From assembly GCA_963767925.1 (NCBI GenBank), contig CAVYGB010000008.1, positions 2,848,001-2,912,000 of the forward strand: a stretch of 64,000 nt of DNA, given 5' to 3'. Position 1 is the stretch's first letter. Every line of letters begins with the position of its first letter. The notes beneath the pieces were generated by a model. The model had not been told where the DNA came from. It saw only the letters and a list, made by a program, of their open reading frames with translations, and ran no database searches. The stretch comes from an uncultured delta proteobacterium (GTDB lineage: Bacteria; Myxococcota_A; Polyangia; Fen-1088). A program made the position numbers and the translations under genes. Positions 1 through 64,000 of this stretch are shown here, piece by piece.

Positions 1-2
1 AC

Positions 3-281
3 CGGGAATATGCCCGCGCGGGGTGGGACAAGGTGCGCGCGGAGCGGACCCGTCTGCAGACCGCGCTGGAAGGACTGGGGTGGCAACCCATCCCCAGCCA
101 GGCCAACTTTCTCCTGGCGGCGGTGCCGGGCGGCGATGGCGGCGCGGTCTACCGCTACCTGAAGGAAAGAGGGATCCTGGTTCGATATTTCGCCCGACCG
201 GGCCTGACCGACATGGTCCGCATCACCATCGGCCGCCAGGACGAGAACGACGCGCTCCTGCGCGCGCTGCGGGACGCATGA
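3..281 (+). CDS. hisC: Histidinol-phosphate aminotransferase, C-terminal part (truncated by window start)
   Basis: PSQANFLL...GILVRYF...VRITIG..EN is the typical HisC C-terminus; TGA overlaps the next ATG (ATGA). Confidence 0.8.
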   Translation, partial: REYARAGWDKVRAERTRLQTALEGLGWQPIPSQANFLLAAVPGGDGGAVYRYLKERGILVRYFARPGLTDMVRITIGRQDENDALLRALRDA

Positions 282-1501
282 GCGTCATCGACCGGCCACG
301 CGAACGGCTGCTCGGCGCCCTGCTGGCGACGGCGGAGAAGCGGGGGGTCATGGCGCAGCCGACCGCCCTGCCCGACCTGCCCTGGATCACGCTCGTCGCC
401 TTGCCCGAGCTGGCCTCGGGCGTCGCCCTGTTCGAGCGGGGCGAGGTGGCCGCCCCCGAGCTGCGCTCGCGCCTCGACCGGGTGCTGGCGGCCCACGCCC
501 AGGGGGTCCTCTTCCTGGTGCTGGTGGGAGGCACCGCCCAGGACCGCGACATCCTCGAGGCGGCCGACCGGGACGCGCCCGATCCCAACCGCCTGGGCGT
601 CTACCACCTCGACGGCGGGGGCCGCTTCGAGCGGGTGGCCGGCCGGCGCTCCGGGCTGCTGGCCGAGGCCGGCCGCCGCGCCGGGCAGGCCACCCCCATC
701 GGCAACGACGAGCTGGCGGCGATCGCCGAGCGGATCCGCCACGAGCAACAGGAGGCGCTCAGCTTCGCCACCGCGCTCGAGAAGCGGCCCCAGACCGCGA
801 CCCGCCTGCTGGGCGCGGCCTGCATCCTGTATTACATCCTCTCGCAGATCTGGGGCGCCCAGGGCTTCGGCGAGGCGCTGGTGCGGATGGGGGCCAACAG
901 CGGCCCGCTGGTCGAGGAGGGCGAGCTATGGCGGTTGATCTCGCACGCCTTCTTGCACGGGAGCTTCTTTCACCTCGCGATAAACCTCGTCGCCCTCATC
1001 AGCTTCGGTGGCTTTCTCGAGGGCCTGCTGGGCTGGCGGCGCTACCTGCTGCTCTACGGCCTTTCGGCCCTGACCGGCGGGATCGCCAGCGCGCTGCTGG
1101 CAGGGGTGGTCCTGTCGGTCGGCGCCTCGGGCGCGATCTGGGGGCTGATGGCGGCGGGCGTCGGGCTGGTCTGGTTTCGACCGGCGCTCTTGCCGCGGGC
1201 GGTGGCGGCGCGGCTACGCCCGCGCTTGCTGGGCGTGCTGGTGCTGAACTCGGCGTTCTCCCTGTTGCCGCTGTTCCTGCCCGGCACGGTGCGGATCGAT
1301 CTGTATGCCCACGGCGGCGGCGGCCTCGTCGGATTCGCGCTGGCCGCCACCGGGCTGCTCACGCGCGGCCTGACCGACCCCGGCGCACGCGAGCCGGCGG
1401 CCTTGCGGATCGGCGCGGCGGGCATGTTGCTGCTGCTGGCGGCGGCGATCGGGCTGGCTCTGTTTACAGGGCAGCCCTGGCGGCAGTCAGGCGCTATATA
1501 G
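278..1501 (+). CDS. Rhomboid family intramembrane serine protease with N-terminal soluble extension
   Basis: WRLISHAFLHG, H..IN, catalytic GASG and AHGGG motifs, several TM helices; start at the ATGA overlap. Confidence 0.85.
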   Translation: MSVIDRPRERLLGALLATAEKRGVMAQPTALPDLPWITLVALPELASGVALFERGEVAAPELRSRLDRVLAAHAQGVLFLVLVGGTAQDRDILEAADRDAPDPNRLGVYHLDGGGRFERVAGRRSGLLAEAGRRAGQATPIGNDELAAIAERIRHEQQEALSFATALEKRPQTATRLLGAACILYYILSQIWGAQGFGEALVRMGANSGPLVEEGELWRLISHAFLHGSFFHLAINLVALISFGGFLEGLLGWRRYLLLYGLSALTGGIASALLAGVVLSVGASGAIWGLMAAGVGLVWFRPALLPRAVAARLRPRLLGVLVLNSAFSLLPLFLPGTVRIDLYAHGGGGLVGFALAATGLLTRGLTDPGAREPAALRIGAAGMLLLLAAAIGLALFTGQPWRQSGAI

Positions 1502-1532
1502 TTTGGAGGCGGTTGATCGCCGCCCGTCCACC

Positions 1533-2594
1533 ATGGCCAAGCCAGCGCAAGACGACGACGCCCGGGACGAGCGGGAGGGCGAGGGCGACGGCGCAGGCGA
1601 CGGCGAGGGCGAAGGCGACGGTGAAGACGAGGGGGAGCGGGACGGTCTGGTCCAGGTCATCGCCGAGCCCGAGGTTCTCCGCCGTCCCGGCCGCGAGGAG
1701 GCGGGGCCCGAGGAGCCGAGCCGGCTCGAGCCGCTGCGCAGCCCCCTGCACCGCTTCCTGGCCGAGACGCGCCGCTACCCGCGGCTGTCCGAGGAGGAGG
1801 AGAAGCGCCTCATCGGCGAGGTGCGCGGGCAGGGCGACACGCGGTCGGCCCGCACCCTCGTCGTGCACAACCTGCGCCTGGTCGTGAGCATCGCCTACCA
1901 GTACCGCCAGGCCTGGACCAACGTGCTCGACCTCATCCAGGAGGGGAGCGTGGGGCTGCTCGAGGCGGTCAAGCGCTGGGACCCCACCCTGGGGACCCGC
2001 TTCGGCTCGTACGCCGCCTACTGGATCCGGGCCTACATCCTCAAGTTCCTCATGACCAACGCGCGCCTCATCCACGTGGGCAACACGCGCGCCGGTCGCA
2101 AGCTGTTCTTCCGGCTGGAGCGCGAGCGGTCCAAGCTGCTGGCCGCCGGGTTCGATCCCACCCCCAAGCTGCTGGCCGCCAAGCTGGACGTGGACGTGGC
2201 CGACGTCGAGGAGGTCTCGGCCCACCTCGCGTCCCGGGAGATCTCGCTCGACCCCCGCCCCGACGACGAAGGCATCGCCCTCGAGGAGCGGCTGCCGGGC
2301 GCGGGCGCCTCCCCCGAGTCGCAGGCCGCCCGCAGCGAGCTGTCGGGCGCGGTGGCCGACCTCATGAAGAAGTTCGCCGCCGGCCTCACCGACCCGCGCG
2401 AGCGCGCCATCTGGCACGAGCACCTGTCGAGCGCGGACGACCCGGTGCCGCTGGGGGCCCTGGGGCAACGCTTCGGGGTGTCCAAGCAGCGCATGGGCCA
2501 GATCGCCGACAAGCTCAAGAAGCGCTTCCGGGAGGAGATCCTCCGGAGCCTCGGCACCGAGATCCAGCTCGAGTGGCAGCAGGAGGCGGACTAG
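1533..2594 (+). CDS. RNA polymerase sigma factor, RpoH/sigma-32-like
   Basis: LVVHNLRLVV, DLIQEG..GL, RFGSYAAYWIRAYI, RKLFFRL (RpoH-box-like), region 4 GVSKQR. Confidence 0.85.
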   Translation: MAKPAQDDDARDEREGEGDGAGDGEGEGDGEDEGERDGLVQVIAEPEVLRRPGREEAGPEEPSRLEPLRSPLHRFLAETRRYPRLSEEEEKRLIGEVRGQGDTRSARTLVVHNLRLVVSIAYQYRQAWTNVLDLIQEGSVGLLEAVKRWDPTLGTRFGSYAAYWIRAYILKFLMTNARLIHVGNTRAGRKLFFRLERERSKLLAAGFDPTPKLLAAKLDVDVADVEEVSAHLASREISLDPRPDDEGIALEERLPGAGASPESQAARSELSGAVADLMKKFAAGLTDPRERAIWHEHLSSADDPVPLGALGQRFGVSKQRMGQIADKLKKRFREEILRSLGTEIQLEWQQEAD

Positions 2595-2596
2595 CG

Positions 2597-3451
2597 GTGG
2601 CCAGCGAGCCGCCCTGCCCGCCGGCGACGTCGCCCTTCGAGGTGGTGGCGGTGCGGGTGGAGGCCGAGGCCGGCTGGGTCTCGACCGCGGCAGCCGACAC
2701 CCTGGCGGTCGAGGCGCCGCTCGAGATCCGCACGCCGGGCAGCTCCTCGATCACGATGCGCACCCCGGGCGCCGATCGGGAGCTGGCGATCGGCTTCCTG
2801 TTCTCCGAGGGCATCGTGCGCCACGCCGCCGAGGTGGCCGCCATCGCCGAGCTCGAGCCCGATCTCGTCGAGATCGATCTGACCGGGCCGGCGCGGGAGC
2901 GGGCGGCCGGCCGCGAGCGGCGCACAACCATCACCTCCGCCTGCGGGGCCTGCGGCAAGGCCACCCGGGCCGACGCCCTCCGCCTCGAGCCCCCCTTTCC
3001 CCCGCCGCGGTCCGACCGCCCGCGGCTGACGCCCGCGCTCATCGTCTCCCTGCCCGACCGGCTGCGGGCGGCGCAACCGGCCTTCGCCCGCACCGGAGGG
3101 CTGCACGCGGCCGGGCTGTTCGACGCCTGGGGGACCGCGCTGCTGGTGCGCGAGGACGTCGGCCGCCACAACGCCGTCGACAAGGTGATCGGGGCCCGCC
3201 TGCTGAGCGGAGGCCTGCCCGCCAGCAACCACCTGCTGGTTGTGAGCGGCCGGGCCAGCTTCGAGCTGGTGCAGAAGGCGATCCTGGCCGGGATCCCGGT
3301 GCTGGCGGCGGTGGGCGCCCCCTCCACCCTGGCGGTCGAGCTGGCCAGCGCCCACGGGCTGACCTTGCTGGGGTTCGTGCGCGACGGGCGCTTCAACATC
3401 TACAGCCAGGGAGACCGCGTCGACCTCTCGGTCGACCGGCGCGGCGCATGA
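2597..3451 (+). CDS. fdhD: Formate dehydrogenase accessory sulfurtransferase FdhD
   Basis: TMRTPG..ELAIGFL, SACGACG, TGGLHAA, REDVGRHNAVDK, SGRASFELVQK; AGGAGG upstream of the GTG. Confidence 0.93.
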   Translation: MASEPPCPPATSPFEVVAVRVEAEAGWVSTAAADTLAVEAPLEIRTPGSSSITMRTPGADRELAIGFLFSEGIVRHAAEVAAIAELEPDLVEIDLTGPARERAAGRERRTTITSACGACGKATRADALRLEPPFPPPRSDRPRLTPALIVSLPDRLRAAQPAFARTGGLHAAGLFDAWGTALLVREDVGRHNAVDKVIGARLLSGGLPASNHLLVVSGRASFELVQKAILAGIPVLAAVGAPSTLAVELASAHGLTLLGFVRDGRFNIYSQGDRVDLSVDRRGA

Positions 3452-5766
3452 GCGGGGGTGGCCCGGAGCGGCCCCCGGAACAGACCCCCGACGACAGCGG
3501 CGACGTCCGCACCGGTGAGCCGGCCGCGGCGGCCGGTGGGCTGGGCGCCATCACCGCCACCCTGGCGCACGTGCTGGCCGGTCCCGGCCTCGTCCGCGGC
3601 GTGCGCGCGCTGGCGGCGATGAACCAGCGGGAGGGCTTCGACTGCCCCGGCTGCGCCTGGCCCGAGCCGGGTGGTGACACCGGCGTCCGCAGCGAGCTCG
3701 AGTTTTGCGAGAACGGGGCCAAGGCCATCGCCTCCGAGACCGCGCGCGGCCGGCTCGACGCCGCGTTCTTCGCGCAGCACAGCGTCGCCGACCTGGCCGG
3801 CCGATCCGACCACTGGCTGGCGGCGCAGGGGCGCCTGACCGAGCCGCTCGTGCGCGGGCCCGGCGACGAGCACTACCGCCCCATCGGCTGGCCGGAGGCC
3901 TTCGAGCTGGTGGCGCAGGAGGTGCGGGCCCTGGCCTCGCCCGACGAGGCGGTGTTCTACACCTCGGGGCGGACCAGCAACGAGGCGGCCTTCCTGTACC
4001 AGCTCTTCGTGCGCCAGCTCGGCACCAACAACCTCCCCGACTGCTCCGACATGTGCCACGAGTCGAGCGGGGTGGCCCTGCGCGAGTCGATCGGCGCGGG
4101 CAAGGGGACCGTCCAGCTCGCCGACTTCGACGAGGCCGACGCCATCTTCGTCATCGGCCAGAACCCCGGCACCAACCACCCCCGCATGCTGGGCACCCTG
4201 CAGGCCGCCGCCCGCCGCGGCTGCCGCATCGTCAGCATCAACCCCCTGGCCGAGGCGGGCCTCGTGCGCTTCCGGCACCCCCAGAACCCCCTCGAGATCC
4301 TGGGACCCGGGACCCGCATGGCGGCCCTGCACCTGCCGGTGCGCATCGGCGGCGACATCGCCCTCCTCAAGGCGCTGGCCAAGGAGCTGCTGGAAGAGGA
4401 GGCGCGTCACCCCGGCACGGTGCTCGACCGGGCCTTCATCGCCGCCGGCACCGAGGGGTTCCAGGCCTTCGCCGACGACATCGCCGCCGAGCCCTGGGCC
4501 GAGCTGCTCGAGGAGAGCGGGATCGCCCGCCCCCTTGTGCGCCAGGCGGCCGAGGTGCTGCTGGGCGCGCGCCGGGTGATCGCCTGCTGGGCCATGGGGT
4601 TGACCCAGCACCGCCACGGGGTGGCCAACATCCAGGGTGTGGTCAACCTGTTGCTACTCGGTGGGCACATCGGCCGGCCGGGGGCGGGGGTCTGCCCGGT
4701 GCGGGGCCACAGCAACGTCCAGGGCGACCGCACCATGGGGATCTTCGAGCACGTCGACGAGCCGTTCTTCGGCCGGCTGGGGCAACGCTTCGGCTTCTCC
4801 CCGCCGCGCCGGCCCGGGTTCGACACGGTGAAGACCATCCACGCCATGGTGGAGGGCCGGGTGGGCGTGTTCTTCGCGCTGGGGGGCAACTTCCTCTCGG
4901 CCACCCCCGACACCGCGCAGACCGCCGCCGGCCTGGCCCGCTGCCGGTTGACCGCCCACGTCTCCACCAAGCTCAACCGGTCGCACCTGGTGACCGGCCG
5001 GACCGCCCTCATCTTGCCGTGCCTGGGGCGCAGCGAGCAGGACGTCACGGCGGCCGGCGCGCAGTTCGTGACGGTCGAGGACTCGATGAGCATCGTCCAC
5101 CGCTCGCGCGGGACCTTGCCCCCGGCGGGGCCGGCCCTGCGCAGCGAGCCGGCCATCGTGGCCGGCCTGGCCCGCGCCGTCCTCGGCGATCGCAGCCGGG
5201 TCCCCTGGGAGGATCTCGTCACCGACTACGACCGGATCCGCGACGAGATCGCGGCCGTGATCCCCGGCTTCGAGGACTTCAACCGCCGGGTCCGCGGGGG
5301 CGACGGCTTCGTGTTGCCCAACCCGGCGCGCGAGCGGCGCTTCGCCACCGGCTCGGGGCGGGCCCACTTCGTCGTGCACCCCCGGCCGCGCATCGCGCTC
5401 GCGCCGGGCCAGCTCCTCATGATGACCATCCGGAGCCACGACCAGTTCAACACGACGGTCTACGGCCTCGACGACCGCTATCGGGGGATACGGGGGGGCC
5501 GGCGGGTGGTCCTGATGTCGCCCGAGGACATCGCCGCCCTCGGCCGCCAGCCGGGCGAGGTGGTGGATCTGTGCAGCCACTTCGACGGCCAGGTCCGGGT
5601 GGCGCGCCGTTTCGTCGTGGTTTCCTATCCGATCCCGCGTGGTTGCGCCGCGACCTATTTCCCCGAGGCCAACCCCCTCGTTCCGCTCGACGCCGTGGCC
5701 GCCAAGAGCAACACCCCCGCCTCCAAGTCGGTGGTGATCACGCTGCACGATCCCGCCGTCGCCTGA
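3448..5766 (+). CDS. FdhF/YdeP family molybdopterin oxidoreductase
   Basis: GFDCPGCAWP, EFCENGAKA, FYTSGRTSNE, TNNLPDCS.MCHE, VRGHSNVQGDRT, TIRSHDQFNTT. Confidence 0.93.
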   Translation: MSGGGPERPPEQTPDDSGDVRTGEPAAAAGGLGAITATLAHVLAGPGLVRGVRALAAMNQREGFDCPGCAWPEPGGDTGVRSELEFCENGAKAIASETARGRLDAAFFAQHSVADLAGRSDHWLAAQGRLTEPLVRGPGDEHYRPIGWPEAFELVAQEVRALASPDEAVFYTSGRTSNEAAFLYQLFVRQLGTNNLPDCSDMCHESSGVALRESIGAGKGTVQLADFDEADAIFVIGQNPGTNHPRMLGTLQAAARRGCRIVSINPLAEAGLVRFRHPQNPLEILGPGTRMAALHLPVRIGGDIALLKALAKELLEEEARHPGTVLDRAFIAAGTEGFQAFADDIAAEPWAELLEESGIARPLVRQAAEVLLGARRVIACWAMGLTQHRHGVANIQGVVNLLLLGGHIGRPGAGVCPVRGHSNVQGDRTMGIFEHVDEPFFGRLGQRFGFSPPRRPGFDTVKTIHAMVEGRVGVFFALGGNFLSATPDTAQTAAGLARCRLTAHVSTKLNRSHLVTGRTALILPCLGRSEQDVTAAGAQFVTVEDSMSIVHRSRGTLPPAGPALRSEPAIVAGLARAVLGDRSRVPWEDLVTDYDRIRDEIAAVIPGFEDFNRRVRGGDGFVLPNPARERRFATGSGRAHFVVHPRPRIALAPGQLLMMTIRSHDQFNTTVYGLDDRYRGIRGGRRVVLMSPEDIAALGRQPGEVVDLCSHFDGQVRVARRFVVVSYPIPRGCAATYFPEANPLVPLDAVAAKSNTPASKSVVITLHDPAVA

Positions 5767-5799
5767 GCGGCGGACGCGGCGACGTGTTATCCACCGGGC

Positions 5800-6075
5800 A
5801 TGGAGCACGTCGAAGAGCGAGAGTTCGTCGTCCGCCTGGAGATCCGCTGCGCGTTCCCGGAGGACTACGATGGCGACGAGGACGGTTACGCCTGGTACGA
5901 GGCATTTCGCCCCATCGCCAACGAGATCGCCCGCGCCGCCGCGACCGCCGTCCGCGAACGTCCAGGCTGGCGCGTTCGGCCCGGAAACCGGGGTCGCCCT
6001 GCCGACGAGGAGATCCTCCTCATAGTCGACCGGGTCGTATCGACCGATCCCGGGCCCTCAACGCCGATAAGATAA
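5800..6075 (+). CDS. Small acidic hypothetical protein
   Basis: Compact ORF with plausible codon usage directly after the YdeP gene; FPEDYDGDEDGYAW motif. Confidence 0.65.
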   Translation: MEHVEEREFVVRLEIRCAFPEDYDGDEDGYAWYEAFRPIANEIARAAATAVRERPGWRVRPGNRGRPADEEILLIVDRVVSTDPGPSTPIR

Positions 6076-6117
6076 TGTGTTGCTGATCTAACGAAATAAT
6101 TATTGGAACATTACTGT

Positions 6118-6324
6118 TTAGTTATTTTGCCGCTTTACGTTCGATGCGTGGAGTCCTTTCGGACCCTGCACGATCTCGAATTCCACCAACTGACCCTGGC
6201 TCAGCGATCGGTACCCATCGGCCTCGATTGCGGAATAGTGCACGAATACGTCCTCCTCCCCGTCCCGCGCGATGAACCCATACCCCTTGGAATCACTGAA
6301 CCACTTCACCTTACCGGTTGCCAT
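6118..6324 (-). CDS. cspA: Cold-shock protein (CspA family)
   Basis: [21 protein letters not shown] motifs; GGAGG RBS. Confidence 0.95.
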
Positions 6325-6502
6325 TCACGACCCTCCTACTAACAACGAACTGCGATCGATTTCTGTCCCGGACGCTCCCCCTTTTCGAGAGGCTAGCAAC
6401 GGCAGGAAAGTATCGGGCTTCCAGAGCCTGTCAAGGGTCAAAACGAAAGGACAGGTGCGCCGCCAGGCGGCGTGATCTCCGACGGAAACCGATCGACCAA
6501 CC

Positions 6503-7153
6503 TTAGTTCTGCGCCAGGAGGCGAGCAAGAAACGCCGTTGTTTCAGCTTCTGGATCGACGGCGCTCGCAATGGCCCTGATGCACGCGACGCCGGCGGCGC
6601 CCGCCGCCCGGCACAGCGGGGCGGCGTCGGCGGTGATCCCGCCCAGGGCCAGCACGGGCATCGGCGAGAGCGCGCACGCCGCCGCCAGCGCCGAGAGGCC
6701 GCGCGCGGCGAGCAAACCCTGTTTGCTCGGCGTCTCGAACACCGGACCGAACACGACGAAGTCGGCGCCCGCCCGCGCCGCCGCCGCCACCTCATCGAGA
6801 GTGTGCGTGGACACACCGACGCGCAGCCCGGGTGCGAGCGCGCGCACCTGCCCCGGATCGAGGCCGTCCGCGGGGAGGTGAACCCCCTGCGCGCCCGCGG
6901 CCAGGGCCACGTCGATCCGCCCGTTGACGAACAGCTCGGCGCCCGCCGCCCGGGTCAGCGCGGCAATCTCGCGGGCCAGCCCGGACAGCTCGGCGATCGG
7001 GAGGTCCTTCTCGCGGAGCGACACGGCGAGCGGCGACGTGCCGTCGGCGCGGCGGAAGCGGCTCGCGCCGCGCAGGGCGGCCGCGACGACCGCCGCCAGG
7101 GGGCGGCCGCCGGTCGCCCGCCGATCGGTGATGAGGTAGATCGCCGGCGCCAC
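6503..7153 (-). CDS. thiE: Thiamine-phosphate synthase
   Basis: YLITD, LREK, GVHL, GVSTH, FGPVFETPSK, ALGGI; downstream of thiG. Confidence 0.88.
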   Translation of the reverse strand: MAPAIYLITDRRATGGRPLAAVVAAALRGASRFRRADGTSPLAVSLREKDLPIAELSGLAREIAALTRAAGAELFVNGRIDVALAAGAQGVHLPADGLDPGQVRALAPGLRVGVSTHTLDEVAAAARAGADFVVFGPVFETPSKQGLLAARGLSALAAACALSPMPVLALGGITADAAPLCRAAGAAGVACIRAIASAVDPEAETTAFLARLLAQN

Positions 7154-7163
7154 GGGCCGGGCG

Positions 7164-8159
<996 letters not shown>

Positions 8160-8208
8160 CGGTGGTAGAGAATAGTCGGGAGCGCCTCCGCGCGCATCCT
8201 TCCCTCCC

Positions 8209-8676
8209 ATGCGCTGCCCTTTTTGCCAGGCGATCGAAGACAAGGTCGTGGACACCCGACCGAGCGACAACGAGCAGGTCATCCGCCGGCGGCGCGAGTG
8301 CGTCGGCTGCAGCCGCCGCTTCACCACTTACGAGCGGGTCGAGGAGATGCTGCCCCTGGTCGTGAAGAAGGACGGCCGCCGCGAGCCGTTCGACCGGGCC
8401 AAGCTGCTGGCCGGCCTGCAGAAGGCCTGCGAGAAGCGGCCGGTCCCGATCGAGGCCTTGACCGCCGAGGTCGACTCCGTCGAACGGTCCCTGGTCGAGC
8501 TGGGTGAAAAGGAGGTGCCCTCCTCCAAGCTCGGCGACGCCAGCCTGACAGCCCTGCGGCGGCTTGACGACGTGGCCTATCTCCGGTTCGCCTCGGTCTA
8601 CCTGTCGTTCCGGGACGCGGGGGAGCTGATGCGGGAGGTGCAGCGGGTGCTGGCGTCCAAGGGCACCCCGCCGTGA
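8209..8676 (+). CDS. nrdR: Transcriptional repressor NrdR
   Basis: MRCPFC, RRRREC..C..RFTTYE, ATP-cone, [10 protein letters not shown]. Confidence 0.96.
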
Positions 8677-9863
8677 GCGGCGCGCGCCGCGCGGCCACAG
8701 CTTCCGAGCTCTCGCAGGCCGACCGGCGGTTCATGGGCCAGGCCCTCCGGCTGGCAGAGCGCGGCCGCGGCACCACCCGCCCCAACCCGGTCGTGGGGGC
8801 GGTGCTGGTGGCGGGCGGGCGGGTGATCGCCCGCGGCTACCACGCGCGGGCTGGCGGGCCCCACGCCGAGATCGTCGCCCTCGACGCGGCGGGCGGCCGG
8901 GCCCGGGGGGCGACCCTCTACGTGACCCTCGAGCCGTGTTGCCACGTCGGGCGCACGGGGCCCTGCACCGACCGGCTGCGGGCAGCCGGGCTCAAGCGGG
9001 TGGTCGTCGGCTGCATCGACGAGAACCCGCGGATGGCGGGCCAGGGGGTGACCCGCCTGCGCCGGGCCGGGCTGCGGGTCGACGTCGGCTGCCTGGAGGC
9101 GGAATGCCGGGCGGCCAACCGGGCCTTCTTCGTCTGGATAACGCAGCAGCGCCCGCTGGTCACCCTCAAGGCGGCCACCACCCTCGACGGGTTCATCGCC
9201 CCCGCGGCGCCACTGCGATCGGGCGCCGTCCACTGGATCACGGGTGAGCCGGCCCGGCAGGAGGCGCACGCCCTGCGGGTCGAGCACGACGCCATCCTCG
9301 TCGGCGCCGGGACGGTGCTGGCCGACGACCCCCGCCTGACCGCGCGGCCGGGCGGGCGCCGGGGCCCGCCGATCTTGCGGGTGGTGCTCGACGGGCGGCT
9401 CCGCACCCCACCGCGCGCCCGCCTGCTCGCCGAGCGGGGGGGGCCACCTCCCTTGATCGTGGGGACGACCGGCAGCGGCCGCCGCGACGGCCAGGCCCGG
9501 CGCCAGGCGGCCCTCGAGGCGGCGGGGGCGGAGGTGCTCCTGCTGCCGGGCGGACGGAACCGGCGGGTGCCCCTGCCCCGCTTGCTGCGGGTCCTCGCTC
9601 GCCGGGAGGTGCAGGCGCTGCTCGTCGAGGGGGGCAGCCGGGTCCACAACGCCTTCATCGTCGGGCGGCTTGTCGACCGGGTGGCGTTCTTCTTCGCGCC
9701 CCGCCTGCAGGGGGCGGGGGTGCCGCTGTCGGCGGGCGAGCGGGGGCTGCCCTGGTCGGATCCCCTCCGGCTGGGCCCCGTCGAGGTGCGGCGTTTTTCG
9801 GGTGATATACTCCTTTCGGCTGACGTGCTCCCCGTCGGGAAACCGTCGCTCGTGAGGGACTGA
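8673..9863 (+). CDS. ribD: Bifunctional riboflavin deaminase/reductase RibD
   Basis: [33 protein letters not shown]. Confidence 0.95.
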
Positions 9864-9864
9864 C

Positions 9865-10500
9865 ATGTTCACCGGCATCGTCGAAGCGCAGGGACGCGTC
9901 GAGGGGCTGCGCGCGCAGCGCCTGTCGATCTCGACCACCCTCGACCTGCGGACGGTGCCCCACGGCGGGTCGATCGCGGTCAGCGGCGTCTGCCTGACCG
10001 TCGTCGCGCGCCGCGCCCGGCGCCCGGGCTGGACCTTCGAGGCCGACCTGGGCCCCGAGACCCTGGCCCGCACCACCCTCGGCGAGCGCCAGGCCGGCGA
10101 CCCGGTCCACCTCGAGCGCCCGCTGCGGGTGGGCGATCCCCTCGGTGGGCACCTGGTGGCCGGGCACGTCGACGGGGTGGGCCGCCTGCGCAAGGCCATC
10201 CGCCGGGGCGAGGCCCTCGAGCTCGAGGTGGCCGCGCCCGCGCAGATCGCTGGCTACCTGACGCCGAAGGGCTCGGTGACCATCGACGGGGTCAGCCTCA
10301 CCGTCAACAAGGTTGCCGGGCGGACCTTCTCGGTCACGCTCATCCCCCACACCCTGGCCGTGACCCACCTCGGCGCCCTGCCGACCGGAGCCCGCGTCAA
10401 CCTCGAGGCAGATATGCTCGCCAAGCAGGTGGCGCGCTTGCTCGATCGGCGCCGGACCGCAAGAACCCCCAGCAACGGGAGAGCCCGCCGTGTCATCTGA
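9865..10500 (+). CDS. ribE: Riboflavin synthase (alpha chain)
   Basis: MFTGI N-terminus, [32 protein letters not shown]. Confidence 0.95.
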
Positions 10501-11689
10501 AGCCCCAACGCCCCACCTGAACATCGACGCCGCCATCGCCCAGATCCGGGCCGGGCGCATGGTCGTCGTCGTCGACGACGAGGACCGGGAGAACGAGGGC
10601 GACCTCACCATGGCCGCCGACCTCGTCACGCCCGAGGCGGTAAACTTCATGGCCCGGCTGGGCCGGGGGTTGATCTGCCTGTCGCTCACCGAGGACAAGG
10701 TCACGACGCTCGGCTTGCCGATGATGACCCACGAGAACCGCTCGCCGCGCGGCACCGCCTTCACGGTCAGCATCGACGCCCGCCACGGCATCACCACCGG
10801 CATCTCGGCCCGGGAGCGGGCCCACACCATCCTCACGGCGGTGTCCCCGACGGCCACCGGCGGTGACCTCGTCACGCCCGGGCACATCTTCCCCCTGCGC
10901 GGTCGCCGGGGTGGCGTGCTGGTGCGCTCCGGCCACACCGAGGCGGCCATCGACCTGGCACGGCTGGCGGGGCGCGAGCCGGCCGGCGTGATCTGCGAGA
11001 TCATGCGGGAGGACGGCGAGATGGCCCGGCTGCCGGATCTGGAGCGCTTCGCCGCCGATCACGGGCTGGGCATCGTTCGCATCGCCGATCTCATCCAGCA
11101 CCGTCTCTCGCGCGAGCTGCTGGTGCGGCGGGTGCGCGAGGGGACCGTCCGCCCGCGCGGACCGGGGCTGACCAAGGAATATCGGGCCATCGTGTACGCC
11201 ACCGACGTGGAGGACACGCAATACCTGGCCCTGGTGCTGGGGGATCTCCGGCCCGACACACCGACCCTGGTGCGGGTGCAGAGCGCGCGGGTGGCGCGGG
11301 ACGTGTTCGGGCTGCTGAACGAGGGCCCCACCCCCGCCTCCTGGCTGCGCATGATCGAGGAGGAGGGGCGGGGCGTGTTCCTCTACGTGGTGGCCGGGGG
11401 CGGCTTCGACCTGGGCCTGGACCTGCCGAACGTCCCGGCGGCGCCCGCCGAGGCGGGCGCGCCAGGGGGACCCGGCCCGGCCGAGGCGATGCCCCTGCCG
11501 GGGACGCCGCTGCGCGACTTCGGCCTGGGGGCCCAGGTGCTCGCCCACCTCGGCGTCCGGGCGGTCCGGTTGCTCACCAACAAACCGCGCCGTATCGCCG
11601 GCCTGGACGGATACGGCATCCACGTCACCGAGTGCGTTCCCAGCCGCTCGCCCGCTGTGGTAGTCCCTCTGCGAGAGGAACAAGGCTGA
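10490..11689 (+). CDS. ribB: DHBP synthase RibB fused to a degenerate GTP cyclohydrolase II-like domain (RibBX type)
   Basis: [33 protein letters not shown]-domain keeps RDFGLGAQ and LLTN but lacks the RVHSEC...CDC cysteines. Confidence 0.9.
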
Positions 11690-12183
11690 TGCCGACCACC
11701 CACGAAGGCGCCCTGCGCGCCGACGGCAAGCGCTTCGCGGTCATCGCCGCCCGCTTCAACGACTTCATCGTCGACAAGCTGGTCGAGGGTGCCCTCGGCG
11801 CCCTCCGCCGGGCCGGGGCCGCCGACGAGGACGTGGAGGTCTTCCGCTGCCCGGGGGCCTTCGAGATCCCGGCGGTGCTGCGCCTGGTGGCCGACTCGGG
11901 GCGCTTCGCCGGAGCGATCTGCCTGGGGGTCGTCATCCGGGGGGCCACGCCGCACTTCGATCTGGTGGTGGGCGAGAGCACCTCGGGCATCGCCCGCGTC
12001 GCCGCCGAGGCTAAGCTGGCCGTCGGGCTGGGCGTGCTGGCCTGCGAGACCATCGAGCAGGCGATCGAGCGGGCGGGCAGCAAGGCCGGTAACCGCGGGG
12101 CCGACGCCGCCCTCGTCGCGGTCGAGATGGCCAACCTGTTGGCCGGGACCGCGGGGAAACCGCGGCCGGCGTCGCAGCGTTGA
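11689..12183 (+). CDS. ribH: 6,7-dimethyl-8-ribityllumazine synthase
   Basis: ARFN, PGAFEIP, LGVVIRGATPHF, QAIERAG.KAGN. Confidence 0.95.
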   Translation: MPTTHEGALRADGKRFAVIAARFNDFIVDKLVEGALGALRRAGAADEDVEVFRCPGAFEIPAVLRLVADSGRFAGAICLGVVIRGATPHFDLVVGESTSGIARVAAEAKLAVGLGVLACETIEQAIERAGSKAGNRGADAALVAVEMANLLAGTAGKPRPASQR

Positions 12184-12644
12184 CGATGGTCAGCCCACGT
12201 CGCCAGGGTCGCGAGGTCGCCCTGCAGATCCTCTGCGCGGTGGATGCCAGCCCCGCGCCCGACGTGGCCGGGGCCCTCGATCTCTATTTCTCGCACCTGG
12301 CGGCGGGAGCCGAGGAGGAGGCGGACATGCCCGGCCTGGGCAAGGACGCCTTCGATCGGCCCTTCGTCGATGCCCTGGTGCGGGTGGCCCTGGAGAACCG
12401 GGAGGCGATCGACGCCGCCATCACCCAGGTCTCGCGGAGCTGGCGGCTCGATCGCATGGCCCGGGTGGACCGCAACATCCTCCGGCTCTCGGTGGCCGAG
12501 ATGCTCTACCTGCCCGAGATCCCGGGCCGGGTCAGCATCAACGAGGCGGTCGAGCTGGCCAAGCGCTTCGGGGCGGCCGAGAGCCCGGCCTTCGTCAACG
12601 GCCTGCTCGACTCGGCCATCAAGGCGCTGGACGTCCGCAAGTAG
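12180..12644 (+). CDS. nusB: Transcription antitermination factor NusB
   Basis: RRQGREVALQ, WRLDRMARVDRNILR, INEAVELAKRF, FVNGLLD; follows ribH. Confidence 0.95.
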   Translation: MTMVSPRRQGREVALQILCAVDASPAPDVAGALDLYFSHLAAGAEEEADMPGLGKDAFDRPFVDALVRVALENREAIDAAITQVSRSWRLDRMARVDRNILRLSVAEMLYLPEIPGRVSINEAVELAKRFGAAESPAFVNGLLDSAIKALDVRK

Positions 12645-12685
12645 CGGGGGGTCCAGCGCCTGGCCGGTGGCGGTCTCCCTGGCGG

Positions 12686-14230
12686 TCAGGGTGTCGGGAC
12701 GGTCACGAGCACGGTCGAGCCGCTGCGCCGTACCCGCAGGACCAGAGGGCCGGTGCGGGTGGCCTTGATCGCCTCCACCGCCTCGTCGGCGGTCTGCACC
12801 TGCTTGCGGTTGACCTCGAGGATCACGTCCTCGGCCCGGAGCCCGGCCTTCTCGGCGCGGCTGCCGGAAAGGACCTCGGTGATGAGGGCGCCCCGGGTCC
12901 CCTGCGGCAAGTTGAGGAAGCGGCCGATGTCGGGGGTGACGTCCTGCAGGTCGACGCCGATGGCGTCCTTCTGCGGCTCGGCGCTCCCGCCACCGCCGCC
13001 GCCACCGCCGCTGCGGCGGGCGACCCAATCCGGCTCGGTGGGGAACTCGGCCAGGGTGACCTGCATGGTCAGCGGGCGGCCGTCCCGGAAATAGGCCAGG
13101 GTGACCCGCGAGCCGATCGGCCTGGAGGTGACGTACTCCGAGATGTCGCCGGGGTTCTGCACCTTGCGGTCGTCGATGCGGGTGATGAGGTCGCCCGGCC
13201 GCAGTCCGGCCCGGGCGGCGGGGCCGTCGGGCGTGACCTGCGAGACGAGGACCGCCTCCTTGGTGCCGCCGGGGAGCCGGTCGGCGGTCCCCTCGGGCGC
13301 GCCGCGGAGATCCCCCATGACGATGCCGAGGTAGGCGTAGCGGATCTTGCCGTCCTTGATGAGCGCGTCGGCCACGGTGCGCGCCTGGTTGATGGGGATG
13401 GCGAAGCCGTAGGCGCCGCCGGGGCCGGTGTTGATCAGGGTGTTGATGCCGATGACCTCGCCCTCGAGGTTGACCAGCGGCCCGCCGGAGTTGCCGGGGT
13501 TGATCTTGGCGTCGGTCTGCACGTATTCGCGGACCTTGGTCGCCATCATGTTCGGCGTGCGCCCGCTGCCGAGCTTGCCCTTGCTGCTGACGATGCCGGC
13601 GGTCACGGTCTGGTCCATGCCGAGGGGGCTGCCCACCGCCAGCACCCACTCGCCGATCTCCACCTCGTCGGAGTTGCCGAGTCGGGCGGCGACGAGGCCG
13701 CCGGGGGGCTTCTCCAGCCGGACCACCGCCACGTCGGTCAGGCTGTCGCGGCCGACAACCTTGGCGGGCAGCTCGAGGCCGTCGGAGAAGATGACCGTCA
13801 CCTTCGAGGCGTTGTCCACCACGTGGCTGTTGGTCACGATGTTGCCCTGGGTGTCGAGCAGGAAGCCGGAGCCGGTGCCACGACCGGGACCGGGCTGGGG
13901 ACTGCCGTCGAAGTCGAAGAAGCGCTCGAAGAACTCGCGCAGGTCGGGCTCACCCCGCCCGGGCTCGCCGCGCCGCCCGCGGTTTGATGCAACGCGCGGA
14001 TTCTCCGCCTCGACGTCGAGGCGCACCACGCTGGGCCGGAGGGCCCGGGCGACGCCGGAAAACGCCTTCGACAGGGACCGCGCCTCGGGTGGAGCCTGCA
14101 TTTTCGGCGTGACGGCCGCCGGGGCGGCGTGGCCCGGGGAGTTAACCTGAGGGACGAGCCAGAGGGCGCCCGCCGCCAATCCGGCCGTGGCCATCGCTGT
14201 CATCCGCTTGGTTACCCGCATGCGCCTCAT
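12686..14230 (-). CDS. HtrA/DegP-like serine protease with two PDZ domains
   Basis: Signal peptide, GSGF, TNSHVV, QTDAKINPGNSGGPL, two PDZ repeats; AAGGAGG RBS before ATG 14230. Confidence 0.92.
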   Translation of the reverse strand: MRRMRVTKRMTAMATAGLAAGALWLVPQVNSPGHAAPAAVTPKMQAPPEARSLSKAFSGVARALRPSVVRLDVEAENPRVASNRGRRGEPGRGEPDLREFFERFFDFDGSPQPGPGRGTGSGFLLDTQGNIVTNSHVVDNASKVTVIFSDGLELPAKVVGRDSLTDVAVVRLEKPPGGLVAARLGNSDEVEIGEWVLAVGSPLGMDQTVTAGIVSSKGKLGSGRTPNMMATKVREYVQTDAKINPGNSGGPLVNLEGEVIGINTLINTGPGGAYGFAIPINQARTVADALIKDGKIRYAYLGIVMGDLRGAPEGTADRLPGGTKEAVLVSQVTPDGPAARAGLRPGDLITRIDDRKVQNPGDISEYVTSRPIGSRVTLAYFRDGRPLTMQVTLAEFPTEPDWVARRSGGGGGGGGSAEPQKDAIGVDLQDVTPDIGRFLNLPQGTRGALITEVLSGSRAEKAGLRAEDVILEVNRKQVQTADEAVEAIKATRTGPLVLRVRRSGSTVLVTVPTP

Positions 14231-14393
14231 GAAAGAATCCTCCTTGATTCTGATGCCCTGCACGTTTCCTGCCGAGAGTGTGCTCTTAACAATCGCGGAC
14301 CTGGCTGGTTTCTTCCGGAGGGCCTGACGGCCGCACTTGCCCTGCAATCGACTTTACAGATGCAGGCGCGCGCGGCAAAACGCTGCCAGCCGT

Positions 14394-14837
14394 ATGTACT
14401 GGCACCAGACCTCCATACCGTTGAGACGCCGCCCGCGCGGCTTTCATCTGGTGACCTCCGAGATCTTAACCGCATTGCCGGAGCTTCGCCGCCTGGAGGT
14501 GGGATTTCTGAGCCTGTTCCTCCAGCACACCTCGGCGTCGCTGGCCATCAACGAGAACGCCGACCCGGATGTGCGCAGCGACCTCGAGCGCTGGGCGAAC
14601 CACGCCGTGCCCGACGATGCGCCCTATTTCGAGCACACGGTCGAGGGGCCCGACGACATGCCCGGACACGTCAAAGCGGCCCTCTTCGGGGTGTCGCTGA
14701 TGATCCCGGTGGGAGGCGGGCAGCTCCAGCTCGGCACCTGGCAGGGCATCTACCTCGGCGAGCACCGCGATCACGCCACCTCCCGCACCGTCGTGGCGAC
14801 GGTGTGGGGACAGGCCGCCCCGGCGGGCGGGAAGTGA
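14394..14837 (+). CDS. yjbQ: YjbQ family (UPF0047) secondary thiamine-phosphate synthase
   Basis: HTSASL.INENADPDV..D, EGPDDMPGHVK, LGTWQGIYL.EHR. Confidence 0.92.
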   Translation: MYWHQTSIPLRRRPRGFHLVTSEILTALPELRRLEVGFLSLFLQHTSASLAINENADPDVRSDLERWANHAVPDDAPYFEHTVEGPDDMPGHVKAALFGVSLMIPVGGGQLQLGTWQGIYLGEHRDHATSRTVVATVWGQAAPAGGK

Positions 14838-14844
14838 CCGCGGC

Positions 14845-15030
14845 GGCGGCGGCGGGCGGGGGGCCGGGAGCGACCGCCGAGGCTGGCGCGGCGACGACGG
14901 GCGGAGGGCGTCGAGCCGCCGCGGAGGCCGTCGCGGCGACGACGGCGGGCGGTGGGCTGGGAGCGGCCGCGGAGGCCGGGGCGGCGGGCGGTGGGCTGGG
15001 AGCGGCCGCGGAGGCCGGGGCGGCGGCGCC
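14845..15030. repeat. GC-rich degenerate tandem repeat
   Basis: GGCGGGCGGTGGGCTGGGAGCGGCCGCGGAGGCCGGGGC occurs twice with 39-bp period from 14944, preceded by two degenerate copies. Confidence 0.7.
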
Positions 15031-15090
15031 GGGGTCGCAGAAGGCCGGGAGCGTCGGGGCCGGGGGACCGGGATCGGCTATCGTGCGCCG

Positions 15091-16152
15091 GTGCGCTTCG
15101 GCCCCTGGATTCCGATCGATCAGGCGTCCGCGGTGGCGCCGGAACGGCCCGGTGTCCTGCAGGCGCGCGGGGACGGGCTGCTCGATCTGCCGCTCGGAAA
15201 GAGCGCGATGGTGTTCTATGCCGCGTCGGGCGCGAGCGAGGCGCTACGAGACTTCCTGCGTGGTCCGGGGGCCGCGGCGCTGGCGGCGGCGGCCAGCGCC
15301 GGCGCGCGCTGGATCCGCTTCGCGGAGGTGGATCAGCCGGGCGATCGCCTGGCCCGCCTGCTCCGGCAGTTCTCCGAGCGCTTCGGCGCCGTCCCGCTCG
15401 CCAACCGCCAGGCCTACGGCGACAGCGATGGCTCCGGGGACAGCGCGGTCGATCCTCGGCTCGCGCCGGGAGCGCCGGCGATGAAGATCGGGGTCCTGGT
15501 CTCGGGCGGAGGCAGCAACCTGCAGGCGCTGATCGACGCGGGCGTCGCCGGGACGCTCGGGCCGGCCCGCATCGCCCTCGTGGGGAGCAACGTCCCCGGA
15601 TGCCTGGCGCTCACCCGGGCCGAGCGGGCCGGCGTGCCCACGTTTTCCCTCGACCACCGCAGCTTCCCGAACCGGGTGGCCTTCGACGAGGCGGTCGCCG
15701 CCCGCCTGGCGGAGGCCGGCGTCGAGCTGGTCGTGCTGGCCGGCTTCATGCGGATCCTCAGCGGGGAGTTCGTGCGGGCCCACGCCGGCCGCCTGATCAA
15801 CATCCACCCCGCCCTGCTGCCCGCCTTCCCCGGCCTGCATCCCCAGCGGCAGGCCCTGGACCAGGGGGTCAAGTTCTCGGGCTGCACCGTGCACTTCGTC
15901 GACGAGGGGACCGACAGCGGGCCGATCATCGCCCAGACCATCGTGCCGGTGCTCGAGGGCGACGACGAGAACACCCTGGGACAGCGGATCCTCGCCGAGG
16001 AGCACCGCCTGCTGCCGGCGGTGGTCCGCGCCATCGCCGAGGGGCGCACCAGCCTCGAGGGGCGCCGGGTGCGGATCGCGGGCGGACCGGCGAGCAGCGG
16101 TGGCCGCGACGCCGATGGCGGCTTCGCCATGATGCGTCTGCGAAGCCTCTGA
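15091..16152 (+). CDS. purN: Phosphoribosylglycinamide formyltransferase PurN (domain from 15481) with in-frame 130-aa N-terminal extension
   Basis: VLVSGGGSNLQA, LAGFMRIL, NIHPALLPAFPG, GCTVHFVDEGTDSGPII, EH; no stop between GTG 15091 and ATG 15481. Confidence 0.9.
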   Translation: MRFGPWIPIDQASAVAPERPGVLQARGDGLLDLPLGKSAMVFYAASGASEALRDFLRGPGAAALAAAASAGARWIRFAEVDQPGDRLARLLRQFSERFGAVPLANRQAYGDSDGSGDSAVDPRLAPGAPAMKIGVLVSGGGSNLQALIDAGVAGTLGPARIALVGSNVPGCLALTRAERAGVPTFSLDHRSFPNRVAFDEAVAARLAEAGVELVVLAGFMRILSGEFVRAHAGRLINIHPALLPAFPGLHPQRQALDQGVKFSGCTVHFVDEGTDSGPIIAQTIVPVLEGDDENTLGQRILAEEHRLLPAVVRAIAEGRTSLEGRRVRIAGGPASSGGRDADGGFAMMRLRSL

Positions 16153-16191
16153 GGAGGGTGCGCCCGGGCCCCCGGGTGCTAGGCTAGGCCC

Positions 16192-16725
16192 ATGTCCCAG
16201 TCGCTTGCCGCCCGCTGGCAGACGTGGCGGGAACGCAGAAAAAAGGCCGCGGAGGCACGCCTCCGGCCGCCGCTGCGGGCCCGCTTCCGGACCTGGTTCG
16301 AGCGCAAGAAGGCCGCCGTGGCCCAGGCCGTCGACAAGCCCCGGGACGCGGAGGGGATCGCCGACCGCGCCGCCGAGAAGGTCGTCCGGGAGGGCAAGAT
16401 CCGCAAGACCTGGTCGGACATCCAGCTCCTGGTCCGCCTGGTGCGCGCCTGGGCCCGGGGCGATTACCGGGACGTCTCCCGCGGCACCATCGCCCTCGTC
16501 ATCGGCGCCCTCGCCTACTTCGTCGCCCCCCTCGACGCCATCTTCGACCACCTCCCGCTGGGCGGGTACATCGACGACGCCGCCGTCATCGCCTGGGTGG
16601 TCAGCGAGATCCGCGCCGAGCTCGAGGCCTTCAAAGCCTGGGAAGCCAAGCGCCTCCTCCCCGCCCCCCCCACCACCCCACCCCCGCTGGAGAGCCCCCC
16701 CAGCTCCACCCAGCCCGTGACCTAG
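16192..16725 (+). CDS. DUF1232/YkvA family membrane protein
   Basis: ALAYFVAPLDAIFD.LP.GGYIDDA motif. Confidence 0.85.
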   Translation: MSQSLAARWQTWRERRKKAAEARLRPPLRARFRTWFERKKAAVAQAVDKPRDAEGIADRAAEKVVREGKIRKTWSDIQLLVRLVRAWARGDYRDVSRGTIALVIGALAYFVAPLDAIFDHLPLGGYIDDAAVIAWVVSEIRAELEAFKAWEAKRLLPAPPTTPPPLESPPSSTQPVT

Positions 16726-16848
16726 GCGCCTCCGACCGCTCCGACCCGCGGACGCCGGCGGTCGAGCCGTTCGTAGCGCGCGGTCGCCGCGCGCCCCCCT
16801 CACGCCGCTGCTGACCTCCGCCCCGGCAAGCATTAGGATCACCCCGCC

Positions 16849-16933
16849 GCCGGGGTGGCGAAATGGTAAACGCGGCGGACTTAAAATCCGCTCTCGCGAA
16901 AGCGTGTTACGGGTTCGAGTCCCGTCCCCGGTA
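16849..16933 (+). tRNA. tRNA-Leu (anticodon UAA)
   Basis: Acceptor GCCGGGG/CCCCGGT+A, D-arm GGCGAAATGGTAAACGC, anticodon arm GCGGA-CTTAAAA-TCCGC, long variable arm, T-arm ACGGG-TTCGAGT-CCCGT; CCA not encoded. Confidence 0.96.
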
Positions 16934-17059
16934 CTGCGAGATCCTTGCCGGATCCGGGGGCGCATCGGCGGCGGTGCGTGCTGCTGCCGCGCCACGTGGG
17001 CCTCAAGTGGGGCCTCTTGCGCGCTGCTCGCTCCGTCCCTGACGCGAGCTCCGGTCGGC

Positions 17060-17180
17060 GGCTGGGGAACGCTGTACCTCGAGAGCCCCATGGGCACGGC
17101 CATCAGCTACACGCTCAACGACTGGGAGGCGACTCCACACGCTTTCGGGACAACTCTCGCTTCCCGGACAGTTGCGTCCA
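17060..17180 (+). mobile_element. IS66-family transposase remnant (frameshifted fragment)
   Basis: SPMGTAISYTLNDWEA then, in another frame, TRFRDNSRFPD; resembles IS66 TnpC SPLGKAI.YTLNQW..LTRFLDDGR. Confidence 0.55.
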
Positions 17181-17755
17181 TCCGGAGAGGAGATCAGGGC
17201 CTCAGAACACCTCCGACGGCCGCGAACTACCGCCAGCCCCCGCCCGGCAAAGGTTGACCCGTTCCGCACGCCTCATTCCACTGCCGAGGTAGATGATGGA
17301 TGGCAGGAAATCCCATACCGCCGCTTTGCCGAACTCAGCTCCATGCCGAAACAGGCAAGTCGGTGAGAATCCCGCGAAGCTTCCGGCGTTGTTCTTGCGG
17401 CGGTGTCGGCGCCAGATGAATGAGCAACGACAGGAAAAATTCTGGCTTCTGTGCCCTTCTGCGATCGTCTTTGCGACGTCTATTCCCACAACCCGACGTC
17501 CTCGTCGAGGTTGCCCGCCCGTGCGACAGCCGCCCTCTCGAAGGACCGACACCCGCCTGGCGCTGAGGTACACGCCGGCATGATCAAGCGCGATCTTCCG
17601 AAGTTGCGCATCCCAGGCAAACCCGCCGGTCGCTACCAGCCTGCTGCGATGAGGAGTTCAGGAGACAAAAGGACAGCAAAGACGGCAACCTCCCTTTGTA
17701 ATATTACGAAATAGAGAACAGGGAAGAGCCGCGGGCCACCGAGATCGAGAAGCAA

Positions 17756-18166
17756 GTGCGAGCGAAACTGGCTCCTGACCACCTCAAAGCACTTGGCCTC
17801 GAAAGTGTTTCTCTGGACGAGATCGACTGCGAGCTAGCTCGTGCCGAGGCAATTGTATCTTGGTCCCAAGAAGACGCGGTTGCCGTCAGCATATCATTGA
17901 CCGCGAATGCGACAGATCCACTCTACTATCTCCAGGTGAAGGACGGCCGGCTTGCCCATGGGACGTGGCGTGTCCCTGCTAAACCTGGAGAGCTTCTCGA
18001 TCCGCACTCGAGAAGCCGTACAGTCCGAGTCAGACTTCGTGATGGTCGCTTCTTCGTAGAGCAGATTCTGCTTTTCAGTGAAGACGACATTCATCCCGAC
18101 GACTACAAGATCGCGAGGAACGCGGATCCGGCTGCGGCTCGCTCGGTGAGCTTGCCTTCGAATTAG
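17756..18166 (+). CDS. Hypothetical protein in low-GC patch, possibly the 3' part of a disrupted gene
   Basis: 136-aa ORF with non-host codon usage; frame stays open upstream to a TAA at 17699. Confidence 0.45.
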   Translation: MRAKLAPDHLKALGLESVSLDEIDCELARAEAIVSWSQEDAVAVSISLTANATDPLYYLQVKDGRLAHGTWRVPAKPGELLDPHSRSRTVRVRLRDGRFFVEQILLFSEDDIHPDDYKIARNADPAAARSVSLPSN

Positions 18167-18297
18167 CGGCGCTGGCATCGTCCCTTCTCGTCGCCGTCGC
18201 GCAGGAGGAGGCACATCGGCGGTGTGCGCGCCGATTTCTGGCGCCGAGCGAGAAGCCCGGGGACGTTCGCCACGACGGGCGCGGGCCGGGCTGAGGA

Positions 18298-18621
18298 TCA
18301 GTTCAGTTCTTCGTCGCGGGGGGTGCGCTCGGGGGCGGCTGCGGGATCGGGGGCGGTGGTCTCGGAGCTGGGCGCGGCGGCGGTGGCGGCGCCGTCGGGG
18401 CGGGCGCGGCTCAACGACTGGGCGCCGAGGGTGGCGATGGCCTGCGAGACGGTGGCGCTGAGGTCGGCCAGCGCTTCGGGATGGAGGGCCATCGTGATCG
18501 GGCCCACCGTGAGGTAGAGGTCGCCGCAGCCGCAGCGGTCGAGGCGGGTGACAGTTCCGGAGGCGATCACCTCTCGCACGAGGGTCACCTGGTCGCTGTC
18601 CCGGTTCGTGTTGCGCTTCAT
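18298..18621 (-). CDS. Small hypothetical protein with RCGCG motif
   Basis: GGAGG RBS, host-like codon usage, Fur-type box and TTGACA about 190 bp upstream. Confidence 0.75.
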   Translation of the reverse strand: MKRNTNRDSDQVTLVREVIASGTVTRLDRCGCGDLYLTVGPITMALHPEALADLSATVSQAIATLGAQSLSRARPDGAATAAAPSSETTAPDPAAAPERTPRDEELN

Positions 18622-18802
18622 GGAGCCTCCCTGGAGATCGGGGCGCGGCCGGGGCTGTGCTTCGGTCGCCGCGCTACGTGGCCATACACCCCAGGGCGGC
18701 GGCTCGAGGATCCAGGATGGTTCGGAGGACTGGAATCCCCGGGCCGCCGCCTTTCCCTACACCCGGGCGGCATCCCCTGACCGCCGCCCGCCACAGGAGA
18801 AA

Positions 18803-18833
18803 GATGATTATGATTTCCACTATCATCTGTCAA
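18803..18833 (-). promoter_or_regulatory. -35 hexamer plus Fur-type box
   Basis: Minus strand TTGACA-GA-TGATAGTGGAAATCATAATCA. Confidence 0.8.
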
Positions 18834-18900
18834 CGAAGAAGAGCGGGGCCCGGGCCTTCAGGCCCCTAAAACGCCGCGGCGGCGGCGGATTTGCCTCAGC

Positions 18901-19395
18901 TCACTTGCGGCGGCGGCAGGGGCCACACAGCCCGAACAGCTCGTGGCGGTGGCGGCGGAGCACGAAGCCGTGTTCGGTGGCGATCTTGTCCTGGAGCTTC
19001 TCGATGGGCTCGCTGAAGAACTCGACGATGGCGCCACAGCGCTCACACACGAGGTGGTCGTGGTGATCGCGCCCGAGGGCCACTTCGTACACGGTCGAGC
19101 CGGAGCCGAAGTTGCGGGCGTCGGCCAGGCCGGCCTGCTCGAGCAGCTTCATCGTCCGGTACACGGTCGCCATGCCCACGGCGGGGTTCTTGGTCCGCAC
19201 CTTCTGCAAGAGGTTCTCGAGCCCGGTGTGCTCGCGGGTGGTCAGGAAGGTGTCGACCACCAGATCCCGGATCTTCGAGGAGTGCAGGCCGTTCTCCTTC
19301 TCGAAGGCGCGCAGCGAATCTTTCCAGCCCTCGACGGTGGTGCCGCGCTCGCGTTCGCTGGCGGCGCCCTTGGACCTGACCGAAGCCCTTGCCAT
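18901..19395 (-). CDS. fur: Fur family transcriptional regulator (paralog 1)
   Basis: ATVYRTMKLL, HHDHLVCERCG, HELFGLCGPC. Confidence 0.92.
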   Translation of the reverse strand: MARASVRSKGAASERERGTTVEGWKDSLRAFEKENGLHSSKIRDLVVDTFLTTREHTGLENLLQKVRTKNPAVGMATVYRTMKLLEQAGLADARNFGSGSTVYEVALGRDHHDHLVCERCGAIVEFFSEPIEKLQDKIATEHGFVLRRHRHELFGLCGPCRRRK

Positions 19396-19643
19396 GGCGG
19401 GTGTTTTAGCAGGAATCACCCGACCGCGACACTTCGCTTCCGTGCCGTCACGGGCGCGTCGCTGATCAGGGCCCCTCCCGCGGGCGCCGACCGCCGCCGG
19501 CGGCACCTCCGCAGGCCGGGGTGTGCGGTGAGCCTGGTATTCGCCGCGGGCGCGTGTCGCCGGAGCGCGCTCGCTCCCCTGGGTGGCACGGGCCTGCACG
19601 CGCCAGCGGGGACCGGGGCGGGACCGGGGAGCGCGCTTTTCAG

Positions 19644-19672
19644 TTGACTAGTGATTGTGAAACTCATATTCA
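19644..19672 (+). promoter_or_regulatory. -35 hexamer plus Fur-type box
   Basis: TTGACT-AG-TGATTGTGAAACTCATATTCA. Confidence 0.78.
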
Positions 19673-19955
19673 TATTTGTACTTGTCTTCGATGAAACCCA
19701 GAACCGGCTCGCCGGGGGTGTGGGGGTTGGACGTTCTCCGCTCGTCCGACTCCGCTCCTTCGGCGCTTCTCCGGAACATCGGCCAGGCGCCCGCGGTCAT
19801 GCGCGGGCTGCAGGCTGGTGAGGCCGGGGCGGACACCGGGTCGAGGGATCCCGGAAGGATGGGCGGGAGAGTGGGCGTGGCGGGGGACGCGAGGGGAAGC
19901 CGCAAGGTGAGCGCGTTCTCCGCCACAGCCCCGGTAGGGGCGAAAGGCAACCACG

Positions 19956-20219
19956 ATGCCCCACGATGAAGCCGTCAAGGAAGCGAGCAAGGCGCCTGGC
20001 AAGGGCGTCGGGCCGGGCGATGCCCCGCGCAGCGACGCCGTGACGACCGGCGAGGTCCGCTGCGGATGTGGCTCGCTGCTGGCGCGGGTGTCCGCGGCCG
20101 GGGTGGAGCTGAAGTGCCGGCGCTGCCGCCGCTTCATGCTCGTGAGCCTGGGTGCCGACGGCCGCTATGTGGCGCGGGGCAATCTGCTCCAGACCATCAC
20201 CGGCCCCACCGACGACTGA
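19956..20219 (+). CDS. Small Cys4 zinc-ribbon-like protein (Com-like spacing)
   Basis: EVRCGCGSLLARV...VELKCRRCRR; downstream of a Fur-box promoter. Confidence 0.72.
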   Translation: MPHDEAVKEASKAPGKGVGPGDAPRSDAVTTGEVRCGCGSLLARVSAAGVELKCRRCRRFMLVSLGADGRYVARGNLLQTITGPTDD

Positions 20220-20367
20220 GCCGCGCCGGGGCGACGCCTCGGCCGGAGCATCGCTCACCGACCACAGCAACGGCGTCCGGCGCGAGGTCATGTGTCGCCG
20301 TACGCTCCCTGTCCCATCCCCTGACCGTACCCCCCCGTACAGGGAAACGCCTCCGAAGGGTCAGAGC

Positions 20368-20859
20368 TCAGTTGGCGAAGTCCGCCGGATCGCCGGGGCG
20401 GGGGCTGCTGTTGCGGGCGCGGCAGGCGGAGCAGATGCCGTAGAGCTCGTGGCGGTGGGTGCGCAGCTCGAAGCCGAGCTCCTCGGCGATCTGCTGCTGC
20501 ATCTGCTCGATGGCTTCGCTCTGCCACTCCTCGATGGAGCCGCAGACGGTGCAGATGAGGTGGTCGTGGTGGGCGCGCTCCCGTACGGCTTCGAAGCGGG
20601 TGGGCGCGCCGTCGAAGGCGTGGCGCTCGACGAGCCCCGCTTCTTCCAGGAGCTTGAGGGTGCGGTGGACGGTGGCGAGGCCGATGCGGGGGGCCCGCTT
20701 GCGGGCCAGGGCCACGATCTCCTCGAGGGTGAGGTGGGTCTCGGTGCCGAGGAAGACCTCTGCCACCGCCCGCCGGGAGGTGGTCTCCTTGAGCTGGTTG
20801 CGGTAGCAGAAGCGCTCCCACTCCTCGAGGCGTTGTCGCAGGGCCGCTGGACGTTTCAT
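20368..20859 (-). CDS. fur: Fur family transcriptional regulator (paralog 2)
   Basis: IGLATVHRTLKLL, HHDHLICTVCG, HELYGICSAC. Confidence 0.92.
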   Translation of the reverse strand: MKRPAALRQRLEEWERFCYRNQLKETTSRRAVAEVFLGTETHLTLEEIVALARKRAPRIGLATVHRTLKLLEEAGLVERHAFDGAPTRFEAVRERAHHDHLICTVCGSIEEWQSEAIEQMQQQIAEELGFELRTHRHELYGICSACRARNSSPRPGDPADFAN

Positions 20860-20886
20860 CGCTTGTGGAGGCGGGCGCGCCTCAAT

Positions 20887-20943
20887 TGAAAAACAATGTC
20901 ACTTTCATCATCAGATCTGCACCGGGCCGAGGAGAGATGTCAA
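20887..20943 (-). promoter_or_regulatory. Fur-type box and -35 upstream of fur paralog 2
   Basis: Minus strand TGAAAGTGACATTGTTTTTCA (20887-20907); TTGACA at 20938-20943. Confidence 0.7.
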
Positions 20944-20996
20944 GGCCTGCGACGGGCTGGGGTTGCGCGCGATCGCGGGATTCGCCTGCTGACCGG

Positions 20997-21036
20997 CGGG
21001 GACGGGGACGGGGACGCGGACGGGGACGCGTCGGAC
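20997..21036. repeat. Short GGGGAC-type hexamer tandem repeat
   Basis: cgggacggggacggggacgcggacggggacgcg, intergenic after the HTTM gene. Confidence 0.6.
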
Positions 21037-21050
21037 GAGGGGGGAGATGG

Positions 21051-22439
21051 TCAGGGGGTGGGGTCGTTGTGGAAGGGGAGGATCCAGGCGGGGGGGAGCT
21101 GGTCGGCGGCCAGGTCGATCTCGGGATCGACGAGGGGGCGGAGGGGGCGGCCGTTGAGGCTGACCAGGACTTCGGCGTGGACGGCCACGCCGGGGCCTTC
21201 CTTCCGGGCCAGGGCGCGGGCGAAGTCCCGGATCAGGTCGGGCTGGGTGGACATCATCTTGATCTGCAGGGGGGTCAGGTGGTCGCGCAGGCGCACCGGG
21301 CGGCGCTTGCCCGTGCGCCGATCCCGCAGGGTGAAGTCGGCTACCCCCGTCTTCTCCATCAACATGACGTGCCAGGAGAAGCGGTAACCCTGCTCGCTCC
21401 ACAACACGTGGCCGGGGTACAGGTGCTGGCGCAGCGGGAAGAGGGTCTGGAACAGGACGTAAACCAGCAGGGCCGCCGTCGCGAGCCGGCCGAGCGGCGG
21501 CGCCTGTGAGGCCGGGCGGGGCGATGGGGGCACGCGCGGCAGACGAAGCAGGCGAAGCAGGCGGCGGGGCCAGTCGGGCGAGAGGAACAGCAGCGAGCAG
21601 CCGATCATGAAGAAGGGGAACATGCCCAGGCGGAACAGGCGGACGGTCAGCAGGTGGAAGGCCACCGCGGCGATGAGGGCGAAGGGGCGCGAGCGGCGCC
21701 AGAGCAGCAGGAACGGCACGAAGGTGTCGAAGGCGGCGCCGGCCCAGCTCGCGAGGTGCGCGGTCTCGGGGCGCATGAGCAGGGGGCCGAGCAGGGGAAA
21801 GTCGCCGTTGGTGGGCAGCCAGATCCGCAGGGGCAAGGCCTGCAGCAGCCAGTCGCTGCGCCACTTCGCCACGCCGGCGAAGAAGTAGACGCACCCGACC
21901 TGGAAGCGGAGCAGCCCCAGGGTCCAGGCCGGGACGGTGGGCTCGACGCCTCCGCGGCGGAGGGCGTCGAGCGACCAGATGCGCGCGCTCGGCACCACCG
22001 CCAGCAGGGCGGTGAGCAGGGTGACGAGGTAATAGTGGTTGAGGTAGTGGGTCAGGTCGGAGAAGTGTGCGTAGCTGAACAGCAGGCAGAACAGGCCCGC
22101 CGCCGGTCGGGCAAACAGGCCAACCATGAGGCAGGTGGCCAGCAGGCTCAGCAGGCCGAACAGCAGGTACATCGCCGGGGGTGACAAGGGCGCCAGCCCG
22201 GACCACAAGGGGAAGAAGAAGGTCGGATCGACGAAGGCCTCGCGGATCATCCCCTTGGCGGCGTAGCGAATCACCGCCACCAGCAGCAGCGCCCCGAACA
22301 CGACGCGGAAGGCGGCCAGCCCGGCCGCGTCCACCGGCGCGGCCAGACGCCGCCGGAGGCGCAGGAGTCGGCCCGCTCCGGCTCGCGGAGGGTCAGTCCC
22401 CGTCGTTGTCGGAGAAGCCGATGCTGACGCCAAGGGCAT
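21051..22439 (-). CDS. HTTM domain protein, vitamin K-dependent gamma-carboxylase-like (copy 1); start uncertain
   Basis: LAAFRVVFG, YLNHYYL, QVGCVYFFAGVAK..SDWL, FH......F.LGMFP, GYRFSWHVMLMEK, QPDLI, SLNGR. Confidence 0.88.
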   Translation of the reverse strand: MPLASASASPTTTGTDPPRAGAGRLLRLRRRLAAPVDAAGLAAFRVVFGALLLVAVIRYAAKGMIREAFVDPTFFFPLWSGLAPLSPPAMYLLFGLLSLLATCLMVGLFARPAAGLFCLLFSYAHFSDLTHYLNHYYLVTLLTALLAVVPSARIWSLDALRRGGVEPTVPAWTLGLLRFQVGCVYFFAGVAKWRSDWLLQALPLRIWLPTNGDFPLLGPLLMRPETAHLASWAGAAFDTFVPFLLLWRRSRPFALIAAVAFHLLTVRLFRLGMFPFFMIGCSLLFLSPDWPRRLLRLLRLPRVPPSPRPASQAPPLGRLATAALLVYVLFQTLFPLRQHLYPGHVLWSEQGYRFSWHVMLMEKTGVADFTLRDRRTGKRRPVRLRDHLTPLQIKMMSTQPDLIRDFARALARKEGPGVAVHAEVLVSLNGRPLRPLVDPEIDLAADQLPPAWILPFHNDPTP

Positions 22440-23562
22440 TGAACACCCCGGTGGCCAGCGCGGCCTTCACCAGGCGGAGGGCAGCGATGGCCCGCACCAC
22501 CGGCTCCGACTCGGCGCCGGCGGTCCGCACCGGCCGGGGCACGGCCCCGACCAGCTCCCGCGCCGTGGCCAGCGTCCGGAGCATCTGGGTGTCGGCGTTG
22601 GCGTTCATGTCGCGCACGGCGTCCGCCACCGAGACCACCGCCACGACATCGGGCCGGGCCCGGGGCCGCCCGGTGTAGAGCGCCTCCAGGCCGGCGAGGT
22701 CCTCGAGAATGTCGGGCACCACCTGGTCGCTGCGCGTGGCGACGGGCAGGCCGACCTTGGTGGTCATCCCGCCGGTGGCCAGCCGGAGCACGTCGATGGT
22801 GCGGTCGGCGATGGCCAGCGATTTGTTGAGGAGGGCGTTGAGGGCGTCGCGCTCGAGCGCGAACTGGGTGCTGCCCCGCCCCGCCCGGGCCAGCTCCTGC
22901 CCGAACTGCGCCCGCCAGCCCTCGACCACCGCGCCGAGCTTGGCGTCGAGATCGCCGCCGAGGAGCCCGAGGTAGAGCGCCCGCCGCGGTCCCTGTGGCC
23001 CGGCGAAGGTCTGGGCGGTGGCCTCGGGGGTGGCGTCGGCCGGCTCGAACAGGAGGTATTCGATGGCCAGGAAGCCCCGCTGGTTGGCCCCCAGGCTGCG
23101 CACCGCCGTGGCGTCTAGCGGGGTGGCGGCGGCCAGCAGGCGCTCCAGCCGGGCGGCGTCGGTCGGCTCGTCGATGATCCCGCTGGTCACGCCGAGGTCG
23201 TCGGCGGGGCCGATGCCGTAGGCGTTGGTGCGGCGCCAGAGCGCGCGGGTGGCCCGCCAGGTTTCCCGGGCGGCGGCGATGTTCTCCGCGGTCGGCGCCC
23301 CCGCCGCGCTGGTCAGGGCGGCGGCCAGCTCGGCCGAGCCGGTCTTCAACGCCTCGTAGTCGGGCAGCGCCACCACCCGCACCAGCTCGGCCAGCACGAC
23401 CTGGCGATCGGGGCGGGCCGCGGGCGGCCCCTCGACGGCGGCGGCGTCCGGCGTCTGCGCGGGTGCGCCGTCCACCTCGGCCGGCGCGGGCGCCGGCTTG
23501 CGCTCGCAGGTGGCGAGCACCGGGAGCAACAGGAGCAGCAGACCGGTCCGCGTCGTCGACAT
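22393..23562 (-). CDS. Imelysin-like lipoprotein (non-His type)
   Basis: Signal plus lipobox-like LATC, AARETW, RGFLAIEYLLF, C-terminal GFSDNDGD. Confidence 0.82.
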   Translation of the reverse strand: MSTTRTGLLLLLLPVLATCERKPAPAPAEVDGAPAQTPDAAAVEGPPAARPDRQVVLAELVRVVALPDYEALKTGSAELAAALTSAAGAPTAENIAAARETWRATRALWRRTNAYGIGPADDLGVTSGIIDEPTDAARLERLLAAATPLDATAVRSLGANQRGFLAIEYLLFEPADATPEATAQTFAGPQGPRRALYLGLLGGDLDAKLGAVVEGWRAQFGQELARAGRGSTQFALERDALNALLNKSLAIADRTIDVLRLATGGMTTKVGLPVATRSDQVVPDILEDLAGLEALYTGRPRARPDVVAVVSVADAVRDMNANADTQMLRTLATARELVGAVPRPVRTAGAESEPVVRAIAALRLVKAALATGVFNALGVSIGFSDNDGD

Positions 23563-25059
23563 CACAGGGAATCCAGGAACATGATGAGCGCCTCCCGATC
23601 GGGCTTGGGCAACTGCTTGTAGGCCTCGCGGCTGCGTTCGGCCTCGCCGCCGTGCCACAAGATAGCCTCGGAGAAGCCCCGCGCGCGACCATCGTGCAGC
23701 AGATAGCGGTGGCGGTTGACCGCCTGCACGAGGCCGAGCCCCCACAGGGGTGGGGTCCGCCACTCGCTGCCCGAGGCCTGGAAGTCGGGTCGCCCGTCGG
23801 CGAGGTCGGGGCCCAGGTCGTGCAGGAGAAGATCGCTGAACGGCCGGATGGTCTGGCCAGACAGCTCGGGCAGCTCGGGGTGGGTCCCGGTCTTCAGCAC
23901 CGGCGTGTGGCAACCCGTGCATCCCAGCTCGGCGAAGACGACCTTGCCCCGCCGGACCTCGGGCACCATGGTGCGGCGACGGCCCGGGACGGCCAGCGTC
24001 GACACGTACGACACGACCGACTTCAGGAAGGACTCGCTGAGCTGCGGCGCCTCGTTGCCCGGCTCCGCGGTGGGGGCGGCCTGGCAGGCCTCCTGGGTGG
24101 AGGTGCAGCTCTCGGCCGGGAACATCGCGGAGGTGATGCCGATGTCGCCGTTGAATGCCCCCGCGGTCTGCTGGCGCAGGTTGGGCTGGTTGGCCTTCCA
24201 GCCGAAACGGCCGAGGGCCGGGCGCTGGTTCTCCTGGTCCCACACCAGGTTGGGGCGCCCCGAGATGCCGTCGCCGTCGAGGTCGTCGGGATCGGCGCGG
24301 GCGAGCAGGGTCTCCTCGGGCACCGCCTCGAGCAAGCCCAGCCCGACCAGGTGCGCGCCCACCCGCGGAGAGATCATCACGTCGGGGGCCAGCGGGCCGT
24401 AGCCCAGGCTCTCCACGGTGTAGCTCGGTTTGCGCAGCGAATACGGCTCGCCGTCGGCGAAGCTGCCCGGCACCTCCTGGTAGGCCACCCGGCCCCGGCC
24501 TTCGCCCGGAACGCCGGGGATCGAGGCCCCCTGGAGCTGCCCGCCATAGCTCGGCTCGGGCAGCGGGGCCGCCGTGCGAGTCGGCGCCAGGCACCGACAG
24601 GCGGAGCAACATCGAGCTGAAGTTCTCGTCCGGCCGATCGGGGGGCCGGCCCCGGCCGTCCCGGATGTGACAGGCCGAGCAGTTCGTCGCGTTGAAGACC
24701 GGCCCCAGCCCGTCCATGCCGGTCACCGAGGCAGGGGCGATGATCCAGCCCCGGTTGAAGATGGCGTTGCCCACGAAGAACTCGTCTTCGTGCTCGGGCG
24801 TGAGGGTCGGGACGGCCTGGGAGAAGGCCTTGCTGCCCGTGTCGAACACGGTCGCCGCACCGCCAGAGAAGGCCTCGCCGGGATCCTCCAGCCAGGAGTC
24901 CGAGCCGGTGTCGGCCGGCTGGGCGTCCGCCTCCAGCGCGTCGGGCGGGTCGGACACTGCGGCATCGAGGAGCGGCGGGTCGCCCGGGGGCGACCCGCCT
25001 TCTCCACACGCCGACGCCGTGAGGACCAGACCTGCGACGAGCGTGGCGGCGATGCGCAT
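23562..25059 (-). CDS. Di-heme oxidoreductase (DUF1111) lipoprotein; one frameshift near 24566
   Basis: GLGPVFNATNCSACHIRDGRG, GLGLLEAV, GRFGWKA, CTGCH, SDLLLHDLG, WRTPPLWGLG, LHDGRAR, HGGE; removing one G from GGGG 24565-24568 joins the halves. Confidence 0.9.
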
Positions 25060-25081
25060 CAGGATGGGCGTCGAGCGCCGC

Positions 25082-26470
<1,389 letters not shown>

Positions 26471-26571
26471 TGGCAAGAACCTCATCTGGATATTGGTGGC
26501 ACGGGGCGCTGGGGCCTCTGACCTCCGACCTGTGTTGATGTACGTGGATCTACGTAGAGCCACGCCCGGAT

Positions 26572-26600
26572 CGAATATGACGTTCATTTTCAGTTGTCAA
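26572..26600 (-). promoter_or_regulatory. -35 hexamer plus Fur-type box for operon A
   Basis: Minus strand TTGACA-AC-TGAAAATGAACGTCATATTCG. Confidence 0.82.
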
Positions 26601-26663
26601 GCTGCTGAAACAGCGCCGTCTCGCGATCCCCGTTGCCAGCGAGGCCCTGCGCCGTTATGGTCT

Positions 26664-26678
26664 TGAAAGTTACTTTCA
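26664..26678 (+). promoter_or_regulatory. 7-1-7 Fur-type palindrome upstream of bfd
   Basis: TGAAAGT-T-ACTTTCA perfect inverted repeat 25 bp before the ATG. Confidence 0.7.
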
Positions 26679-26703
26679 TGAAACCGACGGGGCCGGTCCG
26701 GGG

Positions 26704-26928
26704 ATGATCGTCTGTGTCTGTCGCGCGGTCGGCGAGCGGCAGCTCCGCGCCGTGGTGGAGCGCGGCGCCTGCACGCTCGAGGCGGTGGAGCGGGCCTGCG
26801 GAGCCGGCGGCGACTGTGGCACCTGCCAGCCCGAGATCGTGGCCCTCATCGTGCGGCACGGGCAGCCGGCGGCCGCCCGCTTCTCGGTAGTGGCGCCGCC
26901 CGCGGAGGGTCCGCGGGCCAGCGAGTGA
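26704..26928 (+). CDS. bfd: Bacterioferritin-associated [2Fe-2S] ferredoxin
   Basis: MIVCVC...GAGGDCGTC pattern. Confidence 0.9.
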   Translation: MIVCVCRAVGERQLRAVVERGACTLEAVERACGAGGDCGTCQPEIVALIVRHGQPAAARFSVVAPPAEGPRASE

Positions 26929-26986
26929 GCGGGCGCCGGCGCGCCTGCGGTTGCGCTCCCGGCTTGCCTCTCGATTACGCCCTCGC

Positions 26987-27757
26987 CTATTTGGCGGCGG
27001 GCGCGGCGGCGGCGCGGGCGGGCGGCTTCGGGGCGGGCGGTGAAGGGAGGCCGCTCGGCCTGACGAAAGACAGCGTGGTGGTGTAGCTCGCCAGGTCGTA
27101 CTTCTCCTCGGGCTTGCCGGCGGCGGCGGGGCGCTGGCCCGGGGTGTTGTCGACGTGGCGGATGGCCACGAGGTACGACCCCTTCCAGGGCAGGTTGAAG
27201 CTGATCTTGCCCTGCTCGTCGGTGTGGCCCTCCTGGCCCCAGCCCGAGGCGGCCTTGATGCCGATCTCGGCCTTCGGCAGCGGCTGGCCCCGGAAGACCA
27301 CCTGGAACTCGCCCACCTTGCCGGTGGGCACCACGTCGAGGGTGAGCTTGGGCTGCTGGGCGGTGAAGTCGGTGATGTAGCGGGCGGCCGGGCTCCAGAA
27401 GGTGCGGGTGGTCTTCTCGCCGGCCTTGCGCTCGATCACCGGGTAGTTCGGCTCCTGCACCACCAGCGTCTCGCCCTTCTTGATGCGGGCCTCGCTGGAG
27501 AAGCTGCTGGCGGTCTTCGCCAGGGTGACCGGCTGCTCGCCCTTGCCGGTGAGGTGGGTGCCGGTCGGGCCGGGGAACTTGTCGAGGTAGCCGGGCGACG
27601 ACTCGCGCACGTTCTCGGCGAACTCGCCGAAGTACAGCTTGGCGCCGGCCTTGTCCTGCTCGAGCCAGATCTGGTGGGCCGGCGCGGCGGCGGGTCCGAG
27701 CAGGACGAGGGTGGCGGCCAGCAGGCCGAGAGGTCGGGTGAGGTGGGTCTTGTTCAT
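26987..27757 (-). CDS. DUF4198-like exported protein
   Basis: Signal peptide then HQIWLE, YFGEF, LDVVP, VFRGQPLP, TDEQG; GGAGG RBS. Confidence 0.78.
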   Translation of the reverse strand: MNKTHLTRPLGLLAATLVLLGPAAAPAHQIWLEQDKAGAKLYFGEFAENVRESSPGYLDKFPGPTGTHLTGKGEQPVTLAKTASSFSSEARIKKGETLVVQEPNYPVIERKAGEKTTRTFWSPAARYITDFTAQQPKLTLDVVPTGKVGEFQVVFRGQPLPKAEIGIKAASGWGQEGHTDEQGKISFNLPWKGSYLVAIRHVDNTPGQRPAAAGKPEEKYDLASYTTTLSFVRPSGLPSPPAPKPPARAAAAPAAK

Positions 27758-27807
27758 GGTGGTCTTGCCTCCTGGGTCGAGTCTCGGCGCCGGTCGGGCG
27801 GAGCCCG

Positions 27808-28866
27808 TCAGCGGCGCGCGGTTGCGAGGGGCGCGCCGGGTCCGGACTCCCAGCTCGCGCGGATGATCTCTTCGACGCGGCGGCGGCGGGCGGTCACGTC
27901 GGGGGAGCCGACGACGGCGGCGTCTTCGGCCAGGGCGAAGATGCCCGCGTGCTGGGTGGTGCCGTCCACCCCCCGGCGCAGGGCCAGGCGGGGGCCGGCC
28001 GCGGCCACCTTCTTCCAGACCTCGCGCACGTCCCGCCAGAAGGTCTCGGTCCGGCTCCAGTAGTCGCGGGCCACCTGGAAGTCACGGGCCCGGGTACGCT
28101 GGTAGGTGTTGACCCCGTGCTCGCGCACCAGCGCGCGGGGGGCCCCGCGCAGGATCACCTTCGTGCTGTCTTGCTCGTGGCCCCAGCCGGTCGGGGTGAT
28201 GACGTGGCGGTTGAACCCGATGATGACGTCGTAGTCGCTGCGGGTCGTGTATTCGCGGCGGGGCAAGGGGCGCCAGGTCTCGTTGGAGGTCCACGAGGAG
28301 GTGCCGGCCATGTGTTGCCAGCGGCCCCAGCCCTCGTAGCGGGGAGCGTCGTTGACCTCGAAGACCGCCTGGCTCCACGCGCAGCGGACCTGCTCGCCGG
28401 GCAAGCGTTTCACCTCCCAGGTGCCGTCGCCGCGGAACTCGAGCAGCTCGGTGTCCTCGAAGACCCAGTCCTGGCGCCAGTGCTTGATCACCCGCGCCTC
28501 GGCGGGGGGGCCCACCACCAGCAGGTGCTGGAGCGCGATGCGGGTCGGGGACTCCTCGGCCACCACCACCAGCTCGTGCCCGTCGACCAGATAGGTGTCG
28601 CGGGGCTTGTACCCGGCCTGCAGGGCCAGGTTCTCCTGGAAGGAGAAGCGCACCTCGTATTCGCCGGTCATGGCGAGGATCGCGGCCCGGTCGCGGGCGG
28701 GGTCGCAGGTGGCGGGGGCAGCCGGCGTGCCGGGGGGCAACGTGAAGGCGGACTGCACCGAGGCGCTGCTACAGGCGGCCGTGAGGACGACGGCGATCAG
28801 GGGGAGCCACGCGGGCGCACCAGCCGCGTCCGGCCGGCTGGTCGATCTGGGGGGGACTGCGGTCAC
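27808..28866 (-). CDS. DUF6607-like lipoprotein
   Basis: TAAC lipobox-like, DRAAILAM.GEY.V.F, LQHLL, KHWRQDW, PRYEG.G.W, WRPLPRREYT; GTG start just after a Fur box. Confidence 0.75.
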   Translation of the reverse strand: MTAVPPRSTSRPDAAGAPAWLPLIAVVLTAACSSASVQSAFTLPPGTPAAPATCDPARDRAAILAMTGEYEVRFSFQENLALQAGYKPRDTYLVDGHELVVVAEESPTRIALQHLLVVGPPAEARVIKHWRQDWVFEDTELLEFRGDGTWEVKRLPGEQVRCAWSQAVFEVNDAPRYEGWGRWQHMAGTSSWTSNETWRPLPRREYTTRSDYDVIIGFNRHVITPTGWGHEQDSTKVILRGAPRALVREHGVNTYQRTRARDFQVARDYWSRTETFWRDVREVWKKVAAAGPRLALRRGVDGTTQHAGIFALAEDAAVVGSPDVTARRRRVEEIIRASWESGPGAPLATARR

Positions 28867-28879
28867 CGTCTGCCTCGAT

Positions 28880-28900
28880 TGATTATGATAGTCAGTTTCA
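28880..28900 (-). promoter_or_regulatory. Fur-type box
   Basis: Minus strand TGAAACTGACTATCATAATCA. Confidence 0.78.
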
Positions 28901-29200
28901 TCAGACACACAAGGGCTATCGCGCGGTCGAGCTGTTCGATCCGCCGGCGCCTGCGCCGGCGCCGCCCCCCCCCATCCCCCGCCGCCGGAGCCGCCCGCCC
29001 CGCCGCCTCCCGCGCCCGGATGAAGGCGGCGCTGGCCCCTGCCCCGGCCCAGGCCGCCGAGGTGGTGGCGAAGGAGCCAGCCGCCGAGGAGCCGCTCGAT
29101 CTGACCTCGTCCTCTCCCCACGCCGCAGACGTCCGCGGGGAGAGGGCAACCGGGCAGCGGGGTTGCCTGCTCACCGCTTGCCGATCGCCAGCGCTCGATC

Positions 29201-29578
29201 TCAGGCAGGCGGCGCGACGATGGCGGCGCCCTCGGTCCGGGGGCGCTCGAAGTAGCCGGGGAAGGCCAGCGCCAGCCCCTGGGCGATGGCCCCGAACCAG
29301 AGCGCGGTCAGCAGACCGGTCATCAACACCTTGCCCCAGCGGCTCGCGTCGGTCACCCGGTTCCGCCACAGCCACCGGTGGATCAGCCGGGCCACGAGGA
29401 AGATGGTGCCCAGCCAGAGCAGCAGCCCCGCCACCGCCACCACGGGAAACACCGCCCGCGCGTAGCGCAGGCAGAGGGTCGCCGCGATCCAGGTGAAGGC
29501 CAGCACGAACAGCGGCGATCCCAGGGTCGCGACGACCTCGGCGAGCCGGCGTGCAGTACCGGCACGAGCAGGTTCCAT
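29201..29578 (-). CDS. Small membrane protein (about 3 TM)
   Basis: Three hydrophobic segments, host-like codon usage. Confidence 0.6.
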   Translation of the reverse strand: MEPARAGTARRLAEVVATLGSPLFVLAFTWIAATLCLRYARAVFPVVAVAGLLLWLGTIFLVARLIHRWLWRNRVTDASRWGKVLMTGLLTALWFGAIAQGLALAFPGYFERPRTEGAAIVAPPA

Positions 29579-29844
29579 CGGCCGCGCAGCATGACACGCG
29601 CGCCCCCCCCGCGGGGAGCCACCGCGATCAGGGGGCCGCCGGCCGGCGCCGGCCGAGGCCCCCGACGTCCTGGGCCAATGGGAGACCAGACTCATCTTCG
29701 CGGCTTTGTCGGGCCGTCTCGGGCCCGGCCCCGCCGGCAGAGGTTCGCATTTCGAGCAGCCCAGATCTCCCCCCCCGGCGCCGACGCGAACATTTGCGAG
29801 ACAGAGTACGTTCTTGCCGCTCTATGACCTGCGGGATGGCGGGC

Positions 29845-30678
29845 TCAGCGGCGGACGTCGACGTCCTTGTCGGTGAAGCGGTAACCCAGCCCGCGCACCG
29901 TCTCGATCAGGCGGCCGGCGGGGCCCAGCTTGTCGCGCAGGCGCTTGATGCAGACGTCCACCGTGCGGCTGCTGACGCTGGGCTGGTATCCCCAGACGGA
30001 GGTGAGCAGCAGCTTGCGCGAGCAGAGGAACCCCTGCGACTGGCAAAAATAGATGAGGAGCTGCATCTCCATCGCCGACAGGGGCACCTCCTGGCCGTTC
30101 ACGTAGGCGTGGCACCCGTCGACGTCGACCTGCAGCGGGCCAAAAGAGAACGAGCGCCGCGGGCGAGGCTCGGCCCCGGCGCTGGCGCTCAAGCCGGCCG
30201 GCGCGGTCAGCCCCAGGACCGGCAGCGCGCCCGAGGCCCGGGCCCGCAGGCGGGCGTCCATGCGCAGCTTGAGCTCGCGGAAGCTGAAGGGCCGGACCAG
30301 GTAGTCCTCGGCCGCCACCTCGTGGTGGGCGATCCAGTCGATCTCGTCGCTCCACAGGTTCAGCATGAAGAAGATGCTGGGCCGCCGCTGCCCCCCGCTG
30401 GCCTGGATGGCCCGCCAGACCTCGAGGCCGGAGATGCCCGGCAGGGTCAGGTCGAGGAGCACGAGGTCGACCTCGAGCTGGGACCAGATGCGCAGGGCCG
30501 CCTCCCCGGAGTCGACGGCGCAGACCTGGTGGCCCCAGTTCTCGAGGTTCTGACAGAGCAGCTTGCGCTGCTCGGCCTCGTCCTCCACCACCAGCACCCG
30601 ATACCACCCGGCCGTCGCCGCCTTGAGGGTCGTGTCGTCGACAAAGACGTGAGCCGTCGCTTCGCTGCGTGCCGCCAT
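29845..30678 (-). CDS. OmpR/PhoB family response regulator (atypical receiver)
   Basis: VLVVED, DLVLLDLTLPG.SG, DYLVRPF; winged helix VWGY, SRTVDV.IKRLRDKL, IETVRGLGYRF. Confidence 0.88.
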   Translation of the reverse strand: MAARSEATAHVFVDDTTLKAATAGWYRVLVVEDEAEQRKLLCQNLENWGHQVCAVDSGEAALRIWSQLEVDLVLLDLTLPGISGLEVWRAIQASGGQRRPSIFFMLNLWSDEIDWIAHHEVAAEDYLVRPFSFRELKLRMDARLRARASGALPVLGLTAPAGLSASAGAEPRPRRSFSFGPLQVDVDGCHAYVNGQEVPLSAMEMQLLIYFCQSQGFLCSRKLLLTSVWGYQPSVSSRTVDVCIKRLRDKLGPAGRLIETVRGLGYRFTDKDVDVRR

Positions 30679-30688
30679 GGTGGATGGA

Positions 30689-30717
30689 TGATTATGATTT
30701 TCAATTTCGTTTGTCAA
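30689..30717 (-). promoter_or_regulatory. -35 hexamer plus Fur-type box
   Basis: Minus strand TTGACA-AA-CGAAATTGAAAATCATAATCA. Confidence 0.82.
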
Positions 30718-30895
30718 GGCACCCGCGCGCCTCGAGCTCCGGCGCGAGGCGATCCAGCCGGCGAGGGTGCCCAGCAGCGCCTCGGCGTCCCGGCGGTGCC
30801 TGGTCGTGGAGGCGAGGCCCCGGCGGGGTAACGGCCCCAGGGCGTACTGGCGCCACCCGACGCCGCCCGGGACGCTCCGCCGTCCGGAATCCACG

Positions 30896-30930
30896 TTGAC
30901 GGCAGATCCCGAAAATGCAATTCATTCTCG
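30896..30930 (+). promoter_or_regulatory. -35-like hexamer and Fur-type box upstream of YceI gene
   Basis: TTGACG at 30896; CGAAAATGCAATTCATTCTCG at 30910-30930. Confidence 0.65.
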
Positions 30931-30975
30931 CTCGTAAGGCCCTCACGCACGTCCACACAACCGGAGGCGATTGCC

Positions 30976-31482
30976 ATGCGTCGAGCCAAAGGAACCATTC
31001 AGGTCTTCACCTTCAAGGAGGGGTTGCTGTCCGCCGTGGCGCACGACCTCCAGATCCAGCTCGAGAAGTTCGACATCACCCTCGACGGAGAGAACGTCAC
31101 CGGCGAGTTCCCCCTGCAGTCGCTCAACCTGGTGGGCCCCGTCGAAGACGGCCAGGTCAAGCCCGACAAATACGACGCCGGCAAGCGGGCCGACGTCCAC
31201 AAGGCGATGAACGAGGACGTCCTCAAGACCAGCAAACACCCCACCGCCCGCTTCAGCGGCCGCGCTGCCCCCAAGGGCGACGGCTACAGCGTCAGCGGCG
31301 AGCTCGAGCTGGGTGGCCAGAAGAATCCCCTGGCCTTCGACGTGGCCAAGAGCGCCACCGGCTACGACGGCGAGTTCGAGATCCAGCCCAGCCGCTGGGG
31401 GGTCGAGCAGTACAAGGCCATGCTCGGCGCCATCCGCCTCAAGGACCAGATCAAGGTCCGCTTCGCCCTCACCGATGCCTGA
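30976..31482 (+). CDS. YceI-like (lipid/polyisoprenoid-binding) protein
   Basis: KEGLLSAVAHDL, VL....HP.ARF, GELEL.G, GAIRLKDQIKVRF; GGAGG RBS. Confidence 0.75.
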   Translation: MRRAKGTIQVFTFKEGLLSAVAHDLQIQLEKFDITLDGENVTGEFPLQSLNLVGPVEDGQVKPDKYDAGKRADVHKAMNEDVLKTSKHPTARFSGRAAPKGDGYSVSGELELGGQKNPLAFDVAKSATGYDGEFEIQPSRWGVEQYKAMLGAIRLKDQIKVRFALTDA

Positions 31483-31538
31483 AAGGTTCCGGCGGCGTGA
31501 GCGCGCATAGCGCTCTCGCCCGTATGGTTTCGAGATCC

Positions 31539-31573
31539 CGCGCGGAACCCTCCGAGGGTTCCGCGCGTTTTTT
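31539..31573 (+). terminator. Rho-independent terminator
   Basis: CGCGCGGAACCCT-CCG-AGGGTTCCGCGCG 13-bp stem followed by T6. Confidence 0.9.
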
Positions 31574-31581
31574 GCGCGCGC

Positions 31582-31732
31582 TCAGCGGACCTTCACGAAC
31601 TGGTAGGTCCAGCCGCGGACCTCGAAGGCGTGGGTGGCCTTGCCGTCCTTGATCTCGTAGGCCTGGGTCGCCTTCCACTCCTCGCCGGGGACCAGGGCGA
31701 ACATGCGGCCGTCGAGGTTCAGCGGGGCGTAG
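31582..31732 (-). pseudogene. Orphan C-terminal gene fragment
   Basis: YAPLNLDGRMFALVPGEEWKATQAYEIKDGKATHAFEVRGWTYQFVKVR-stop with strong host codon bias, but abuts an opposite-strand fragment instead of a start. Confidence 0.5.
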
Positions 31733-32490
31733 GCCGCCGCCCAGACCGGCGTCAAGGACGACCTCCCCCTCGCCGTCCTGTGCGACAACGGCCGCGACCT
31801 CGAGCGGATCCCCTCGAGCCTGAGCGACTTCATGCTCTACGGCGGCATCCACCGCCCGGTCAACCTGGTCCACGTGCCCGCGGTCTCGCTCCAGCGCGTC
31901 CTGGTGGACAGCGCGGTCGATCTGTCCCGGAGCCGGTCCGCTGGGGGACCCGCGACGAGAACAAGATGATCAAGGTCTACTCGAACTGCCCCGAGGTGGA
32001 GCTGTTCGTCAACGGCCGCTCGGCCGGCCGGAAGAAGCGGGTCAGCGCCGACTTCCCGGCCGCCGGCCTGCGCTGGCTGGTCCGCCTGCGCGACGGCCAG
32101 AACGAGCTGCGGGCGGTCGGCCAGCAGGGCGGCGTCGAGGTGACCGACAAGATCGCCCTCACCTACCAGACCGCCCGCTGGGACAAGCCCGCGCGCCTCG
32201 TGCTCGAGGCCGGCAAGACCGAGGACGACCTGGTGACCTTGCAGGTGCGCTGCCTGGACCGCAAGGGCGTGCTCTGCCTGGACGCCCGCAACCCGGTGCG
32301 CTTCGGGCTGACCGGCGACGGCCGCCTGCTCGACAACCTGGGGACCTCGATGGGGGCCCGCCAGGTCGAGCTCTACAACGGCCGGGCTTTCATCTCGGCC
32401 CGGCTCGCGGGGGGCGTCTCGGTGGTGAGCGTGTCGTCGAAAAACCTGCCCACCGCCCTGCTCACGCTGGGTCCGCGTCGGCGGGCCTGA
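31733..32490 (+). pseudogene. GH2 (beta-galactosidase-like) remnant lacking N-terminus and catalytic barrel
   Basis: AVLCDN...SDFMLYGGIHRPV (sugar-binding domain end) joined out of frame near 31933 to KVYSNCPEVELFVNG and C-terminal Ig domains. Confidence 0.75.
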
Positions 32491-33673
32491 GCCCCCGCTT
32501 CGGGAAGAACCGGCGCCAGGCCAGGGCGAAGCCCGTCCAGACCAGCAAGGTGGCGCCAAGCGAGACCAGCCCGGCGGCGAGCTGGCCGGGCCAGCCCAGC
32601 GCCTCGCCGGTGTGGAGGAACCGCAGCCACAAGCGCACCTTCCGGTCCTTCTTCTGATCGCCGTAGCCCTCCCGGCGCAGCACCTTGGCGGTGAAGGGAT
32701 CGAGCGAGACGGTCAGGCTCGAGAACAGCGGCCAGACATCGGTCGGCTTGACCGAGAAGACGAGCGCCTGCGGCTTGCGCGCAGCCGGAGGTCCTCCCCC
32801 CCTGGCGCCGCCGCCTGGCGGCGCTGCCGCGGGCATCCGGTAGGTGATGGTCTTGTAGCTCGGCACCTCGACCGCCGCCGCCGCGAACAGCCGATCGATC
32901 GGCAGCGGGCGCGCGCCTGGAGGCGGGGGTGGCACCGGCACCGGCGCGGCGGCCCCCGGGCCCCGCACCGTGGGGATGGGGTCGCCGGTGACCCGGGAGA
33001 TGAGGTTCGAGAACCAGGCGTACGAGATCATCATCCCCGAGGCGGTGACGACGATGATCACCGGCAGGGACCAGAAGCCGGTCACGTTGTGCCAGTTGAA
33101 GTCGCGCGCCCGCCCCGAGATCCCCGGCCGGAACCAGAGCGACAGGCGCAGGGCCCGCCCGGTCCAGCGGCGCGGCCACCAGAGGTAGAGCCCCGACAGC
33201 GCCAGGGACAGGAAGGCCGCGTTGCAGGCGCCGGTGATGGCCCGGCCGATGGCCCGCTTTTCCCCGGAGAAGCCCAGGGCCCGGTGCCAGTCGATCACGA
33301 CCTGGAAGAAGGTGCGCCAGCCCGACCCCTCGAAGGCCCGGGCCTGCCCGGTGTAGGGGTTGACGTGAAACCCGTCGCGCCGGCCGGTGACGACCCGGAC
33401 CGCCGAGGTCGGGTCGGCGTGGACCACCACCGCGACCGGCGGCGCCGCGGGCGTCGCCTTCCGGACGACGTCGAGCAGCTCGTCCATCGGGCGCCGGGGC
33501 GTCCCCGGCGGGGGGGCCTCGATGCGCTGGGTGCCGCGATCGATCCACTCCATGATCTGCGGCTCGAAGGCCATCACCGCCCCGGTGCCGCCCATGACGG
33601 CGACGACGAGCCCGGCGCCCAGGCCGGTACCGAGGTGGATCCAGAAGATGATCGTGCGCAACCTGTGCTTCAT
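32462..33673 (-). CDS. PepSY-associated TM helix protein (PiuB/FoxB-like)
   Basis: FWIHL..GL, VNPYTG, DWHR.L, SGLYLWWP, WHNVTG, LHTGE; conserved membrane His residues. Confidence 0.9.
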   Translation of the reverse strand: MKHRLRTIIFWIHLGTGLGAGLVVAVMGGTGAVMAFEPQIMEWIDRGTQRIEAPPPGTPRRPMDELLDVVRKATPAAPPVAVVVHADPTSAVRVVTGRRDGFHVNPYTGQARAFEGSGWRTFFQVVIDWHRALGFSGEKRAIGRAITGACNAAFLSLALSGLYLWWPRRWTGRALRLSLWFRPGISGRARDFNWHNVTGFWSLPVIIVVTASGMMISYAWFSNLISRVTGDPIPTVRGPGAAAPVPVPPPPPGARPLPIDRLFAAAAVEVPSYKTITYRMPAAAPPGGGARGGGPPAARKPQALVFSVKPTDVWPLFSSLTVSLDPFTAKVLRREGYGDQKKDRKVRLWLRFLHTGEALGWPGQLAAGLVSLGATLLVWTGFALAWRRFFPKRGLRPADADPA

Positions 33674-33679
33674 GGTCGG

Positions 33680-34384
33680 TCACCGCAACGAGAACTGAAA
33701 CGGGACCTCGATGACCACCCGCACCGGCCGTCCCACATGGCCGATGGCAGGGGAAAAACGCCACTTCCCGATGGCCGCGATGGCGGCCGCGTCCAGCGCG
33801 GGCACCGAGCGGACCACCACGGTCCGATCCGGCTCCAGCCGCCCGTCCATCCCGACCACCACCCGCAGCAAGACCAGGCCGACGATCCGGTCGTAGCGGG
33901 CTGCCCGGGGATACTCCGGGACCACCTGCTCGAGGACCGAAGGGGGGCGCGCCACCTCGCGCAGCTCGTGGATGGCGTCGCCGCTGACGCCGGTGAACCC
34001 GGCCGGCGCCGGCGGTCCCGCCGGGTCGATCTCGGTCTCGCCGGGTGGCTCCTCCGGCTCCTCGGGCTCGGGTGGGGGCGGCGGCTCGGGCGGCGGCTGC
34101 TGTACGATCGCGAGCGGCTGCACCACCGGTCGGGGCCGCGGGCGGGGCCGCGCGGGCGGAGGCGCCGCCGCGGGTGGGCGGACTGGTCGCGGCGGAGCGA
34201 AGCGGAGGAGCACCGGCTCGGCCGGAGGCTCCGGCTGCGGCTCGGCCGCGGGGCGGGCGAAGATCAGCCCCAGCACCACGCCGGCGTGGGCCGCCAGGGA
34301 GGCCACCAGACCCAGGCGCCGCCGGCCGCGACTCCGCTTGCGCGCGCCGGCCTCCGCCAGCAAGGCGCGGCCGAAGTCGCTCAC
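33680..34384 (-). CDS. tonB: TonB energy transducer
   Basis: SLAAH TM motif, Pro-rich linker, YP..AR, WRFSPA. Confidence 0.85.
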
Positions 34385-35061
34385 GGCTCGGACCAGCGCC
34401 GCAGGAGGTTGTGGTACACGCCGGTCAGGACCACCAGGGCCGGGCTCTCGGCCTGCGTCTTGTTGAGCTCGACGATGGCCATGTCGAGATCGAAGAGCAG
34501 GGCCCGCTGGCCCGTGTCCCGCACCAGGCTCTGCACCCAGAAGAACGAGGCCAGCCGCTCGCCGCCGGTCACCGGGGTGACGTGGTGGAGACTGGAGGCC
34601 GGGTAGACGATGAGATCGCCCGCCGGCAGCTTGACGCTGTGGCTGCCGTAGGTGTCCTCCACCACCAGCTCGCCCCCTTCGTAGCTGTCGGGATCGGAGA
34701 GGAACAGCGTCGCCGAGACGTCGGTGCGCAGCCGCTCGGCGCTGCCCGGGATCGGGCGGATGGCGTTGTCGACGTGCGAGCCGAAGCTCATGTCGGGGGC
34801 ATAGCGGTTGAACAGCGGGGGAAACACCCGCTGCGGCAACACCGAGGACAGGAACAGGGGGTTGCGCTCGAGCGCCGCAAGCACCGCGTCCCCCAGCTTG
34901 CGCGCCACCGGGCTCCCCTCGCGGACCTGGCGGTTCTGCTTTACCCGCCCGGACTGGTGGCCGGCCGTCTCCCGGCCGTCCACCCAGTCCGCCCCCGCGA
35001 GGGCCGCGCGGAAGCGCGCCACCTCCTCCGCGCCGAACACCTCGGGGACCTGGACCATCAT
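34381..35061 (-). CDS. piuC: PKHD-type Fe(II)/2OG hydroxylase PiuC/YbiX
   Basis: [56 protein letters not shown]. Confidence 0.93.
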
Positions 35062-35104
35062 CGGCGCGAAAGGTTCTCAGGATGGCTCCCCGAGCAACGT
35101 TTGC

Positions 35105-37456
35105 TCAGAGCCGGACGCGGGCGGTCATCAGCACCACCCGTCCCTCGGCGGGCACCGCCTGGCTGCCCGAAGATTGCTCGTAGTAGAGCGCGTCGGTCAG
35201 GTTGGACAGGTTGACCTGCAGGTCGAGGTGGGGGAAGGCGTAGCTCACGAAGGCGTCGAGCCGCACGAAGTCCGGCACCTTGTTGAGCGGCAGCATCTCG
35301 GAGGCCGGGTTGTTGACCACCGTCTCGGCCTGGTAGGCCGCACCGGCGCCCACCACCAGGTTCGACAGCATCCCGAAGGTGCTCCAGAACGACAGGCTGT
35401 GGGCGGGGGTGTTGGGCAGGCGCTGGCCGACCAGGTACGGGCTTGTGTGCCGGCGGATGCGGGACTGCAGATAGGTGTAAGAGCCGATGAGCTTGAGCCG
35501 CTCGATCGGGCTGCCGGTGGCCCCGACGTTGACCCCCTGCACGCGCTGCCGTCCGAACAGGATCTGGGGCGGGCCGTTCATCGGGTCGAGGCCCGGCACC
35601 CGGGCGTTGGTCTTGGCGATGCGGAAGACCGAGCCGCCCAGCCCGAGCCGTTCACCCAGCAGGTCGGCCTTGGCCCCCAGCTCGTAGATCACGTTCTTCT
35701 CGGGCTCGAGGCTGACCGTGGCGTCCGACAGGGTCCCCGCCTCGGCCGAGGGGTTGGTCGAGGTCCCCACCATGGCGTACAGGCTGGTCTTCTCCAGGGG
35801 GTGGCCCACCACGCCGCCCCGCCAGTTGACGAGCAGGTCGCGGTTCTCGAGCTCGCTCTCGCCCATCGGGTTGATGAGCGAATAGCTGGTCACGAACGAC
35901 TCCAGCCGGACCGAGCCCAGCACCTCGAGGAACTTCGTGATCTGGACCTGGTCGGAGGCGTAGATCGCCCCCGCGAGCTGGGTGCCCCGGCTCCAGCTGC
36001 TGAACAGCCGCTCGAGCGAGGAGGTGTCGGGGGCGTGGTCCGGGTTGCGCAGATCGGCCGAGAGGTTGGTGGCGGTGCCCATCGCCCCCATCACCGAGAG
36101 GTTGTAGCGCTGCTGCGTCCGCTTCTCCCAGGACAGCTCCATCCCCAGGTTGGCCACGTGTTTGAGGAAGGCGGTGACCCCCTCGAGCCGCAGGTCGGTC
36201 TGGTTGACCACCCCTTCGTGGTCGGTCTCGCTCTCGAAGCGCTGGCGCCCGATGCTGGTCGGGTTGTCGAGCGGGGCGAGGTTGCGGGGCGCCGTCGGCA
36301 GGGCGAAGCGGTCGACCCGCCCCCAGCGGAGGGCGCTGGTGAGCTGGGCGTTCTTGCTGAAGACGTGCTGGACCCGGGCGCTGGCGACGTGGGCGTCGAC
36401 CTCCTCCTTGTCCGACCCGGCGACGCCGTAAAAGGCGCTGCGGGAGACCCCCATCGACGGGATCGACGACACGGGCGAGCCGTTGTGAAAGGGCTGGCCG
36501 TAGTCGGGGGTGGAGCGCTCGCGCTGGTAGAGGTAGTCCACCCCCAGCGTGGTGCGGCCGAACTCCAGTCTGAAGGAAGGGGCCAGGCCGGCCCGGTTCC
36601 GCTCGATACTGTCCCGGCCCTGCACGCCGCCGGCCTGCCCCATGGCGTTGACCCGCACCTGCACCTTGTCGAACAGGACGTGGTTGACGTCGGCCTCGAT
36701 GCGCCCCTGGGGCGCGGTCCCGGCGCTCAGGCTCACGTCGGCGAAGGTGCCCTTGCGGGGCGTCTTGGTCACCAGGTTGACCGCGCCGCCGGTCGAGCCG
36801 CGCCCGAACAGCACCGAGGAGGGGCCGAAGAACACCTCCACGCCCTCGAGGTTGAAGGTGTCGCGCGTGAACCAGCCGAGGTCGCGGCTGCCGTCGCGGA
36901 ACATGTCGGTCTGCCCGGAGAAGCCGCGCAGGATGAAGGTGTCACCCTGGCGCCCGCCTTCGCCGGCGCTGATGGTGATGCCCGAGACGTTGCGGAGGGC
37001 GTCGCGGACCGTGGTGGCCCGCTGCTCCTCGAGCACCTTCTCCGGCACCACCGTGATCTGCTGGGGCGTGTCCCGCAGGGGAGTGGCCAGGCGTGGCACC
37101 CGGCTCTGCTCGGTGCGGTAGCCCTCGGCCTCGCCCTCCACCTGCACGGTGGGGAGCACCAGGGGGGGCGCCTGATCGGACGCGGTGGTGGGGCCTTCGC
37201 CGGGCGGCGCGGGGGTCGGCGCGGCGGCCGAGGCCAGAGACGAGGGGGCCGCCGGGCTGCTGGCTACCGGCTGCTCGGGCGGGGCGGCGGCGGGTGGATC
37301 CTGGGCGGCCCGGGCGACGGCGCTGCCGCCGGCGAGGGCGGACACCAGGCTCACGGCCCGGCCGAGCGGACCGAACGATTCGAGCAATGTCCCGCGGAGG
37401 CCGCTCTGGGCTCGAATACCGCTACGGTTCCGGATCGGCGTCTTCTTCGCTGCCAT
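35105..37456 (-). CDS. TonB-dependent siderophore receptor (Fiu/PiuA-like)
   Basis: DTPQQITVV, DALRNVSGIT..AGEGG, IRGF-like LRGF, GRGSTGGAVN, NLTD.LYY. Confidence 0.92.
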   Translation of the reverse strand: MAAKKTPIRNRSGIRAQSGLRGTLLESFGPLGRAVSLVSALAGGSAVARAAQDPPAAAPPEQPVASSPAAPSSLASAAAPTPAPPGEGPTTASDQAPPLVLPTVQVEGEAEGYRTEQSRVPRLATPLRDTPQQITVVPEKVLEEQRATTVRDALRNVSGITISAGEGGRQGDTFILRGFSGQTDMFRDGSRDLGWFTRDTFNLEGVEVFFGPSSVLFGRGSTGGAVNLVTKTPRKGTFADVSLSAGTAPQGRIEADVNHVLFDKVQVRVNAMGQAGGVQGRDSIERNRAGLAPSFRLEFGRTTLGVDYLYQRERSTPDYGQPFHNGSPVSSIPSMGVSRSAFYGVAGSDKEEVDAHVASARVQHVFSKNAQLTSALRWGRVDRFALPTAPRNLAPLDNPTSIGRQRFESETDHEGVVNQTDLRLEGVTAFLKHVANLGMELSWEKRTQQRYNLSVMGAMGTATNLSADLRNPDHAPDTSSLERLFSSWSRGTQLAGAIYASDQVQITKFLEVLGSVRLESFVTSYSLINPMGESELENRDLLVNWRGGVVGHPLEKTSLYAMVGTSTNPSAEAGTLSDATVSLEPEKNVIYELGAKADLLGERLGLGGSVFRIAKTNARVPGLDPMNGPPQILFGRQRVQGVNVGATGSPIERLKLIGSYTYLQSRIRRHTSPYLVGQRLPNTPAHSLSFWSTFGMLSNLVVGAGAAYQAETVVNNPASEMLPLNKVPDFVRLDAFVSYAFPHLDLQVNLSNLTDALYYEQSSGSQAVPAEGRVVLMTARVRL

Positions 37457-37486
37457 GGGTCGGTTCTCCTGGGTGGCGGGTAAACC

Positions 37487-37573
37487 TGAAATTGATTTTC
37501 AGGTTCATCACAGCCTTCAATACACGCCGGCCCGGAGGCCTGTCAATAGATCCGAAATTGATTATTGTTATCA
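37487..37573 (-). promoter_or_regulatory. Two Fur-type boxes flanking a TTGACA
   Basis: Plus-strand TGAAATTGATTTTCAGGTTCA (37487-37507) and CGAAATTGATTATTGTTATCA (37553-37573); TGTCAA at 37541-37546. Confidence 0.82.
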
Positions 37574-37629
37574 ACATCGTGGCGGATCGGCCCTCCGACC
37601 CGCCGCCGCCTCCCGCCGGGAGAGCCCGC

Positions 37630-39819
37630 TCAGAACGAGGACTTCACCCCCGCCTGCAGCCAGCGGGGGGCGATCGGGCGGGCGCCGAAGGGACGGCGGG
37701 AGGCGATGTCCTGGGCGTTGGTCAGGTTGCGCAGGTGCAGGTAGGCCTGGGTGCTCCCGTAGACCTGGGCCCGCACGCCGGCCTCGATGACCAGGGCCGC
37801 ATCGGTGGAGAAGTCCGGGTCGAAGGCCCCCTGCCCGGCCTCCTCGCGCATCTGGCTGGTGTAGCTGATGCCGGCGGAGAAGCCGACGCGGCCGGTCTCG
37901 ACGGCGGCGGACACGGCACCCTGGTGCTGCGGGACGTAGGGCAGCTGGTCGCCGGCCTGCACGCTGCCGAGCTGCGGGTCCTCGGAGACGAACGACGAGG
38001 CCAGGCGCGTGCGGGTGAAGCCGTAAGCGAGCGTCACCGGGACGTTGATGCCGGGCCGGGGCTGCCAGGCGGTCTGTCCGAACAGCTCGACGCCCCAGAT
38101 CGTGGCTCGCCCCGCGTTGAACTGGCGATCGACGAGCTCCTCGGCGCAGCCGCTGGCCTGGGTGCAGACGCTGATCAGGTTGCGGTAGTCGTTGAAAAAG
38201 CCGATGGCCTCGGCCCGCAGGCGCCGGTTGCCGAAGCGGGCCCCCGCCTCGTAGTTCCAGCTCGTCTCGGGCCGGGCGCCGTCCACCAGCGAGGGGGCCG
38301 CCGGGGAGAACCCCCGGTAGGCGCCGGCCAGCAGGCCCACCGTGGGCGTCAGCTCGTAGAAAGCGCCCGCGCCCGGGATCAGGACGCCCTGGCGGGTCGA
38401 GTTGGCCGGCAGCTCCTGGCGGCGGTCGAGCAGCCGCATGCGGATCAGCTCGAAGCGCAGTCCGGGCGTCAGGGTGAGCTTGCGCCAGGTGACGGCGTCG
38501 ATCGCGTGCAGGGCCATGGCCGTGCTCGCGCCCCGGCCGTTGGCGGTGATGAGGGTGTCCCCCGGCCCCCGCACGAGGGTCCCGCCCTGGGCGAGGAAGG
38601 GATCCTCGCTGTGCCGCCGCTCGATGGAGTCGAAGTGCAGGCGCGCGCCGATCTCCACCCGCTGGGTTACCGCGCCGCCGAAGCGCAGCCGACCCACCGT
38701 GGCCAGCCCCTCCGAAACGAAGGTGCGGTGGTTGGGCCCGATCCAGATGGCCTCGTCGGGCTGGGCGTCGGGGGCCAGGGTCAACACCCCGTACAGCACC
38801 TGGTTGCGGGCGCTGGTCGGGTCGCGCAGCACGTCCCCGATGGCGGCCGAACCCAGGCGGCTGACCTTGCGCCAGGTGCGGTCGAAGTCGTGGCGGTAGG
38901 CCACCGTCTCGAGGCTGCGGCCGCTGCCGAAGTCGAGCACGTGGCGCAGGGTCCCCTGGGTGCGCAGCCAGGTCATGCGGTCCAGCCGGCTGGCGCCGTA
39001 GCGCCGCCGGGGATTGGCCCGCAGGTCGGCGTCGGAGAGCCCCAGGTAGGTCTCGTTGGATTCCTCGGTCGAGAGCCCCAGCTTGAGCTCGAGGGCGTTG
39101 TGCATGGCCGCCCCCGGCACCGGGACCCAGCGCCCCTTGACCATCACCTCGTTGCGGGCAAAGCCCGTGTCGCCGCCCCCGTCGAGCTCCTTGAACCCGT
39201 CGCTGCGCAGGTGCACCCCCTCGACCAGGACCCCGAAGTGGCGGTTGCTCCAGCCCAGGTGGCCGTGGGCCTTGCCGTAGCCGTATTGCCCGGCGCCCAG
39301 GTCGATGGCCCCCGAGAGGCGCTCCGGGATCCGCCGCGTCACCAGCTCCACCGCGCCGCCGACGGTCTGGGGCCCGAACATGACCGCCCCCGGGCCCTTG
39401 ATCACCCGCACCGAATCCATGCGGGTCATCAGCGGGAAGTAGTAAGCCGCCGGCGCCGAATAGGGCGCCGGCCCGAACAGGACGCCGTCCTCGAGCAGCG
39501 TCACCTTCTTGCTCCGGTCGGGATTGCCCCCCCGGATCCCGATGTTGGGCCGCAGCCCCACCCCGTCCTCGCCGCGGGAGTAGACCCCCGGCACCTGCCT
39601 GAGCACCTGCTCGCTGTTGTCGTGGTCGAACCGCTCGAGCTCCTCGCTCTTGACCACGTGGGCCGACCCGGCGGTCTGCTTCTCCCGGGTGCCGACAACG
39701 GTGAGCTCCTCGATCCGGGCGGGCGGCTCGTCGGCCTGGGCCCGGGCCAGCGAGGGATGAAACACGGCCGCCACGACGGCGGCCACCAGCGATTTTTCGA
39801 TCAAGGTCCTGGACGACAC
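37630..39819 (-). CDS. TonB-dependent receptor (FecA-like)
   Basis: EDGVGLRPNIGIRG, LLEDGV...PAPYSAPAAYYFP, IKGP, LPYVP, RPFGARP, terminal F. Confidence 0.92.
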   Translation of the reverse strand: MSSRTLIEKSLVAAVVAAVFHPSLARAQADEPPARIEELTVVGTREKQTAGSAHVVKSEELERFDHDNSEQVLRQVPGVYSRGEDGVGLRPNIGIRGGNPDRSKKVTLLEDGVLFGPAPYSAPAAYYFPLMTRMDSVRVIKGPGAVMFGPQTVGGAVELVTRRIPERLSGAIDLGAGQYGYGKAHGHLGWSNRHFGVLVEGVHLRSDGFKELDGGGDTGFARNEVMVKGRWVPVPGAAMHNALELKLGLSTEESNETYLGLSDADLRANPRRRYGASRLDRMTWLRTQGTLRHVLDFGSGRSLETVAYRHDFDRTWRKVSRLGSAAIGDVLRDPTSARNQVLYGVLTLAPDAQPDEAIWIGPNHRTFVSEGLATVGRLRFGGAVTQRVEIGARLHFDSIERRHSEDPFLAQGGTLVRGPGDTLITANGRGASTAMALHAIDAVTWRKLTLTPGLRFELIRMRLLDRRQELPANSTRQGVLIPGAGAFYELTPTVGLLAGAYRGFSPAAPSLVDGARPETSWNYEAGARFGNRRLRAEAIGFFNDYRNLISVCTQASGCAEELVDRQFNAGRATIWGVELFGQTAWQPRPGINVPVTLAYGFTRTRLASSFVSEDPQLGSVQAGDQLPYVPQHQGAVSAAVETGRVGFSAGISYTSQMREEAGQGAFDPDFSTDAALVIEAGVRAQVYGSTQAYLHLRNLTNAQDIASRRPFGARPIAPRWLQAGVKSSF

Positions 39820-39850
39820 GGGGATGCCTCGCTTTTAGCCCATTGGGCGG

Positions 39851-41239
39851 TCATTGCACGGCGACGAGCCGGCGGGGACGGTGGGAGGGCGCGCCGAGGA
39901 TCCAGGGCTTGGCCGAGAGGCCCTCCCCCACGCGCCGCAAGTCCACCCGGGGATCGATGAGCAGCTCGGCGCGCCGCCCGTTGAGGGCCACGTGGGCCTC
40001 CGCCCGCACCTCCACCCGGCCGTGACCCTGGCGGTCGTAGTCCGCCCCGATCCGCTGCGCGAGCTGCCAGATCAGATCGGGCTGGGTGGCCATGTCCCGC
40101 TCCTGGTAGGCGCGCAGGTACTGGCCGGGGCTCACCTCCCAGACCCGCCCGCTGGCGGGCGCCCGCACGTGGTAGGTCACGCTGGCGTTCTTCTCGCGCA
40201 CCATCACCCGCCAGGAGAAGCGCATCCCCTGCTCGTGCCACAGGACGTTGCCCCCGTAGGCCAGGTAGCGAAAGGGCAGGACCACCTGCACGGCGGCGAG
40301 GACCGCCAGCCCGGCCAGCGCCACCCGGGGACCGGGAAACATCGCGGCGGGCGCGGCCGGCGCCACGGCGGGGGCCGCGGGTGCCAGCAACCCGAGCCGG
40401 GCCAGCAGGCGGCGGGGCCAGTCCGGCGCGAAGAACACGGTCGCCGCCACGATCATGATGAAGGGGAACATTCCGATCGGGAAGAACAGCGCCGTCAGGC
40501 CGTGGAACACCACCACCACCGCGAAGGCCACCACCCGGGTGCACCGCCAGGCCAGGAAGATCGCGATCGTGCTGTCGAACAGGAAGCCCCCCCAGCTCGC
40601 CAGGTGGGGGGCCAGAGGGTGGGCGAGCAGCGGTCCGATGACCGGCAGGTCGGTCAGCGAGGTGAGCCAGAGCCCGAGCGGCTGCGCCTCGATCAGCCAG
40701 TCCCGCTGCAGCTTGGCCAGCCCCGCGCAGGTGTAGACCAGCGCCACCTGCAGGCGCAGGGCCTGGATCGCCAGGGCGGGCACCGTGTCCCGGGCGATCC
40801 CCGGCCGCAGCCGGGCGTCGAGGGAGAAGGTGGCGCTGGCCGGCAGGAAGGTGAGCAGCAGCGCCAGCAGGCTGACCAGGTAGTAGTGGTTGAGGTAGAG
40901 GGTGACGTCGATGAGCTGCAGGTAGGTGAAGAGGACGAAGTAGAGCGCGATGGCCACCCGGTAAAACAGGCCCACCGTGATCAGCAGCGCCAGCAGGGCC
41001 AGCAGGGCGAAGTGCAAGTACATCCCCCAGGCCGGCCAGGCCTTCACCCAGGTGAACCCCCAGTACTTGAAGTGGAAGGTGGGGGCGACGAAGAAGGTTT
41101 CGATCCAGCCGTACCAGAAGAAGCGCAGGGTCGAGATCAGCGCCAGCAGGCCGAAGCAGACGCGAAAGGCCGCCAGGCCGGCGGCGTCGACCGGCGCCCG
41201 GAGGGCGGCTGCGCGGCTGTCGGCGCGGGCGGCGGGCAT
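39851..41239 (-). CDS. HTTM domain protein, vitamin K-dependent gamma-carboxylase-like (copy 2)
   Basis: LAAFRVCFG, FHFKYWGF.WV, YLNHYYL, VYTCAGLAKLQRDWL, FPIGMFP, GMRFSWRVMVREK, QPDLI, LNGR. Confidence 0.9.
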   Translation of the reverse strand: MPAARADSRAAALRAPVDAAGLAAFRVCFGLLALISTLRFFWYGWIETFFVAPTFHFKYWGFTWVKAWPAWGMYLHFALLALLALLITVGLFYRVAIALYFVLFTYLQLIDVTLYLNHYYLVSLLALLLTFLPASATFSLDARLRPGIARDTVPALAIQALRLQVALVYTCAGLAKLQRDWLIEAQPLGLWLTSLTDLPVIGPLLAHPLAPHLASWGGFLFDSTIAIFLAWRCTRVVAFAVVVVFHGLTALFFPIGMFPFIMIVAATVFFAPDWPRRLLARLGLLAPAAPAVAPAAPAAMFPGPRVALAGLAVLAAVQVVLPFRYLAYGGNVLWHEQGMRFSWRVMVREKNASVTYHVRAPASGRVWEVSPGQYLRAYQERDMATQPDLIWQLAQRIGADYDRQGHGRVEVRAEAHVALNGRRAELLIDPRVDLRRVGEGLSAKPWILGAPSHRPRRLVAVQ

Positions 41240-42474
41240 CAGTCCTGATCGCTCTGCACGCCCTCGGGGAGCTCGAGGTTGAGGACGCTGACGAACTCGG
41301 TCTTCATGAGGGTCACGAGCTGCCGCAGCTCCTCGTAGACCGCCATCACCGCCGGCCGGTTGCTCACCAGGGCGTCCTTGAAGTCCCCCCCGGGGATGGC
41401 GGCCAGCGCGGCCCGGAGGGGCGCCAGGCGCTCGCGCATGCGGGTGGCGAGATCGCCCGCCCCCGAGGCCGAGAGCAGGTCGTCGAAGCCGAGGTCCCCG
41501 CCCGAGGGACAGCCGAAGGCCAGCTTCTCGAAGCCGTCGACGTTGCGCGCGAGGTGATCCTTGGAGCGCAGGGCGAAGCGGGACTCGAGCTGATCGAGGC
41601 AGGGCGGCGTCGCGCACTCGCGCAGGCCGAGGGGGCGCCCCAGCTTGACGTCTTTGCCCGGGTTCTCGATGTAAAACAGGGCGTGGCTCATGGCATTGAG
41701 CGCCTGCTGGGTCGAGGTGAACACCATGCTGCCCGCGCCGGCGCTCTTTACCTCGGCGAGGAAGTTGCGCCTGGCCGGGTCCCAGGCGTCGACCAGATCG
41801 CGACCCCGCTTTGCGATGTCGGCGGCCACCACCGCGGCGTAGGCCCGCTTGCGCAGCGCCAGGTCGTCGGCGGTGAGGGCCGCCCAGGCCCCGGTCGTGT
41901 TGAGGGTGGCGGAGGGCAGGCAGTGGTTGGCGCTGCCCTCGTAAAACAGGAGGTATTCCAGGGCCCCCAGCCCGCGCACGTTGACCAGGCTGCGGGTGGC
42001 GAAGTCGCCCTCCTTGAACCGCTGGCTCACGATCTCCTGTTCGACGAAACAGGGCGCGACGAAGGGCCAGGCGTACATGTTGTCGCGGATGTCCTCGGCG
42101 CCCGGTGAGGTGGTGCGGGCCGCCAGGGGACCGTACTGGAACATCTCCGCCTCCTCCCAGGCGGCCATCGCCGCCACCCAGGCCGCGCGGGCCGCCGTCC
42201 AGCGCTCGGCCGCTCCGTCGGCGGCCAGCATGGCGGTGGCCTCGACGAGCCCGTCGGCCGCCGGCAAGAAGGCCCGATAGACCTCGAGGGTGCAGGTGCC
42301 CAGCCCGGACAGCACCGCGCTGCGGGTCATGCCGGGCGAGGTGCCGCCGTCGCCGCTCTCGGCGTCGACCGACGCGTCGGCGGGCCCCGCCTCGCTGCCG
42401 CCCCCGCAGTTTCCAGCCAGGCCGGCCCCGGCCGTGATGGCAAAACAGACGAGCAGAGAACCGAGTCTTGGCAT
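41239..42474 (-). CDS. Imelysin-like lipoprotein (non-His type)
   Basis: Signal plus Cys, AARAAW, YAWP, VRGLGALEYLLF, KLGRPLG, ESRFA, C-terminal QSDQD. Confidence 0.85.
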   Translation of the reverse strand: MPRLGSLLVCFAITAGAGLAGNCGGGSEAGPADASVDAESGDGGTSPGMTRSAVLSGLGTCTLEVYRAFLPAADGLVEATAMLAADGAAERWTAARAAWVAAMAAWEEAEMFQYGPLAARTTSPGAEDIRDNMYAWPFVAPCFVEQEIVSQRFKEGDFATRSLVNVRGLGALEYLLFYEGSANHCLPSATLNTTGAWAALTADDLALRKRAYAAVVAADIAKRGRDLVDAWDPARRNFLAEVKSAGAGSMVFTSTQQALNAMSHALFYIENPGKDVKLGRPLGLRECATPPCLDQLESRFALRSKDHLARNVDGFEKLAFGCPSGGDLGFDDLLSASGAGDLATRMRERLAPLRAALAAIPGGDFKDALVSNRPAVMAVYEELRQLVTLMKTEFVSVLNLELPEGVQSDQD

Positions 42475-42487
42475 CGCGGAGCCTCCC

Positions 42488-43654
42488 CTAAAAAGCGATC
42501 TTGAACGCATCCACCTCGGCGGCGGTCCAGCCGTAGACCGCCTGGACGCGGGCGATCACCTCGTCCAGCCGGGACACCTCGTTCGCGGTGTCGAGGGCGT
42601 ACCGGTACAGCGTGACGGGCCCCGCGGGCGGGATCCCGAGCACCGTGAGAAGCTCGTCGATCTGAACGTCGGTGATGGTCCGGTTCGCCCCCGGCATCAT
42701 CCGGAAGCCGTAGGCGAAGCCGAGCCCCTCGCCGAGGCTGTGCAGGGCCCCCGCCACGTTGGCCTGCCCGAACCGGGTGCGGGCGTCGTTGGCGTAATAG
42801 AGGGTCGTCGCCAGCAGCGCCCGCTCCCAGTCGGCGCGGATGGCGCCCAGGGCCTCCTGCAGCTCGGCCGCGCAGCCGGCTCCCGCCCTGGCCGCCGCGC
42901 GGGCCCGGATCAGGTTGCCCTTGATGCGCGGGTAGATGCCGGGGGTGGCCGCCCGGGGGTCGCTGCGGCGGCGGGCGTAGACCGCCGACCAGGTGTCGGC
43001 GCTGCCCGCCCCGGCGTCCCCCGTGCCGAAGCTGGGGTGGCCGCCGTAGAGGGCGAGGATGCGATCGACGGTCGCCGCCGTCACCGTCCCGCCCATCAGG
43101 CTCACGGCCCGGTTGTAGAACGACGCCACGAACATGCCCTTGTCGATGGCCTGGCGGATGTCGAGGCCCTCGGGCGAGAAGATGTCCACGCCCAGCTTGC
43201 CGCCGGTGGCCGGCGGGGGATCGGCCGGGGCCCAGGCGTTGCCCGCCGAGGCCTCGAACAGCGCGAGCCACTCGTCGACCTTGCCGGCGAAATATGGGGT
43301 CGTGATCGAGCGCAGCGAGGGCGGGCCCTGGTCGAAGCGGGCGCGCAGCTCGGCGACTGTCGGCTTGAGGGTCGTGTCGTTGCCGGCGTTGCGCATCGGC
43401 ATCATGAACGACTCGTGGGCCGCGCGCAGGCCGAGCTCGACGATGGCGTTGCTCTCGTAGTCGGCCCCGTCGTAGCGGTCCGGATCAGCGGGCGCGCAGG
43501 CGCTGACCGGTCCCTCGGAGCCCACCCCGGCGTCCTCGCGAACCGCGCCGGCGTCTTCGCGAACCGCGGGGGGAGCGCCCGGGCCCGCCTCGTCGCAGGC
43601 CCACGAAACAGGGGCGGCCAGGGCAAGGGCCAGGATCGCCAGGTACTGCCTCAT
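42488..43654 (-). CDS. DUF4856-like lipoprotein
   Basis: SWAC lipobox-like; GLDIRQAIDKG....FY and HSLGEGLGF resemble DUF4856; context imelysin-HTTM-receptor. Confidence 0.65.
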   Translation of the reverse strand: MRQYLAILALALAAPVSWACDEAGPGAPPAVREDAGAVREDAGVGSEGPVSACAPADPDRYDGADYESNAIVELGLRAAHESFMMPMRNAGNDTTLKPTVAELRARFDQGPPSLRSITTPYFAGKVDEWLALFEASAGNAWAPADPPPATGGKLGVDIFSPEGLDIRQAIDKGMFVASFYNRAVSLMGGTVTAATVDRILALYGGHPSFGTGDAGAGSADTWSAVYARRRSDPRAATPGIYPRIKGNLIRARAAARAGAGCAAELQEALGAIRADWERALLATTLYYANDARTRFGQANVAGALHSLGEGLGFAYGFRMMPGANRTITDVQIDELLTVLGIPPAGPVTLYRYALDTANEVSRLDEVIARVQAVYGWTAAEVDAFKIAF

Positions 43655-43702
43655 CTTGCGGGGACGTCTCCTCGAGCTTGCGGCTTTCCTAGCAGATGCC
43701 AA

Positions 43703-43729
43703 TGAAAATGAGAACGAAAATCACTTTGG
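43703..43729 (-). promoter_or_regulatory. Fur-type box for operon B
   Basis: Plus-strand TGAAAATGAGAACGAAAATCACTTT, AT-rich hexamer array about 50 bp upstream of ATG 43654. Confidence 0.65.
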
Positions 43730-43801
43730 AGGGCGGCCGGTCCGGGTCCGCGATCCAGGTCGCGCCGGCGGCCTGAGCGCGCGACGGGCCAGGCCGCGGC
43801 G

Positions 43802-44626
43802 TCACTCCAGACGGTAGGCCAGCGGCACGTCGACGGCGATCGCGCCGCCGAGCTCGGCGGGCGGCGGCGGGAACGGGGCGGAGGCCAGCAGCGTGCGGGA
43901 GGCGGCCTCGCACAGGACGGTGTGCTCGCAGGATCCGACGAGGCGCAGCTCGAGCAGCTTGCCGCTGCCGTCGATCGCCACGCGCATCACCACCACGCCT
44001 TCGATCCCTTCGCGCTCGGCTTCGGGCGGGTAGCGGAAGCGGGCGGCGATGCGGCTGCGGAACAGCTCGCGCAGGTAGCGCTCGAGCAGTGAGCGGCGCT
44101 GGCTCGGATCGGGCGGTGGCAACGTGCCGCCGACCTGTCCGCCCACCACGCCGCCGGCGACTCCCTGGTCGACCCCCTGCTCCTGCTGATCCTCTTGCGG
44201 CGGTTGCTCCTCGGGGGCGGGCGCCGCGGCCTGCGGCGTCGGCTCCACCCGGGGCTGGACCAGCTCGGGGGTCGGGGTGGGCCGGGGACGGGGCCGCTTC
44301 GGCACGGCCGCCCGCGCGGGAGGAGGAGGAGGCGGCGGAGGCGCCAGCGGGGTGGTCAGGAAGGTCACCGAGACCGAGGGCGCCGTGAGCTCGTCGACCT
44401 GCCAGAACGAGAGGCAGACGCCGGCCGCGACTACCAGCCCGTGGGCCGCCAGGGAGACCGCGATCATGCGGGTGCGGGCGCGCCCCGCGGGGCGCGCGTC
44501 GCGCCCCTGGGCGAGGAACGCCCCGAAGCAGGCCGGCCCGGCGGACGGTGGCGCGAGAGTCGCGGCGGCGGGAGCCGGGAGCGAGGCCGGCTCGGGGGCC
44601 CCGGGAGATGCGGTCGTGGCGGGCAC
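43802..44626 (-). CDS. tonB: TonB energy transducer (second copy); start uncertain
   Basis: SLAAHG TM, poly-Pro linker, GGVVGG, RYPPEAEREGIEG, APFPPPP. Confidence 0.82.
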   Translation of the reverse strand: MPATTASPGAPEPASLPAPAAATLAPPSAGPACFGAFLAQGRDARPAGRARTRMIAVSLAAHGLVVAAGVCLSFWQVDELTAPSVSVTFLTTPLAPPPPPPPPARAAVPKRPRPRPTPTPELVQPRVEPTPQAAAPAPEEQPPQEDQQEQGVDQGVAGGVVGGQVGGTLPPPDPSQRRSLLERYLRELFRSRIAARFRYPPEAEREGIEGVVVMRVAIDGSGKLLELRLVGSCEHTVLCEAASRTLLASAPFPPPPAELGGAIAVDVPLAYRLE

Positions 44627-44839
44627 CAGGATCGGATGATAACGGATGTGACGTGCAGTTTCACCTCTGACCGGGCGCCCCACCTCGCCCGCTGGCATAC
44701 CGCGGCAAGGCACCGATCTTGCGCCTCGCCGGCCCGCGCCGCCCGCCGGTGGCAGCCGCCGCCCGTGCCGGAACGGCAGGTCCGCCGCGCTCCGGGACCC
44801 GCACCGAGAACACCGAGCGCTGGGGTAGGATCCGGTCGT

Positions 44840-45328
44840 ATGGCCGGCAAAGCCAGCGCCCGATCGAAGGCGCCCAGCGCAGGGTATTCGGGCACGCCCT
44901 TGCCGAAGAAGCTGGGGATCAAGGAGGGCCACCAGGTCGCGATCCTCGGCGCCCCCGCCGAGCTCCCCGAGGGCCTCACCCCGTTGCCCGACGGCGTGAA
45001 GCTCACCCGCCGCCTGCCGCCTGCGCCCCGCGCACGCAGCGGCGCCGGGCTCGACGTCACCGGCCTCGACGTCATTGTCCTCTTCGCGCGCCACCTGGCC
45101 GATCTCCCCGCGGCCTTCCGCGCCGCCACCCGCCAGCTCGACCCCGCGGGCGGCCTCTGGGTGGCCTGGCCCAAGAGGGCCTCCGGAGTCGCCACCGACA
45201 TCACCGAGGACCGCGTCCGCGAGGTCGCCCTCGCCGCCGGTCTGGTCGACAACAAGGTCTGTGCGATCGACGGCGTGTGGTCCGGGCTGCGCTGCGTGTA
45301 CCGGCTGAAGGATCGTCCGCAGCGCTAG
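44840..45328 (+). CDS. DUF3052 family protein
   Basis: AGYSGTPL.KKLGIK, LWVAWPK.ASGV.TD, GLVDNKVCAID..WSGL. Confidence 0.85.
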   Translation: MAGKASARSKAPSAGYSGTPLPKKLGIKEGHQVAILGAPAELPEGLTPLPDGVKLTRRLPPAPRARSGAGLDVTGLDVIVLFARHLADLPAAFRAATRQLDPAGGLWVAWPKRASGVATDITEDRVREVALAAGLVDNKVCAIDGVWSGLRCVYRLKDRPQR

Positions 45329-45365
45329 CAGGGACGGGGACGCGTACGGACGGGTTCAGGGGTCG

Positions 45366-46147
45366 TTATTCGTCGGCGATGACCGGGCTGCGCAGGAGGC
45401 CTACCCCTTCGAGCTCGACCTCTACGGTGTCGCCGGGGCGGAGGGCGCGGGTCTGGCCGGGGGTGCCGGTGTAGACCAGATCGCCAGGGGCCAGGGTGCA
45501 GAAGCGGCTGACGAAGCTCACGACCGTGGCGCAATCGAACAGCAGATCGGAGGTGGTCTGCTGCTGCACCACTTCGCCGTTGACCCGCGTGGTCAGCGGC
45601 AGCCGATCCGGGTCGAGGCCGGTGGCGACGATCGGGCCGCAGGGGGCGAAGGTGTCCGAGCCCTTGGCCCGCCACCACTGCAGGTCCTTCTTGGGACCCG
45701 CTTGCCACTGCCGCTCGCTGACGTCGTTGCCGCAGGTCACGCCGAAGATGGCCGCCCGCGCCTGCTCGGGCGACAGGTGCTTGCCGGCCTGTCCGATCAC
45801 CAGCACCAGCTCGCCCTCGAAGTGCACGTCGGTCGAGTCGCGGGGCAGCCGGATCGGATCGCCCGGGTTCTGCAGCGACGAGAGCGGTTTCCAGAAGATC
45901 TCCGGCTGCTCGGGCGCGGGCCGGGTGCCGAGGTGGCTGCGGTAGTTGCGCCCCACCGCGAAGATCTTCTGGGGCTCGGTCGGAAACAGCAGCTTCACCT
46001 CGCCGAGGGCAATGCGGGCCCCCGCCTCGACGCCGTCCAGGTAAGGGGCGGCGGTCAGCTCGTGGATGGTGTCGCCCTCGAGCCGCCCGTGGCGGGCCCG
46101 GCCCCCCTGGGCGAACCGAACGAAAAACGCGCTCCGGCTGGATTGGC

Positions 46148-46151
<4 letters not shown>
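45366..46151 (-). CDS. Fumarylacetoacetate hydrolase family protein
   Basis: VGRNY..H, FEGEL, NDVSER, KGSDTF.P.GP, PGDLVYTGTP. Confidence 0.92.
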
Positions 46152-47365
<1,214 letters not shown>

Positions 47366-47402
47366 GGCGAAGCTTTCCTCTTCTAATCCAGCGGCCGGAG
47401 TG

Positions 47403-48062
47403 TCAAGGCGAAAGCGACAAGCCCAGCCCGCCGAGCGCGGCCCGCACCGGCTGCCAGCCCGGATCTCCGGGCATCGCGGCCCGTATCACGCCCGGGGCGG
47501 CCACCACCTGGTTGTCGATGACCAGCCGCGCGCGGTCACGCGGGCGGCACTCCGCCAGGTAACGCTCGTGGGCGGGTAGATAGCGCCGCTGGATGCGACG
47601 CTCGATCTCCGCCTGTGTCCGCCCCTTGCCGAGGTCGCGCGCCACGACGCGACGCCAGGCCTCCTCACGCGGGATGTCCAGGTAGATCGAAAGCGCCCCC
47701 TCCGCGCCCGCCAGCCGGGCCACGAACACCCCCTCGACGATGGCCACCGAGGCCTGCCCGAAGGCAAGGGGCGTCTCGTCGCCGAGGGCCTCGCTCTCGC
47801 CGGCCAGCGTCCGGTAGCGGCAGCCAGGCGCGCCCGCCTGGAACTCGGCCAGGCAGCGATCGAGCTCGGCGAGGTCGTAGCGCGCGTCGTAGTAGAGGTC
47901 GAGCTCGCTCCGATCCGCGCGGGTCCAGTCGACCGGCCGGCGAAAGTCGTCGACCGCGAAGCGCACCGCCTGGCCGCCGAGCGCTTCGGCCAGCCGCCGG
48001 GCCAGCACCGACTTGCCGCTGCCGTCGAGGCCGTCGACCGTGACGATGCGGCGCCCGCTCAC
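47403..48062 (-). CDS. Uridine kinase-like P-loop protein
   Basis: VDGLDGSGKS Walker A, VDDF, IVEGVF, RY; GTG overlaps the cysQ stop. Confidence 0.75.
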   Translation of the reverse strand: MSGRRIVTVDGLDGSGKSVLARRLAEALGGQAVRFAVDDFRRPVDWTRADRSELDLYYDARYDLAELDRCLAEFQAGAPGCRYRTLAGESEALGDETPLAFGQASVAIVEGVFVARLAGAEGALSIYLDIPREEAWRRVVARDLGKGRTQAEIERRIQRRYLPAHERYLAECRPRDRARLVIDNQVVAAPGVIRAAMPGDPGWQPVRAALGGLGLSLSP

Positions 48063-48916
48063 CGGAACAGGACCGCCAGCCGGGCCAGCAGATCGCCGTG
48101 GCAGGCGCCGTTGCTCGACACGACGCCCCGGGGGCGCCCGACGTCGGGCTGGTTGTAGCGCAGGCGGGCCCCGTCGGCGTCGCTGACCCGCCCGCCGGCC
48201 TCGTGGATGATCAGCTCGGGAGCGCAGCTGTCCCATTCCTTCTCGCCGAAGGTGGCGGTCACGACAGCGTCGAGATCGCCCCGGGCCAGCGCCGTGTATT
48301 TGATGGAGGCGCCCGAGCGCAACACGCCCGCCTCGAGCCCCTCGCGGGCCAGCCAGGCCAGCAGCGCGGGCGGCGCGAGGTGCCGGCTGATCCCGATCCG
48401 GAACTCCTCGATGCGCGTCCGCTGCGAGGTGCGCAGGCGCTGGACGCCGTCGCGCCCCTCCCGGAAGGCCCCCTGCCCCAGCACCGCCCGGTAGAGTGTG
48501 TCCTGCACCGGGTGGTACACGACCGCCACCGTGGGCAGGCCCTCGATGGCCAGGGCCACGTGCACCGCGAAGTCGTCGGTGCGCGCGAGGAACCCGCGGG
48601 TGCCGTCGAGGGGATCGATGATCCAGACCCGGCGGGCGGTGAGGCGGGCGGAGTCGTCGGCGCTCTCCTCGCTCAACCAGGCATCGTCGGGGAAGGCCCC
48701 CCGGATGGTGGTCTCGATGGCGGCATTGGCCGCCAGGTCGGCCTGGCTGACGGGAGACCCGTCGGCCTTCGTCTCGACGCTCGGCCCCTGGGCCGCCCGG
48801 TAATGGTGGAGCAGGACCTCGCCCGCGCGGCGGGCGGCCTCCTCGGCGGCGGTGAGCTCGCGCTGGAAAGCGTGGATGGGGGAATCAGCGGACACGGAAG
48901 CCCGCGATGTTATCAC
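48059..48916 (-). CDS. cysQ: CysQ / inositol monophosphatase family nucleotidase
   Basis: KADGSPV..AD, LSEE, WIIDPLDGT, EWDSCA. Confidence 0.85.
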   Translation of the reverse strand: MITSRASVSADSPIHAFQRELTAAEEAARRAGEVLLHHYRAAQGPSVETKADGSPVSQADLAANAAIETTIRGAFPDDAWLSEESADDSARLTARRVWIIDPLDGTRGFLARTDDFAVHVALAIEGLPTVAVVYHPVQDTLYRAVLGQGAFREGRDGVQRLRTSQRTRIEEFRIGISRHLAPPALLAWLAREGLEAGVLRSGASIKYTALARGDLDAVVTATFGEKEWDSCAPELIIHEAGGRVSDADGARLRYNQPDVGRPRGVVSSNGACHGDLLARLAVLFR

Positions 48917-48935
48917 GCGGGCGGACGATCCCCGA

Positions 48936-49883
48936 TCAGGGCGTCCAGGGCTCGGCGACGGCGTGGCCGAAGGCCCCGGGGTCGAGGGTCAGGCCGAGGA
49001 CGTGGGCGATGGTGGCGGCGGTGTCCTGGGTGCCGACCTGGGCCTCGAGGGGGCGGCCAGCGCGGATGCCGGGCCCCTTCACGATCCAGGGGATGTGGAC
49101 GTCCTCGGGCAAGCCCGACCAGTGGATGTAGCCCGAGCCGCCGTGGTCGGCCGAGACCAGCACCGTCGCGTCGGGAGGGATCGCGGCCAGCAGGCGCCCC
49201 AGGGCGGCGTCGGTCGCCGCCACCTGGACCAGGTAGGCCGGCGACATCCAGCCCAGGGCGTGCCCGACCATGTCGACCTGGGGCAGGTGCACGAACATCA
49301 GATCGAACCCGGCGGCCAGCTCCTGCACGGCCTCGTCGATCACGTCGGCGTCGCGGTCGGGCGCCCACACGAAGACGTCGAAGTCGTCGGGCGGGGCGAG
49401 CTGGATCATCTTCTCCTTGCCGACCACCAGCACCACCCGCTTGCCCGCGCGCCGGGCCGCCGACATCACGGTGGGGACGGCGATGTAGCCGGGCCGCAGG
49501 TCGTTGTGGAACAGGCCGTGCGACTCGGGGGGAAAGCCCGAGACCATCGAGGCGTGCGAGGGGAGCGTGTAGGAGTGCCCGATGGTGCGCGCCCGCCAGG
49601 AGTAGGCCCCCCGGCAGGCCAGCGCCTGCAGGTTGGAGGCCGGCGCGTAAAACAGGGCGTCGGGCCGCAACCCGTCGACGCTGATGAGCACGACCCGGGC
49701 GCCCGGCTCACCCGGCAGGGGCCCGGCCAGCGGCGCCTCCTCGGTCACGCCCGGGAAGACGTCGCAGCGCGGCGCCACGTCGAAGATGTCCGCGACGGCG
49801 ATCGACGGCGGCCTGCCGTCCCCGCAGGCCGTCCATGCGACCGCGAGCACCAGCAGCCGGCTCGCGACTCCCGCTGTCCGCAC
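48936..49883 (-). CDS. Alkaline phosphatase / nucleotide pyrophosphatase family lipoprotein
   Basis: LISVDGLRPD, TLPSHASM, D..GH, SADHGG. Confidence 0.85.
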   Translation of the reverse strand: MRTAGVASRLLVLAVAWTACGDGRPPSIAVADIFDVAPRCDVFPGVTEEAPLAGPLPGEPGARVVLISVDGLRPDALFYAPASNLQALACRGAYSWRARTIGHSYTLPSHASMVSGFPPESHGLFHNDLRPGYIAVPTVMSAARRAGKRVVLVVGKEKMIQLAPPDDFDVFVWAPDRDADVIDEAVQELAAGFDLMFVHLPQVDMVGHALGWMSPAYLVQVAATDAALGRLLAAIPPDATVLVSADHGGSGYIHWSGLPEDVHIPWIVKGPGIRAGRPLEAQVGTQDTAATIAHVLGLTLDPGAFGHAVAEPWTP

Positions 49884-49907
49884 CGGCTCAGGGTAGCATC
49901 GATGCGC

Positions 49908-51114
<1,207 letters not shown>

Positions 51115-51280
51115 TTCGGCCCGTTTCCTATCGCGAAGGTTCGACGCAAGCAACCGACCCGAAAGGGGGTAGGCTCCTTGTCGCAAGGCTTGGATTCCCG
51201 GCGACACCCCTGGTTACAAGGGTCAGGAAGTGCTGGCGCAGCAGGGCGTCCGTGACTAGACTTCGGCAAAAGGAGCATTG

Positions 51281-51688
51281 ATGTCCACCGCACAGGCCGA
51301 GACCCCCACGACCACCTCTGCTACCCCGGCAGCCTCCCCGCCCGACACCGACCCCGGCTCCAACCCGGTGGCGCTGACCGACAAGGCCGCCGAGAAGGTC
51401 AAGGAGATCCGCTCCGAGGAGAACATCGAGGACACCTACGCTCTGCGGCTGAAGGTCCAGGGTGGTGGCTGCTCGGGCTTCTCCTACGACCTCTACTTCG
51501 ACCAGCAGCAGGACATCGACCACGCCTTCGAGTCCCACGGGATCAAGCTGATCTGCGACCAGATGAGCCTGATGTACCTCATGGGGACCGAGGTCGACTA
51601 CGTCGAGGGCCTGCACGGCGCCGGGTTCAAGTTCATCAACCCGAACGTCAAGTCCACCTGCGGCTGCGGCAGCTCCTTCAGCGTCTGA
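51281..51688 (+). CDS. iscA: A-type Fe-S carrier protein (IscA/ErpA, HesB family)
   Basis: GGGCSGFSY, NPN....CGCGSSF; AAGGAG RBS. Confidence 0.93.
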   Translation: MSTAQAETPTTTSATPAASPPDTDPGSNPVALTDKAAEKVKEIRSEENIEDTYALRLKVQGGGCSGFSYDLYFDQQQDIDHAFESHGIKLICDQMSLMYLMGTEVDYVEGLHGAGFKFINPNVKSTCGCGSSFSV

Positions 51689-51736
51689 GTCGCCTCGAGG
51701 GCTGAACGTTCCCTGCTCGGGGCGCTCCCCCCGACG

Positions 51737-52093
51737 TCAGGGCACGTCCACGCCCTCGTCCTTTTTCAGGCGCACGATCTTGGTCAGGCACTGCTGCCGG
51801 ATCTGGCCGCGCACGGCCGGGCTGGCATCTTCGATCGAGTCGCGCAGCAGGTCCTGGTAGCCCTTGCACCGGATCGACCCTGGCTCGGCGGCGCAGATGT
51901 AGTCGCGCACCCGCTGGCAGGGGTTGCGGGCGCTGTCGATCGCCTCGAGCACCACCCACACCACGCCGGCGGCCAGGGCCCCCACCGCGATGGCGGCCAG
52001 CGCCCGCCGGCGCTTGCGGTACTGGTAGGGGTCGATCTCCTCGGCCTCCCTGGCGCGGTCGCGTCGCTCGCGCTCGTCCCGGTCCTGGTCCAT
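51737..52093 (-). CDS. Hypothetical single-TM protein with four Cys
   Basis: GGAG RBS, one TM helix, Cys-containing C-terminus, host codon usage. Confidence 0.65.
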   Translation of the reverse strand: MDQDRDERERRDRAREAEEIDPYQYRKRRRALAAIAVGALAAGVVWVVLEAIDSARNPCQRVRDYICAAEPGSIRCKGYQDLLRDSIEDASPAVRGQIRQQCLTKIVRLKKDEGVDVP

Positions 52094-52192
52094 GGGCACG
52101 CTCCCCGGCCCAGTATCGGCGAGGCGCCCCACCCTGTCATCTCCTCGCCGCGCCCGATCGCCCGCCCCCCGCACCCCGTGTTAGAGACGGGG

Positions 52193-52981
52193 ATGCCCAT
52201 GCGCAAGCAGGCACCGCCGGCCACCCGCAGGCGTCCGGCCCAGCCGGCGTCTCGCCGGAGCGCCGGTCCAGACACCCGCCCGGCCACACCGGCCAGCCGC
52301 CGGGCGGTGACGAAAGCGACGCGCCGGCCGATCCGGGCCCGCTGGCCGCCCCAGCCCGATCGGGTGGGCGCCATCCTGGCCGGCCTCGAGCAGCTCTACC
52401 CCGACGTGGACTGCGAGCTGCTCCGGGAGACCCCCTTCCAGCTCCTGTGCGCCACCATCTTGTCGGCCCAGACCACCGACGAGCGGGTCAACCAGGTCAC
52501 CCCGACGCTTTGGAAGACCTTCCCCACCCCCGCCGACCTGGCCGCCGCCGACCTCGCCGTGATCGAGGAGATCATCCGCCCCACCGGCTTCTTCCGGCAG
52601 AAGGCCAGGAGCCTCAAGGGCACCGCCACCCTGATCGTCGAGCGCTTCGGGGGCGAGGTCCCCCGCACCATCGACGAGCTGCTGACCCTGCCCGGCGTGG
52701 CCCGCAAGACCGCCAACGTCGTGCTCGGCACCGCCTTCGACATCGCCGTCGGGGTGGTGGTCGACACCCACGTGCAGCGCCTCGCCCTCCGGCTCGCGCT
52801 CACCCGGCAGGTGGCCCCGCCCAAGATCGAGAGCGAGCTGATGACGGTGATCCCGCAGGAGCGCTGGATCCGCTTCTCCCACCAGCTGATCTGGCACGGC
52901 CGCCGCGTCTGCTTCGCCCGCAAGCCCGACTGCGAGCACTGCCCCCTGGCCCCCCACTGCCCCAGCGCCTTCAAGGAGTGA
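52193..52981 (+). CDS. nth: Endonuclease III
   Basis: LSAQTTD..VN, LPGVARKTAN, VDTHV, C-x6-C-x2-C-x5-C. Confidence 0.95.
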   Translation: MPMRKQAPPATRRRPAQPASRRSAGPDTRPATPASRRAVTKATRRPIRARWPPQPDRVGAILAGLEQLYPDVDCELLRETPFQLLCATILSAQTTDERVNQVTPTLWKTFPTPADLAAADLAVIEEIIRPTGFFRQKARSLKGTATLIVERFGGEVPRTIDELLTLPGVARKTANVVLGTAFDIAVGVVVDTHVQRLALRLALTRQVAPPKIESELMTVIPQERWIRFSHQLIWHGRRVCFARKPDCEHCPLAPHCPSAFKE

Positions 52982-53003
52982 CCCCCCTGGACGCCGCCGT
53001 CCC

Positions 53004-54258
53004 TCAGGCCGAGCGACCCCCGAAGTAGACCTCGTCGTAGGCGCAGGTGGCGTCCTTGTCGGGCGCCTGCGGGTAGTCCACCGCCCGCCCCTCGAAGTTG
53101 CGCAGCAGCCAGCGGTCCTCCCCGCGCTCGAGCACGTAGTCGGGCCCGATGCTCACCTTGCCCATCCCGCCCGGGGTGTCGATCACCAGGTGGGGGATGG
53201 CCAGCCCGGAGATGTGCCCGCGCAGCTTCTCCATGATCTCGATGCCGGTCTCCACCGACGTGCGCAGGTGCCCGGTCCCCGCGGCGACGTCGCCCTGGAA
53301 CAGGTAGTAGGGCCGCACCCGGCAGCGCAGCAGCTCGGTGAACAGGGCTGCGCAGCACCGGCACCGACGAGTTGACGCCCCGCGCAGCAGCACGGTCTGG
53401 TTGCCGAGCGGGATGCCGGCGTCGGCCAGCTTCTCGCAGGCCGCCGGGCCTGCGGCGTCAGCTCCTTGGGGTGGTTGAAGTGGGTGTTGATGAAGAGCGG
53501 GTGGTAGCGGCGCAACATCGCGCACAGCTCGTCGTCGACCCGCATGGGCAGCACCACCGGCACGCGGGTGCCGATGCGGATGATCTCCACGTGGGGGATC
53601 GCGCGCACCGCGGCGAGGATCTCCTCGAGCCGTCGGTCGACAGGGTCAGCGGATCGCCCCCCGAGATCAGCACGTCGCGGATGGCCGGGGTGCGCCGGAT
53701 GTAGTCGATGGCCTGGTCGAGGTCGTCCCGGGAGATCGCGCTCTCCTCCTGGCCGACCAGGCGGCGCCGGTTGCAGTGGCGGCAGTAGATGGCGCAGCGG
53801 TCGAGCGCCAGCAGCAGGCAGCGGTCGGGGTAGCGGTGGAAGATCGCCGCCACCGGCCGGTGGGCGTCTTCGCCCAGCGGATCGAGCAGCTCGCCCGGCT
53901 GGGTCACCAGCTCGCCCGGCCGGGGGATCACCTGCATGCGCACCGGGCAGCTCGGGTGGTCCCGGTCGATCAGCGAGAAGTAGTAGGGCGTGACCGCCAC
54001 CCGGAAGTGCTCGGGCGCCACCTCGAGGCCGGCCCGCTCCTCGGCGGTCAGGGGCAGCAGCTCCTGCCACTGGGCCAGGGTCGAGACCCGGTTGCGGAGC
54101 TGCCAGCGCCAGTCGGGATCGAGCAGGCGGGCGCCGATCGGCTCGGTGGCCGGCCGCACCTCGGGATCCCCCTGCTCCGCCTCGGAGGCCACGGGCAACA
54201 GCGATCGCCGCCGGGTCCCGGGGGCCGGCGCGCCGGGCTCTGGTCGCGATCCGTTCAC
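53004..54258 (-). CDS. kamA: KamA family radical SAM (lysine 2,3-aminomutase-like); several frameshifts
   Basis: [62 protein letters not shown] spread over frames. Confidence 0.88.
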
Positions 54259-54265
54259 GGGTGCT

Positions 54266-54667
54266 TCACGGGGCGGGGGTCGGCTTGGCGGGCTCGCCGG
54301 TGGGGTTGGCCGCCAGGGCCAGGCGCCGCACGTAGCCTCCCAGATGCTGGATCTTCGGCCGCGACAGGGACGCGCCGAAGCCGGGCATCAGGTTGCGGCC
54401 GCCCATGATCACCCCCTCGATCTCCTCGACGCTGCGCTGGCGCAGCTCCGGGTCGCCGAAGTCGCGGATGGTGGGCATGGTCTTGCGCATCTCCGCGTCG
54501 CCCCGGCCGTCGGCGCCGTGGCAGCGCGTGCACATCTGTCCGTACAGGGTCACCGGGTCGACCGGGTGGGCGGGACCTCGCCTGGTTGCTACGAGCAGGC
54601 CAGCGGCGCCAGCCCGGCCGCCAGCACGATGGCCGCGAAGCGCCGCCTTCGGCCAGCCGCTGATCAT
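54266..54667 (-). CDS. Monoheme cytochrome c; N-terminus probably frameshifted
   Basis: CTRCHG.DGRG and MPGF; signal-like [14 protein letters not shown] lies in another frame. Confidence 0.78.
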
Positions 54668-56393
<1,726 letters not shown>

Positions 56394-56394
56394 G

Positions 56395-56490
56395 TGGCTC
56401 CCTTCGCCGGCATTACCCGGGCAGGTTCCAAGGGTCGCACCGCGCATTTGGCGAGGTGCCTCTCAGCCGTAGTGGGCTCCCCCGAGTCGA
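56395..56490 (-). ncRNA. TPP riboswitch
   Basis: Minus strand GGGGAGCC..GGCTGAGAG...GACCC..GAACCTG.CCGGGTAATGCCGGCGAAGGGAG directly before the thiC ATG. Confidence 0.95.
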
Positions 56491-56626
56491 GAAGTTTTGT
56501 TTCTAGCCGGCGGTGGGGGCGAATGCAAGACGACGGAGCGCATCGCCCCGGAACCCGGCCCTGCCCCGGATGCCCGCGTCCGTCCGCCCGGTCGTCCGTC
56601 CGACGCGAGAAAGGGCGCGGACGAAC

Positions 56627-57355
56627 CTAGTTCAGGTAACCCGAGCGGCGGTCTTCCCGGCGACCACCTTCGACCAGGTGAAAGCGCCGCCGTGGGTTGC
56701 GCTTGCGCAGGCGCTGCCAGATCTCGCCCAGGCCGGCGCCCCGGCCGCCGCTGATGACGTAACCGGCCACGATGGCCACCACGTCCCCGGCCAGCGAGGG
56801 CCAGGCGGCGCGCATCAGATCGGCCACCAGGGCGAAGGCGATGAGGATGAGGGTGAGGGTCCGCGCCTCCAGCACCAGGTTGCCGAGCAGGCGGGCAGGT
56901 GTGCGGTTGTAGACCCGGCCGAAGGCCACGAACAGGGCCAGCACGCCCAGGTTCGACCCGCCGTAGAGCTGGGCATCGTTCTGGGCTGCCGCCACCAGCG
57001 CCAGGCCGAAGTTGGCCAGCACCGCCGCCCCGAAGAAGAGCAGCAGGAAGCGGGGGCGCCCCAGCTCCCGTTCCATCGCGGCGCCCACGAACCACAACCC
57101 GATCATCCCGAACAGGAAGGCCACCCCGTCGAGGTGGATGAAGACCGAGGTGAAGAGCTGCCACAGCTCGAGCTGCTGGAAAACGGCCGGCCCGAGCGCC
57201 AGGTGCCCCTCCACGAACATCCGGCTCGGCCTGACCAGCGCGTAGAACACGAAGGCCAGGGTGTTGACGATGACGAGCGCTGTGATGGTGGGCGACAGCC
57301 GCTCGGTAACCGGCCTCATCCAGAAGGGATTCGGCGACCGGGATGGCACGCGCAT
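56627..57355 (-). CDS. Rhomboid-like membrane protein (catalytic residues not evident)
   Basis: LWQLFTSVFIH, WFVG..MERELG, GSNLG and AGDV at the expected GxSG/His positions. Confidence 0.72.
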   Translation of the reverse strand: MRVPSRSPNPFWMRPVTERLSPTITALVIVNTLAFVFYALVRPSRMFVEGHLALGPAVFQQLELWQLFTSVFIHLDGVAFLFGMIGLWFVGAAMERELGRPRFLLLFFGAAVLANFGLALVAAAQNDAQLYGGSNLGVLALFVAFGRVYNRTPARLLGNLVLEARTLTLILIAFALVADLMRAAWPSLAGDVVAIVAGYVISGGRGAGLGEIWQRLRKRNPRRRFHLVEGGRREDRRSGYLN

Positions 57356-57407
57356 ACGCTGAAATGTAGCACAGGCCCGGTCGTCGACAGCCCCTGACGC
57401 GCCTCGC

Positions 57408-58103
57408 TCACTCGAGGACGAACTCGACGTCCAGCGAGGCCGGGCGGGCGTCCGGAACCTCGTAGCTCATGACGTTGGTCTCGTAGACCGAGTTGCCCCC
57501 GCCGTCCAGCAAGCGGAGCTGGTAGGCGTAGACGCCGGTCCTGATGGCCTGGGTGATTCCGCCTCCGTCCTCGCAGGGGAAGGTGAACTTCTCGCGCGCC
57601 TCGCTCGCGAGCTGGGTCTCGAGCTCGATGGTGCGGACGCCCGCCTCCGCGCAGCTCGTGAAGCGGGTCGCGGTGCCCACCTTACGGATGAGGACCCACT
57701 CCAGCTCCCAGACCTGCACCTGGAACTCGATGAGCGGCAGCTCGGTCAGGCCATGCCGGTGGATGTTGAAGGGGCCCGCGATCTGGGAGACGGGGCGCTT
57801 TTGCTCGTCGAGCAAGGAGAGGGTCGCCTCGTACTGGCCGTGGGGCAGCACCTGGCTTATGCCCCGCAGCGCCGAGCAGGCGAACTCGCCCACGTAGGTC
57901 GCGCCGGTGTTCAAATGACGCGCATCGAGCGCGACGGTCGGCGTGCCGGCGTCCTCGCAGCTCACCCGCCCCCCGTTGTCGACGTAGGCCAGGTCCCAGG
58001 ACGCGAGGAAGGCGGAGTCATCGGCTTCCTCGATGACGCAGCCCACGGCGCCCAGGGTCATGGTCATGAAACCCGGTAGCCACAGTGTGCGTAATCGCCA
58101 CAT
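57408..58103 (-). CDS. Hypothetical lipoprotein with two internal repeats
   Basis: AVGC lipobox; repeated W-x-SC..AG..T...F.C...G.Y...L.LLD unit. Confidence 0.75.
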   Translation of the reverse strand: MWRLRTLWLPGFMTMTLGAVGCVIEEADDSAFLASWDLAYVDNGGRVSCEDAGTPTVALDARHLNTGATYVGEFACSALRGISQVLPHGQYEATLSLLDEQKRPVSQIAGPFNIHRHGLTELPLIEFQVQVWELEWVLIRKVGTATRFTSCAEAGVRTIELETQLASEAREKFTFPCEDGGGITQAIRTGVYAYQLRLLDGGGNSVYETNVMSYEVPDARPASLDVEFVLE

Positions 58104-58116
58104 TTTTTTTCTCTCC

Positions 58117-58632
58117 TTATTCTCGAGTGCAGACTCGGTTGCTCTGTTCGCCGTTGCAGGCGGCCGCACACCCCGATTCAATCGCCATCGCGTCGAGCTG
58201 AGTGGGCCGGCCGAACACCACGTCTCGCAAGATCGGTGCCGGCACCCGGACCCCGGCCCCGTAAGGTGGCTCCCCGGCCAGGATCTCCCCGCCCGCCCCC
58301 AGCGGCGCGACAGAGATGGCGTAGCGGGACGGGGCGACGAAGAAGGCGGTCGCGCCGCTCTGGCGAGCACAGGAAAATTCACAGTCCGACCTCCCCGCAC
58401 AGACATCCTGCCCCAGGCTCCCGTCCGGCTGGACCTCCGCCACCACCAGGCGCACCCGGCTGACCTCCGGGGCCGAGCAGCGGCAGCTCGAGATGGCCCG
58501 TCCGTCGAAGGTCCGGAGGACCCAGCTCACCTCCACCGCCCCACCGTCGGTGGGCACACACGCGACCACGCCGCCGAGCGCGCCCCCGAGCAAGCAGGCA
58601 CGCGAGATGAGGACTAAAATGATGGATCTCAT
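58117..58632 (-). CDS. Hypothetical Cys-rich lipoprotein
   Basis: VVAC lipobox; GAVEVSW, FSC...G.T.F, several Cys. Confidence 0.7.
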   Translation of the reverse strand: MRSIILVLISRACLLGGALGGVVACVPTDGGAVEVSWVLRTFDGRAISSCRCSAPEVSRVRLVVAEVQPDGSLGQDVCAGRSDCEFSCARQSGATAFFVAPSRYAISVAPLGAGGEILAGEPPYGAGVRVPAPILRDVVFGRPTQLDAMAIESGCAAACNGEQSNRVCTRE

Positions 58633-58762
58633 TGTCCTACACCCTGAAAATGGCCCCGATCAGCATCTATAACATCTGCGCGGTCTCGCTCGCGAGCGCC
58701 GGTCCCTCTCCGTCCTCGCCCGTTCCGGATCCCGGCCGCATCGATCACTCAAGGAGTCCGAC

Positions 58763-59484
58763 ATGATCCTCACCCTGCTCCAGGTCGGCGCGACCGAGGA
58801 GAAGCTGGACATCATCTCCCTCATTCTCACGGCCTCGCCCGTGGTCAAGGGCGTCCTCCTCCTGCTCGCGTTCATGTCCCTGGCCTCCTGGTACGTCATC
58901 GGATCGAAGGCCCTCTATCCTGGGGCGGGCCCTGTCCCGCTCGAGCGGCTTCCTCGACGCCTTCTGGAAGACCCAGCGGCTCGACGACGTCTGGAAGTTG
59001 ACCGAGGAGACCGCCGCCCTCGCCGGTGAGCGAGGTGTTCCGGGCCGGCTACGTCGAGCTGGCCAAGCTGCGCCGCCGGCGCACCGAGCAGGGCTCGACG
59101 GTCGATCCCGAGACCCACCTCGGCGACCTCGAGAGCATCCAGCGCGCGCTCGAGCGGGCCCGCACCACCGCCGTCACCGAGATGGAGAACCGGGTGCCCC
59201 TGCTGGCCACCACCGCCAGCGCCGCCCCCTTCATCGGCCTGTTCGGGACGGTCTGGGGCATCATGAACTCCTTCCGCAACATCGGCGCCAAGGGCGCCGC
59301 CAACCTGGCCACCGTGGCCCCCGGCATCGCCGAGGCCCTGGTGGCCACCGCCATCGGGCTGGTGGCGGCCATCCCCGCGGTCATGGCCTACAACTACTTC
59401 GTGCGCCGGATCCGGGTGGTCTCCGCCGACATGGAGACGTTCGCCAACGACTTCCTCAACATCGTTCGCCGGAGGTTCTTCTAG
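58763..59484 (+). CDS. tolQ: TolQ (MotA/TolQ/ExbB family); frameshifted
   Basis: [52 protein letters not shown]. Confidence 0.9.
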
Positions 59485-59489
59485 TGGCC

Positions 59490-59898
59490 ATGAGCAGCGG
59501 CAGCAGCACGGGGGGCGCGGCGCTGGCCGAGATCAACGTCACGCCGCTGGTCGACGTCATGCTGGTGCTGCTGATCGTCTTCATGGTGACGGCGCCGATG
59601 TTGCAAACCGGGGTCGACGTGAACCTGCCCCGAGGCCAAGGCCCAGTCGTTGCCCGACGAGACCGGCAAGCTGATCGTCACCATCACCAAGGACCGGCGG
59701 GTCTTCCTGGGCAAGTCGGAGATCCCCTGGGACCAGGTCGAGACCATGCTGAAGGCCAACGAGAAGATCCGGATCGAGAAGGAGGTCTACCTGCACGCCG
59801 ACGAGAACCTGCTCTACAAGGACGTCATCAAGATCATGGCCGCGGTCAAGCTGGCCGGCGCCGACAAGCTGGGCATGATCACCGACCCGCTGGAGTGA
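59490..59898 (+). CDS. tolR: TolR (ExbD/TolR family); frameshift near 59630
   Basis: [27 protein letters not shown], then HAD...Y..V...M...K.AG...GMIT. Confidence 0.9.
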
Positions 59899-59905
59899 CC
59901 CCCAG

Positions 59906-60649
59906 GTGGACGCCGAGACACACGTCGCTTTCCGCAGGCCCGGACGGGGGCTCACCGGCGGCGTGATCCTCACCGTGCTGATCCACGGGGCCCTGGGCCT
60001 GCTCGTGTACCAGTCGCAGCTCAAGTCCCCCGCCCGGCCCGAGGCCGTGCGGGACTTCATCGTGACCCGCACGGTGACCCTCGGGAAGAAGCGCGAGCAG
60101 TTCTGGCTGCCGAAGGTGGTCAAGCCCCCGCCCCCCCGGGCGCCCGAGCCGGTGATCAAGCTGACCGACAACCCCCTGGCCCCCCCGGTGCCGCCTCCCC
60201 CGAAGGAGGCCCCCAAGCCGCAGGACCGGGAGATCTCCAAGGACATGAAGCGGGCGCTCGAGCGGGCCCGCAGCCTGGTGGCGGCGGCCAAAGAAGAGGA
60301 GCCGGAGGGCTCGCCGGTGGGCGCCGAGGACGGCGTCTCCTCGCAGGCCACCACCGGCGATGAATATTTCACCCAGGTCTACACCGCCATCCGCCGCAAC
60401 TGGAACACCCCCACCGGGATGATCAACGACGCCCAGCTCGCCGCCCTCACCGCCGAGGTGACCATCCAGATCGACAACGACGGGACCCTCCGGGACGCCT
60501 CGCTGACCCGATCCTCGGGGAACGACCTGTTCGACGACTCGTGCCTGCGGGCGGTCAAGCTCACCGGAACCGTGCCGCCCCCACCCCCGACCATGCGGAA
60601 CCGGGTGCGGCGGGGTGTGCTGCTGGCCTTCGAGGGCAAGGACCTGTGA
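59906..60649 (+). CDS. tolA: TolA/TonB C-terminal domain protein
   Basis: TVLIH TM, Pro-rich linker, IRRNW, SSGN..FD.S..RAV; between tolR and tolB. Confidence 0.8.
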
Positions 60650-60739
60650 CCCGGGCGTGACGCCCGTCCGGCGGGGCGTCCCGGAGGACGGCGAACGGAT
60701 GAGGTGGCGGGACCGGTTTTCGATTACGCTGCTGGAGAC

Positions 60740-62032
60740 ATGATGCGCGTCCTAGCGGCCGTGGCCTTGCTGATTTATCCCCGGCTGCTCCTGGCCCAGG
60801 CCCCCCCGGCGGGGGGCGACGAGCTGCCTCGCATCGCCATCACCAACCCCAACCGCGATCTGTTCCGGCTGGCCCTGCCCAACGTGACGGGCGATGGCCC
60901 CCTGACCCAGGAGGCGCAGGAGATCCAGCGGCGCAGCCTGGACATCATGGGGCTGTTCAACCTGCTCAACCCGGCCTCCTTCCCGGCCGACCTGCAGGGC
61001 GAGGGGATGGGCTTCTCCTCGGCGCTCTGGTCGCAGGTCGGCGCCCAGGGGGTGGTCAAGCTCCGGGTCGCGCGGGAGGGGGGCAACGTCATGGTGGAGG
61101 GGCGCCTCTACCAGGTGGGCCGGGGCGAGGCCGCGCTGCTGAGCCGCACCTACCGCGGACCCGCACTTCGCCCCTTGCTGCACACCTGGGTCAACGACGT
61201 GATCGAGCAGTTCACGGGCGTGCGGGGGGTGTTCGGATCGCGGATCGCCTTTGCCATCAGCGGGCGCCAGAGCGAGATCGGGACGGTGGGGGCCGACGGC
61301 TCGGAGAACCGCGTGCTCACCAGCATGGGGGCCGAGTGCCTCATGCCGGCCTATTCGCCCGACGGGAGCCGGCTGGCCTTCACCTCCTACCTGCGTGGCA
61401 CTCCCGACCTGTGGGTGCTGCCGGCCGGCGGGGGGCGCGCGCGGGTGCTGTCGCGGCGGCCGGGCATGAACAGCGGGGCGGCCTGGGCCCGCGACGGGCG
61501 GGACATCGTCCTGACGATGTCCTTCGAGGGCAACGCGGAGCTGTACCGGATCTCGGCCCAGGATGGCCGCCTGGCCACCCGGCTGACCCGCTCGCCCTTC
61601 ATCGACATGTCGGCCACCCTCTCGCCCGACGGCTCGCAGATCGCCTTCGTCTCGGACCGCGGCGGCAACCCGCAGATCTACCTGATGTCGGCCGCCGGCG
61701 GGGACGCGCGCCGCCTGACCTTCCAGGGCAGCAACAACACGACGCCGCGCTGGAGCCCCCGGGCCGACAAGTCCCAGATCGCCTTCACCGGCCGGGACGA
61801 GAAGGGCGTGTTCGATGTCTTCGTCTACGACGTCAAGAGCAAGAACATCGAGCGGGTGACCGAGGGCCAGGGCTCGAACCAGAGCGCCGACTGGTCGCCC
61901 GATGGCCGGCTGCTGGTCTACGCCTCCAGCCGGGGCGGCCTGTACGTCATGAACCCGGAGACCCGGCGCGAGACCGTTGTCTACCGGGGCAAGGTCAACT
62001 CCCCCACCTGGGGACCGGCGCCCAAGCCGTGA
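60740..62032 (+). CDS. tolB: Tol-Pal beta-propeller protein TolB
   Basis: Signal peptide, GVFGSRIAF, repeated SPDG PD40 motifs, FVSDRGGNPQIY. Confidence 0.9.
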   Translation: MMRVLAAVALLIYPRLLLAQAPPAGGDELPRIAITNPNRDLFRLALPNVTGDGPLTQEAQEIQRRSLDIMGLFNLLNPASFPADLQGEGMGFSSALWSQVGAQGVVKLRVAREGGNVMVEGRLYQVGRGEAALLSRTYRGPALRPLLHTWVNDVIEQFTGVRGVFGSRIAFAISGRQSEIGTVGADGSENRVLTSMGAECLMPAYSPDGSRLAFTSYLRGTPDLWVLPAGGGRARVLSRRPGMNSGAAWARDGRDIVLTMSFEGNAELYRISAQDGRLATRLTRSPFIDMSATLSPDGSQIAFVSDRGGNPQIYLMSAAGGDARRLTFQGSNNTTPRWSPRADKSQIAFTGRDEKGVFDVFVYDVKSKNIERVTEGQGSNQSADWSPDGRLLVYASSRGGLYVMNPETRRETVVYRGKVNSPTWGPAPKP

Positions 62033-62976
62033 AGCTCGCGACGGTCGACGTCGGCACCAACACGACCCTCCTCCTGATCGCCGAGGGGACCGACGCCGCC
62101 AGCCTCAAGGTGCTGGCCGACCGCGCGGAGATCACCCGGCTGGGCCGCGGCATCGGCCGCGACGGGCGGCTGGGCGCGGAGGGCATCGCGAGCACGCTGG
62201 CGGTGCTGGGCGAATACGCGGCGACCGCCCGGGCCCAGGGCGCGCCCCTGGTGGCGGTCGGGACCGAGGCCCTGCGGCGGGCGCCCAACGCCGACGACTT
62301 CCTGGACCCGGCCGCCCGGATCCTCGGCGCGCCGGTCGAGGTGATCGACGGCGAGCGGGAAGCGGAGCTGACCTTCGCCGCCGCCAGCGCCTCCTTCCCG
62401 AAGATCGCGCAGGCCTCGGTGGCGGTGGTGGACATCGGCGGCGGCTCGACCGAGGTGATCGTGTCGGAGCGGGGGCAGGTCCGCTCGCGGGTGAGCCTCC
62501 CGCTGGGCTCGGTCCGCCTCACCGAGCGCCACCTGCGCTCGGATCCGGCCCGCCCGGAGGAGATCGCGGCCCTGGTGGCGGACGTGGATCAGGGCCTGCG
62601 GGACGTCTCGCCGCGCGGCAGCGCCGGAGAACCCCTGATGCTGGTGGGTACCGCCGGCACGGTCACGACCTTGTGCGCGATGACCCTGCAGCTCGCGAGC
62701 TACGACGCCAGCCGGGTCCACGGCTACCGGCTCGCGCAGGCCGATCTGGAGGCCCAGATCCAGCGCCTGGCGGGGTCCACCCAGGCGGAACGTGAGCGCA
62801 TGGCCGGCCTGGATCCGCGCCGCGCGGACGTGATCCTGGCAGGGGCGTACATCCTACACGGGATCACGCGGCGTCTCGGGGCCAGCGCCCTGCTGGTCAA
62901 CGATCGTGGGATTCGCTGGGGCTTGTTGTACCAGAGGCTGGCGTCTGCCCTTGCTCCGCCGCCGCAGCTTGGGTAA
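62029..62976 (+). CDS. ppx: Ppx/GppA family phosphatase
   Basis: DVGTNT..LLI, ITRLG, GEREA, DIGGGSTE, GTAGT.TT, RADVILAG. Confidence 0.9.
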   Translation: MKLATVDVGTNTTLLLIAEGTDAASLKVLADRAEITRLGRGIGRDGRLGAEGIASTLAVLGEYAATARAQGAPLVAVGTEALRRAPNADDFLDPAARILGAPVEVIDGEREAELTFAAASASFPKIAQASVAVVDIGGGSTEVIVSERGQVRSRVSLPLGSVRLTERHLRSDPARPEEIAALVADVDQGLRDVSPRGSAGEPLMLVGTAGTVTTLCAMTLQLASYDASRVHGYRLAQADLEAQIQRLAGSTQAERERMAGLDPRRADVILAGAYILHGITRRLGASALLVNDRGIRWGLLYQRLASALAPPPQLG

Positions 62977-62993
62977 TTTCCCGCTACGTTATC

Positions 62994-63740
62994 GTGCCGC
63001 TCTCGAGTAGTGCTTCGGTGGTGGTGCTCGCCCTGACTGCTGCGACAGCGGTCGGTTGCAAGGCGAAGACCCCGGTAATCAGCGAACCCTTCAACGACGC
63101 CTTCGAACGTCGCGAGGTGGGCGCCGCCTGGCTGGATACTTCCAGCGGACAGTTCCAGGTCCGCGAGGGCAAGCTGAACGTGCAGGGCGGCCTCAACCGC
63201 CCGCTCTGGCTGCGCAAGCGCCTGCCCCGCGACGTCACCGTCGAGCTCGACGTCATGTCGAAGAGCCAGGACGGGGACATCAAGATCGAGCTGTTCGGCG
63301 ACGGCGAGTCGTTCGATCCCGACCAGGGGACGTATTTCCCGACCGGCTACGTGTTCGTGTTCGGGGGCTGGGGCAACAGCCTCAGCATCATCGGCAAGCT
63401 CGGGGAGCACGACGACGCCGTGAAGGCGAGCCGCCCCCACACCCCGCTGCCCCAGCCGCCCGCCGCCGGACCCATCGCCGGAGAGGGAGCCGCCGCCGGC
63501 GCGGGCACGGAGGCCGTGACGGCCCCGGCCGGCCTCGACAAGGCGGTGGTCGCCGGGCGCACCTACCGCTGGAGCATCACCCGCAAGGGCAGCCAGATCG
63601 ACTGGAAGGTCGACGGCCAGCCTTTCCTCTCCTGGACCGATCCGGCGCCGCTGTACGCCGAGGACAAGGCCTACCTCGCCTTCAACAACTGGAACGCGGA
63701 CGTGTACTTCGACAACCTCAGCATCCGTCCGGTGCCCTGA
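62994..63740 (+). CDS. Hypothetical lipoprotein (beta-sandwich/ConA-like)
   Basis: AVGC lipobox, PLWL, GDIK.E, GYVFVFGGW.N, VYFDNL.I. Confidence 0.72.
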   Translation: MPLSSSASVVVLALTAATAVGCKAKTPVISEPFNDAFERREVGAAWLDTSSGQFQVREGKLNVQGGLNRPLWLRKRLPRDVTVELDVMSKSQDGDIKIELFGDGESFDPDQGTYFPTGYVFVFGGWGNSLSIIGKLGEHDDAVKASRPHTPLPQPPAAGPIAGEGAAAGAGTEAVTAPAGLDKAVVAGRTYRWSITRKGSQIDWKVDGQPFLSWTDPAPLYAEDKAYLAFNNWNADVYFDNLSIRPVP

Positions 63741-63768
63741 TCGCGGGCCAGCGCCTGCCGCGTCCACC

Positions 63769-64000
63769 ATGCCCCGCCGTACCGCCACCCCTCGCACGTC
63801 CGGGCGCCGCGCCCCACCGATCCCGCTCAGCACCGTCACGTCTCCGCCCCGCTTCCCCCTCGAACAGAGCCTGGAGAAGCTGGCCGGCACCCGCCGGATG
63901 CTCGTGTACATGCACGACAACCCCGACCCCGACGCCCTGGCGGCCGCCAGCGGCCTCAAGCACCTGGTCGAGGAGGAGGTCGGTGCCGAGGTCACGCTGG
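63769..64000 (+). CDS. DHH family phosphoesterase, N-terminal part (truncated by window end)
   Basis: MLVYMHDNPDPDALAAA DHH motif I. Confidence 0.8.
   Translation, partial: MPRRTATPRTSGRRAPPIPLSTVTSPPRFPLEQSLEKLAGTRRMLVYMHDNPDPDALAAASGLKHLVEEEVGAEVTL

Follow-up and report, generated by a model that had tools for sequence, protein, structure and literature searches.

A vitamin-K-dependent-carboxylase-family membrane enzyme paired with Asp-tailed imelysin lipoproteins in bacterial iron operons

The window, a stretch of 64,000 nucleotides from an uncultured bacterium of the Myxococcota_A lineage, contains an iron island, 26 kb long and marked by Fur-box-like sites, in which two operons each link a gene for a vitamin-K-carboxylase-like membrane enzyme (HTTM) to one for an imelysin lipoprotein. 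According to Pfam, the island also carries TonB, a pair of fur genes and two receptors, besides PepSY_TM and PiuC-like genes, and all genes located below lie on the minus strand. The Fur-family regulators occupy 20368..20859 (PF01475, E 1.2e-34; Fur-box-like site at 20888-20906) and 18901..19599 (6.6e-31; site at 19653-19677). Across the window, 21 positions match the Fur consensus at 12 or more of 19 bases, as against 1-6 in 20 shuffles. Unstranded Fur-box-like sites stand at both operon heads, at 26573..26591 (13/19; imelysin A has its likely signal-peptide start about 90 nt downstream) and at 43704..43728 (two overlapping registers, 13/19 against GATAATGATAATCATTATC, with a DUF4856-like gene directly downstream). 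Together with the two adjacent fur genes, these sites support the Fur-type control proposed by an earlier, sequence-only reading of this DNA.

Operon 1 opens with imelysin A (25082..26587; Peptidase_M75, E 6.7e-68), a canonical GxHxxE protein (GYHAIE) that has no Asp tail and ends in EDPSVPL. It is followed by a di-haem oxidoreductase gene (DHOR/DUF1111; 23562..25059), located between two imelysins and frameshifted near 24557-24566, with PF06537 matches in two frames and a change of frame at a CCCC run in tblastn with a relative. Next come imelysin B (22393..23562; Peptidase_M75/imelysin, 4.1e-27), a His-less (IPPA-type) lipoprotein whose tail codons (22396..22410) spell D-N-D-G-D-COOH, the consensus tail of HTTM-linked imelysins, and HTTM1 (21051..22439; HTTM PF05090, 2.6e-73; VKGC_lumenal_dom PF22777, 3.2e-40). 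Operon 2 is composed of a DUF4856-like lipoprotein gene (42488..43702; a weak Pfam match, E 0.0056, under the curated cut-off), imelysin C (41239..42510, probable start 42474; Peptidase_M75, 1.3e-31), also a His-less lipoprotein and ending S-D-Q-D-COOH (codons 41242..41253), HTTM2 (39851..41239; PF05090, 4e-76; PF22777, 1.2e-43) and, as the last gene, a TonB-dependent receptor (37630..39819; Plug and TonB_dep_Rec barrel domains). A TonB-family gene (43802..45094; TonB_C, 1.3e-11) lies upstream of this operon.

Pfam confirms at both loci the arrangement first described, an HTTM gene placed after a His-less imelysin lipoprotein. The Asp-rich tails (GFSDNDGD and VQSDQD) are read in both imelysins, GFLAIE and GLGALE stand where GxHxxE would have its His, and YLNHYYL, Y..AG.AK...DW and G.RFSW..M are found in both HTTMs. 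The gene overlap claimed for both pairs stands for HTTM2 and imelysin C, whose start and stop share a TGATG junction, but is doubtful for HTTM1: its start is uncertain, a 427-aa version (P0006) also being on record, and the 47 nt that it seems to share with imelysin B may therefore be no true overlap. The HTTMs are paralogues with 45% identity; imelysins B and C are only distantly related to each other (28% over 248 aa, E 0.001). The genome has three imelysins, all inside the window.

A scan of the genome collection with HTTM matched at least 600 stretches, and in at least 592 of them a relative is encoded. The 80 best, which were retained, come mostly from Bacteroidota; the rest include Myxococcota, Rhodothermales/Rhodothermaceae and Balneolaceae MAGs. 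Within this set (the best 80 of at least 592), 76 loci include upstream DNA, and Pfam places an imelysin gene directly upstream of HTTM in 68 of them; among the 8 exceptions, re-examination recovered 5 with a tailed imelysin immediately upstream and 2 with a tailed imelysin and an intervening receptor gene, while the remaining locus, L082, has no tailed imelysin within 8 kb upstream. In all, a tailed imelysin precedes HTTM in 75 of these 76 loci, and 74 end in DGD-COOH. Neighboring genes are also retained among the best 80 of at least 592, with DUF4856 at the position matching 42488..43702 in 59 of 74 loci and a Plug domain in the gene after HTTM in 59 of the 63 loci examined. As an unbiased control, all Pfam imelysins of 151 evenly drawn Bacteroidota genomes were collected, giving 36 in 34 genomes, 35 of which were fetched. 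HTTM is directly downstream of all 28 that end in DGD and of none of the 7 that do not; of these 7 untailed imelysins, L104b shares its cluster with an HTTM gene 3 kb downstream, and for the other 6 a di-haem DHOR gene comes next. The pairing is seen in two cassette types and in groups including Bacteroidota, Myxococcota, Rhodothermales/Rhodothermaceae, Balneolaceae and a Binatia MAG. It is conserved far outside this genome.

The tail itself is strongly conserved in the partner. Among the best 80 of at least 592 relatives, the DGD end is found in 67 of the 68 Pfam-detected upstream imelysins and in 7 recovered ones, and an alignment of 73 partner imelysins with a mean identity of 26% has as its only invariant columns the lipobox Cys, a single Gly, a single Trp, Asp -3 and Asp -1, with Gly at -2 in 71 of the 73. 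Relatives of imelysin C end in GDND, GDQD, GDAD or TDND. In the own genome, D-x-D C-termini occur in 7 of 11,627 high-GC3 open reading frames, and imelysin B, which the high-GC3 filter dropped, would be the eighth. Judged from these alignments, the Asp tail is a near-invariant C-terminal motif and not a chance acidic stretch.

Like human GGCX, the HTTMs join HTTM and lumenal domains; HTTM1 aligns with GGCX at E 2e-41, its identity being about 30% across human residues 50-505. Equivalents of GGCX N159, H160, K218, W223, D263, H287, F299 and W399 are present in all 73 HTTMs compared (from the best 80 of at least 592), the equivalent of Y395 being Tyr in 60, Phe in 11 and Met in 2, and that of K217 being Ala in 64; the counterpart of human 374-418 is likewise present, with at most 3 gaps per column. 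The catalytic roles of N159, H160, K218, W223, D263, F299 and Y395 are given by the available parts of a cryo-EM study (PMC12647623), and the stretch 374-418 is called essential for carboxylation, and missing in epoxidase-only viral homologues, in those of PMC13486548. An AlphaFold2 model of HTTM1 (pLDDT 91.6, pTM 0.90) retrieves by Foldseek, at E <= 0.001, GGCX entries only (16; TM 0.82-0.83 normalised to the query). Hence the active-site likeness put forward earlier holds for the fold and for most of the catalytic residues named by cryo-EM, but mostly not for K217 and only in part for Y395. HTTM1 also differs from GGCX (758 aa) in its length of 462 aa, its end aligning at human 505 and leaving out the C-terminal portion of the lumenal region found in GGCX, and in its candidate substrate, which would be the C-terminal Asp tail of a folded lipoprotein rather than a propeptide-led Glu-rich domain. 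Moreover, the HTTM context is iron uptake, and a search of the own genome, at 83.8% completeness, turned up no VKOR (PF07884), so there is no visible route for quinone epoxide recycling.

The Leptospira orthologue reportedly has epoxidase activity and no Glu-carboxylase activity. According to a preprint, the K217 equivalent is Ala in the Leptospira homologue too, and the absence of this Lys in Leptospira homologues is linked to a loss of substrate-activated epoxidation. On the other hand, the bacterial orthologue MloH of malonomycin biosynthesis is reported to carboxylate an aspartyl residue, giving a malonate-type group (Law et al. 2018, via citing passages). MloH, compared here by description only, acts on a small polyketide-peptide intermediate within an antibiotic cluster (Law et al. 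2018, as cited by others), unlike the present pair, in which the partner is a ribosomal lipoprotein from an iron operon.

When HTTM1 (residues 25-462) and imelysin B (50-389) were co-folded, the ipSAE was 0.75 (runs 0.74, 0.75 and 0.78), compared with 0.00 for the best of three controls; the runs share at least 79% of contacts, partner pLDDT is at least 86, and the predicted interface comprises 122-128 contacts. This ipSAE is the model's own confidence and not a measured interaction value. In a calibration of the tool, which is rough here given that own alignments were used, 116 of the 157 solved complexes attained this ipSAE mark, as did 2 of the 215 mismatched pairs. Imelysin B 374-388 is predicted to meet HTTM1 131, 133-135 and 270-274, including the equivalents of N159, H160 and F299, such that the modelled tail sits against HTTM1 N134/H135/F274. 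The partnership suggested by the sequence-only reading is favored by the model.

However, the Asp tail is not exclusive to HTTM. All seven myxobacterial relatives of imelysin C are D-x-D-tailed, and the enzyme beside or fused to them is HTTM in 4 and a membrane FA_hydroxylase (PF04116), joined to or following the imelysin, in 3. In a metagenome scan with the FA_hydroxylase enzyme, an imelysin was found in 34 of 76 loci, Asp-tailed in 33 of the 34, and HTTM in none of the 76; neither the window nor the own genome has a member of that FA_hydroxylase subfamily. These cassettes share with the HTTM operons the DUF4856/imelysin/receptor or imelysin/di-haem/imelysin frames with Asp-tailed imelysins, but their membrane enzyme, of the FA_hydroxylase/sterol-desaturase family, is a di-iron oxygenase. 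The kind of tail (DGD or D-x-D) tracks the cassette type, not the enzyme type. Asp tails beside FA_hydroxylase instead of HTTM imply that a di-iron oxygenase, an enzyme other than a carboxylase, can take over the role of HTTM.

Related cassettes are already on record. In Riemerella anatipestifer, the consecutive genes RAYM_09779-09794 encode, as in operon 2, a receptor, a protein labelled 'vitamin K-dependent gamma-carboxylase', an imelysin lipoprotein and a hypothetical protein, and the rows for this cassette in an RNA-seq table list it as Fur-regulated under iron restriction; 'imelysin' and 'gamma-carboxylase' occur once each in the main text of that paper (PMC5609570). The imelysin B family profile finds the solved Psychrobacter imelysin (PDB 3pf0; E 6.5e-27), whose own C-terminus reads TDGD. 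This Psychrobacter arcticus protein, P. aeruginosa PA4372 and V. cholerae VC1266 are IPPA-type imelysins, associated with Fur-regulated imelysin/DUF1111/imelysin operons whose gene order is that of imelysin, di-haem and imelysin in operon 1 (Xu et al. 2011, PMC3143127). As in IPPA, the partner imelysins have GxxxxE without His, with Pro in 48 of 73 (from the best 80 of at least 592), as at IPPA Pro194; the last six IPPA residues are disordered, and the available parts of that paper describe no HTTM partner for IPPA-type operons (PMC3143127). In the literature searched, no paper contains both HTTM and imelysin, and of two that mention imelysin together with 'vitamin K' one is the Riemerella study, in keeping with the earlier statement that no function had been described for the pairing.

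The best explanation is that each operon carries a single copy of a two-protein module that is widespread and under iron regulation and consists of an inner-membrane enzyme of the vitamin-K-dependent-carboxylase family (the HTTM domain and the first part of the lumenal domain) and a His-less (IPPA-type) imelysin lipoprotein with a conserved D-x-D-G-D or D-x-D C-terminal tail. The pairing, the conserved tail, catalytic residues and fold, and the predicted complex are computed results, and iron/Fur regulation comes from the Riemerella study; the carboxylation chemistry, the choice of quinone, the metal that is bound and a role in uptake are our inference. The helical body of the exported imelysin would dock on the periplasmic beta-domain of the enzyme, allowing its tail to reach the catalytic chamber. 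There, HTTM, drawing on menaquinol and O2, would generate a strong base that removes the C-beta proton of a tail Asp, and CO2 would be added to yield beta-carboxy-aspartate with its malonate-type side chain. The modified tail would then be a protein-borne hard-oxygen chelator, most likely of Fe(III); in operon 2 it would serve the adjoining TonB-dependent receptor and DUF4856 lipoprotein, and in operon 1 the imelysin/di-haem pair. We give menaquinol-dependent beta-carboxylation of the tail Asp residues into a metal chelator about an even chance. An exclusive carboxylase reading is weakened by the FA_hydroxylase-linked tails, by the VKOR not found and by the change of K217 to Ala. Another point against it is the likeness of D-x-D-G-D to calcium-binding loops, which function unmodified. 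The earlier interpretation is therefore partly supported.

Rather unlikely, in our estimate, is a menaquinol/O2-dependent oxygenase/epoxidase or quinol-linked redox partner that carboxylates no imelysin, the tail only docking on or switching on the enzyme or holding the metal ion that its redox chemistry releases. Such an enzyme would fit the loss of K217 shared with the Leptospira homologue (preprint, in part), the giant-virus homologues read as epoxidases coupled to sterol-desaturase-like enzymes in the available parts of PMC13486548, the FA_hydroxylase-family enzyme in the same slot of other genomes, and the VKOR not found at 83.8% completeness. It would not explain why the HTTMs, unlike viral epoxidase-only forms, have the 374-418 equivalent, nor why the substrate/CO2-pocket residues N159, H160 and F299, unexpected without a carboxylate substrate, are kept in 73 of 73 HTTMs (best 80 of at least 592); the complex model sets the tail at exactly these positions. 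It is improbable that oxidative tailoring, and not carboxylation as such, is essential, with HTTM and FA_hydroxylase both adding an equivalent extra metal ligand on the tail-Asp C-beta, beta-hydroxy-aspartate at least in the di-iron systems. Siderophores commonly bind Fe(III) through beta-hydroxy-aspartate, and this proposal would accommodate the 4:3 division of enzymes among the seven D-x-D-tailed myxobacterial relatives, the tail in 33 of 34 imelysin-containing FA_hydroxylase loci, and a tail kind that follows the cassette rather than the enzyme. To our knowledge, however, characterized FA_hydroxylase-family members act on lipids, and we know of no hydroxylase chemistry for HTTM enzymes. In addition, the His motifs of related desaturases are on the cytoplasmic side, as stated in the available parts of PMC13486548, and an in-frame FA_hydroxylase-imelysin open reading frame (L142) suggests a cytoplasmic C-terminus for the FA_hydroxylase.

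Quite improbable is a hand-over complex like EfeO/EfeU, in which the unmodified acidic tail binds iron and passes it, without tail chemistry, to HTTM or FA_hydroxylase as the missing inner-membrane acceptor. The HTTM/imelysin cassettes have no recognisable inner-membrane permease and the predicted docking is extensive, but HTTM retains the full complement of residues for catalysis, quinol and CO2 as well as the GGCX fold, neither of which, as far as we know, belongs to a transporter. The study that likened imelysin operons to EfeUOB without EfeU also states, with data not shown, that PIBO and IPPA, as presumably unmodified recombinant proteins, had no specific ferric-ion binding in thermofluor (PMC3143127, available parts). 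Shared ancestry of a gene block, leaving adjacency and tail functionally unlinked, is already unlikely and has in our view only a minimal chance: many loci are from related Bacteroidota, so their counts are not independent events, but the pairing spans two cassette types and several phyla or groups at a mean imelysin identity of 26%, the tail stays invariant while the rest of the imelysin drifts, and the modelled complex is well separated from its controls. On the carboxylation reading, the Asp tail is a concrete candidate substrate for bacterial vitamin-K-carboxylase-like enzymes.

Between approximately 18.9 and 45.1 kb of the window, whose G+C content is about 72%, every gene assigned by Pfam lies on the minus strand and all of them concern iron handling. 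Operon 1 comprises imelysin A (25082-26587, -), a di-haem oxidoreductase (DHOR; 23562-25059, -), imelysin B (22393-23562, -) and the carboxylase-like membrane protein HTTM1 (21051-22439, -), and operon 2 a weakly matching DUF4856-like protein (42488-43702, -), imelysin C (41239-42510, -), HTTM2 (39851-41239, -) and a TonB-dependent receptor (37630-39819, -). Genes for DUF4198 and DUF6607 proteins and a response regulator (26987-30929, -) lie between the two operons, and a separate unit (32462-37578, -) encodes a PepSY_TM protein, a PiuC-type 2OG-Fe hydroxylase and a second TonB-dependent receptor (35105-37456, -). The island is completed by a TonB protein gene (43802-45094, -) and two Fur-family regulator genes in tandem (18901-19599 and 20368-20859, -), the former with an extension of about 100 residues ahead of the Pfam match and hence only a tentative start. 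Re-reading of the window bears out the sequence-only reading in its coordinates, tails and HTTM motifs for both operons, as well as in the missing His of the GxHxxE motif, which reads GFLAIE in imelysin B and GLGALE in imelysin C. In the di-haem oxidoreductase gene the reading frame is switched at a CCCC homopolymer (24557-24566, -), where a relative reads G-G-P-L-P; the switch may be genuine or may stem from an assembly error in the homopolymer.

The two HTTM proteins are paralogues (45% identical), and imelysins B and C show little similarity (28% identity across 248 residues). All three imelysins of the genome lie in the window, as do its only two strong HTTM-plus-lumenal proteins; weaker HTTM paralogues occur elsewhere in the genome, and no D-x-D-ended proteins were found beside them. 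Among the 8,000 candidates scored, the closest named relatives of the window HTTMs come from Myxococcota, among them Polyangiaceae and Labilithrix.

The window contains 21 positions that agree in 12 or more of 19 bases with the classical Fur box, a consensus that may not be that of the host phylum, versus 1-6 in 20 shuffles. By the same consensus, both operon heads carry a site with 13 of 19 matches (26573-26591 for operon 1 and 43704-43728 for operon 2), and further sites precede the two fur genes (19653-19677 and 20888-20906), lie in the tandem-fur region (18797-18824), occur as a pair before the second TonB-dependent receptor (37488-37578), and are found elsewhere in the island (28875-28905, 30684-30929 and 31959-31977) and outside it (58606-58636). 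Two of them, at 28881-28899 and 30690-30708, reach 15 of 19 matches and seemingly fall within the longest open reading frames (ORFs), so the starts of those genes are probably further downstream. Outside the island, three adjoining AT-rich 20-mers (14-16 A/T of 20) were seen at 6067-6130.

Both membrane proteins match the HTTM domain PF05090 (247.2 bits for HTTM1 and 256.5 for HTTM2) and the lumenal domain of vitamin K carboxylases, PF22777 (138 and 149.1 bits), each against a cut-off of 27.7 bits, and HTTM1 aligns with the solved chains of the human enzyme, GGCX, over human residues 50-505 (E 2e-41). The roles of N159, H160, K218, W223, D263, F299 and Y395 in GGCX are described in the available text of a cryo-EM study (PMC12647623). 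In 73 aligned HTTM sequences from the best 80 of at least 592 loci, K192, W197 and D238 of HTTM1, which correspond to the catalytic base K218, W223 and D263, are kept throughout, and so are N134, H135 and F274, the counterparts of N159, H160 and F299 in the pocket for the substrate carboxylate and CO2. Y352, equivalent to Y395, is Tyr in 60 sequences, Phe in 11 and Met in 2, and the equivalents of H287 and W399, picked from the alignment and not from the cryo-EM study, are kept in 73 of 73. Lys217, which in GGCX links epoxidation to the binding of substrate, is the exception: of the 73 sequences, 64 have Ala here and none has Lys. HTTM1 residues 331-375, the counterpart of human 374-418, are present with at most three gaps per column in the 73 sequences; according to the available text of PMC13486548, this stretch is essential for carboxylation and absent in epoxidase-only homologues of giant viruses. 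HTTM1 (462 residues) differs from GGCX in that both the alignment and the protein end at the equivalent of human residue 505, and thus the C-terminal part of the lumenal region is absent. The AlphaFold2 model of HTTM1 (pLDDT 91.6, pTM 0.90) superposes on GGCX with TM 0.82-0.83 and an rmsd of 3.2-3.4 Å over about 457 columns, and a search of PDB structures with this model returned only 16 GGCX entries at E ≤ 0.001. No VKOR-type epoxide reductase (PF07884) was found in the genome, which is 83.8% complete.

Imelysins B and C belong to the PF09375 family (E 4.1e-27 and 1.3e-31), and the profile of their family matches the structures 3pf0, 3n8u, 4ecg and 7xrx. When 73 partner imelysins from the best 80 of at least 592 loci are aligned, mean identity is 26% and five columns are invariant, namely the lipobox Cys, one Gly of GxxxxE, one Trp, and the Asp residues at positions -3 and -1; position -2 is Gly in 71 of the 73, and Pro occupies the position of the GxHxxE His in 48 of 73. 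The lipoprotein signal is evident from the invariant Cys19 column, the lipobox of imelysin C (AGNC) being atypical. Among the same loci, 67 of 68 HTTM-adjacent imelysins terminate in D-G-D, mostly as [YF]-x-D-[NASG]-D-G-D, and seven further upstream imelysins, recovered on re-reading, end likewise. Imelysin B carries the consensus tail DNDGD and imelysin C the variant SDQD, and the tails of seven myxobacterial relatives of imelysin C read GDND, GDQD, GDAD, TDND and, once, GDNDV. Such ends are rare in the genome (7 of 11,627 high-GC3 ORFs, plus imelysin B, which the filter missed), and imelysin A, of the canonical GxHxxE form, ends in ISFEDPSVPL without a D-x-D tail. The canonical first imelysins of the clusters arranged as operon 1 have acidic ends of their own, such as …LEE, …DPEE, …PPEE, …TDPEETKI/L and similar (loci L022, L024, L038, L150, L154, L155, L163 and L187), or GTPE and NVTVE (L029 and L059), which differ from the D-x-D tail.

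Related loci were collected by a scan of one genome per species with an alignment of 19 HTTM relatives as query, in which at least 600 stretches matched and at least 592 encode a relative; a word-indexed search of a protein collection, scoring the 8,000 candidates that share most words, gave 1,733 relatives at E ≤ 1e-10. The best 80 loci of the genome scan, to which the following counts refer, are mostly from Bacteroidota, with others from Myxococcota, MAGs of Rhodothermales/Rhodothermaceae and Balneolaceae, Kapaibacterium, Binatia and others. The co-occurrence of HTTM genes with tailed imelysins, proposed from the one genome, holds widely: by Pfam, an imelysin stands immediately upstream of HTTM in 68 of the 76 loci with upstream DNA. 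Seven of the eight apparent exceptions were rejected on re-reading with dedicated profiles, five being a matter of ORF choice, with an imelysin directly upstream, and two having an intervening receptor gene. The remaining one, L082, has no imelysin within 8 kb of HTTM and is the sole such case among the 76. Of 74 loci, 59 encode DUF4856 and four the di-haem DHOR at the second position upstream; of 63 examined for the gene downstream of HTTM, 59 show the Plug domain of TonB receptors there, three a CarboxypepD_reg-like N-domain only and one (L056) neither. Because these neighbours recur across related loci, both arrangements of the window are standard types: type A, as in operon 2, runs DUF4856, imelysin, HTTM, receptor, and type B, as in operon 1, imelysin, DHOR, imelysin, HTTM. 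A public annotated example is a plasmid of Chondrinema litorale with type B and then a receptor, whose second imelysin ends in SDNDGD. The HTTM of a Paracoccus albus plasmid (L226, NZ_CP115776.1 13366-14757) is 35% identical to HTTM1 and lies beside a divergently transcribed DUF393 gene; lacking an imelysin and belonging to a different HTTM subfamily and context, it was rejected as a member of the pairing.

A control was built from the imelysin side: a Pfam search (E ≤ 1e-8) of 151 Bacteroidota genomes, drawn evenly, yielded 36 imelysins from 34 genomes, and 35 of these were examined together with their flanks. A DGD end is present in 28 of the 35, and HTTM lies directly downstream in all 28 and in none of the seven without that end, six of which are followed by a DHOR gene, the seventh, of canonical form, being the first imelysin in a type B cluster. 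Owing to the relatedness of the control genomes these counts do not represent independent events, yet the split is complete. The module is carried by 29 of the 151 sampled genomes.

Three of the seven relatives of imelysin C from myxobacteria have, in place of HTTM, a membrane protein of the FA_hydroxylase/sterol-desaturase family (PF04116), which follows the D-x-D-tailed imelysin or, in an in-frame fusion, precedes it, and PF22777 was not found in two of these three genomes. One ORF of 725 codons from a genome of the same class (L142:4998-7175, -) combines an FA_hydroxylase-family protein (profile E 1.5e-134) with a GDQD-tailed imelysin. A scan of metagenome contigs with an alignment of this enzyme matched 598 stretches and 565 relatives; among the best 80 of the 565, the enzyme is an ORF in 76 loci, an imelysin lies in the available flanks of 34, and 33 of these 34 have an Asp-tailed imelysin (ADGD, SDND, SDGD, GDAD, GDND, GDTD and others), with HTTM in none of the 76. 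This subfamily was found neither in the window nor elsewhere in its genome, and matches to the wider family in two of the 80 HTTM loci are weak (E ~1e-20) and non-adjacent and were taken as unrelated members. The His-less imelysin of Psychrobacter arcticus (IPPA, 3pf0) ends in GFNSTDGD; the last six residues are disordered according to the available text of its structure paper, which also leaves the imelysin substrate open (PMC3143127), and the disordered part is thus the conserved tail. Since the FA_hydroxylase-type cassettes and 3pf0 (TDGD) also carry it, the tail is a general property of His-less imelysins, which adjoin one of two unrelated membrane enzymes.

The complex of HTTM1 (residues 25-462) and imelysin B (50-389), each with its own 73-row alignment, was predicted with an ipSAE of 0.75 (runs 0.74, 0.75 and 0.78) versus 0.00 for the best of three controls, the score being the model's own confidence and no measurement. 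In the calibration, 116 of 157 solved complexes attain this value, as do 2 of 215 mismatched pairs, counts that are rough here given the custom alignments. At least 79% of contacts recur between runs, and the partner pLDDT is 86 or higher. In the model, the helical body of the imelysin rests on the periplasmic β-domain (HTTM residues 357-433), and the whole tail (374-388) touches HTTM residues 131, 133-135 and 270-274, including the equivalents of N159, H160 and F299; co-folding, proposed with the tail peptide and run with imelysin B 50-389, thus places the tail at the predicted active site. Given that GGCX-substrate complexes have been solved, the model may remember the enzyme channel; the imelysin, however, is unrelated to any Gla protein.

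The reading that we favour, while holding the chances to be about even, is that the HTTM enzyme would carboxylate the tail aspartates at Cβ with menaquinol and oxygen, and that the resulting malonate-type side chains would serve the uptake proteins encoded nearby by chelating Fe(III) or possibly Ca(II). Menaquinone is generally used by the phyla in which the HTTM form is common, which fits this proposal; against it counts the likeness of D-x-D-G-D to calcium-binding loops that need no modification. Carboxylation is favoured because the carboxylase residue set is complete and the 374-418 stretch retained, because the Asp positions are invariant and the tail is predicted to lie in the pocket, and because there is a precedent in MloH, the bacterial orthologue of malonomycin biosynthesis, which carboxylates an aspartyl group according to the available text. 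It is weakened by the replacement of HTTM with FA_hydroxylase elsewhere, and by the missing K217 together with the failure to find VKOR in a genome 83.8% complete; K217 loss has been linked, in the available part of a preprint, to altered behaviour of the Leptospira homologue.

Three alternatives are considered. HTTM may instead act in redox chemistry or as an epoxidase, the tail serving for docking or to hold a metal; the altered K217 position leaves room for this, and the stretch that epoxidase-only homologues lack is set against it. We consider it rather unlikely. The two unrelated partners of the tail could also point to an "oxidative tailoring" shared by both enzymes, the exact group differing between them, which appears improbable. 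Slightly less probable still is a hand-over of the EfeO/EfeU kind in which the tail undergoes no chemistry. Returning to carboxylation, its extension to a protein-borne chelator, in which a VKGC-type enzyme turns the C-terminal Asp of the imelysin into β-carboxy-aspartate and elsewhere a di-iron oxygenase adds a different ligand to the tail, is proposed tentatively, as somewhat less than an even prospect.

In the literature searched, which largely excludes subscription journals, no publication was found that treats HTTM and imelysin together. Imelysin and "vitamin K" co-occurred there only in a Riemerella study (PMC5609570), which has the cassette in a table as Fur-regulated under iron restriction and mentions "imelysin" and "gamma-carboxylase" once each in its main text, and in a Prevotella proteomics study. 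Searches of the same literature found only unrelated work on protein β-carboxy-aspartate and nothing on Leptospira with γ-carboxylase; the available texts on Leptospira describe an iron-induced operon of LruB imelysin, di-haem protein and imelysin and are silent on a carboxylase orthologue as a neighbour, and those on HTTM, iron and TonB-dependent uptake concern another HTTM partner, DUF5819. Carboxylation as such is known; what we rate as new is the candidate substrate type and the biological setting for vitamin-K-dependent carboxylation.

Two old questions, the role of bacterial vitamin K carboxylase orthologues and how imelysins act in iron uptake, are thereby made testable, as a precise candidate substrate is named, three to five residues at the C-terminus of one lipoprotein, together with a predicted mass shift and the candidate catalytic residues K192, N134, H135 and F274 of HTTM1. 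The module is also found in animal pathogens such as Riemerella. If true, the proposal would represent the first vitamin-K-dependent protein carboxylation outside animals and the first function for the large family of VKGC-like proteins in bacteria; it would also bring a new post-translational modification into bacterial metal acquisition, tie menaquinone chemistry to iron uptake, and supply the missing working principle of imelysin iron systems that lack EfeU.
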